Assembly: GCF_032062105.1 (NCBI RefSeq)
Contig: NW_026932975.1
Location: forward strand, 310,001-374,000
Reading direction: 5' to 3'
Source: Saccostrea cucullata
Lineage: Eukaryota
Length of the DNA stretch: 64,000 nucleotides
Shown here: positions 1 through 64,000 of the stretch, piece after piece
Numbering within the stretch: the stretch's first letter is position 1
Layout: each line of letters opens with the position of its first letter
Program-made: the position numbers and the translations under genes
Notes under the pieces: model-generated
Databases searched by the model: none
The model's input: only the letters and a program-made list of their open reading frames with translations
Told to the model about the DNA's origin: nothing

Positions 1-5
1 TATAG

Positions 6-9342
<9,337 letters not shown>

Positions 9343-11247
9343 TTAATCGACTCTGGACTGACTTACATAATGAAGAAATTTGTTGTTTATAGAAGGAGTT
9401 TACATGTCTTTGGATTTCTTTTCATCAGTTTTTCTTGTGAGGAACACTTTCATGGGCATTTCAAATAACAGTTTAGACTTTTTACAAAGAGTCAGAATCT
9501 CGAGTGACCCCCCATTTTGTTTTTCTTACCTTTTTTTAAATTGAATATGATCAGTAAAATATACAAAGGTGTAAATTTGAATTGTAACTTATTAGTTATC
9601 TTGAATGAAGATTATCTTTAGATAATTTATGCTGTAACTAGAATTTTTAAAAGTTACATATCATTTGACTGGATTGATTCCCTTCGTTATTCTTACCAGA
9701 ACATATAATTTATTGTTATTTTGTATTTTGTTATCTGTAAGAGGAGAATACCATTGTGAATTGTTAGTTATTTACACTGGTGTTATTCTCATGTTATTTA
9801 CATTATGTTATTTCACTGTTATGCATTTTAGCATAATGATGAACATACATTTAAAGCAATGATTAAAAATGGATGCTACTTTGAAAAATTATTATTATGT
9901 ATATATAAGATAGAGCTGTAAAGTAGTAATGATTGTGCAATATACAAAGTCTATTTCATCAGATGTATTTTTAGCACTATTGTGTTCGTATTTTTTTGTT
10001 TATTTTAGCACACTGAAACCATCTGTGATATTAAGCACGTTAGAACAGAGGGCAGAGCTTGAAAGTGTAATATGCACAAGTTTGTAGAACATTCCAAAAA
10101 ATTTTTCTTCACTTAATTCTGATTGGTTTTTAGTTTCTTATAAACTCACGCTGTGTTTACATTTTTGCATATCTTACTCCTATAAGAGATGTGTCTGAAA
10201 TGTGGGCTTTGTCTACATTCATGACGACATGTCCTATCTGTAATTGAGTTACATGAAAGGTCGCAATGATGTTTGTGCAATCCTGCTTAGATGAAGGATA
10301 CTTAACAACACTAGTACTTGTATTATTGTAATACTTTTTGTTTTCAATGAAATACTACCAACCTCAATTGTTAAAAGAGAAAAAATCCTTCACTATACAG
10401 ATGAAATTTTTTTTTTAAGAACTCCTAAACTTTAAGTTTCAAGGCCATCAAATCTTCAGATGTTTATATATACCATCAAAGCAATTTAAATGGTTGAATT
10501 TTTCCCATATTTGTGTAGTAATTAACAGAAAATATGAATTCATGTATATTAAGTACAAATTTACCAAAGGTACATGGTATAGGAACAAAACTACCGGTAC
10601 ACAATTTGCCAAAAAATTGAATTATCCATCAGTCCTATTGATTTAACAAATTCTTTTTCATCTGTCTCATTTCTAAAGTGACATGGTTCTTAGTTATACA
10701 TACACATGTATTTGATGTGATGTCAGTTGAAAATGTAGTAAAGATTTAAATTTTTTAAAAACTGTGACTTTCTTTCGCATGTATGTCAGGGAACCCTGCA
10801 TTACATGATATTTGATATACTTGCAGAATGTTAATGCTTAATTTTGGTACATAGATTGGTAGAGAAAATCACTAGGAACATGTCTAAGTTAACTCATACT
10901 TGGTATCAGTTTATTTGGCAGTTTTTCTAGATCTCTCATAAAGGTCCCCCCTCCCCATCCCCCTGTAAACACTATTTTATGCCTGGGTCAATATACATGG
11001 TGTTGCAGGATTACTTTAATGGTTAATTATTATGTGTGGAAATGTAGCTTAGTTTTTCATTAGTGCCTGAATTGTTAATTTATTAACAAACAATAATGTT
11101 TTATGACCTCAAGAAAGTTGTGGAATAAGCTATGTTTATCATTTTCTGAAATTTGTCAAATTCAAGCAATTAATGGTAGTATAATGTGAAGTTTTATTCT
11201 TTAATAGAAATTATAATGTCATTATGTATCAAAATCTGCAGAATGTT

Positions 11248-11322
11248 GAAGTTCTTCAGCACATTAGTTCAATTACAAACTTTCGAAGTTCTTCAGCACA
11301 ACAGTTTCGATTACAAACTTTC
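11248..11322. repeat. About 37-bp tandem dimer in the probable OSBPL 3' UTR
   Basis: GAAGTTCTTCAGCACA...ATTACAAACTTTC occurs twice in tandem. Confidence 0.75.
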
Positions 11323-12657
11323 TGAGCAATGTTCATGAAAAATAGTTAATTCACAAACAATTAGATTGTTAGTTAGCACAGAATGAACAAAATTGTGAAC
11401 ATTTAATATTTGTTCACCATTGGGGATGTACAGACATACCTTTAGACTGATATTTTAGTGTAAGCATTACCTGTATAATTTTATACATGTTTTGTGTATT
11501 GTTATTTAAATGAAGTACTTGTAGTTTGTCAGGATATAATTTTTGCTTAAAAACCAAAGATTTTTTTGTCGTAAAATGTTGAACTTGTTAAAATATACAT
11601 ATGTATTTTTTTCTCGAAAGACATGTACATGTACTTTACAGGGAAATTTCCACCACTACAGTGTATTATATTTTGATCCTAGACACAAGTGGGTGAATTT
11701 AAGATGGGGAAAATTCAAAGAAAACAATTTAATTTTTTAGAACTGTGACTTCCAGTAAATTTAAAATGGGGCAAAATTTTTTGCAAATGTGAATGAGCAA
11801 AAATATTGGTAGTTCAACAGTAATGAAATGTTTAGTTTGATGATAAAGTTTCTTGACACACCAAGTATATGAACAAACAATGAAAAACTTCTATTAAAAG
11901 ATTATTGTAGCAATTGAGAATATATTACTTACATGTAAATGTTAAGTTTTTAAATACCGGGTAGTTGAAAATCCATTTTTGTGGGATTGTAAGAATTGAT
12001 ATATGAACCTTTGTCATTACAGGTGCCGTTATGATGTGATTTAATTTAAATTTATGTGATTTGAAGTTATGAGAGAGTTTGCACATTATAAAAACATATT
12101 GCCTCAACATTGCATGCTTTTGTTTGAAAATGCCACTATTGAATTAAAGTTATGCTTTTACAACTTTATTGTTTTACATATTCATGAACTTTAAGATGCT
12201 TTTTATTGGTAGTTTATTCAAGTAAGACTGTGTGAGGATTTCAACATCATGGTACATCATTCAGGTGTTGAAGTTAAAAAGAAAAACAAGCCATCTTTAT
12301 ATCTATGCAGCTTTAAGATCTTTTCCTGACTGGTCTTTCCAAGTGAACTATGGGCGAAGGACATTGTGCATCATGTCTAAAATGAGATTTAAATAATGTT
12401 ATAAAGGTGACAGATAGGTCATTAATTTGGTATGTATTAAACATTTCACAAAAAAAAAAAAAAAAAAAATTGAGTACAATCATACTTGTAGCTGGCTCAC
12501 TTTGCACTTTTGCATTTATTTTAAACAGTTATTCCAACTTCCAAGGCCAAAAAAAGCTGTTTGGAAACATTTAAAGATGAATAAAGTTATGAGATTAGGT
12601 TAATCATGTATGGTTAATTAACAGGGGGCTTAATTGTTTTGAGCAGGGAAAGGCATA

Positions 12658-13438
12658 CTGTATAAGTGGAAATTTTAGCAAGAAGCAAATTTAGCAATTT
12701 TCCTTTAACAAGAAATGTTTTTGAAACACTTATGCCCCACTCCCCCCAAATAATTGGAATTTTTCCAAGTAGAAGGGCATAACTCTGTCAAAAATTGTTC
12801 GATTGTACCCAAAACAGAACTTGACCTAGATGTTCTTATGAAAAATCGATATACCAAATTTCATTTCAGTAGCTGTAAAATCTGCTAAGAAAATAAACTG
12901 AAACTGCAGATAATTTGAATTTTCCAATTCCAACAGGCAGAACACTGTCAAAAATGGCTTGATAGTTATCAAAACAGAACTTGTCCTAGATATTCTTATG
13001 ACAAATCTGTATGCCAAATTTCTTTTCAGTAGGTCTAATTACCTGCGAAAAAAATTTAGGAAACTGCAAATAATTTGAATTTTTTCTAAGTCCAAGGGTC
13101 ATAACTGTCAAAAAAAAACCAGTAGTTTATTGTACTCAAAATAGAACTTGACCTAGATATTCTTATAAAAAATCTGTATCCCAAATTTCTTTTCAGTTTA
13201 ACCTCTGCGAAGAAAATAAGGCAGCAAATCAATATGCCCTCCCTTCTTTGAAAGGGGGCATAAAAATGATATTTCACTCTTAGTGAGATGCAATTTTTAC
13301 CGTTTTAAAATGCTCACTATAGAAGCTATTACAAATATCACACAATTAATTTTTAGCGATATTCAATTTTAGTGGTCTCGGCACCCGCACTGATCATGCC
13401 AAAATTAAATCCTTGCTAAAAATTCTGCTTAAATGCAG
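12658..13438. mobile_element. TA-flanked MITE with a nested Helentron-derived (HINE-like) element at 12707-13266
   Basis: Outer TIRs CTGTATAAGTGGAAATTTTAGCAAG / CTTGCTAAAAATTCTGCTTAAATGCAG|TA. The inner element starts AACAAGA, has about three 160-167-bp repeats (G[A/T]CCTAGAT at about 12823, 12983, 13150) and ends in a hairpin followed by GGCATAAAAA. Confidence 0.72.
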
Positions 13439-13440
13439 TA

Positions 13441-16400
13441 GGTGAGCTAAAAACAAAAGTACTGGTTGCTAAAAAACTTATTCTCAAGAACCACTAAGCA
13501 GATTATCACCAAACTTGCACACAAGTATGAGGATATAATTGTTCAAGACATCACCCTAGGGCAAAAGGTGTGGTCTCAAGGTCACATCAAAGATGACCCA
13601 AAATTATGTTTTGTTAGAAGTTTTATAGTTTGCTTACTGTAAGGACTAGGATAATCAAATCTTGTAAATTGATTGCATTTTAAGACCTCGTATCTTTGAC
13701 TCAAAAGTAGGTCACAGTGACCTACTGTTTTAATTTTGCAGGCATTTATTTTCAAATTGACTTTGAGACACATTTTGGACACTTGAAGGCCTATGATCAT
13801 CAAATTTTGTCAGTTGATGCATCTTGGGTTTTGAAGTAAGTCAACTGTATAGTAAGTAGTTCACTGTAACCTACTTTTTGAATTTTATGGCTAATCTTCT
13901 TCAGAACCTATAAGTCCATAATTCCAGATACTGAGACTTTGTAAGTTGATGCATCTTGAGGCCTTTATTAACTCCTCTGAGCCAAAGCTCAAAGAGCTTA
14001 TGCTATGGCCATTTGTGCGGTGTACATAAACTTTTCAGAATATAGGCCATTACTCAAGAACCCTTTGGCAAATCATTGTCAAATTTGTCACAGGGTATCC
14101 TTGGCCCAAGGGCTACCATTTATACTAAATCTAGGGTTGGGACCCTTAAACAAAGGGTGATAATCAGGAAAATAAAACCAAAAGTACTGTTGCTAAAAAA
14201 TCTTTTTCTCTAGAACCACCTGGCAGATTATCACCAAACTTACACACAAGGATGAGAATTAGTTGAAAATTATAAATTGTTCAAGGCATCACCCTGGGGC
14301 AAAGGGCAAGGTCTCCAGGTCATTTCAAAGTTGACCAAAAATTACACTTTATAAAAACATTGATATTTTGCTTACTATAAAAACTAGGATCATCAAATCT
14401 TGTAAGGTGATGCATCTTAGGACTTCACATCATGTTTACTCAAAAGTAGGTCACAGTGACCTACTTTTTAAATTTTTTGCAGGCATTTGTTTTCAAATTG
14501 ATTTGGAGGCATATTTTGGACACTTTAAGGCCTATGTTCATCAAACTTTAATTGTCAGTTGATGCATCTTGGGTGGTTGAAGAATCTTAAAAGGGTGGTT
14601 GACCTACTTTTTGAATTTTATGGCTAATCTTCTTCAGAACCTATAAGTCCATAATTCCAGATACTGAGACTTTGTAAGTTGATGCATCTTGAGGCCTTTA
14701 TTAACTCCTCTGAGCCAAAGCTCAAAGAGCTAATGCTATGGCCATTTGTGCGGTGTACTTAAACTTTTCAGAATATAGGCCATTACTCAAGAACCCCTCG
14801 GCCAATCATTGTCAAATTTGTCACAGGGTATCCTTGGCCCAAGGACTACCATTTATACTAAATCTAGGGTTGGGACCCTTAAACAAAGGGTGATAATCAG
14901 GAAAATAAAACCAAAAGTACTGGTTGCTAAAAAATCTTTTTCTCTAGAACCACCTGGCAGATTATCACCAAACTTACACACAAGGATGAGAATTAGTTGA
15001 AAATTATAGTTCAAGGCATCACCCTGGGGCAAAGGGCAAGATCTCCAGGTCATTTCAAAGTTGACCAAAAATTACACTTTATAAAAACATTGATATTTTG
15101 CTTACTATGAAAACTAGGATCATCAAATCCTGTAAGGTGATGCATCTTAGGACTTCACATCATGTTTACTCAAAAGTAGGTCACAGTGACCTACTTTTTA
15201 AATTTTTTGCAGGCATTTGTTTTCAAATTGATTTGGAGGCATATTTTGGACACTTTAAGGCCTATGTTCATCAAACTTTAATTGTCAGTTGATGCATCTT
15301 GGGTGGTTGAAGAACGTCAACTTAAAAGTAGGTCCCCTTGACCTACTTTTTGAATTTGATGGCTTATATCTTCAAAAACATTTAAGGCAATTATTTCAGA
15401 TACTGAAAGGTTTAGAATCATCAAACCTTGTGAGTTGTAGCATCTTGGGGCCTCAAAACATTTTTGTCGACAGGGGGCCACAGTGACCTTTTTAAATTTT
15501 GCAGGCATTTGTTTTCAAATTGTTAAAATGGCATATTTTGAATATTTTCAAACCTATGATCATCAAACTTTGTCAGTTGATGCATATTGGGTCTTCAAAG
15601 AACGTCTACTCAAAAGTAGGTCACGGTGACATACTTTGACATTTTATGGCTATATTTAAATATCTCAGGTACTTATTGGCTTAGAATCATAAAACTTTGT
15701 CAATTGAAGTATCTTGGGTTTTCGGAGACAGTCAACCAAAAAGTAGGTAACAGTGACCTACTTTTGACTCCTTTGACATTTTATGGCTATATTGAAGTAT
15801 ATTCTCTGGTACTTATTTGCTTTATTACTAAGAATCATCAAAATTTGTCTGTTGATGCATCTTGCATGGGTCTTTGGAAAATGTTGACCAAAATGTAGGT
15901 CACAGTGACCTACTATTAACATTTTATGACTCTACTGTAGAAGCACAAATTTTCGTGGGCATAAAATTTCATTGTTTTGTCATCAAAAATAATTTTGTGT
16001 GCATTTAATTTCATTGTTTTAAAACTAAACCTATTCTATATATAGTCAGATAAAATTTCATGTGGGATTTAATTTCGTTGAATTTTGTTAACAACGAAAT
16101 AAATGAAATTTAATCCCCCACGAATATTTGTGCTTTTACAGTATTTAAATCTCAGGTTCCTGTTGGCTTAGAATCATCAAACTTTGTCAGTTGATGCATC
16201 TTGGGTCTTGGAGAATGTCAACCAAAAAAGAGGTCACGGTGACCTGCTGACTATATTCAGGTATCCAAGGTACTTATTAGCTTAGAATCATCAATCCTTG
16301 TCAATAGAGGTAACTTGGGTCTTCGGAGAACGTCAACCAAAAAATAGTTCATGGTGACCTCATTTGAAATCTAATTGCTATACCTCAGGTACTTAAAAGT

Positions 16401-17580
16401 TTAGAATTATCAAGCTTTGTCAATTGATGCATATTGGGTCCTCAGATAATGTCAACCAAAAAGTAGGTCAGGGTCACCTATAAGCTACTTTTGAAATTTT
16501 ATGGCTATATTAAATTATTTTCAGGTTTTTATTGGCTTAGAATCTACAATCTTTGTCAGTTGATGTATCTTAGGTCCTTGGAGAATGTCAAACAAAAAAG
16601 TAGGTCACAGTGACTTGGGTATTTTAAAAATTTTATCGCTGTATTCAAATATTTCAGGTCTTGAATTGCTTAGAATTATCAATCTTTGTCAGTTGATGCA
16701 TCTTGGGTCTTCAGAGAAGGTCAACTAAAATGTAGGTCATGGTGACCTAATTTTGAATTTTTTGGAAAATTTAAAATATTTCTACTTATACGGTATTTAA
16801 ATACTTTTCATCAAACTTTGATGCATCTTGGGTCTTCAGAGAAGGTCAACTAAAATGTAGGTCATGGTGACCTAATTTTGAATTTTTTGGAAATTTTAAA
16901 ATATTTCAGGTACTTTTAAGCTAAGAAACTCTGTTCAGTTGATGCATCTGTTTCCTCAGAATGTGTTAAATAAAAAGATGGGGACCTACTTTTGGAATTT
17001 CTAGGCATTTTTTGAATATTTCAAGTAATAAGAGTCTTTTAAGATAATCAAAACTTTTTCATTTGAGGCATTTTGGGGTCTCAGAGTATGTTTACCAAAA
17101 AGTAGGTTACTGTGACCTACTTTTGAAATCTCATGGCTATATCTTTATATTTCAGATAACAAGGGGCTTAAAATCATCACACTTTGTCATTTGATTATTC
17201 TGCACTCTTAGTGTTTTAACCAAAATATAGGTCTTGATGACCTAATTTTGCAATTTCAAGGCTTTATCTATATGTACAGGATACTTAGAAGCTTTGAATA
17301 GAAGTGATAGATTGTATATTTATCAGAAGATCGATTCAAGGCCCTTGGGCCTCTTTTTTTTTTAAAGTAGGTCATATTGACTTACTTTTTGAAATTTGCA
17401 GGCATTTGTTTTGAAATTGTTTTAGAGGCATGTTTTGAACACTTTTTAAAGATGTATGATTGTCAAACTTTGTCAGTTGATACATCTTGGGTCCTCGAAT
17501 AATGTCAACTAAAGAGTAGCTAGGTCACATTGACTTCTTTTGAAATGTAAGTACATTGACCCCATGGGCCTCCTGTTTCA
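13441..17580. repeat. HINE-associated satellite-like array: about 730-bp higher-order duplication, then about 120-bp tandem monomers
   Basis: 13870-14584 is nearly identical to 14603-15314, with an older copy from about 13453. A monomer resembling TCATCAAACTTTGTCAGTTGATGCATCTTGGG...AAAGTAGGTCACAGTGACCTAC repeats to about 17550. HINE-like heads at about 13965 and 14697; GGCCCTTGGGCC / CCCATGGGCC hairpin ends at about 17340 and 17560. Confidence 0.85.
15935..16141. mobile_element. Tc1/mariner-type MITE inserted in the satellite array
   Basis: TA|CTGTAGAAGCACAAATTTTCGTGGG ... CCCACGAATATTTGTGCTTTTACAG|TA; splits one monomer at a TA; same family as 24615-24821. Confidence 0.82.
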
Positions 17581-17974
17581 AGTCCAGCTGCTGACACAAT
17601 TTTTATGCCTTGCTATGAATATGGCCAGGGTGTATATTGTATAGCTCTTCATTTTTCCATCACAGTTTGCGTTTAGATCAGTTTCAAAGATATTATCCAA
17701 GATATTTTAATCAAATATTGCATGCAAGTACATACTGATGAGAACTATTCAACTTCATTTTTTTTCCCCTGGGACTTTCTTTACCCTTACTTTTTCTTAA
17801 ATTTGTGTTTAGGTAAGTTTCAAAGCTCCTTTCAAAGATATTTTTATCAAACTTTAATAATACACTGATACATATCGATGAGAACTATACAACTGCATCC
17901 ACATTTTTGACTTTTCCTTTGACTTCACTTTACTTAATTTTTGACTGACTAATGGCATGTTGTTTTACATATCA

Positions 17975-18278
17975 TCCAAGTATTTTTCATTCACTCATAT
18001 TGAGATGTCACCAAATACAGGTTATGGGCTTCAAAATTACCCCTATAATTGGCACTCATGAACACTGAGCAGTACGAATTCTTTATGATGCTAATGCCTA
18101 CCATGACAGAAGACACAAGTTTAACATCTCATCCTAAAGACCAGTGACTATCCCTTCTAATGCAGGATACTTGGCAAAGGAACAGCCTACATTTATTTCA
18201 TAGGTTTGACATGGTGTGGCCAAAGAGAATCGAACCAGGGTTTCTGATCACAAAGCTAGCTTCCTACTACTAAGCTAT
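17975..18278 (-). mobile_element. Degenerate tRNA-derived SINE
   Basis: The minus strand has A-box-like TAGCTTAGTAGTAGG and B-box GGTTCGATTC followed by a body of about 250 nt. The tail motif TTCACTCATAT recurs at about 22968. Boundaries are approximate. Confidence 0.6.
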
Positions 18279-18286
18279 AATGACTA

Positions 18287-18604
18287 CAATCGCATCATCT
18301 CGGGTCTTTCCGTCAGAGGTCGGAAAAAAACCTCGAATGTATTAAGTTCACTGGATGTTAAAAATTTATACATTTCCTGTTTATTCAAGTATAGGATATA
18401 TGCAGTTAGAAGTCCCTTCTATAGTATATTTTAGGTAATATCATTACATTGAATAAAATTAAACTCCATACTAGTATTCCACAGATAAAAGGTCCCCATG
18501 CATTTATTTCAAAGATCGTGAAAAGGGAGGGTTGTCATGGCATCTACCATATACATTCGAGGTCGTTTTTCCGCTAGTCGGAAAGGCCCGAGAAGTTGCG
18601 GTTG
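18287..18604. mobile_element. MITE with 10-bp TSD (Mutator/MULE-like)
   Basis: ATAATGACTA at 18277-18286 and 18605-18614 flanks about 55-bp imperfect TIRs CAATCGCATCATCTCGGGTCTTTCCG / CGGAAAGGCCCGAGAAGTTGCGGTTG. Confidence 0.78.
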
Positions 18605-20896
18605 ATAATGACTAGTTCATAAAACTATGAAAGCCAGTGAGTATCAAATGAAATAAAAACAATGTCCCATTACCTCGTTATGATATGAGAAAAAGGGCAT
18701 AATTCAAGTTCTTCCAAGGTGAACCATAGATACCTTCCATAAAGTTAATAGTAAACAAAATAATTTTGTGTTATTAAGATGCCACTAGGCCTCTTTATTT
18801 GTCACATTACGTGTAAAATGTACAATATAATTTATACATTCTGTATAATAATAATCTTAGTACTGAGCTGTACAGTATACACAAATGACCCATTCAGTTT
18901 ACCTACAAAGTACACTGCAAATCAGAGAAACTACCCATACACCTTCTGCCATTTAGTGTGTAAACAGATAGCCTACATTTTATAGAAGCTGAAAGATGTT
19001 CCAAAACTACTAACTTTAGTTTTCATCGAGTTAACTTGTCTCTCAATCAGAAAAATGTAATCTGGAACATTAATACATTTGTATTTGAGGTACAATGAAA
19101 GCACATTCCTGCTTGAAAGAGTGAAGCTGGAAAATGCATGCATTTTGTCAGCAAACTGAATGATATTCAAGTTTTTACATGTAAAATCTGTACACCAAAA
19201 TTAAATACACAGAAGGGCAACAATTGTTCACTCTCTCTTTCCACCTATTCACATTGCACGATCAGGAAAGACTTCTCTCAGTACTCCTTTATAAGAAGGG
19301 AGTTCCTCGACAGATCCACAGTAATAACGAGGCCGTTTACCTCCTCAATGACTGATAGACTGTTATGTTGGTTATGTTTCATGATAGCAAGGCAATTACC
19401 AGCAAGCTATTAAAATGTGACAAAAATGGACAAATTTTGTATGTGCAGTATTAGCTATTTTTACTTTCACACTAATAACATTTTTGTAGACTGCACTTTC
19501 TGTTATATTTTTCAGGAAATTTTACTGCAATATGTCAATATGTATCAAAGGAAAAAATCTTTCATAAATCAATTACACACACCATCAAATTATTTAGTTA
19601 CAATTTACAATCAAAATCTTTGTGAAAATGACACAGATAATACCAACAGCAGTATAGAATTTTTCTTTAATAACAGATTCTATATCAGGTATTTTAGGAA
19701 TCCTCTATACATATCCCCAGTAAGTTTCTATTCACAGATGAACTTCTAATCCACAAAAATATTCTATTAATCCTTCAATTTTTTTTGTAATTAAAAAAAT
19801 CACAGTTCTCTGTAGGACTTAAAGGAATTAGTGGTTAAATTTCAATAGGAGGAAAAATCCATGGAAAAGAACTCTGAAAATGGAATTCCTACAGGGGGAT
19901 ATGTATAGTATTTTTCTCAGGACAAACTACAGTGTATATCCTATTTATAGAGATAAAATAAAACACCAGAGAGCAGTCACTCTTCAACACATTCAACAAT
20001 TATACAAAAATGAATATAAACATTTATAATGCAATCTGTAATTCACAGTTTTTTTTTATGACAAGTACATTCGATGCAAGTGCATTCGCACAACCCAATA
20101 TACAGCTTATAAAACCAATAAAAATGCATTCTGGAATTTCAAAGTTTTGTTCTAAATTACAAAAAATTCCTTTTTTTATGATGAATTACAGAGCCTGAAA
20201 AAAAGAACAGGGGCTGAAGTCATGGTGTAAGACCTAAAAAAAGCAAACATGCATAACTACAACACATGACAACTATGAAAGACTATAACAACTGGATTCA
20301 CAGACTTAAAACTTGCAAAGAAATACACTTGGTTTCTACAGAATAGCATCTCTACTTGAATTGTGTTAAATTCTGTTGGTAGAGAGTAAAAATGGAAAAT
20401 TAAAATGGAACATGTTCTTTTAGACTAAATTCATCTTCATTTTTTTTTCTTCAGTCAGTTGTACAGAAATCATATACATAGTTGGATTATATTAATTGCA
20501 ATGATTTTGCTGATAAATGATAGAAAAAAATTTATAAGAAAAAAATATGGATCCAAACCTAATGCAAAATAAAAATTATGCTTCCGTTTATCAACACTTT
20601 AGGTAATTGGAAAGATGTACAAATGGTTCAAAGCAATCTGATAAAAGAAATCTAAGTAAGATTTTGTGTACGTCCTAATTCATGTGTAAAGTTTACATTT
20701 TCTTTATTAGAAACAACACAAAGTTCATAGAATATTCAGTTTTGTGAACCACACCTTGTTTCTGTTTTTTAAATCCAAGGACATCCCTAAGGAAAAAACA
20801 TTTGACTGATCTTTATCCTTTAAAACTGTTCACATAAGAAAACGTTTGTGATTGGATCATTCTTGAAGTCCTGTTCACCAATCATTTGTCTTGTTA

Positions 20897-21261
20897 CTAC
20901 TTGCAGCATCCTCCCTCTGATTGCTGTGTTTGTTGGCTGTTTACATGTACGCCCCCTTGTCGTGAGGGTGTTGGTCCTCCGCCTTCATTCTTGGGCAGTT
21001 TCTTAGCTAGAAAAACAGAAGTCCAACTTTTAGATATGTGTAATCTTATATGTCTAATACTTTGTAGGATTATCATGTTAAGTACAAAATCAATGTCTCA
21101 TAAATGAAGTGATACCACTGTCTTCTATACTTAGGCCAAGCTTAAAAAATTCTTTGTTTGCAGTTGCTGACCTATAATTTTTAGCTCACCTGAGCCAAAG
21201 GCTCAAGTGAGCTTTTCTGATCACCTTTTGTCCATCGTCCGTCCGCCTGTAAACTTTTAAC

Positions 21262-21293
<32 letters not shown>

Positions 21294-24200
21294 GATTTTA
21301 ACCAAACTTGGTACAAAGCATCCTTGGGTGAAGGGGAATTTAAATTGTTAAAATGAAGGGCCAGGTTCTCTCACAATTGGAGATAATCAAGAAAAGACAA
21401 TAATAGGGTGGGGTCATTAAAAAATCTTCTCAAGAACCACTGGGCAAGAAAAGCTGAAACTTATGTGGAAGCATCCTGGGGTAGTGTAGATTCTGAATTG
21501 TTCAAATCATGACCCTTGGGGATTGGGCGGTGCCACAATAGGGAATCTCAAGTTTTACATAGAAATATATAGGAAAAATCTTCTTCTCAAGAACTACTTC
21601 ACTTGGCCAGAAAACCTGAAACTTATGTGAAAGCATCCTGGGATAGTGTAGATTCTAAATTGTTCAAAGCATGACCCCCGGGGGTTGGGTGGGGCCACAA
21701 CAGGGAATCCAAATTTTACATAGAAATATATAGGAAAAATCTTCTTCTCAAGAATCACTGGGCCAGAAAAGCTGAAATTTATGTGGAAGCATCCTGGGGT
21801 AGTGTAGATTCTAAATTGTTCAGATCATGTCCCCCGGGGACTGGGCAGGGCCATAATAGGGATTAAAGTTTTACATAGAAATATATAGGAAAATTTTTTA
21901 GAAAATCTTTTTCTCAAGAACTACTTTGCCAGAAAAGCGTAAACTTATGTGGAAGCATCCTGGGGTAGTGTAGATTTTAAATTGTCCAAATTATGACCTG
22001 TGGGGTACGATGGGGTCACAATAGGTATTACAAGGGGGGAATCTGGTTAAGAATAGCATGGTCAAAGCTTCTCAGGTGGGCGATGTGGCCCATGGGCCTC
22101 TTGTTAGACTGGGTAGGAAGGTAGGCATTCTTCTTTTTTTTTTTTGAAAAAAAAAAATGTTTTCAGATTATTGTTAGATAACAAATAATGGAGCTTTTTA
22201 TAAGCCCACTAAACATGATTCATGAATAAGCTCCACTCTTGTTATAAACCACTGACTGATAAAAACAAAAGTCAAAAATTGAAAATGAAAAAGTTTCAAT
22301 ATCCTGAATAATTGAAAAAAAAAAATTACAAATGGCTAAAAATAAGTTTGGGTTGCATTTTCATTGGGTCGGTAGGCAACTGCAAACAAACAAATTTTTA
22401 TTTTAGGCCTTATTCAATACCTATTGCCAAAAATATATCGTTGACATTCATGGCTGTTTTAGCTGATGTTTCCATAAATAATAAACTGTTCTCCTCTGCA
22501 TATGCCTGGGCTTCCTATAAGAATAAAGAATACATTCAATGACAGTTTTGATATATATGATACATATGCAATTTATTTTGTTGGTCAAATAATGAACCAA
22601 AAAGTTGTATGAAGTTCTTTTAGTGAGATTTCAAACACAACATTCCTAAAATTTCCACACCATAAAACCACTAAAATTATAAATTAATTGCATTTTCCTC
22701 ATATTCATCAAATTTTTTGACAAATTCAGTTAGACATAATATTTTTCATTTTTACCTCATATTCAACCATTCTCTTTTGTGCCAAGTCTGATTTGTTCCC
22801 TGCCAGAGCAATCACAATGTTAGGACTGGCCTGTCTTTGAAGTTCTTTGACCCAGTTCTTTGCCCGACCAAAGGTATCCTGTACAAAATAAAATTTTTAC
22901 TTCAATTAAAAGATTAAAGCATCATTAAGAATGATTGTATGTTGCTTAATGTCCCTCTTGAGAATTCTTCACTCATATGGAAATGCCTTATCAAGAATGA
23001 AGACAACACATTAATGAAGGACAACTCTTTAATTTATAATTTAATTCAAAAAGTCTTTAAATGAAGCTTGAAAATTAAATATTTTCATGCAACAATTTTC
23101 ATTATCAATGTGTTTCAATGTTCTTTGCAAAGCTCCATAAATTACTTCTAATTTCATATCATGTTAATAAACATTGGTATCTTAGGCCATATAAAATTGA
23201 AATCTTTTTTCAACCAAAGCGCATCCGTTTAAGATATATAGCCGCATTGCCGATTTTATTGTATTTTTGATAAAATAAAAAGCTGGTATTGCGGGATTTA
23301 AAACGAAAAAAAATTAGACCTCATTTGTTTTGTAGTTTAGTATTCAAATATCACTTCCGGTAGCCATTTACAAAAAGATTTTGGCGGGGGTTTGAAAATA
23401 CATTCGAGGACATTACCTATGATGTTTACACGCTGTTAAGCAATGGATAAAGCAGAAATTTTGATCAGAAATGGAAAGTATATCTGTGATTAAAAAATTA
23501 TCTTTATGTTATAGAAAATTCGGAAAGTAAAATAAAAAAAAAAAACCTCCCTATCTTTTATTGCCAATAAAATTCAAAATCAATGTGTTTCGCATCCGTT
23601 TTGGAGAAAATTGGCCTGACAACCAGGGAATTAAATTTAGATAGCCTTAAAATGCTTTTTCGGGATAAGAATTTCTACTTTTAATTAGACCTTTCTGAGA
23701 AGTTCAAAGAACCTTGAAGCACACTGAGAGCCATGTAATGAAAATTGTTGCATGAAAAGATTTAATTTTCAAGCTTCATTTAAAGACTTTTTGAATTAAA
23801 TTATAAATCAAAGAGTTGTCCTTCCTGGCTGAGGGTCGGAGTCCCTTAATGATGTATGTGAATATAATTAGATATGTGAACTTGTGCCACATGCCTTACC
23901 TGATTTGTAATGTCGTACACGACGATAGCAGCCTGTGCCCCTCTGTAGTACATGGGGGCCAAACTGTGGTATCGTTCCTGACCCGCAGTGTCCCAGATCT
24001 CAAATTTCACTGTTGTGTCATCTAGACACACAGTCTGTGTTAAAAATGCAGCTGAAAAATATTTCATTCATGATAATTAGTCATCTCTGAGAATTTTTTT
24101 TTCAAAAGGAAAAATTCCACCACATACACATGTATATCGAAAATATGCTATATATCACCAGCCTGATGCCACAAAACAAGATACGGGTCATGAATAAAGA

Positions 24201-25143
24201 TCCATCTGGTCAAAGCTGGCCAGACTTCATAGCTCATAGTCAAATAAAGGTTAAGTTTTTGCTATAGAAATGTCAATATAAACAAATATTTTTTTTTTTC
24301 AGATTTTGTTTTTGATAATAGGGTTTGAATTTAATTTCTGATTTCTGTCTCTCTTCCTTCATGAATGTTGCCACTTATATTTGTTGATAAGTATACAGGG
24401 TTGTCATTGACAAATATGGTTGGAGACTGTAATTGTACTTCATATGGAAGATCAGCACACTACAATTTCTACTGCATATGTAACTACAATACATTATAAT
24501 ATTTTCCTAGTGTCTAATGCATACAACTCACCAGACTAAAATCATTATTCATGTATAAAACATTTTTGAAAAATTACAAGGGAAATCTTTGACATATTCA
24601 TAATTTGTTAAATACTGTCAAAGCACAGATATTCATGTGGGATTAAATTTCGTTTATTTCATTGTTAACAATTATCAACGAAATTAAATCCTACACGAAA
24701 TTTTATATGACTACATATTGAGTAGGATTACTTTCAAAACAATGAAATTAAATGCCCACAAAACTATTTTTGATGACAAATCAAGGACATTTTATCCCCA
24801 CGAAAATTTGTGATTCTACAGTAAAATAAATGTGAAAGCAAAAGTCTACAGACCTAACTGATGTTTTTTTTTTAAATTTTCAACAAAACCATGGGAGAAG
24901 AACACTTTTAATGAAAATTTAAGGAATATAAGAATGCCTATCTGCATCTTACTCTTAGACATCACCATTAATACAAGTACCTCCTATTGTGCTTTCCTGA
25001 TATTCATGGAACTGTCCTTTAACAAATCGTAACACTAAACTGGACTTTCCAACAGCTGATTCTCCCAACAATACAAGTTTAAACTGACAGATTTTGCCCT
25101 GGGTGGCTCCATTGGGCCTCTGTGGTCCACTTCGGCCTGCCAT
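20897..25143 (-). CDS. RAB5: Ras-related protein Rab5, 213 aa
   Basis: Exons 25143-24981, 24051-23900, 22878-22756, 22514-22421, 21006-20897 (642 nt). Motifs [36 protein letters not shown] and a C-terminal CCK prenylation site. Acceptor upstream of the ATG at 25188. The 3' UTR probably runs to an AATAAA near 18795. Confidence 0.97.
21134..22409. mobile_element. PIF/Harbinger-type MITE in the last Rab5 intron
   Basis: TTA|GGCC...TTTGTTTGCAGTTGC ... GCAACTGCAAACAAA...GGCC|TTA. Confidence 0.75.
21178..22105 (+). mobile_element. Helentron-associated non-autonomous element (HINE-like) with about 165-bp internal tandem repeats, nested in the MITE
   Basis: Head TTTTAGCTCACCTGAG plus hairpin and GTCC microsatellite; four to five repeats containing AAGCATCCTGGGGTAGTGTAGATT; tail CTCAGGTGGGCGATGTGGCCCATGGGCCTCTTGTT. 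Confidence 0.85.
23016..23824. repeat. 89-bp inverted repeat (arms 23016-23104 and 23736-23824) in a Rab5 intron
   Basis: The arms are reverse complements with 2 mismatches; spacer 631 nt. Confidence 0.9.
23185..23646. mobile_element. PIF/Harbinger-type MITE inside the inverted-repeat spacer
   Basis: TTA|GGCCATATAAAATT ... AATTTAGATAGCC|TTA. Confidence 0.65.
24615..24821. mobile_element. Tc1/mariner-type MITE, inverted copy of the 15935-16141 family
   Basis: TA|CTGTCAAAGCACAGATATTC ... GAAAATTTGTGATTCTACAG|TA; aligns in reverse complement to 15935-16141. Confidence 0.8.
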
Positions 25144-26274
25144 AGTTAGGCCTTATGAATAGTCTTTATTTCGTTAATCTTGTTAACCTGTAAATACAGA
25201 AAACTGGGATTTATAAATATGAGCCATGAAATTAAAATATCTGATAAAATTAAAAAAAAACTTACATTTTCAATATATAAAAAATCTCATGCAAGTATTT
25301 ATGCCTTCTCTCTTTCATTCATATTGCTTGGTTTGGTAATCACTAAATCAGGTAATATTTTGAAATACTGCAAATCCTAACTCATAAACTCAACTAGAGA
25401 TACCTTCATTTGTATGCATTATACAAATTCAATATTCTTCAAAGGGTGAAAAATAAATGAATAACCCGTTACGACGTGTATTGTCGATGAAAACAAAACA
25501 AAAAGTGTTGTATAAATGAGAGCCCATGACAGTGACTCTGAGTCATAAACTGTGAACAGCGATGTACATACTATATGCCATGAGAAAGAGGTGAAAATCC
25601 TTAGATCGTTATGTATACCTCTCCAATGAAAGAAAAAGCTTCATAAATCTATAAATGATACAACACGGAAGGCAGATAAAATATTGACAGCCATTCCAAA
25701 CACAATCGAACCATTTAGCAACACCACATCACGAGTTCGCTGAATTACTGTACTTACAGAGCATAAAAAAGTTATTTGTTGTGGATAAAAAGAGTATATG
25801 TTACCTCTAAAATGTATATACTTCTCTTTAGAAACGAAATATTGCCTAAAATATGAATTTTAGACACGTAAAATGCTTTATTATTACGCAGAAACACCCT
25901 CTACGACCTACAACACTCTACTTTTTGACCGGAATACATTGCGCACAAAATATAGTTCTAAATTGTATGGAAATTTATTTACTACAGCAAAGATTGAATC
26001 GAAATTGGTGATATCTTTAAGAAAACTATAATACAATAATACTGTTTTATTACTTTTAAAATGTATGAATAGTTACAATGAATTTTGCGCATTTATACAA
26101 TCAATAATTAACACACCACTATCAAAATGTCAATCAAGTGTATTACGTCAAAAACGGAAATAACAAAGTCTTCTGCTACTGTAATAATTTTTTGGTGATT
26201 TATCTACAGGAAAGTGAAACTATCAGTTGACATAATATACTTTATTATAGCATTATATTCAAATTAAATATATA

Positions 26275-26867
26275 CTCGATTCTCATTATATCGCGGGTTT
26301 CGTTGTATCGCGGTATGTCGCAAAAATATGGATACAAAGCCTTTATTCTTTTTATTGATGAACAATATTTTTATGTTGTCTGAATGTTTACTTTTATGAT
26401 GATTAAGAAGTATGGAACATCCGTTTGAAAAAAATATTTTTAAAAAAACGTAATTTTTCAGATTTTCAGTCACGTTTTTATTATCTTTAAGCATTAAATC
26501 TATAACCTTGTAAAAATTATACAATAGCTCATCTTTCAAAGGTCTTAAGTTCATGTATTTATTTACTTTTCCTGTAGAATTACATAGTAGATTCAAAAAT
26601 AAATATTGAGGTCCATGTCATCTGCAAGTTTCCATGTTTTCCTATACCGCGATACAATGAGACTCTCCAAGTTTGGAGGTAAATAAGACTTCCTGTTTTA
26701 AAAATAGACAATAACTTAAACGATACAAGCTTGAGATATAATTTTACACTAAAAAGTTAGTCCACAGATTGGTTTATTAATATTTTTTGATGAAAGTTAA
26801 AAGTAAAAAATTGGATCAACACTTTTTATGCAAAAGGATTAAGTACCGCGATATAATGAGACACCAG
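26275..26867. mobile_element. TA-flanked MITE between the Rab5 and EFHB starts
   Basis: TA|CTCGATTCTCATTATATCGCGG ... CCGCGATATAATGAGACACCAG|TA, with internal copies of the CCGCGATA motif. Confidence 0.7.
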
Positions 26868-27307
26868 TATATAATATATAATTAACGTTTTACATCTCGA
26901 TCAGTGTCAAATCGACAAATGTTCCAAATTTTATGTTTTTGTGTCAAATGAAACTTACATGCACTGTACTAATATAATAGTTTTCATTTGTTTTACTCGT
27001 GTTATTTATTTATGACCTCTTCTTTTTTCATTTAACTTCACTTAGACAGATATGGTCTAACTTTTGCAGAGTGCTAAAACAGACATAGAAAAAATGTTTT
27101 GGACGTCATCGGTTTTGTGGGTCACTAGTTTTACCACATTCTATTTGTTTTCGCATTTTCAACTTGGGACAAAATTTCCCTATGTAATGATTTCATGTAA
27201 TTATCAAAGCAAAAATGTCTTCAAGTGTCTTATTTTATTTAGACAAAGTTTTCTAATTTTGATGAAAATATTTACGAAAATAATAAAGGAAGCAAACTTT
27301 GACCTTT

Positions 27308-27321
27308 GTTGCTAAGGCCTC
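27308..27321 (+). promoter_or_regulatory. Partial RFX X-box upstream of EFHB
   Basis: GTTGCTAAGGC about 110 nt before the ATG of a ciliary-type gene; only one good half-site. Confidence 0.3.
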
Positions 27322-27424
27322 ATCAACAGAGAGAGGAGTAGGGTATGCTATATATTGGTGAAGGATTTGACAGCTGAAGCGCTGTAAAATCTCAATAATT
27401 TGGTTATTTTCTAGATAAAACAAA

Positions 27425-30400
27425 ATGACATCACAAGTTAAGCTACCCGATGTACAAATGCAAGGCATTTATTCTGGAAAATTTAAAGACTGGAGTCCAT
27501 CTATAGCCCCCGTAAGTATTTTATAGATGTTGCACTATCAGAATACAAATGTAATACTTTTCTATTATATTGTTTAAGCAAATCGTAGATACATAACTGA
27601 AAAAAGTCAATAAATCACGTCACTTTAGTTTTGTCACTTTCCTGATCAAAGATGTTTGAAATACACTAAATAAATATTTTTCTAGCATCTTGCAATAACA
27701 TCTTATTTTTTGCAGGCTGGTAAATTGACATCTTGTGGGGACACGGCTATTCAATGTTTGAAGCCAAAAGATGACAGAGTTAGTAATTAATACATGTATA
27801 ACTATAGAAGAATGAAACAAAATAAATGTCAAGTATATTATACATGCTTATAGTGCGAGCATACTCGAATACCGAGGGATGCACTTACAGCAGAAGAAGA
27901 AGAATTCAATAAATAATTTATGAAATACAATGTCTCAAAAAACAAAGAACATTATTTATTTGCAAAATCTTTTATCTTTAGCCACCATCTCCAAGTGTTA
28001 TCAGAAAGTTCAGAGCAACAGTCAGGCCAGATGCTGGACAGATGAGAGTTTTCTATGGTAAAGCTGGAGACCCCCACCAGCAGTGGGCAGAAAACATGAC
28101 CCATGGCATCAACACAATGCCATCAGATTCCTCAGGGGCTATTGTTAATCCCCCTTATAAAACCCTATTTCAACAGAGATTAGTGGACAGAAAAGAGCGA
28201 CTTTATTCCTCTCATCAGCGAGCTCCTCTTGGGAAGTCACATGACCAGTCTACTGGTCTCCCCAGAGGCCTCAACAGAGACACCTTCACCTTTGGTGTAC
28301 CTACAGAACTTGGTAAATGAAAGGCACAAAATCTATCCATTGATTTGCCATTTCCACATAATTACAATTAATTTTGACTTAATGTTACACTCATTTCCAA
28401 CACTTTAAATAGATAAACAATAAATCTGCATATAGAATTTGGCAAGGATTAGAGAGTGTTCGGCAATTTTTTTGCAACAATAATCCCAACACTTGATATT
28501 TATAGATATTGGAGCTGGTGGCTTGATAAATCCAAACAAGACTTATGCTGAGGTTGAGCAAGAATCAGCAGTGGGACATGAGCTCTATAGAAGGTCACAC
28601 ACTGAGTTTGATGTGGGAGAGAGGCACAATCGTAATTACAGTGCAAAGTATGATCCTAACTCTAAGTTTGGTATTCCTACTCCTCACCACAATGATGGCC
28701 TGATGGTAAAAACTACAATGAAGTGGCAATATGAAACACAACAGGAAAAAGCCAGTAAAGTTGTTTCCAAGAGGGTGGATGATTTCAGGGAGAGAACTCA
28801 ACCTCAGCTTGGACAGGTCCATGATCCGTAAGTATGAGAGAAACAAACACAAGCTGCAGGATGTTACTGCATGAAACTAGTTTATGAGAAACTAGAAATA
28901 TGCAACATCATAAAAAAATATCAGTACATGTATACTTATGTATTGAGGAATTGCACTCTTTTAGAACTGACTGAGGGACAAGCAGATAATGATGTCAATG
29001 ACGGCATTTTATTTTGTGCAATGAAAATTAATGTGAATAGCTATTAGGCATTAGAGATAGAACATTTAAACACTACTTTTTTTTTTATACATCTCTGTCC
29101 AGGATCAAGGACACCTTAACTGTTCCCTCTGACCACACATTTGGAATTTTGGTCAAACCTGATGAGTATGGAGCAGGAGATTTGATGCACCAGCGGGCAC
29201 CAGGCGAGTACCTCCGGGGTAAGGACAGACAAAGGGGAGTTCTGGCTGCCATCAGACAACACCTGAAGAAAGCCAACTATCACAACTTTGATGATTTAGT
29301 CCAGGCATTCAAATTCTATGATAAGGTACATTTTTTCTTTTCAATGTATGCAATATCATTTTCATGCATCTGTCATTCTCATGCAGCTGTACATATTCAA
29401 CCCAATATAATTTGATGAACAGTGGTGATTCTATTTATTTACAGGACAACAAGGGTAAAATAGATATCCATGATCTGAGAGAGGCTTGCTTACAATATCA
29501 CCTCCCTGTGGAGCCAGAACTTTTGGAACAGCTATTATACTACTGTGATTCAAACAAAGATGGCTTTATCAACTATTTAGAATTTGCCAACTTCCTTAAC
29601 TGGAAAGACAAGATGAAATCAGGTTTCCCAGAAAAGACAGGTAATTACTTTATTGAAAAATTGCATGTTTTCAGTTTCACTTATTTTGATCTTGCAGCAG
29701 TAAATTTCAAGCAATTTCATTTCATGACTTTGCAGAGCTGGAGAAACAAGCAGAGACGAGGAGATCTAGTTCTAGAGCTTCATCCCGGGCGGAGACTACT
29801 CTTGATCTGACTGAGCCTTCAGACCTCCAGCCCAAATCTCCCCAGAGTGCTGAGAGTACCCCTAGAGTTCTACAGAAACAAATAGACAAAGCCATTGGGG
29901 ATCATCGAACTCAGAGCAGCATGATCAATGCTGTGGTTGGTGGCGTATCCACACAAGGTACAAAAATACAACATCCCGTGATGTTTTTCAGAATTATCTT
30001 TTAAATAATAAATAACTTAGAAATGAAAGAGAAAAAAAAGTTTTAAAAATACAGATATTTTTCTGAAGCTAGTCCTTATTACAAAGTTTAAAAAAAAATG
30101 TTTTAATGAAAGTGAAAGCCCCCCCCCCCCTTCCCTTCCAAAATGACTTAATCATCTTGCATGAAATCAAACCAAATGTAAAGACTAGCTATTATAAATT
30201 TTTAACAGGATATAGAACCTATGGTGTCCCAACCATCAGGACAGATTTGCGTGCTCCCAGAATCAAGAGAGTGTGTGACACCAAGAATTACGGAGATGAG
30301 TCGGATGCTTATGGCCTAGTTAATCCCTCTATCTTCAGTCGGAGAGGAGTCCATGAAAAAGATTTCTTACTGCCTAGAAGTAAAGAAGAGGTAAGTTCTA

Positions 30401-30946
30401 GTGAATACAGATACTGCTAATCAGTTTTTATTCATTGAACTTTGATTTTGCATGATTAAATTAGACTGTCTGACAATATTTCTCTTATTATAGATATATG
30501 TACAAGAATAAATTAAATTCCTGAAAATATAATTTTTTGTATAAAAATATACCAAATAACTTTATATTGTTTAAATAAGGTATCATGCAAATTCTACAGT
30601 AAATAACCTCCAATTTAATTGGTATATTTTAACTTGCATATTTTTTTGTGTGCAAATTTAAATGTTCAATAGCAAGAATTATAAAAATTCAGATTCCAAC
30701 CTTCTAATATTAATTATTATCTGTTAAATTTGCTGATTGTCTATACCATATGGAATAACTTTTCAGATTAGGGATATCTTTGCCAATGTTGGCACTTTGA
30801 TGACGGGGGATACCTTTGAGGAGCTGTATAGGACTGCTGCGGCCCAGCACCCTAAGGGACATGTCAGTGTAGAGTCATTCCGGGGGGTGCTGGACGATGT
30901 CCAGGCTCAGAAAATAATCACAAAAGAACACCCACTGGCAGTGTGA
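27425..30946 (+). CDS. EFHB: EF-hand domain-containing family member B (CFAP21), about 601 aa
   Basis: Exons 27425-27511, 27716-27778, 27982-28312, 28506-28827, 29103-29325, 29445-29640, 29736-29957, 30209-30390, 30767-30946 (1806 nt, in frame). EFHB-like blocks RVFYGKAGDP, RAPLGKSHDQ, YGVPTIRTDL and NYGDES; EF-hands DKDNKGKIDIHDL and DSNKDGFINYLEF. The start codon is inferred. Confidence 0.93.
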
Positions 30947-33900
30947 TGAACATTTATAGTACGTGTACAATCATTAACAAGGGGAGCGAAAGAGGAAAAG
31001 GGGGAGGGGTGCAAATTAAAATTGCAAAAAAGAGCAACAGGTCATTTAATAAGCTATAAATATTAAGTTTTCTCTGTTTTTATGTAAATAAGAAGTACAA
31101 ATGATCTGTATATGTAGGAAATTGTGAGTATTTCTTGAAAATCAAACAGAATGAACAGCATTGAAAATAGAATTTCCTAAGATTGCATCGTCCCTGTGAT
31201 AATTAATTCTACCCATCATCCATACTGTAATTCATATCATTTCAGTGGTAAATGTTTTGAGTGCTTACATCATATGAAAGTTTTTAAATATTGTATTTCC
31301 TTGATACAATAAATGTTTAGTTTTAATACTGGTCATCTGAGCATCCTTCTGTCAGAGATTTAAGAACTGACTTAACTTTCTTCTAGCTGTGATAATTCTC
31401 TTAAATATATGTATGTAAGGCACTTTTAAATACAATGTTTTTATATTTTGTGTTTATACAATAAATTGTACAATTATATAAAATATATTTCTCTTTTCTG
31501 TACCTGTAATAAATGAAAAATCCCAGGGAATACACTATATTTTAGAACCATTTTTTAAAATGCAGTTTGTATGAGGTACATGGTTAGACGAGATCTTTCT
31601 TTGGTGGCCAGATACATGTAGCTATAAGTTGTAGATTGACTGTCCACAGGTCAGAAAGCTTAATTGGTTTCAAATCCTCATCTTAATCAAAGTACTGAAA
31701 GTACTGGGAAGCGCTAAGCATGGCTTGAATTTGAAATTCATCAGTATTCAGAATTTAAATTCCTTATTGCGTTGGAATAAATACATGTAATACTTTGACG
31801 ATGCAGCTGTAAAGGGGAGGGGGCGGCGAACACAGTTGTTTAATTGAAATACATGTAAACCCAGTTCTTGATTGCCTTGACTGTTACATTAAATAACATC
31901 GAATGTAAGTTGTATTACTATAACAAAGTCTTTAAATATGCAAAAAAAAAAAAATAACAAAGAGAATCTAATTTACTATCTCTGTGCAATTTTTTTTTAA
32001 AGCAAGTGAGTTACTTTTATTACCTCTCCTTGTTTTTCGCACCATAGAGCAGTAACACAGTTACCCGTATGGAGAGCAAGATTACTTGTGTTGCATTGTG
32101 GGTCCAGGTTTCTGCGATAAAATTAAATTCATATCAATGTTACAGTACGATTTTTTTTCTTCTGACTCATCTCATTTCGGATTATGTATATAGCTCTACA
32201 TTAGCTGGAAAGCTGGGGGGTTTTGGACAAATTTTGAATACCTAAGATGTTGCTGATATCCTTATCTTTAACGTAAAGTGGAGAACACAAAACCTTCCAG
32301 TGAAATTTTGAACAAAAAATCATTGTACTCTCAAGAATAATATTCGTACTTACTAAAATTCAAAACTAACTGTTGGCGACCGTGCCTGTCTTTGTTATTA
32401 TCGGCCGCATAGGTGATCGATCTATTGGCGGTTGTGTTTGAAAGTGCACAGGGAGAATTGAGATATTATTTTTTATTTGTTTAATTTAAAACATCCTTAA
32501 TGATAACATATAATTAAGATTATGATTAAAAGATTTTTAAAATGGCTTAATATTTTGTTTGAACTGTTTTTATTTAGTCATAGATATTTATAAAGTTATA
32601 ATTTTTATATAAACGGTTTTACAAAAAAAAAAAAAATTCCTAGCATGGGAACTTGTAATATATACAAGCAATCAGTAAAAGTTACTGGGTATACAAATAA
32701 TGAATAGAAATTGAACTTTTAAATTTTGTATTGAATATGCTACAGTTGAATAACATAACAATATTTTTTTTCAATATTTCTCATTTATTGTGATACCAAT
32801 CCCTATTCATACAGCATGTTGATATCAACATGTAACAAAAATCCCCGAAGACTTTACTTCTTTTTTCATAACATTGCTACATGTATAATATAAATTTTGG
32901 GTTTAAGGTACTGCATTTGTCTTTTTGTCATTGTGATGAAAAACCATTCTTATCCTTTATCTCTGACTCTCACGCACATGAATTATAATTTATTTGTACC
33001 GAAAATTAAAAACGTTTGACCATTCTTTTTCTCGTGTAATATTTGAAGCTGATTTGTCAATATTTCTTTTTAAAATAAAAATGTTAAATTAAATACTAGT
33101 ACTCTTCTACTTAGAAATAAAAATATATCATTATATTAAAATTCATGAGTATTTTCCTTTGACTCATTTTGGCGGAATTACTTTAAAATGCTTCAGTTTT
33201 TTTTTTCTTCACTATGTAAAACATGCTGACAAAAATGAAATAGCCACAACACCCAAGCGTTCAGTCTAAAGGAATTGTTTGCATCAAAATATTTTGTTAC
33301 AGATAAAGACTATATATAGAACCTAGTTAAACATTTTTTTAATGGAATCGTACATGTACTAATAGATTTGATTCCAATTTGATTTTTAAATACTCATTGA
33401 AACTTTTAAATACACGTGCGCATTAAATCTTTTTAGGGTACTTGTATTAACTTTTTCGACTTACACTGCAGAAATAAGATTTGTGACATAATAATTGGTG
33501 TTTGCCAGTACTTATTAATATGCACAATATTGTTCAGAGATAAGATCCGCCATTATCCACAAACACAGGATTTCCATACATACGAAAGTTAATATTGCCT
33601 CTACTAATTAACACCTATTATGATAACGCCTACAATAAAGTAGCCGACAGAGGGTCGGGGATTTCCAGTTGTATATTTTTAGACGACTTGGTAGAGTTAC
33701 ATAACTTGCTCAGTTGTGCTGTATTTCGTAAGCTTAGTGCTGTATCACTCCTCGAAATTGAGTTCATCATTTTGAAATCGAACATAATATACATTTATTT
33801 TAAAAGATATAATCACCTTTAAAAAGAACCATATATATTACACCACGGAGATAATTTAGGTTAACAATAGGAGCCCATAAAAGGCATTAAAGAACTCCAT

Positions 33901-35708
33901 TTGTTTACATAATTATATCATTATTCATAAAGGGCGTGTTAGGGGCGCGTTCAGGATCTTAGTGGTAGATGGAATTTAAGTACAGATACGAATTTCGAAC
34001 AAGAATTTTGCTAGCCTAGCAGCCACGTAAAGAATTTTATTATAAATATTTATGCTAAGATTGAAATACTGCAATCCTACTTGGATTAGACTTTGCATCA
34101 CGCGACATGCTGTATATACCGGTATACTAAATGAAGGAATGATCTAAACGTAAAATCTCACACATTCAATTTTGGCATGCTTTTTCACATATATTGTTAT
34201 AAATTAAATGCATATGATTGTATTATAATAGAATTAACAATTTACAGGTAGACGAGCTGTGTTTTCAAAACGATTGAGTATGTAGCATTAAACTACACGT
34301 AAGTTTACTAGCAACTATGGCACTGAACGCAGTCGTATATATGGCCGGTAGAGGTCGTTGATTAAAAGATCATGTAAATCATCATGGAATCTAAAGACAC
34401 CCTAATAAGCGCTTGCGCATGCGCGCTTAGCGCTTAAAAATTCTTAACATTTTCTCTCTTTTGGTTACACATTTGCTATATGAAGCAAGTCACCTGTATA
34501 GTTACAGACAGATTTTTTTTGCAGTGGTCTTAAATACGCCAATGAAACATATGAAGAAGTATAATATCAATAATACACAAGAAACATATTGACGCAAGCG
34601 TCAAAAATCGGCCGCAAACCAATTTATATAACTGTTGAAATTATTTTAGAGACTGAAATTTGCTGTGTTTTTTTTAATTTCTTATATTAATTTATCTGTT
34701 AAAATATCCTCGTGACACGAAAAAAAAAAATGCACGCGACAATGCCGATTTCTTCATGCATAATGCATGTACAATATAACATGTATAGGCAATATAAACT
34801 GTGCATAGTCCTCTGCCTCTCTGCACTCAGTTTGGTACAACTTAACGAACTCTGGTGAGTTTGCTGTTTAAGTAGTTTTTACATAAAACGTACAAAACTG
34901 AAGTTTAAACTTAGCTATAGTTTTACCTTAATAAAAACGCAACAAATATATAATATGTGGGGCTCCTCACTCTCTCTTAGAGGATGTTAACCCCCCCCCC
35001 CCAACTCCTTCTAGATCTTCTCTTTCAATCTCTTTGTTTTGGTGTTGAGATGTGGCGGGAAAATGTTTGGCACATTGTAAAACGCGCTCTTTCCTAGTCT
35101 CCTGGACTAACATGTCGACTCGTAATATTCTTTGCTTTTAAGAAATCAATATTTCATCATATTTTTGAAAAACATCCATAGGAAATGTTTAAATATACAC
35201 TTCATTTCAAATAAATACAGCAGATCCTGTTTTAAAAAGAGAAAGTAAAATTGTTGATTTACAACGCGGTCTTTGTTTTAGACTATGCCTAACACTCGCA
35301 CTAATTTTCTCCGCACTTCAGTTATATCAGAGTTTGTCAATCAGGATTGGATGAAATATTTACCCCATTATTTATAAAATTTAATTTTACGATTATTGTG
35401 CTTTTCCTAAACATTTAGACAATCTTTGTTTAATATTGATTCGCCAGCGATATGAATGTTGAATATTTTTATTTAAATTGTTAACTCCGCAGAAACGCAC
35501 AGCGACTTAAAACTTTCATATCATATAACCGACCGCCTCCTGGCGGCCGGTAAAAATGAAGGTATTTATAATCCTATGTTATATGATGACCAGATATATA
35601 TACTGACATAAATATAAACATTGCAGCTACTACAGAAAAAATATAGTTCATACATTGTAAACCGCTTACATGGGTTTTATATTTTCACTGCAACAGCTGC
35701 AACATTAA

Positions 35709-36970
35709 CAGGTTGGGCACACACCCCCAAATGGTCATTAAACCCCCGTTTGGTGGTCAATCGCCCATATCGGCGTCTTTTTTACCTACCAAATGGTGGT
35801 CTTTTTTATTCAAATCCAAATTTTATTAAAATAAAGCAAAAGCGCATTTACTTAGGCATTGGAGAATTTTAATTAACATATTCCTCGTACATTTAATGCA
35901 ATTAAGTCAATTTTCCATGTGGAATTTCTTTGGAACTTCGTAAAAACAAAACCCACGGTTGTGCGTGACGGCCGAACTATTTGCTCAAACAATACGAAAA
36001 AGTATTTTATTGTGTATAGTTTGGTAAAAAATATATTTAAACAAGAGGTGTTAGTCTAGAGAAGTAACTTTTCAAACGATCTTTCAATCTGCGTCTGTAT
36101 AAATCTCTATAAAATCCCGTTAAACACGAGCTCCTCGTATTGTATTCGTATGGTGGGCACTTACTGCTATAATATTCATTTTTTCTACATTTGAATGTAA
36201 CATTTATTTTTTATTTTCTTTTAGGATGAAGTTACGATTTCTGTGCGACCCTTTGTGGTTTCATATGCATATCTATGATGTATCTACTATATTTATTAAA
36301 AAATTTTTGAATAAAAAATTTACAAAGTGACATTTGCAATTATTCTTATTTCTATTCCAAGGTTAGAGTTTTTGAGCGATTATTTTATCAAAAATTCACG
36401 GCATGTCGTATTTTTGTAAAAAATAAAGCCATAACATACGAAATAAACAATATAAAAGAGAATTTTTACCTTTCATCGTATTTTACTTTTTGAAAATTTA
36501 CACTAATGGGCCTCCGTAGTGAAATCAGTCTTTTGACCCAAGTTTGGAAAAGATCGTCATTTTTAATTGGTTAAGATAATTGATCGGTTACCCGGATGAC
36601 AGGAATATGAAGTGATAAACACGATTGATAGGCTCAACTACGCGCGAGATGGAGGGAATTTTTCTTTTTAAGTTAAAACACAGAAAAGTTACTCTTGTTT
36701 ACATAGGTGACGATTTTGTCAAATATTTGAACGACACTGCGCAAAGATGTCCGCGTTGAAATTCTGATTTTTTTCGTTCAAAGTTTAGAAAAATATCTAT
36801 ATTTTATTCCCCGTGAGTTGAAATTATGCGCCATTTCATGTTATTGCAGAGAACTGAACCAAACGATTTTTCTCTCCCATTTGGTACATGTAGGTAATAA
36901 AGACGCCGATATGGGCGATTGACCACCAAACAGGGGTTTAATGACCATTTGGGGGTGTGTGCCCAACCTG
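35709..36970. mobile_element. Young 1262-bp non-autonomous DNA transposon, long TIRs, 5-bp TSD
   Basis: ATTAA|CAGGTTGGGCACACACCCCCAAATGG ... CCATTTGGGGGTGTGTGCCCAACCTG|ATTAA; TIRs match over about 88 bp with 2 substitutions and one 6-bp indel; no transposase ORF. Confidence 0.9.
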
Positions 36971-38121
36971 ATTAAATCCCATCTAACAACAAAAGAAAGC
37001 ATATTGTCTGAATGAATTTCTATCTACCTGTAGGGTAATAAATAAATATAAATAAATAAATTTTACAATAATTCTTCCACAAGACTGATAAAATCTTATT
37101 GAATTTTTTTTTAGTTTAATTTTGGTCTTGAATATATAGTTCAAGAATTAGTTTTATCAGAGCTTTTAAGAAAGTTATTCTTTTGCCCTAAAGTAAATGT
37201 AGTATTTAATGATTAAACACAGTAAAACATTTTGATAAGGAAGTCCTGGAGATATGAATTTCTAGTTCTTTTAAACACTTGTAACCAATCCTTTCATCCT
37301 TCCATTCTTACAAGAAAGATATAAAAGGGCTGAGACAACCTAACGCCCAACCCCCAACCCCCACCCACCCACCCTTCTTTCCCCAATCCCTCACATCCCA
37401 TTTCCCTATGAGTGAGTTTTACTGTATGTGATTGATACAATGAATCATTGAAGTAAAGATGCAATTTTGGATATGCTTTAAAGATTTTATTTTTGTTGTA
37501 TATGAAGATGAAGTAACATATTATAGTTTCCCTTTTATTCATGACAAAGCTCTTTTAAGATTACTAGTACTTAAATAAGAACAAAGCCTCTTATATACCA
37601 TTGTACAGTTAAATCCCAAAACCATATATGACCGTTATTTTTTTTTTTCATTTATAAAATGTGAAAAAGCAATCATTAAAAGACAGAATTGAAACGAATT
37701 TAGTAAAACAGTAATCAAGTGTCAAAGTACAATTGCCCTCAATTGCTTTAGTCATTTCCCATTGCTGAAATATCCTCATTATGTTTGTACTTATAAAATT
37801 GATCAATACCACTTAACCACAATGATATATCACTAGGCATAATATCTTCCAATAACTTCAGTAGTAACAAAATTATATCAAGCACCTCCTCACATCTGTT
37901 CTCAATGATAAAAAAAAAATCATCAAAAATATATTATGAGAAATTTAAAATGCATAAGAACTAATGCAGTCTGTTATAATTATGCACTGATATCCAAGTT
38001 CTTGAAAAAGTCAGTAACCTGGTATGTTAAAATAAATATTATATATCACAGTCAAAGAACAACACTCAGTTTTAAAATCAGTAATTCATGGATCTTTTTC
38101 CTTGTTTATAATTAATTTTTA

Positions 38122-41100
38122 CTAAACTCCACATCCTGGTAATAATGCAACCATAACTGTAATATTGTTCTTGGCCCCAGCAAGCAACGCAGCCTGAACA
38201 AGGTGCTCTGCCATAGTGCGAGCCAGATCCCTCTGAAACTGATCCCGAGTCATAGAGGGATTATAGTTAGATAGTCGTGAGTTGCTAGGCAATGACAGGA
38301 AGTCACCATATGTCTCCACGTCAGCCTCATTTCCAGATTCCTCGTCATACGGACCAACATGGCTGCCATTTTCTGTCTTCATATCCTCGTCAGAATTGTT
38401 TTTCTCATTGTCTATCATCGTGGAAGCCCTGGGTGACATCTTCAGGCGGTCGTCCGCTGGTTCTGAGAAGGACACTCTTCGTGGGGTCTGGGTGATCAAG
38501 GAAATATTGGCCTGACTGTTGGACTCCTCTATTAAAGGCCTGAGAGTGGTGCTTATTTTACTTGGGGCTGGTATAAAGTTGCTAGGGAGTAACTGAAAGC
38601 ACAAAAATTAATTCAATGCTTGTTGGGAAGAGCATATCAATAGTAAAAACACATTTTTTTAAAAGTGCACAAAATATATGCATATTCATTACAATGTCAT
38701 AACTGGGATTTGCATTATTAAAATTTAAGCAATAGATGTACAACTGTGGTTGACCATACCTTCAAAAGTAGGTTAGCAGCCTCTGTCTCAGAGAAAACTT
38801 CCCAGACTCCATGAGAGGCTAGCAGCAGAAACTGGCAGTACTGGTCCACAGCGACTGACATAGTGTGTGGCTCCACAATAACACTATTCTTCAGCACCAC
38901 ATCACCATGGTTACCGAGTCCTCGTGTGGTGGCTACCACTCCTCTTACCCTCATTTCCCTCTCACTCAGACTTATGTCTGCTCCTACAGAACATCAGTAT
39001 ATACATGTACTGATAGTAAATAATTGAAACTTTTGTTATTGTTCATTTTACTAAATGTATGCAAAATAAAATTTCCTCCTGTTTTAAATTCAATTGTACA
39101 GTTAACTGAAATTTTGGACTGCTATATGTGCAGGTGCCATCTTTTTAGGAAATATCACTGACCTGCTTTGATAACACGGTTCTTTTCCTTTTCATTCTGT
39201 GGTGTATGGTCCTTTGTGAGTTTGTATGCCCTGTTTCCTCTAACCAGTACACCATGGACATTTCCTTATTTGCCATGAAATAAATCAATAAATATTACGC
39301 ATCAAGAAAAGGAAGAAAATTACAAGGAAATTATTAAGTGTTTATCTACAGCAAAGTGTTTTTGTTGTAATGTAAAAACAGCAGTACTACTACATGTACC
39401 AGTGCATACCTGCATTGGCTAGGTAGATCATGCCCATTTCTCGGGGTGGATCAAAGCCCATGGTACTTGCTGGCTGTGATTGGTCCAATTTGTTCTCCAG
39501 CGTAGGAGGGCGGGACATGTAAATGTCAGTCTTTCTTTCCTCGTCCTCCTCTGCCACTGGAGAAATCGGATACCCAGATTGCTCCGACTTATCCCCACCC
39601 TGTATAACAACGGTCAAGGCCGAACAACCACTCCACCTGACCTTTGACCTTTCGTCTTTGCCATAGGACAATAAGATGTCAGTCAAGTAGTAGGACTTGG
39701 CGAGAGCAGACTCCATTTTGATTGTAAAAGGTGCCTTTTGTTTCTTTTTTCTGTTTTCTTTCTGTTCGTTGTCTTTTTTGGCAGACTTGATGGCCCTGGG
39801 AGTGATGAGTTCTTCGTACTTGTCTTCACACATGTTAATGATCTGATGGACAATATCCACACTGCTCTCATGGAGGACTACTCGCTCGCTCTCCTTGGTG
39901 TCAGGACGCTCAAATGAGTACTACACAAAAAAGAAAAAAAGAAAGGAATTGATCTTTACATTTTAAATTTATACTACTGGGTAGGTATAAATAAAGGAGA
40001 AAAGAATATACATAAAGTCTATTACCAGGTATTCAGCTTGTTGCTGAATATTTTTGTACCTACTGGAAAGAGCTGCTTCATTTTTTTATTTTTACCTTTT
40101 ACACATCATTGGTGGATAAATAGAAATTGAGCCAATTTTCCAAAGTACGAGGGGTGATCAAAAAGTGCGCAAACTATCTCTATATCTACAAAACCATAAT
40201 TAATTCAGCTAAGAAAAAAATTTAGTACAGACATAGCCATACACAAGTTCTATAAACAGCATATGCTGAATAAAGCTTTGTTCCTTGTTTCTGATGTCAC
40301 AATGTGAAAATGACGTCACTATGTAGGTCACATGTGACGAAAAATAGTGTCTCAGTCGTACTCGTTCAAGAAACGACTTTAAAATTTATCCAATATCTTA
40401 GAAATCCTTTTGACGTGGCGTATTATAATTTGAACTATAAATTTGATCAATAATTGGATTTATCGTTTTAGTGAGGAAAGGCAGATGGTTAAAAATGTCA
40501 CTTGTTATGTTGCATAGTGAAAGCAAGTTTGAAAAGAGGTGTGTTTTTAATTAAGCAATTTGCTATCAAAGACGTCCGATATACACTTTGAAAAATAGTT
40601 GAATATTTTAACAATTATATAATTATCATTTACCTAAGATATGGTTTACTTTAGATTTTAAACAAATTAGATATGATAAAAGGGGGCACCCACTATTTAT
40701 GCACCTTGTATGAATGTCTCTCCCGAGACAGAAGATTTTGGTTTTGATGATCGCCATGCTTATTTTTGAAAAGGATATTCTTATCCACCCATTCTGTTGC
40801 CAAGATTTGACCATTTCTGGCAAATGAACTGTTCTTGTTACAGAAATTAACTTACATGGAAAGAAATATAAAACTCAGAAAAATATTTCAGCTTTTGTGA
40901 CAGAACGCAATGGAGGGGGGTCACGTGACCGCCTATATCACGTGATTTGCGCATGAGCAGAATGGTGGCAGATGTGCATTAAAGTCGGAACGGACTAATT
41001 TAAAAAGTAATCAACACTGAAACCAAATATTGTTTCTTTTATGAAAGTTATTCAATTAGTTCGCTAACTCTTTGATCACCCCTCATATAGACAGCTTCAA

Positions 41101-44100
41101 GCAAAAGATTTGCCAAATTTTTAATGAATGCATTTAGTTGAAAATAACTTGGAGGATTTCTATCCTTCTTTTTTTTTCTTTCTATAGGTTTTCTAATGAA
41201 CTTAGGAATAAAGTGCCTACAAGTGCAACAGTTTCTAATGAATCCAGTAGATGTACTAGTAGATAGGGAAGAAATGAGTTCCTTATGAACATGTACCTGT
41301 GAGACATCAGTAGTGTCCAGGGCATTTGTAGCCATTGTGGATTTGGTCTTCGGATCAAACTTGGTCATCTCGTTGAGCAAAAGATGGTGGAGCTCAGCAG
41401 CAGCCATGTCCGCAGCAAATCTCCCATGGTAACCATCAAACAAACCAAAATAACACTTATTTCTGTCCTCCCCAAAGCAGTCCTGGTAAACTTTAGTGTC
41501 CTCCATGTAACTCTTCCATCTGAAATGAGAATATAAGCTCAATGAGAACACACGGTGATAGAATTTCGTTTCAAGTTGAAATGTTCTGAGCAAATTAATC
41601 CTTCATTTCATCCTCAACAAAGCAAACAAGAAAGACTTTGTTCCAATTAAAAAATGAATAAGAAAAGCCAATAATTTGGTCAAATTATTATCTGTGTGTG
41701 TATTTTTTTGACAGCTTGACAAGAAATAACTTATCTCAAACAACTTTTAGAGGATTGTATACCTGTCGTTCTGTGAGGAACACATGCCAAGAGCAAACAC
41801 ACAGGTCGGGCTGCAGTTGACAGCGACTCCACGGACATCTGTGTTTATCTCTTCTCTGTTCTGCCGCTCCAGTTCAAATGTACCCTAAACATTCCATCAA
41901 TATCATCAATACCTCAAAGACATATAGTTAAACCCAGTTATAAATTAAACCCAGTTATAAAGAACTTGCTTATAAGGAAATCTTGATTAAAAGGAATTCT
42001 TTTAAATCTCTTAGACAACATTTTACCAAGTTCCTTGTAAGGATATTAATTAAGAATCTTGGTTATAATAAAAAAATATTCGGGTCCCATTGGTTTCCTA
42101 AGAGCCAAATTTTAATATACACTTCTCTTCATTTGAAATCATGCACATAAAATTAAACTTCAGAATTTATACAGTATACTACTGTAACAATATATGCAGA
42201 GCATTGATGTTCCATTGACTGTCATGGCTATAAACTTTCAAGATCATTTTAATATCTGTTCAGAAGTTATTTTATGGAATGATTTAAAAACGTAATGTTC
42301 TATAATAAAGTCAGTACTATGCACCATGCTTATATTTTGAATAATTAAAAAAGTATACCTGCACATCAGCTTTAAGAAATTCATAAGCATCATTGAGTTC
42401 TTGTATTGCCTGGAGCTGTTTTGGTGTTTCTTTTTGTTCACGAATCTTTCGCAGTATAATCTGACGTCTCTTTCTGAGGCCATCTATTGATGTTGGTTTA
42501 TTTTTACCCTGGTATTTCATCACCTCCAAGGCATCATGGTATACCCGGTGTTCGTGCAGGGCTCGGAGATTGATGTATATTTTGCATCGATCACATCGTA
42601 TTGAGATGTCAGGGTTAGAGGGGAGTTCTGTAATGTTGGTCTCCGGGGTATCTGAAAAATAAATATTGGTTATGCATCATTATCAACTTAATTTGCAAAT
42701 AATTTCCATAAGAGAAATCAAAGAGAGTATGCTAGGTCATTAAGGGTTTGCTGATTATATGTACATATGGTTTTTTGATGAAATTTGTATATATTTTTCC
42801 AAAACTGATTAATACTGCTCTAGGGACAATATGAAATAAGAGGCCCATGGGCCACATCACTCACCTGAGAAGCTTTGACCATTCTGTTCTTTACCAGATT
42901 TTCCCTTTGTAATACATATTGTGACCCCACCCCAACTGATCATAATTTAGACAGTTTGAAATCTACACTACCCCAGGATGCTTCCACATAAGTTTCAGCT
43001 TTCCTGGCCCAGTAAACTTTTGAGAAGAAGATTTTTAAAGATTTTTCCTATATATTTCTATGTAAAACTTTGATTCCCCATTGTGGCACACGCCCAACCC
43101 CTAGGGGTCATGATTTGAACAATTTAGAATCTAAATTACTTACAGGATGCTTCCACAATAAGTTTCAGCTTTTCTCCCAGTGAAATTTTTGAGAAGAGGA
43201 TTTTAAAAGATTTTTCCTATATATTTCTATGTAAAACTTGGATTCCCCATTGTGGCCCCGCCCAACAGGGTCATGATTTGAACAATTTGAATCTACATTA
43301 CCCCAGGATGCTTATAACATAAGCTTTCAGCTTTTCTGGCCCAGTGGTTCTTAGAAGAGGATTTTAAAAGATTTTTCCTATATATTTCTATGAAAAACTA
43401 AGAAAACCATTGTGTCATGAATATGGGGGTCATGATTTGAACAATTTATAATCTACACTACCCCAGGATCCTTCCACATAAGTTTCAGCTTTTTTTGGCC
43501 CAGTGGTTCTTTAGAAGAAGATTTTTTAATGACCCCACCCTATTTTTGTCTTTTCTTGGTTATCTCCCCTTGTTAAAGTTAAAATTTATTCACCCGTAGC
43601 CACCTGTGTACTATAATCAAGGACAGGTCATAAGCATTTGAGAAAAAATAAACTCCCTTCTAACACAGTTATACACAAAGACACACAAACAGACACACAA
43701 ACAAATATTACTGCTTACTATACTATATCACAATGAAATTCTTTCTTTTTAACTTAACAAAACTTAATTGTCTTTAAAGGTATTGTAGACATTACTTTTT
43801 TCCACAGGGTCATTATTCCGCGGAATCTTTATTTCTGTTCAATTGGTTGCTAGATATTTACGCAGATATCTAAAGACTCTCATTATATGCCTGATATGTG
43901 TATTAAGTTCGATGGTACAAATTTCCATGGAAAGTTTGTGACCACATACATAGCGTAAATTAATACCACACGGAAAAAAGTACTTCAGAATCTACAGTAT
44001 TACACTTACATCCATTAACAATGTACATCCATTCCAACAAATGCCCATATTTGAGTTTAAGGATCTCATTGTGTCTTTTGGCTGTCACTTCCATGACAAG

Positions 44101-47100
44101 ACTTGATTTTCTACAGGCCTCCATAATTACTAATTAAGGACACGAAGGACCCAACAGCAAAAATCAGCTTATCTCATTGAAAAAACAATTTCTTCTCGGA
44201 GAGTTTCACAAAACACAGAGAAATCTCTGTAAGCTCCAATAATGCAGAGGGTTTCATCCAAAAAATTAATAAGTCCACACCTTTAGACAGGTATAATCAC
44301 TTTATCGCTACACATTAACCCTGATGTAATAGCATGGATGTAGATAGAGCCTGGGCTTTGTGTACAGGTGAATCTATAGGTCCAACACAATTAAACAACC
44401 AACCAGGCAGTATGGAATCAATTCAACCAGATTTCATTAAAAATCAATGTCAGATTATAATGTTATCCAATACAATTAACAATCCTACCTCACCAAATTC
44501 AAACACATTTTAATTAAATCCCCCCAAAAACCTCCATTTTTTCCTTTTGTAAGATATTAAATATTAAAGTTTCATTATTTGTGACATCAATATGTTTATT
44601 GTTGGGTGACTGTAAAAAGATTCTTAAGGGTTTTTTTTCACCCCCAAATTGTGACGGATCAATTTTGAGCAAGCATGCAAAATCCATTAACTACATGTAA
44701 ATATTTTCCCAAACAAAACTCCATTTTTGTTCCTGCTTTGTTATTTCCTATCAGATCTATCTATTGATCCTTTTCTGTGGAAGAATTTTTCAATCTAATT
44801 CCAATCTCAATCAATGGATATAATGCTCCCAGGTAAGGTAAATCGTTCAATCTGTTTTTTCCAAGCAATTATCACAAACATTAGCATCCTTTGTAGCAAA
44901 GAAAGCATGTGGTATAAACTCAGATCAAAATTGCAGATAATTATAAAACCTAAAAGAAGCTGTTCATTTCTTTCACACTGATGAAAATTTTTATTTGAAA
45001 TCCCAGAAGATCCCATGCATCTGATGTGAAGCCCTGATTCAAACCACGCAGTTGCCTCCCCTTGTTGAGAAGTTTGGTTTTGAAAAGTTGAAAGAAATTA
45101 TTGAATCATCAACATGTCCCATTAAATCATTTGTACTATCTGAGAACACCTGCATAGCAAAACCACTGCAACTTCACATGTCAGTCATTTTAAATCAGTC
45201 TGCACTGAGTTCCGTTTGGACCTCACTTTCTACTCTGAGAATCAGCAAAGCCTCTTTTATAAAGTCCTGCATTGTTGTGATATCAGATCTATACAACAGG
45301 AATAAAACATAAAGAAAAACGCAGAGAAGAACCCCAGTCAGGTGCCAGTCCATTATAATGGCAGAGATTACCAGGGGATTCTCGGCCTGCTCAGAATAAA
45401 AGGAGGCAAAATCTGGTGTTAGGCCAAGCAAAGTAAATCATGTGTGTGATGGAATAAAAAAAAATTATAACGGGATCCAACTCTACATCTATAACTGTCC
45501 CAATCCTGATGCAACTGTAAGTTATTAATATGAATTCCATCTTGAAGTAAATAAATAAAAAAAGAACACCAAAAAAATCTGGTTTTGCTATGCAATATAC
45601 ATGTATAACTTTTATCTAGTCTGAGTACAATGTCTTTTATATCCATTTATCTAAGAGAATTTTGTTCAGCTGTAAAGTAGAAATGTTTTAATTCAAAAAA
45701 ATATTTTTTTTAAATGTCAAGAGAGTTAAGCTTCTGACGGCAATTAATTAGTGAAAGTTGAAATATTTACTCTGCAAATTTCTACTCACCACTGAAACAG
45801 GAAATTACATGTGTTTGGTCTTAGAAAAATAGCCACAATCTGCTTATAAATTAAATCTTACAATGGGATGAGTAATTCCCTTTGTTAAATAGAGAAATAC
45901 TATCAACAAATTCAATGGGAATCATTCTAAAGAGAAATATCAGCTGTCTAAACAAAAACATGTATGTTATGTGACTTTATTTATGCATATTATACATTGG
46001 AATACATGTACATGTATAAAGGGATATGTGTGTAAATAACTGATTGAGGTTTGTAAACTATTAACTGTACAGTAAATCAAAGTAAGTATGATAGTTACTC
46101 AATTTGGCAAAATCACAGATATTCTTTTTTTTTCTCTATTTATTTCTTTAACATTCCATTTCTATTCTGAACTGTATAAATTTGTTTATGTCTGATTTAC
46201 CAATGCTGCAAATTAATTTTTGAACACTGCGTGTGAAATACTGGCTATTAAAAAGTGTGAGAGTGGGGGTAGGGGGGTATTAAAGGCCTAAACCTATGGC
46301 CATTATCCCTAATATAGAAAAGTAATATATTTTAAATTCATGTTTTGATTACCCATTTTCTATAAAATACATAGTTCATTTCTACTGTAGAAGTACGATT
46401 TTCCACGTGGTATCAATTTACGCTATGTATGCGGTTACAAATTTTCCGCAGAAATTTGTCCAAGCGTACTTAATATAAACATTAGGCACATAGAGACAAT
46501 CTAGAAAATCTGCATAATTTTCTACCCGCGGATTAAACAGAAATTGAAATTCTGTGGATTATGACCCCGTGGAAAAAAGTACGTCTATAGTATATAATGA
46601 ACTACAGTGAAACCTGTATAATCTGATATGCAATGGGTGACAAATTTTGTGTTGGAAAAAAGATGCTATTGGAGTACAAAGTGTAAAAAAAGTAAAATGG
46701 AAATGAAAATAATTTTTATTTTAAATTAGCTCTACTTATCATTACCATGTGCTTCGTATTTTTTTTTTCTATTACCTGAAGATAAAGAAAGAGATATTCA
46801 AGGATGTATATGGATGTAAGAGCCCCACTCTATTAAACACAGAAATTCAAAGTTTATGGAAAGGCATACATGCTCAACATAACTCTTTCATGATTTCTAT
46901 TTAATGTCCAGGGGCAAAAAAGATATGATCAACTGAGTCCCCCTCCTAACACCAGAACCCTTGACTCTGGGGCAAAAAATTCACAATTTTGGAAGAGACA
47001 CCATTACTCATCATAATCATGCACCTATTTTATCAGCTAAATATACAGGAGAAGAGATCTTTGAAGAATTTATGCATTTTCACTATATGATCATCAGAGT

Positions 47101-47546
47101 CTCATCTTAATTCCAGAACCCCTGACCATGGGGCTATGAATTTCACAGATTTGGTAGATAGCTCAGTGTTTATTTAACATCCCTAAAACCAGTTCAACTG
47201 CTTGGTATCCAGGACTATTGCAAACCAGTCTTATTGGATGTAGTGGAATTCATTTTTAAATAAATCAGAATTCTTCATCCCTGGAACTTCATTATAAGCC
47301 TGTTTTACCATGCAAAGCATTTCCAAAACTTGTTTTATAGCATGAATCATCCACACATTAGCCAGTCAGAATACACACTTTCTACTAGTTGTGGGGAAAT
47401 TGATCTTTGACCTTACCTGATCTGTAGATATTCTCCCCTTTTGCTGGGTGTGTCGGTTGTTCTTCCTCTTCATCAAACCTGTCCGAGTACTCATCCTCCG
47501 TGGCTTCCTCAAACATAGGTGTAGTCTCCTTGTCCATCGACGTCAT
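38122..47546 (-). CDS. PP2D1: Protein phosphatase 2C-like domain-containing protein 1, about 691 aa
   Basis: Exons 47546-47417, 42651-42359, 41884-41763, 41519-41297, 39920-39410, 39264-39163, 38983-38760, 38592-38122 (2076 nt, in frame). Motifs WKSYMED, FGLFDGYHG, KFDP, VRWSGCSA, LANAGNVH, TRGLGNHGD, LASHGVWEV and NNITVMV, plus an N-terminal CxxC...HxxxH as I recall in vertebrate PP2D1. The first exon is the least certain. Confidence 0.88.
40148..41085 (+). mobile_element. Internally deleted mariner element
   Basis: TA|CGAGGGGTGATCAAA ... TTTGATCACCCCTCA|TA. A remnant at about 40960-41010 reads WWQMCIKVGTD*FKK, like the C-terminus of mariner transposases (RWxKCIxxxGDYxEK). Confidence 0.8.
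42835..43575 (-). mobile_element. Truncated HINE-like element, same family as 21178-22105
   Basis: Starts AAGAGGCCCATGGGCCACATCACTCACCTGAG (reverse complement of the family tail); four repeats containing AATCTACACTACCCCAGGATGCTT. Confidence 0.82.
43783..43997. mobile_element. TA-flanked MITE, copy 1 of a local trio
   Basis: TA|TTGTAGACATTACTTTTTTCCACAGGGTCA ... GGAAAAAAGTAC...TCTACAG|TA. Confidence 0.75.
44010..44124 (-). CDS. PP2D1: Candidate alternative first coding exon of PP2D1
   Basis: ATG at 44124, 38 open codons (MEACRKSSLVMEVTAKRHNEILKLKYGHLLEWMYIVNG) and a GTAAGT donor in phase 1, compatible with exon 42651. Confidence 0.5.
46385..46590. mobile_element. TA-flanked MITE, copy 2 (inverted)
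   Basis: TA|CTGTAGAAGTACGATTTTCCAC ... GTGGAAAAAAGTACGTCTATAG|TA; reverse complement of copies 1 and 3. Confidence 0.78.
46820..47210. repeat. Degenerate repeat fragment, about 160-bp period
   Basis: CCAGAACCC[T/C]TGAC...GGGGC...TTCACA.ATTT.G recurs at about 46950 and 47112. Confidence 0.5.
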
Positions 47547-47661
47547 GACTCAACAATCAGCTGTGTCCCCAACCTGGCTGAAACCTTAAGAAAAATTCAG
47601 ATTCAAAATGCAAAGAAAAAATATATAAAGTGCAAGCTTGTTTAGGAACCATTTTCACATA

Positions 47662-47869
47662 CTGTAGATATTCTTTTTTCCACAGGGTCATAATTCCACA
47701 GAATCTCTATTTCTATTCAATCCGGTGGTATAAAATTATGCGGATACCTTAAGACGCTCCTTATATGCCTTATATATGCATTAAGTTCGATGGGACAAAA
47801 TTCAGAGGAAAATTTGTGACCGCGTACATGGTGTTAATTAATACCATGCGGAAAAAAGTACTTCTACAG
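47662..47869. mobile_element. TA-flanked MITE, copy 3
   Basis: TA|CTGTAGATATTCTTTTTTCCACAGGGTCA ... GGAAAAAAGTACTTCTACAG|TA. Confidence 0.8.
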
Positions 47870-47973
47870 TATTTCATTGATATTATTGATTTTCACATTA
47901 TGTCAAAAGATGGAGTGTGAGCAGACCTGTGCTGACCTTGCATTTCGAGAGACCTGCCAAGTTAGTTAGAATA

Positions 47974-48189
47974 ATGTTAATCGATGTGTCTCGGTACAGG
48001 CCAGGGTCCATAGGACATATCATTTATAATGAAAGAACATTCTTTCTACCGTTTGAGCTAAATGGTAATGACTATCACGCTGGTCCGACTCCCACATTTC
48101 TCCCTCCTTTAAGTATGTCTCTACCTCCAAAGTCAGATTCTATCCCGAAAGATCTTTCTTCTGTGGTTTTCAGGGCACCAAATGTAACA
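47974..48189 (+). other. Possible coding first exon of an unidentified gene antisense to the PP2D1 5' region
   Basis: ATG plus 71 open codons (MLIDVSRYRPGSIGHIIYNERTFFLPFELNG...FRAPNVT) ending at a GTAAGT donor; GC content higher than the flanks; no recognisable homology. Confidence 0.3.
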
Positions 48190-48582
48190 GTAAGTTAACT
48201 AAATGCAAGGGACTAGATCAGAATCCTAACAGATTCCCTGCAGTATAAAGGTGCTTTACCAACCCCAAGCTATCTGACCACTGTCATCAGCAATCGAGCC
48301 TGTCTGACCTTCACATTACACAGCTGTTCAAAATATGTAATACGGCAATATACGTTGTCCGGTCTTTTTTAAATAAGTGTATTAAATTCAAGACTTTGGA
48401 AAAGGATAACATGGTATTGGTATTTCCACTAAAACTAGACACGGACTAAGAATTGGCTTTATCAAATAATGTTGTCAGTGTTTAGCTGTGATAATAATGT
48501 GGTAAACATTTTGTCGATGAATATATGATCATGATAAAGTTGAATTAAACAATAAAAAATTAATTAATTAATCGAGCACCTG

Positions 48583-48596
48583 CTTATCCTAGCAAC
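48583..48596 (-). promoter_or_regulatory. RFX X-box-like motif in the probable PP2D1 upstream promoter
   Basis: GTTGCTAGGATAAG on the minus strand, beside forkhead-like GTTTACA (48602-48608) and GTAAACA (about 48502). Confidence 0.35.
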
Positions 48597-51559
48597 AGGA
48601 AGTTTACATCTAGAGGATAAAAGACAAAACCGTTACCGGTAATGCGTTACCTTTTTGAGAGTTACCTCCCTTAGACCATAATCAGCCAAAGCTGCTTAAT
48701 AAAAATGAAATAAAATCTATAAAAAAAAAAGAAGAAAGAAATAGAATAATAATAATAATAAAAAGAATCATAGACAGGTACTAGGCCAGTGTGATATTAT
48801 TCATTATTTTTGAAATTTTGATGAGGTATAACTTGTGTGGCGGGGAAGGTTACCTTTAAAAAAAATCTTTCGAGATTTCACCAAACATTTTGGCATAAAA
48901 TCACACACAGTATAATAGAAAAAAGAAATAATGAAAATAATAAGGGGAAAAACAATGTGTCATTTGTCCTGAAGGAGATCGTAATAATTCAAAAGTTCCA
49001 AAATTTTCGAAGAAAAGGCATCAATTTAATGCGATTGCTTAGCTACTATCAATTAATGAACACCTCTTAGACATTTTTTTTTATGATTTATCCATTCAAT
49101 CCCAAGATTTCTTGAATTAAAAAAATAACAATCCATAATGAATTCATTCTGAGAGAGTAAGGAACGACAACTCTGCACGGGATTTTGTTATACCACGTTT
49201 GCTTTTGTCGTTTTGATTAGTACGGACTAAGGGCTTACCGAGTTCTACATACAGTTCATTGTTATGCACATTTTTAAATTTAATATAAATGCTCAACTAT
49301 TGTGGTATTTGCCACAAATGGTGCTTTGTTCAGCTTTTCATTTAGCTGCAATAATGTAGCCCTCTCCGATTTTTTTTAATCTGATGTTTTCTGGAGAGGG
49401 TTAGCTTTTCATTGGGTTATAAATAATTTGTGTTTGGTATAGAGATTGTCAAACATGAATATATGAAAGTCAGGTTATAAATGCAGTATTATGCACGATC
49501 ATTCAGCTTTGAAATAAGATTGAGAAAATGCCTTTTGTGTGTCTTCATTTACTTTTCAATTTATAAAGAGATAATGACCCAATATTTGCTTTCGATTCAC
49601 GTTATTACTTCATATGGAATTAACAGCCATGTATTAAGTGATAATTCGTCTTTTGCTTTGATTTTATTTTAAAAAATGAGAGGTTATCTGATATGTTACT
49701 AAACATAATACAATGTACTATAGCTAGTATATATACCGATTTTGCATCAAGAAAAATGGTAATAAGGACATGAATGACAAAGCATGTATATTTTATACAT
49801 TTAAAAAATGGATTACTTTTTAAAAATCTTTGTTCCCTTGATTCATTCTTGAGCTAGTGACACTTAAAAAAAATAATATCGGACGTTCTAAACATCTTTG
49901 TCTATAATCTCGCAAGTCATTGAATTTTGATTAAGTCTAATGAGGTAACGGCTAACTAAATATAAATTAATAATTGCCATATTTGAATACATTTAAATTT
50001 TCTTATACCATTATATAATTACATCGAGGATTTTTTTTATCACAAGAATAAACCAAGGGACTCCATATATACTGCTGAAAATTACAACAATAAAATAGCC
50101 CAAGTGACCACTTTTCACTGACTTATTATGTACTAGATAATGTTTATTCCACTGGAATATCAGTTGATTGATGTGTGAGGACTTCCAAAGGACGCCCTTG
50201 ATGTATAGATAGTAAATATAAGACTGCACTCGCAGTCCTGATAAAATGTTTGGTTATTTGCAGAATTCTTATATCTTCGTTTACTTTACCTCAGATTAAA
50301 ATTTTATCTCACCAGTCGGCATGGCAATACTTACCATAAATTTACATAAGTGACGTGTAACTATGTTCAATATAATTGATTATCGAAGTACGAAAAGGTA
50401 CCATCCGAATTTACAAGGCTAAATGGTTTAACCGTTTTGTTTTTCATTTTTTATTTGCACTTTGATGGATTGAGTAAAATGTACTCTCACACCCTTCCCT
50501 TTGGTGAGCCCCAGAGAGTTTCCACTTGTCCTTTGAAATATGCACATATACTTGTATGTTATCAAACTGTAGAAAAACAAAATGAGGGACATATAACAAG
50601 ATAAATGAGAGCTGAAAAATAAACAATTCTTGGTCCTCAGTCAAGATAATGACAGGTTAACCGACCATACTTTATAATGGTATATCATTTCAGTTCATTT
50701 CTATTACACTCTTTGAAAATAATTTTCACATATGGTTTAAATTATATGTGCAAATGTTTACAAAACACACAGTTTGCGAATGGCTAAACGAATAAATACT
50801 AGTATGTAGAGCCATTAAAACAAATTAGAATAAATAATTTAAAATATATTCTAGCTTTCTTCTTTTTTTTGAATATCATTTAGTTTCTTTTTGCAAATTA
50901 ACATAATGAAGAGAAATTAATCTACAGAACACAACTGTTTTAAATAGTCTGTAAATAAAAGCCAGGCTTCAGTTCAAAAGTTCAAAACAATTCATCATGT
51001 CAACATTAAACGTCTAGACACTGGTTCTGTCGGCATTACCTTATAAAATAATTATAACTTCATCCGACATCTTACAGCAAATTCACCTATAAAAACTTTT
51101 TCTTTGAATGTGTATAATTATCAAACAAAAGAAGAGTATACAAAAATTATGCAACTATATACTAAAAATTCTAGTTTAAATCAGCAAAAATTCAGCAGAC
51201 TGGTTAATGGCAAGTTTGTTTATGGAAGATAAGAATGACGTCATCGGATGAACCCCCATGACCCGGAAGACAACACCTTTAGATAAGTGACAACAGGTAA
51301 TTTTTTGGTTACGCGGTAATACTGCACCTATTATTGAGCACTATCGTCGTTATGATGTAATTTTTTTTCATTATTTTTAGCATTGTTTTTAGCAGCGCAC
51401 GCGCATTCATATTTATAAAATGAAAAGTTATTGCACTTAAATATTCCAACAACAATTTTTTTTATTAATTTTTTTTTCAACAGACATGTACTGATAGTCT
51501 TCAGTGGTGATAGTCTTCAGTGGGAGTCGCTAAAATTAATATTCAACATTTTTAATTAC

Positions 51560-53040
51560 CTTTTGTCGCCTGCTTTCATTGAAAGTGGGGGATATTAATT
51601 TGGGTGTGTCTGTTCGTCAGTCAGTCTGTTTTTCTGCCTATGTGCCTGTCTTTAATACTTTCGTTTCCGCACAATATCTCGAGAAGCTTTTTTAATGAAA
51701 TTTTACATAGCACTTCCTGTGGCCTAAATAGGAAAACCCCTATTGAATTCGAGGTCAAAGGTCAAGAATAAAAATTCATCAAACCTGTCTGTTTTATACA
51801 AACACATCGTTTCAAAGCCATATCTCGAGAAACCTTTGAACTTTTGAAATGAATTTATAAATCACAACTCCATATGGCCTAAATAAGACCCCTATTGGTT
51901 TTGAGGCCAGAGGGTCAAAGGTCAAGGTAAAAAAAAAATACACATTATTTTAATTTTGTGTGTAAAACTTTCATTTCCGAAGAATCTTTTGAGTATTTGT
52001 AATAACATAACTCCTTATTGCCCAACCAACTCTTTTTACTCCTGCAACACCACCCTTCGACCCCTTCAGTTAAAAGTTATGGGTAAGGTTAAAGCTTTTG
52101 GGGACAAACAGACATACATACAAACGGACGGACAGGACAAAAGCTATATACCCAGAATCTTTGATTACTGGCGCATAATATGAAACGCATGTCTACGTAT
52201 GGCACCTTAAGGCCAAGGATGGTTCTCAAATGTATAGGTCAGATGTATACTCCAAAGTCATGCAAGAGTTAAAAAACATTGCAGTCCAAAGAATGGTCTT
52301 ATCTTATTCCTATTGGAGCACACCTGTAATGGAACACACCTGTAAAAAGTTCTTGTGTTAACTATTAAGAAATATCAGCCAAGGGAATTTTTTTCCCCCA
52401 AAAAGGAGGTCATACTCAAAGGTGTGCATCATGAGGTAAAATAAAGGTGCCAAAAGGAAACTTCTTCTCACAAGAAGTGCATAATTGAAACATAAAAACC
52501 CTAGCAATGTAGGTCAAAATCCATGATCAAGGTCCTGAGGCAAAGAATGTTTATACCCATTGATAGGCCTTCTCTCAAGGTCTTCTCTCAAGAAATAGAA
52601 GTGCGATATATATACAAAAACAAGTCTCAGTTCCCAACGTTCCAAAATATATTATGTCAAAGTAATTTAAACTTCAAGGTCAAGGTCACTAATATTGGTA
52701 CCCAAATAAAGGTCTGGACTATAATGAAATATACATGTGAAAGATACAAAAGCCCTATAGTATGGTCCCAAGCGTTCAATGTTGTGGCCAAGGCTATTTT
52801 TTTTATGAATTCTGCAAAGGTAGATCAAACTCAAAGGTCAAAGTCAATAGGTCTAATATATGGATAGCCAAAAATGTCTTCTTACAAGGTATACACCTGT
52901 GATATATGAATGCCCTAGCCATAACCATTCAAAATTATGGGCATTAAGGTTCAAGTGTTTGAGGACAAACTTTAAAGAAGCAGACATACAATAGACGAAC
53001 AAACGGACCGAAAATTCGTCGATTACGGAGGCATAAAAGT
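51560..53040. mobile_element. Cluster of degenerate HINE-like elements
   Basis: Hairpin plus GTCT/GTCA microsatellite head at about 51560-51650; AAGGTCAAGG cores; opposite-orientation ends with GACA/GACG runs and GCATAA at about 52180 and 53035. Confidence 0.6.
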
Positions 53041-53742
53041 AAGATCTCCTTATCCTTCTCGATTCCATGGATATTATTTATGATTTTCTTTTCTTTTTTT
53101 TTTTTTGCCAAATAATAGGAAATTCGGGATTTTTTCATAAAATAAGTCTCAAATTATCTGATGGTTGAAGTATTTTATTTATGTATTTTTTATACCAAGA
53201 GTAAGCATGTCTTCAATTAAATACACGTAAGCAATAAGGGAGTTATAAATTGCTGTAAAATTTGTCCTTAAACAGTTCAAAATCTCATTTGTCTTTCATT
53301 ATGCATATACATGTGTTACCCATGGAATCTTTCCTGAAAGAATAAATCTTTCCTAAATTTCCTTGATCTTTATTATACTAGTATTATCTAAGGTTAGTTG
53401 AAAACTTCTTGACCAAATTCTTCTTCTATTTTTTTTTCAAACATTTCTATTATTTTGTGACTGGAATAAGATGATTCTTGATTACCATTGCAGTATGCTA
53501 GTGGAAAATTAAGAATGACTGTCCTGTTATAAGCAATAACCACCCTCATCTCTCTCCGCGGAGGATTATTTTAGCGAATTGAATTCAAGCACTTTCATTC
53601 AGAAAAGTAAAACCAATGATACAATAATCAAACAATTTTCTGTCTTTCTATAGAAAGCTGATATAAAATTTGTTCATGTTTGCATGCAATGCAAAAATAT
53701 AATATATACAATGTTTTTTTATGAGCGTTTTTTCTTGTCATT

Positions 53743-54897
53743 TTACTTATCATACATATTCCACAGTTCTTTAACCAAATCATTTACAAACACCCCTCCT
53801 GTATTCCGCTCCATCATCCACAAAGCAAATATTCCGTCCAGACGAAGTTCCTTCTGAATAAAACTTTGGATGTGTTTATCATTTCGTGGATCTTTACTGT
53901 TCCCTTCACAATTTACTAGAAACTTCTTGATGTAGGCAATCCTGTTTCGAGGTATCGCGAGGCGCCATATCCAAATCAAAAGACTTGTGCAAGTCAGAAA
54001 GGAGACCACACCACAAAGGAACCACAGGAACACAAAGATTTTCTCGTTATACATATTCAGAGGTAGTACACATTGTACGGTCCAACGCAGCAAGTTCTGA
54101 AGTTGGCGTATGTGTACATCACACATTGTTACTCTTGGAAAACGCGCTAAACTCACAGTGCCATTTCTAACAGTATCATCAAAAATATCCCGACCATATT
54201 GAAGGTAAAAATCGTGTCCCAAAAATTCGTCTAGTAGGAAAAATTGTCCAATTGCATTTGCACAGTAAAGACATTTCTTTATGATATAAAGGCTAGCAAG
54301 GTAATTCCCTGACCGTTTTGACGTCAATCTCTCTAGAAACATAGGTTTTTTATTCAGAGAAATGCGAATCCTCTCCCATCTTTGAAAGATGTGTGCTATA
54401 TTTTTTACGGTTTTGTTACGTTCGTCCCAGCTCATAGTTTGGGTATCAGCTGCCCTTTGAGAAATCATATCCAACTGAATTCCAGAACTTTTGTGAAAAA
54501 GCCTCCAGAGAATGCTAGGAATCTTAAAAAGAAGGGCCATGATGACCAACATGATCGGAACCCATTGGTAATACACAATCTCATTTTCCCGAGCTTCTTC
54601 TGTGATCGGGTGGTTCAGTGGTGAATAATACGTATTCCGGATCCAGCAGAGATAGTTCACGTATTCGACATACCAGTCGGTAAATTCCGCCGGACACCAG
54701 CAGTGGATCGGGGGGCCTGAGAGGTGGTGCTCGGCCCCTGTAAATACTGCGAACACAATCAGAAAGAAGGGAACGATAGTGTTGTTGAATCGGTCTGTCC
54801 AATCGTCATGACCATGGCCAAATAAACGGAGTTTTAATGTAAAATCTTCAGTTTTAGAGGCAATTTTTATGTCCTTTTGTTCTATCTTCCTGTCCAT
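53743..54897 (-). CDS. inx: Innexin (unc-9-like), 384 aa, uninterrupted ORF
   Basis: DDWTDRFN, CWCPAEF, YYQWVP signature, FPRVTMCD, QCVLPLNMYNEKIF, LRLDGIF; four hydrophobic segments. Confidence 0.95.
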   Translation of the reverse strand: MDRKIEQKDIKIASKTEDFTLKLRLFGHGHDDWTDRFNNTIVPFFLIVFAVFTGAEHHLSGPPIHCWCPAEFTDWYVEYVNYLCWIRNTYYSPLNHPITEEARENEIVYYQWVPIMLVIMALLFKIPSILWRLFHKSSGIQLDMISQRAADTQTMSWDERNKTVKNIAHIFQRWERIRISLNKKPMFLERLTSKRSGNYLASLYIIKKCLYCANAIGQFFLLDEFLGHDFYLQYGRDIFDDTVRNGTVSLARFPRVTMCDVHIRQLQNLLRWTVQCVLPLNMYNEKIFVFLWFLCGVVSFLTCTSLLIWIWRLAIPRNRIAYIKKFLVNCEGNSKDPRNDKHIQSFIQKELRLDGIFALWMMERNTGGVFVNDLVKELWNMYDK

Positions 54898-56569
54898 TTT
54901 TCACCGTCAACAATGGATAACAATGGATGGTTTTTCCAACTACGTGTAATTTTTTTTAAAAATTATCAGTTTATTGATAACCTTTTCCAGTAGAGGGTCA
55001 CTATGGCCCCAGTTCCAGGTAAGAGTTTCGGTTTCCGGTGTGTTGACGCATAGCACCTAAACCAAATTATATCATCGTAAACTATAGAATTATAGTGAAA
55101 AGAACTATGATGCTTTAAGAGGACTGGGTGGTTGTGACCATTTTCATACTACGTATTTTGATCTCTTTTAGAAAAAGAGCTCCTGAAAAAGATATACAAA
55201 AGTGACCAAATATTAAAAGTAAAATATATGATTTTTTTTTTTGCCAAATGATAGTTGACAGCTTAAGATATCATATCTTAAAAACTAAGTTATATCTGAA
55301 GGTTAATTTGATGACCCCTAGCCTTCTAAAATTATAGCATTCGGCAGGAATCACGGCAAACTTGGAAAGTGAAAATTCTCTTTACCTGTCGTACGATATT
55401 TTAGCATTCTGTGTTCGATACCTGTAAAAAAATAAGGAAAGGGAAAGTTTTCCCGATGTTGTGTTTGATTTGTGATTCTTTTTTTTTTAAATTGGATAAA
55501 TGTGTTGTGATACAAAATGTAACATTTTCCATGAAGTTAAATGTTATGTTTTTTCTGTTTGTTTTATTTCAAATTAAGAAGCAAACATTTGTTTAAAAAA
55601 GAATGGAGGGAAACATGGAGATCGTGAAAAATGAACTTAAAAAATGACATTGTATAAATACATGCTTAATTTTCATTTTACTATCCATGTTGTTTGAGTA
55701 TCAATGATAGCTCAGTAGTATGCGTCTGGAAACACAGCACAATGGAATCTGACTTTGTTGGTTCAATCTCTCTGGAGCATTAATTATTATTTTTTATCAA
55801 TGCCTTTTTCTAGTAAAATACCTACCGGGTATATCCAAATATGAAACAGATGAGTTAGACCCGTGGTACATGTACTACTAGTATCTTGTTTTTTAAGCTC
55901 ATAATATCTGGAGTGGACATATGAGTGAAAGTAACTATCGTCAATTGATAACATGTCATCGATATATACGGTTAGTATCTAAATTTGGAGATGAAGGCCA
56001 CAAGTTTTTTTTCTCCTACCCATGTAGAAGTGTTTGAATACGTTCTGCATCATATGGAGCTAAATAGATGATCATATAACGGGCGCATAACGGGCGCTAT
56101 TCGTACCCATCGTTTATGTAGTTTAACATTCAAACATGGAAACAATGCAAAATCCAGAAAGACAATGCCTAGAGATAAACTTGATGTCGACGTAAATTGA
56201 TCTTCAAAACGGGTAATCCTTACATCCTTAAAACCCCCTTCAATTGAAGCATTTTGATACCCGTCTACGGATGATAACCAGCAGCACCATCTATTACAAT
56301 GCCTCTTTTTGACAAATCATGTCCGCGCGCATACATATTTTAAGCAGCTCGGATCTCGAAGATTTTCCTTGATGTAGCCATTCTTGATTGTTTATAGTGA
56401 ATTTACAATTTAGAACACGACAAAGTAACGACTGACCATGATGCAACCGCAATAGTCTAGAATTTTTCTGAGTATTTTGTGAATAAATAAGTTTTTTCTA
56501 CAAAAGCAGAAATATTCATGCAGAAAAAATGAAATACATGGCGATAACGAACAATATTCAAGCTCAAAA

Positions 56570-57050
56570 GACGTCCATTAAACAATACAAAATAGGAACA
56601 GAGCAAACACGGACCTCCAAAACATCAGAGGTCGGTTTAAGTGCCATGGAGTGTGCATCCCCTGCCGACCTGTCACACCCGCCGTGTGCTCCTTGTCATG
56701 ATTGGGAAAAAACGGAAAAACCCGTCGACAATTCACTGTGTAAATAATGGCCTTAAATTAGTATGAAAACGTCAGGCACTTTTGGACTCAATGATAAATT
56801 GCTGACAAGGTCAAAGTATCGACCACGACTACGAAACTTACTTTAAAAGATATTCTTGTTTCATCAACTTGTTTGTCAATAATTTACTTCGTTTTAGAAA
56901 TTGTTCATACGTAGAGCATGCTTATTTGTATCGAATCACTTGAGAGATATAAACCCGTATGTATGTAGGTGATGAAGGTATATTGCTGCATACGTAAGGG
57001 AAGTTGACGATTGAAAAGTTAGTCATCACGTCTTTTTAATAACAACTGTG
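56570..57050 (-). mobile_element. Degenerate Penelope-like retroelement 3' fragment
   Basis: The minus strand encodes RDD..FSIVNFP...YGFISLK..IRY..ACSTYEQFL with stops and frameshifts; homologous to 60820-61125. Confidence 0.65.
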
Positions 57051-58454
57051 TACTTGTATATACAATCAGAATGTATTGAAAAAGCAGTTGTCAATGGTAT
57101 CAAAATCCTGGACTTTAATTTATCGTGGGAGATAGTTGTGTATAAAGTTGAAAAATCGTAAGTTTTTAAGCTGCTGATTATGGTAAAATCTTGTGAATTT
57201 CAAATTTTGAGAAAAAGTTCCCTGGAATTTATAAGTATCCACATCTGATTTTCACTACTTCTTTAATAAATATTTATGTACAGTAATCTTGAAGTTTCTC
57301 CTTCACTAATGTCTTAGTGAGGAGTGAAAGAAAGAGGCTTGGTTGAAAGGATTTTTATGAAGTTACGAAAATAAAACCCATCCATCTACTTGAAAATTGG
57401 TGTTTGTTATAAATGCTTTTGAAATTGTTTGACTGAAACAATACCGTATTATAGTGTACCTATGCTTATATACATTGTACTAAGTAGTCATTTTGAGGGA
57501 AATACACAGGTAATGTACTCCCATGTGAACTGATCTTTACATTATAAAAGCCAATTTTGAATATGCAAATTCCTCATCTGCCTGAAAATTACTACATGTA
57601 TATCCATATCAAGCCTTTTCTCGTCGTTTGAGCCATTTAGAGTTACCGGTATAACTTCAGTAAAGTTAATGAGAAGTTGCTTTGAATTTTAAAATATTTG
57701 AATTAATGTTTGTTTATTATTTAGTATAAAAGTAATTTAGTAATGTTTTTAAATTGAATAATTATACAAAGTCAAAGGTATCATTCGTAAACAGTTCTAT
57801 ACATGTAATGGTATTTAGTATTTTATCTGACTTTATTTATCTTTACTTTATCTAAAATTATTTGTTGAGATAAAAAAAAAGTATATGTACATTGTACATC
57901 ACATATCTCATATGGCTGTTTGTAAAACCAGAAATTATTTTATTAATGAAAGAAAAGATGATTATATTAACTTTTTTTGACATCTTATTGCTTTGAAACT
58001 GAAAGAGGGTCGATTTCAAGCCCTTTTTTGGCCGGACCTTTATTTGTCAAGTCTGCATAATATCAAAGTTCTTACATTTAATTTGAATTCTACAATGCAA
58101 ATAACATATATATTCAATGAAAAAAACCGCCAAACAAAAAGGATTAAATAAGGAACAATATTTTGTGCGGAAGGTATTTTTAAGAAGAACGCTGGTTTTT
58201 ATTAAGTGTAGATACGTAAAATATTCAAGGTATACTTTTCGAAAAATTCTTCAGAACTTAAGGAGTGTGATATTAGCTCTTAATCATTTCTTTTGGAGGG
58301 TATTATTTTTTCGAGAACGAGAAAAAAATTATTTGCAAATAAGGCACTTAACGGCTTAACATTTGCTGTTAATTAAATATAATATGAATATTATAATGAA
58401 TATATATATACGTAATATTCAATTATTTTTATGAGCAATTCTTTTTCGTTCATT

Positions 58455-59600
58455 TTACTTATCATACATATTCCACAGTTCTTTAACCAAATCACTTATA
58501 AACACTCCTCCTGTATTCCGCTCGATCATCCACAAAGCAAATATTCCGTCCAGACGAAGTTCCTTCTGAATAAAACTTTGGATGTGTTTATCATTTCTTG
58601 GATCTTTATTGTTCCCTTCACAATTTACTAGAAATTTTTTTATGTAGGCAATCCTGTTTCGAGGTATCGCGAGGCGCCATATCCAAATCAAAAGACTTGT
58701 GCAAGTCAGAAAGGAGACCACTCCAAAAAGGAACCACAGGAACACAAAGATTTTCTCGTTGTACATATTCAGAGGTAGTACACATTGTACGGTCCAACGC
58801 AGCAAGTTCTGAAGTTGGCGTATGTGTACATCACACATTGTTACTCTTGGAAAACGCGCCAAACCCACAGTGCTATTTCCAACGGTATCATCAAAAATAT
58901 CTAAGCCATATTGAAGGTAAAAATCGTGTCCCAAAAATTCGTCCAAAAGGAAAAATTGGCCGATTACATTTGCACAGTACAGGCATTTCTTTACGATGTA
59001 AAGACTTGCCAGATAATATCCTGACCGTTTTGACGTCAAGCTCTTTAGGAACATCGGACTTTTATTCGAAGGAATGCGTATTCTCCCCCATCTTTGAAAG
59101 GCAGCTGCTATATTTTTTACGGTTTTGTTACGTTCGTCCCAGGTCATGGTTTGGGTATTAGCAGCCATTTGAGAAAGCATATCCAAGTGAATTCCAGAAC
59201 CTTTGTGCAATAGCCTCCATAGAATGCTAGGCATCTTAAAAAGAAGGGCCATGATGATTAGCATAATAGGTACCCACTGGTAATACACAATCTCATTTTT
59301 CCGAGCTTCTTCTGTGATCGGGAGGCTCAAAGGTGTGTAATACGTGTTCCGAATCCAGCAGAAATTGTTCACGTATTCAACATACGTGTTAGTGAATTCC
59401 GCCGGACACCAGCATTGGATCGGGGGGCCTGTGAAAAGGTGCTCTGCCCCTGTAAATACTGCGAAAGTAATAAGAAAGAAGGGAACGATAACGTTGTTAG
59501 TTCGATCTATCCAATCATCATGCCCATGGCCAAATAAACGGACTCTTATTGCATTTTCTTTGAATCCAATTTTAAGTTTATATTCTATCTTTTTATCCAT
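58455..59600 (-). CDS. inx: Innexin (unc-9-like), 381 aa, close paralogue of 53743-54897
   Basis: Same signature motifs (YYQWVP, FPRVTMCD, QCVLPLN); uninterrupted ORF. Confidence 0.95.
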   Translation of the reverse strand: MDKKIEYKLKIGFKENAIRVRLFGHGHDDWIDRTNNVIVPFFLITFAVFTGAEHLFTGPPIQCWCPAEFTNTYVEYVNNFCWIRNTYYTPLSLPITEEARKNEIVYYQWVPIMLIIMALLFKMPSILWRLLHKGSGIHLDMLSQMAANTQTMTWDERNKTVKNIAAAFQRWGRIRIPSNKSPMFLKSLTSKRSGYYLASLYIVKKCLYCANVIGQFFLLDEFLGHDFYLQYGLDIFDDTVGNSTVGLARFPRVTMCDVHIRQLQNLLRWTVQCVLPLNMYNEKIFVFLWFLFGVVSFLTCTSLLIWIWRLAIPRNRIAYIKKFLVNCEGNNKDPRNDKHIQSFIQKELRLDGIFALWMIERNTGGVFISDLVKELWNMYDK

Positions 59601-59929
59601 ATTTTGCTATCCACTTCTAAAGAAGTAAGTAACCGACACGGTTTTCCAGCGTATTTATTTTTTTAAAAATAGCTGATATAATATTGATTACGTTATCTAA
59701 CGGATACTTTGGACCCTTTTCTCTTTAATCTTACAAGGTATCTTTTGCACCTTGATTTCTGTTGTTTTGCAACATTACAATTCAGTCCTGATTTCATTAA
59801 GAACACTTAATGAATATAATTCGTGGGCCATAGAATATTTGTTATTTTAAATTTATTATTGTTGTTGTTTTTGTTTTGGTAAAATAATGTTACAAAAACA
59901 TTCTTAAAAGATGCCTGACTTTTATTGTC

Positions 59930-60560
59930 AATATCTGTGTAGTTTTTGGAGATCAGGTCTTCCCACAATCTCTGAATTCACATGGGTACCAATTGCGCCC
60001 CTTTATAAGAAGACCTAATTTTTAAATCATAGTTAGCAAAATTTAGCAAAATTTATAGAAATTCGCATACATGAGAACACACAAACAATTGTTGTGGCCA
60101 GCAGTTCGACATTTAGATAGATCAAAGGCGTATTTATTTATCATTTAGTTACTTCTATTTGTTAAACGATTCGATAAAACCCAGTGAACTTAGAATAAAA
60201 GATACACAAAGTCTGTTTTATATTTAACAACAAAAGTTAATTATAAACCTGATGATTTAAACTTTTCTGTCGTCAACTTCTTTCGTAGCTTACTTATGTA
60301 GCAATAAACCCTTATCACCTGCATAAAGGCTTTATGTCTCCCAGCTGATTTGAAACTCAAGAGCTTGCTCAACATACGAACAATTTGCTAATAAGTTAAT
60401 GATACAAGAATATCAACTGTCTCCTTTAAAGTACCTATTATTAAGTAGAATACTGACTGACGTTTTTCATACTAATTGTTAGCCCTCTCCTCTATGACAC
60501 CCGATTGCACCTATGATGTTTCTGGAGGTCCATGTTTACTCTGCTTCAAATTTGCGGTGG
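59930..60560 (+). mobile_element. Degenerate Penelope-like reverse transcriptase fragment
   Basis: Reads IHMGTNCAPL (RT motif B-like GIPMGTNCAP), STFR*IKGV (FRYIDDV-like) and DDLNFSVVNF, with many stops. Confidence 0.65.
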
Positions 60561-60819
60561 ATTTGGTAAACATGCGTCTTGACAATTTATCCAAGAGGAA
60601 ATATTATTAGCTAAACCTTAAATAGATCAAAATAATACAGAATGTTAACGTTTTGAGTTTAATATCAGTTTCATTTGTACAACCGATTTTAGTGAAAGAA
60701 AATAAGTGGGGAAAGTTATAATGCTGATGTAAATGGATGTTAAAGATCAGATATCATAAAATGGAACAAAACAGTTAAGTCTCAGAAACAAGCAATGATA
60801 CAGTGAAATAAATATGGAG

Positions 60820-61125
60820 ATAACGAAATGATGACTTTAAACGATACAGCTGAAATTCTTGTTTCATCAACTTTTTTGTCAATACTTTACCTTGTTTTAA
60901 AAATTGTTCATACGTAGAGCATGCTCTTGCGTATCGAATCAACTGAGATATATAAACTCCGTATGCATGTGATGAAGGTATACATTGTATTGCTGCATAC
61001 GTGAGGGAAGTTGACGATAGAAAAGTTAAAGTCATCACGTTTATTGTAGAGTTCGGTTGTTAGATTACCATTAACGTCTTTTTTCAAGTAAAATATCCAA
61101 ATATGAAACAGATGTTTCAGATTCT
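60820..61125 (-). mobile_element. Penelope-like RT C-terminal fragment (frameshifted)
   Basis: LYNKRDDFNFSIVNFP and IPSSHAYGVYISQLIRYARACSTYEQFL lie in two overlapping frames. Confidence 0.75.
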
Positions 61126-62376
61126 GTGTTATTATCATCGTATTTACAATAGCCTGGGAATTGTGCATTTAAATCAGCTTCTGTTTATTATTTAGGAAAA
61201 GTATAGTGAACGCAATTCTCAAAAGACTTTATTATCAATGCATAAAAATTCTGTATTTTGTGTACATGTGTATACAGTGTTATTGGGTTTCCGCTCTATT
61301 TAACTTCGTATTTAATACGGATGCATGCGTTCGGTTTAAACAACTTTTATATCTTTTTTCCCTTTTCACCGACTTCTAATGTTGTTTGGTCTCTTTTCTT
61401 ATAACCATTTTTACTTTTACATACTAACTTGATAAAATAGTTAAATGGAAAATCTGCATAAGTAATATGTAAGGCTCAATCTTCTCGTTGTATTCATTAC
61501 GAGGATAAAGATTTTACCTACTGACAACGCGTATGAATAGAATACATTAAGAATATTATAGCTTTTTGGTGTAGAATTTCACAACATCTTTTGTAATAAG
61601 AAAAAAACGGAGAATGACAAGGTTGAAAAAGCAGGGATGCAAAGTTAAAAATAAGATAAGAAAACGAATATTTTATGATGTAATTATTCTAACTTTAATT
61701 AATTTATTTAAAAAATATATAATTGCAGTGGTTTGAATATCATGTAAATAGATAATGAAAAATACCAATACTTTACAAGTTTCACTGAAAGCTAAAATAA
61801 TCATCAGGAAACCATTTTATGCAAAATATGAACTGCTGACATTGGCCTTTGAACTTATGACCACGTACAGAGTTCATTCCAAAATCTGAATGAAAATTAG
61901 ATGCATTGTTAAATTAAAGTATTAAAGAGTTAGACACCATGTAGGAAATTAACATGCGGCCCAAGTCGATGGCCTCTGATGTTTTTACTAAAAAGGTCCT
62001 TTGTAAGTCACACAGAGTTTTTCATGCATTACAAAATATCAGAAAAAAGTAAATGCAAAATCCAAAGACCTTTCAGAGTTCTCATCCGGAAAGTAAAGAT
62101 CGAATTAGGGACAGACAAAGTCATATTAATATCCCCATCTTTTAAGAAAGTGGGATAAAAAATAAGGTGATACAAAACAAATTACAGAAGGGAAGAAAAG
62201 TTCATTGAAATTTTATACAATTGAGATTGATAAAGATTTTTACCAAACAAAACTTAAAAAGACATACATGTACCAGTAAATTAAAATATGTATGTAGAGA
62301 TTAAAACAAATATTTCATAGATCTATTGTATAAAAGCTTTGTAATTATATATTTAAATGCATTTATGAAAAATGCG

Positions 62377-63624
62377 TCAACTTTTACTGTTTACAAAATG
62401 TTCCCATAATTTTTGGACAAGATCAGTCGCAAAAACATCACTGGTATTTCGCTGCACCATACGAAGCACAAACGCACCATCTTGGCGCAAAAAATCTGAC
62501 ACAAATTCGTGAAGCTTTTTCTTGTCTATTTCATGATTTTTACCTTTGTTTTTGGGATGGATTTTGAGCATTTTTTCAATGAACACTCTTTTATTTATCG
62601 GGAAAAATACTCGCCACATCCAGAGAAGCAAACTGGCAAATGTCACTACGGCAACAAAAGCGTACCAGTACCAAAGGAAAAAGAAAATGGCCTCATAGAA
62701 CATATTTAATGGAAGCACACACTGCACAGTCCAGTCCTGTACATTTGACATTTGTCTTATTTTAAAGTCACACATTGTGACACGTGGAAATTGTAACAAT
62801 CCCAACTGATTGATTTCCGAAGGGGGTCGCTGGAAGAAATCTATACCCAGCGTTAAGTAGAAATTTTGTCCCAGAATGACGTCAAGTAAGAAAAACTGTC
62901 CTATCACGTTTATGCAGTAAATGCATTTAATGATCATGTAAAGCGCCGTGAGATAGTTCCCACTTCTATTATCACAATTCAAGTTCCTTATTTTTGAAAA
63001 AAATCTTCTCCAATTCTTGTCATGATTGTGATACAAATGAAGCCAGCGGTGAAGATAAGACGCAAGGTTTTCAATAGTTTCTTGGCGTTTCTTCCACGTC
63101 ATTTCCTGTGAGTCCGCGGCCTTTCGTCCTATGTTTCCAACGTTAACACCGGAGTATACGTTAGTCAATCGCCAAAGTATATTTGGTAGCTTAAACATAA
63201 GCGCCATCAAGAACAGTATAATAGGTCCCCACTGGTAATATTTTATAACAAAACGTCTTCGTATTACGTCATCCTGTGATAACGCCTCTGAAGAAGGAAC
63301 ATAATACGTGTTTGAAATCCAGCAGTGGTATTGAACGTATTCCACATGAGTATCCGTAAACTCCGCTGGACACCAACAATCGATTGGGGGTGTTGACGTG
63401 ATGTATTGCACGAAAGTCGTGTAGGCTACACATGCTAAGATGAAAAACATCGTCACGACGTAGTTCAGACGATCCGCCCAATCGTCGTCCTTATTTCCGA
63501 ACAAGTCGACGGAGAAAATGAATGTCTCTTCCACCTCGACTCCATACTCCTTTTTTGTTGTCTTTGCACCGAACGTATAGCGAGATCCGCGAGAAGAAAC
63601 GTTCACTTCGTCATCCCCTTCCAT
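62377..63624 (-). CDS. inx: Innexin (unc-9-like), about 415 aa, divergent paralogue
   Basis: First ATG at 63624 (MEGDDEV); the ORF-track start at 63669 is a TTG. Motifs DDDWADRLN, CWCPAEF, YYQWGP, FPRVTMCDFKIRQ, QCVLPLN, FLRQDGAF. Confidence 0.94.
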   Translation of the reverse strand: MEGDDEVNVSSRGSRYTFGAKTTKKEYGVEVEETFIFSVDLFGNKDDDWADRLNYVVTMFFILACVAYTTFVQYITSTPPIDCWCPAEFTDTHVEYVQYHCWISNTYYVPSSEALSQDDVIRRRFVIKYYQWGPIILFLMALMFKLPNILWRLTNVYSGVNVGNIGRKAADSQEMTWKKRQETIENLASYLHRWLHLYHNHDKNWRRFFSKIRNLNCDNRSGNYLTALYMIIKCIYCINVIGQFFLLDVILGQNFYLTLGIDFFQRPPSEINQLGLLQFPRVTMCDFKIRQMSNVQDWTVQCVLPLNMFYEAIFFFLWYWYAFVAVVTFASLLLWMWRVFFPINKRVFIEKMLKIHPKNKGKNHEIDKKKLHEFVSDFLRQDGAFVLRMVQRNTSDVFATDLVQKLWEHFVNSKS

Positions 63625-63829
63625 GTTACATTGTATGTCTATCTGGGGTATTTTATGACAATGGGACAAAAATAAACTGACTGGTTTTTTTCCTTTATTT
63701 CCATATTTCGTTTTTACTGTAGTCTTGGCTTTCCTTGAAAAGACAGGTAGTTTTGTGTCATCAACAGTGCATACAGATATTGTTTATTTCTTTGTGGTAT
63801 TTAGGCTAGACAGAAGAAATGACACAGGT

Positions 63830-64000
63830 CAGAAACAAGAAACGATAAAGTTCAGAAACAAGAAACGATACACCTCAGAAACAAAATACGATACTGCGAT
63901 ACACAGAAACAAGAAACGATAAAGTACAGAAACAAGAAGCGATACAACTTTCCCCTTAGAAACAAGAAATTATACAGCTCAGAAATAAAATACGATACTA
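63830..64000. repeat. About 23-bp minisatellite running off the window end
   Basis: At least 7 units of CAGAAACAAGAAACGATA plus about 5 variable nt. Confidence 0.85.

What the first reader, a model, noticed from the sequence alone, without database searches (positions are those of the whole stretch)
20897..47546. Rab5-EFHB-PP2D1 gene trio: probable microsynteny shared with human 3p24.3
Seen: Rab5(-) and EFHB(+) are head-to-head with ATGs 2.3 kb apart, followed directly by PP2D1(-). Recalled, not checked here: human EFHB, RAB5A and PP2D1 are consecutive genes at 3p24.3, with EFHB and RAB5A divergent. Here the EFHB-Rab5 pair is flipped relative to PP2D1 but all three stay adjacent. The RAB5 and OSBPL3/6/7 paralogues also lie largely on HOX-paralogon chromosomes. 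Inference: a block kept since the bilaterian ancestor, linking an endosomal GTPase with two cilia/sperm-type genes, which suggests shared cis-regulation or a functional module.
Basis: partly seen in the sequence, partly recalled or inferred. Interest (0 to 1): 0.75.

Follow-up and report, generated by a model that had tools for sequence, protein, structure and literature searches.

The report
Ancient Rab5-EFHB-PP2D1 gene neighbourhood
In this DNA, likely from a rock oyster, a cell-trafficking gene (Rab5), a cilium-structure gene (EFHB) and a phosphatase-like gene (PP2D1) sit side by side as they do in many other animals; this is a real but already catalogued ancient gene neighbourhood, likely held together mainly by an on-switch region shared between the first two genes.

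Summary
Observation confirmed: intact Rab5(-, 213 aa), EFHB(+, 601 aa) and PP2D1(-, 691 aa), start codons of the first two 2,281 bases apart. The third gene is a true PP2D1 orthologue. The linkage is ancient but already published: Robert et al. 2022 (PMC8851819, supplement 4) list these three families as microsyntenic block 59, 'Bilateria novel', with all three in 7 of its 11 species. A bryozoan-like contig has the same order and strands. Best reading: Rab5 and EFHB share a short divergent promoter region, so the pair stays together and flips as a unit; PP2D1 is a looser neighbour. A TTGACCT + X-box-like motif sits upstream of EFHB in the oyster and two bryozoan-like loci (suggestive only). 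A protein-level module is not supported: PP2D1 lacks key catalytic aspartates, is spermatid-specific and dispensable in mouse. No RNA reads were laid, so start sites are predicted. The scan had not noted this trio on other DNA. Ordinary; interest low.

The parts
20897..25143 (-). Rab5 coding sequence, 5 exons: 25143-24981, 24051-23900, 22878-22756, 22514-22421, 21006-20897; 213 aa ending in a CC prenylation-type motif
   Evidence: Gene model; Pfam Ras; all 16 PDB hits at E<=1e-12 are Rab5A/B/C
25187..26959 (-). Predicted 5' UTR intron of Rab5 (acceptor before 25187, candidate donor after 26959), placing the Rab5 start site within about 350 bases of the EFHB promoter motif
   Evidence: Splice-site sequence only; not confirmed by RNA
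27299..27317 (+). Composite motif: TTGACCT (nuclear-receptor-type half site, label recalled) two bases before GTTGCTAAGG (RFX X-box-like half site, label recalled), about 110-125 bases upstream of the EFHB ATG
   Evidence: Same composite, same strand, in the Rab5-EFHB interval of L026 (9809) and L032 (2104)
27343..27414 (+). Predicted short 5' UTR intron of EFHB
   Evidence: Splice-site sequence only; not confirmed by RNA
27425..30946 (+). EFHB (CFAP21) coding sequence, 9 exons: 27425-27511, 27716-27778, 27982-28312, 28506-28827, 29103-29325, 29445-29640, 29736-29957, 30209-30390, 30767-30946; 601 aa
   Evidence: Gene model; Pfam EF-hand and EFHB_C; 7 of 7 PDB hits are EFHB/CFAP21-type chains; tree
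38122..47546 (-). PP2D1 coding sequence, 8 exons: 47546-47417, 42651-42359, 41884-41763, 41519-41297, 39920-39410, 39264-39163, 38983-38760, 38592-38122; 691 aa; probable pseudophosphatase
   Evidence: Gene model; identical to a RefSeq PP2D1; homologues; tree; active-site columns
44010..44124 (-). Alternative first coding exon of PP2D1 (38 codons)
   Evidence: 38 of 38 identical to the N-terminus of RefSeq isoform X2 (P0344); related N-termini in Ostrea and Crassostrea isoforms
48588..48596 (-). X-box-like half site GTTGCTAGG about 1 kb upstream of the PP2D1 ATG
   Evidence: Pattern scan; 1 of 4 such sites in the window, two others lie in the last coding exon of PP2D1, so weak

Best explanation
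This is an intact Rab5-EFHB-PP2D1 gene block that is also found in other bilaterian animals and is likely kept because Rab5 and EFHB start back to back in a predicted short shared promoter region that a chromosome break would damage, while PP2D1 is likely a looser neighbour. Steps. Shown: the three genes, their strands and orthology; the same order and strands in a bryozoan-like contig; the head-to-head pair in a second one; linkage in a published table. Inferred from gene numbering: spiralians have PP2D1-EFHB-Rab5, vertebrates and one hemichordate PP2D1-Rab-EFHB, which one inversion of the Rab5-EFHB pair with both breaks outside the shared interval would explain. Predicted: the two start sites lie a few hundred bases apart; the housekeeping Rab5 promoter keeps the region open and an RFX-type site on the EFHB side switches EFHB on in cells that build motile cilia or sperm tails. 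The three proteins would work separately: Rab5 on early endosomes (established knowledge), EFHB inside the axonemal doublet microtubule, PP2D1 as a probably inactive PP2C-fold protein of late sperm cells.
For: Head-to-head Rab5/EFHB in 3 of 3 loci in which both genes were seen as DNA: window (2,281 bases between ATGs), L026 (about 950) and L032 (about 2,640). Consecutive gene numbers PP2D1-EFHB-Rab5 in scallop (T24504-06) and Lingula (g13889-92), PP2D1-Rab-EFHB in Ptychodera (g2718-20, Rab unnamed) and Chelonia (XP_007053297-99); Rab5+EFHB without a PP2D1 row in Strigamia, Lottia and Euprymna: the pair outlasts the third gene in 3 of the 10 block-59 species that have an EFHB row. Outer flanks differ between window (OSBPL3/6/7, innexins), L026 (DHDPS-family gene, RPS19, nuclear receptor) and vertebrates (KCNH8, KAT2B). 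Of 16 composite 7+6-base motifs shared by the L026 and L032 intervals, 1 occurs in the 64-kb window, and it lies in the Rab5-EFHB interval on the same strand. Irimia et al. 2012 (PMC3514665, passages): 54.8% of conserved human pairs are head-to-head against 26.7% of controls. Quigley and Kintner 2017 (PMC5245798, passage): motile-cilia gene promoters are rich in RFX motifs.
Against: No RNA was laid, so start sites, UTR exons and co-expression are untested. The motif was first seen by eye in all three loci; with 6-base seeds the held-out test does not discriminate (43 hits in the window, 2 in the interval, both the same site, about 1.5 expected), and L026 and L032 are related animals. Sea urchin gene numbers (Rab5 SPU_012112, PP2D1 012114, EFHB 012115) would put PP2D1 between Rab5 and EFHB if they follow gene order, which would break the pair. 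EFHB occurs without Rab5 upstream in L014 (4.5 kb read), L016 (ORMDL instead) and L042 (1.9 kb read), all long-branch and unnamed. PP2D1 stays with the pair in 7 of 10 block-59 species with EFHB, which is a lot for a mere passenger. The Rab orthogroup of the published table is broad (Rab5/21/22/31) and the Rab row is unnamed in three deuterostomes.
Confidence: 0.55

Rival explanations
1. EFHB and PP2D1 are co-regulated motile-cilium or sperm-tail genes that share an RFX-dependent regulatory domain; that, as much as the Rab5 promoter, keeps all three together.
For: EFHB and PP2D1 records are consecutive or 2 apart in 6 of 16 species where both were found, within 25 numbers on one chromosome in 4 more; PP2D1 stayed adjacent although the pair flipped; X-box-like half sites lie upstream of both genes in the window; mouse Pp2d1 peaks in spermatids.
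Against: PP2D1 has no row in 3 of 10 block-59 species with EFHB and lies on another scaffold than EFHB in Aplysia; 5 of the 16 species show only the same chromosome; 2 of 4 GTTGCTA[AG]G sites in the window are in coding sequence; in human and mouse PP2D1 is testis-restricted whereas EFHB is also in airway cilia (PDB 7ung; tissue recalled).
Confidence: 0.22
2. Neutral leftover: the genes were neighbours in a gene-dense part of the bilaterian ancestor's genome and have simply not been separated in slowly rearranging lineages.
For: Robert et al. infer 256 new blocks at the bilaterian node, mostly kept in lophotrochozoans and ambulacrarians, against 45-56 in shuffled genomes; linkage is absent in several loci that still have EFHB; order is not fixed.
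Against: All outer neighbours have been replaced while the core stayed; vertebrates lost 84% of such blocks yet kept this one; orientation and a candidate motif are kept between oyster and bryozoan-like loci.
Confidence: 0.19
3. Functional module: Rab5, EFHB and PP2D1 proteins act together (for example endosomal delivery to cilia controlled by a phosphatase), and linkage co-ordinates them.
For: Only the linkage itself, and that two of the three genes are tied to cilia or sperm.
Against: EFHB is a lumenal microtubule inner protein (PMC10973386 passages), out of reach of an endosomal membrane GTPase (inference); PP2D1 lacks the DG-motif aspartate in 35 of 35 aligned sequences, has no PP2D1-named relative among 50 PDB hits although axonemal structures are in the bank, and its knockout mouse is fertile; an eel gene model fuses a Rab5 to a KAT2 gene, showing a vertebrate Rab5 copy with no EFHB or PP2D1 on that side.
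Confidence: 0.04

Closest known systems
Microsyntenic block 59, 'Bilateria novel', Robert et al. 2022 BMC Genomics (PMC8851819, supplementary file 4); vertebrate part also as block 9252
   Same: Same three gene families (OG0000334 Rab5 group, OG0003628 EFHB, OG0007510 PP2D1); same order as scallop and Lingula by gene number.
   Different: The table gives no strands or promoter data; no oyster or bryozoan row was among the 14 EFHB rows in the held (cut) file; some species add TAF5, NUB1, PIKFYVE, SLC35F5 or extra Rab paralogues, of which a second Rab gene was looked for and not found in the window.
Vertebrate EFHB-RAB5A-PP2D1 locus (human 3p24.3, chicken chromosome 2, cattle chromosome 1)
   Same: Same three orthologues adjacent; Rab5 next to EFHB.
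   Different: RAB5A lies in the middle, so the pair is flipped relative to PP2D1; flanks are KCNH8 and KAT2B; vertebrate EFHB is 833-879 aa against 601.
Conserved ancestral microsyntenic pairs with bidirectional promoters (Irimia et al. 2012; HSPE1-HSPD1; also PRKN-PACRG, a housekeeping gene head-to-head with an axonemal gene, seen only in a search listing)
   Same: Unrelated genes in kept head-to-head orientation at short distance.
   Different: Co-expression is documented for HSPE1-HSPD1, not here; whether RAB5A-EFHB is in Irimia's list could not be seen (supplement unavailable).
PPM-family pseudophosphatases PHLPP2 and TAB1 (PMC12002173, passages)
   Same: PP2C fold with loss of metal-binding residues.
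   Different: PP2D1 keeps the two N-terminal aspartates and has lost the later ones; its activity was not assayed in anything read here.

Membership tests
Rab5 subfamily | Ras-family GTPase whose nearest named relatives are Rab5A/B/C | tested here: met
   Pfam Ras E 1.4e-18; 16 of 16 PDB hits at E<=1e-12 are Rab5 (exon 1 only)
EFHB / CFAP21 | EF-hand pair plus EFHB C-terminal domain PF25325 | tested here: met
EFHB / CFAP21 | GFG-type microtubule-binding repeats and nearest relatives named EFHB | tested here: met
   Five [TKRSPV][FYH]G candidates by a loose pattern; PDB hits; tree
PP2D1 orthogroup | Closer to vertebrate PP2D1 than to other PPM phosphatases | tested here: met
   blastp to three vertebrate PP2D1: 210-253 bits over about 670-690 residues; other PPMs in PDB at most 61 bits over about 115 residues by phmmer (different programs); Atlas top clusters are chordate PP2D1/PPM, 0.97 and 0.96
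PP2D1 orthogroup | Single-copy family whose tree follows the species tree; shared RWSG signature | tested here: met
   Quick tree of 24 rows, no non-PP2D1 outgroup; W of RWSG in 35 of 35 rows
PP2D1 orthogroup | Reciprocal best hit against the whole human proteome | not testable with these tools
   No human proteome on hand
Active PPM (PP2C) phosphatase | Full set of metal-binding aspartates | tested here: not met
   D189 and D210 kept; N428, H518 and N677 stand where the ABI1 alignment has D; position 518 is not D in any of 35 rows, 428 is D in 4 of 35, 677 in 25 of 35. Role of these columns is established knowledge.
Microsyntenic block (Robert et al. definition) | Three or more orthologues with at most five intervening genes, in several lineages | tested here: met
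   No intervening gene in window or L026; published rows
Co-regulated head-to-head pair (Irimia et al. criteria) | Kept 5'-5' orientation | tested here: met
   Window, L026, L032; human orientation recalled only
Co-regulated head-to-head pair (Irimia et al. criteria) | Start sites under 1 kb apart | tested here: inconclusive
   ATGs about 950 bases apart in L026, so met there by geometry; in the window only predicted from splice signals
Co-regulated head-to-head pair (Irimia et al. criteria) | Conserved intergenic sequence | tested here: inconclusive
   One short composite motif; significant-looking with 7-base seeds, not with 6-base seeds; the three intervals otherwise align poorly
Co-regulated head-to-head pair (Irimia et al. 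criteria) | Correlated expression | not testable with these tools
   No expression data obtained
Genomic regulatory block | A developmental regulator whose enhancers lie in a bystander gene | tested here: not met
   None of the three genes is a developmental transcription factor or ligand

The most novel reading that the evidence does not exclude
A motile-cilium regulatory cassette older than 550 million years: a nuclear-receptor half site coupled to an RFX X-box, still recognisable between oyster and bryozoans, rides on the back of the Rab5 housekeeping promoter and drives EFHB and, by looping, the pseudophosphatase PP2D1, so that the block marks PP2D1 as an overlooked cilia/sperm-tail scaffold and should break where motile cilia are lost.
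Probability: 0.15. Interest if true: 0.5.

Novelty: already known. Interest (0 to 1): 0.24.

Why it matters
As it stands it is one of some 250 catalogued bilaterian gene blocks. Its small added value: strands and distances show that the Rab5-EFHB pair is the stable core, it is one of the minority of such blocks kept in vertebrates, and a short promoter motif shared between a mollusc and bryozoan-like animals offers a cheap test of why a housekeeping gene stays tied to a cilia gene. It also flags PP2D1 as a probable pseudophosphatase across animals.

Tried and rejected
No whole genome was held, so no genome-wide control for gene order or motif frequency. RNA runs holding 11-15% of the sampled words were listed (20 of 24 rows) but none was laid; they are not used as evidence. 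The Rab5 search of 50% representatives gave mostly fragments and no usable gene-order data apart from the eel Rab5-KAT2 fusion model. Of 58 EFHB loci from metagenome contigs, 2 held Rab5 and 1 held PP2D1; most are transcripts or too short to show neighbours, and those with some flank but no partner (L014, L016, L027, L042, L051/L052, L056) are reported as misses or uninformative. Accession numbers were not consecutive in Pinctada (122 apart) and Mactra (96 apart), same chromosome; Nematostella shows only the same chromosome, so a pre-bilaterian age is neither shown nor excluded. Supplements of PMC4729200 and PMC13508932 hold no EFHB/RAB5/PP2D1 entry; those of PMC3514665 could not be read and may list the pair. 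Full-text searches for the gene names together found only GWAS or copy-number gene lists, no paper that discusses the trio. A second Rab gene in the window was looked for and not found. OSBPL as a block member rejected. No complex or fold was predicted, since no binding is claimed. The shuffle test (2, 3 and 16 of 2000) is post hoc and not relied on.
Full report
The observation. The PP2D1 model is identical over 691 residues to a Saccostrea cucullata RefSeq protein and a second isoform uses an alternative first exon at 44124-44010, so the window is very likely from that rock oyster or a close relative. Outside the trio lie the 3' part of an oxysterol-binding protein gene nearest to ORP3 and three innexin genes.

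Orthology. Rab5: 16 of 16 PDB hits of exon 1 at E<=1e-12 are Rab5A/B/C. EFHB: Pfam EFHB_C and EF-hands, 7 of 7 PDB hits are EFHB/CFAP21-type chains from axonemal structures, and the protein sits among bivalve EFHBs in a quick tree of 55 rows. A formal reciprocal test against the human proteome was not possible.

Linkage elsewhere, from DNA. A scan of metagenome contigs with an EFHB alignment gave 58 loci. L026 holds all three genes in the same order and strands within about 10 kb; its PP2D1 groups with Watersipora and Bugula (100% SH-aLRT), so it is bryozoan-like. L032, whose EFHB groups with L026, holds Rab5 exon 1 head-to-head with EFHB. Misses: L014 (4.5 kb upstream, 4.9 kb downstream), L016 (ORMDL upstream), L042 (RsfS and a weak CWC25 hit downstream), L027 (8.7 kb downstream) and L051/L052 (5 kb upstream of an incomplete EFHB) show neither partner; the rest are transcripts or too short. 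Flanks of L026 (DHDPS-family gene, RPS19, a nuclear receptor) share nothing with the window's flanks.

Linkage elsewhere, from record numbers. Among 16 species with both an EFHB and a PP2D1 record: consecutive or 2 apart in 6 (Sinanodonta, Nucella, Littorina, Haliotis cracherodii, H. rufescens, Diadema antillarum); within 25 numbers on one chromosome in 4 (Lytechinus variegatus, L. pictus, D. setosum, Lineus); only the same chromosome or contig length in 5 (Pinctada, Mactra, Mya, H. asinina, Nematostella); different scaffolds in 1 (Aplysia). Numbers are a proxy for position, not a map. Vertebrate order EFHB, RAB5A, PP2D1 comes from single passages in PMC10172703 (chicken), PMC13570792 (cattle) and PMC5387319 (human 3p24.3, as C3orf48); PMC6786245 lists RAB5AB next to EFHB for salmon.

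Already in print. Robert et al. 2022 (PMC8851819; I read parts 1-3 of 7 of the text, searched supplementary file 4 and read its part 5; the file is cut in storage) list block 59, 'Bilateria novel'. Of 11 species seen in that block, 7 have rows for the Rab group, EFHB and PP2D1 (Mizuhopecten, Lingula, Saccoglossus, Ptychodera, Strongylocentrotus, Branchiostoma, Latimeria), 3 have Rab5 and EFHB only (Strigamia, Lottia, Euprymna) and 1 only Rab-group genes (Acanthaster); Chelonia and Lepisosteus carry the trio in block 9252. No cnidarian, oyster or human row was among the 14 EFHB rows held. The Rab orthogroup is broad and unnamed in three deuterostomes. The paper infers 256 new blocks at the bilaterian node and loss of 84% of them in vertebrates. 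Full-text searches found no paper that discusses this trio; the supplement of Irimia et al. 2012 could not be read and may list the pair.

How it most likely works. Gene numbers give PP2D1-EFHB-Rab5 in scallop and Lingula, as in the window and L026, and PP2D1-Rab-EFHB in Ptychodera and turtle, as in chicken, cattle and human. One inversion of the Rab5-EFHB pair converts one order into the other without a break between the two start regions; which order is ancestral is not settled. This, the survival of the pair without PP2D1 in three species, and the replacement of all outer neighbours point to the head-to-head interval as the constrained part. Head-to-head pairs are the commonest class of deeply kept neighbours (PMC3514665 passages). 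Splice signals predict an untranslated first exon for each gene, which would bring the start sites within a few hundred bases; this is unconfirmed because no RNA was laid. A composite TTGACCT + GTT(G/A)CT motif lies on the EFHB strand in the interval of all three loci. Trained on the two bryozoan-like intervals alone, 16 composites with 7-base seeds give 1 hit in the 64-kb window, at this site; with 6-base seeds 61 composites give 43 hits, 2 in the interval, no more than expected. I had seen the motif by eye first, so this is suggestive only. Reading it as a nuclear-receptor half site plus an RFX X-box half is recalled; RFX motifs are typical of motile-cilia promoters (PMC5245798 passage). Against the model: sea urchin numbers would place PP2D1 between Rab5 and EFHB, and some long-branch loci have EFHB without Rab5.

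No protein module. EFHB binds the inner wall of the doublet microtubule (PMC10973386 passages). Mouse and human PP2D1 are testis-restricted, mouse expression starts late in spermiogenesis and knockout males are fertile (PMC7436996 passages; PMC10761714 passage). The oyster PP2D1 has N428, H518 and N677 where an active plant PP2C has aspartates; the column of H518 is never aspartate in 35 rows. PPM enzymes need two or three metal ions held by such residues (PMC12002173 passages), so PP2D1 is probably a pseudophosphatase (inference; not assayed). An eel gene model that fuses Rab5 to a KAT2 acetyltransferase shows a vertebrate Rab5 copy directly followed by KAT2; that it is the RAB5C-KAT2A copy is recalled.

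Verdict. Real, ancient, and already catalogued. Interest 0.24.

Noticed in passing
window 53743-54900, 58455-59606, 62377-63783 (minus): Three tandem single-frame innexin genes; the first two are 88% identical in DNA over 1.2 kb, a recent duplication.
   Followed up: partly
window 1-7700 (plus): 3' part of an oxysterol-binding protein gene, nearest PDB match ORP3; not linked to the trio in L026.
   Followed up: partly
window 21373-22105 and 42835-43573: The same element of about 750 bases with internal repeats of about 160 bases sits in the last Rab5 intron and in the first PP2D1 intron in opposite orientation, 82% identical; probably a mobile or satellite-type repeat.
   Followed up: no
window 12700-17900: Nest of degenerate repeats, including two 88% identical copies of about 1.2 kb, between the OSBPL gene and Rab5.
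   Followed up: no
window 44010-44124 (minus): Alternative first coding exon of PP2D1, kept in Saccostrea, Ostrea and Crassostrea isoforms.
   Followed up: yes
L026 17200-18500: In the bryozoan-like locus PP2D1 is itself head-to-head with the housekeeping gene RPS19.
   Followed up: no
L014 4531-6237 and L016 1705-3414: Intronless EFHB genes on long branches near the non-bilaterian rows, with other neighbours (ORMDL in L016).
   Followed up: partly
P0276 (Synaphobranchus kaupii record KAJ8364566.1): Gene model that fuses Rab5 to a KAT2/PCAF acetyltransferase, likely a mis-joined pair of neighbours that mirrors RAB5A...KAT2B on another paralogon.
   Followed up: partly
PMC8851819 supplement 4, block 59: Scallop, Lottia, Saccoglossus and Acanthaster carry two to four Rab5/22-group genes in this block; the window has only one.
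   Followed up: no
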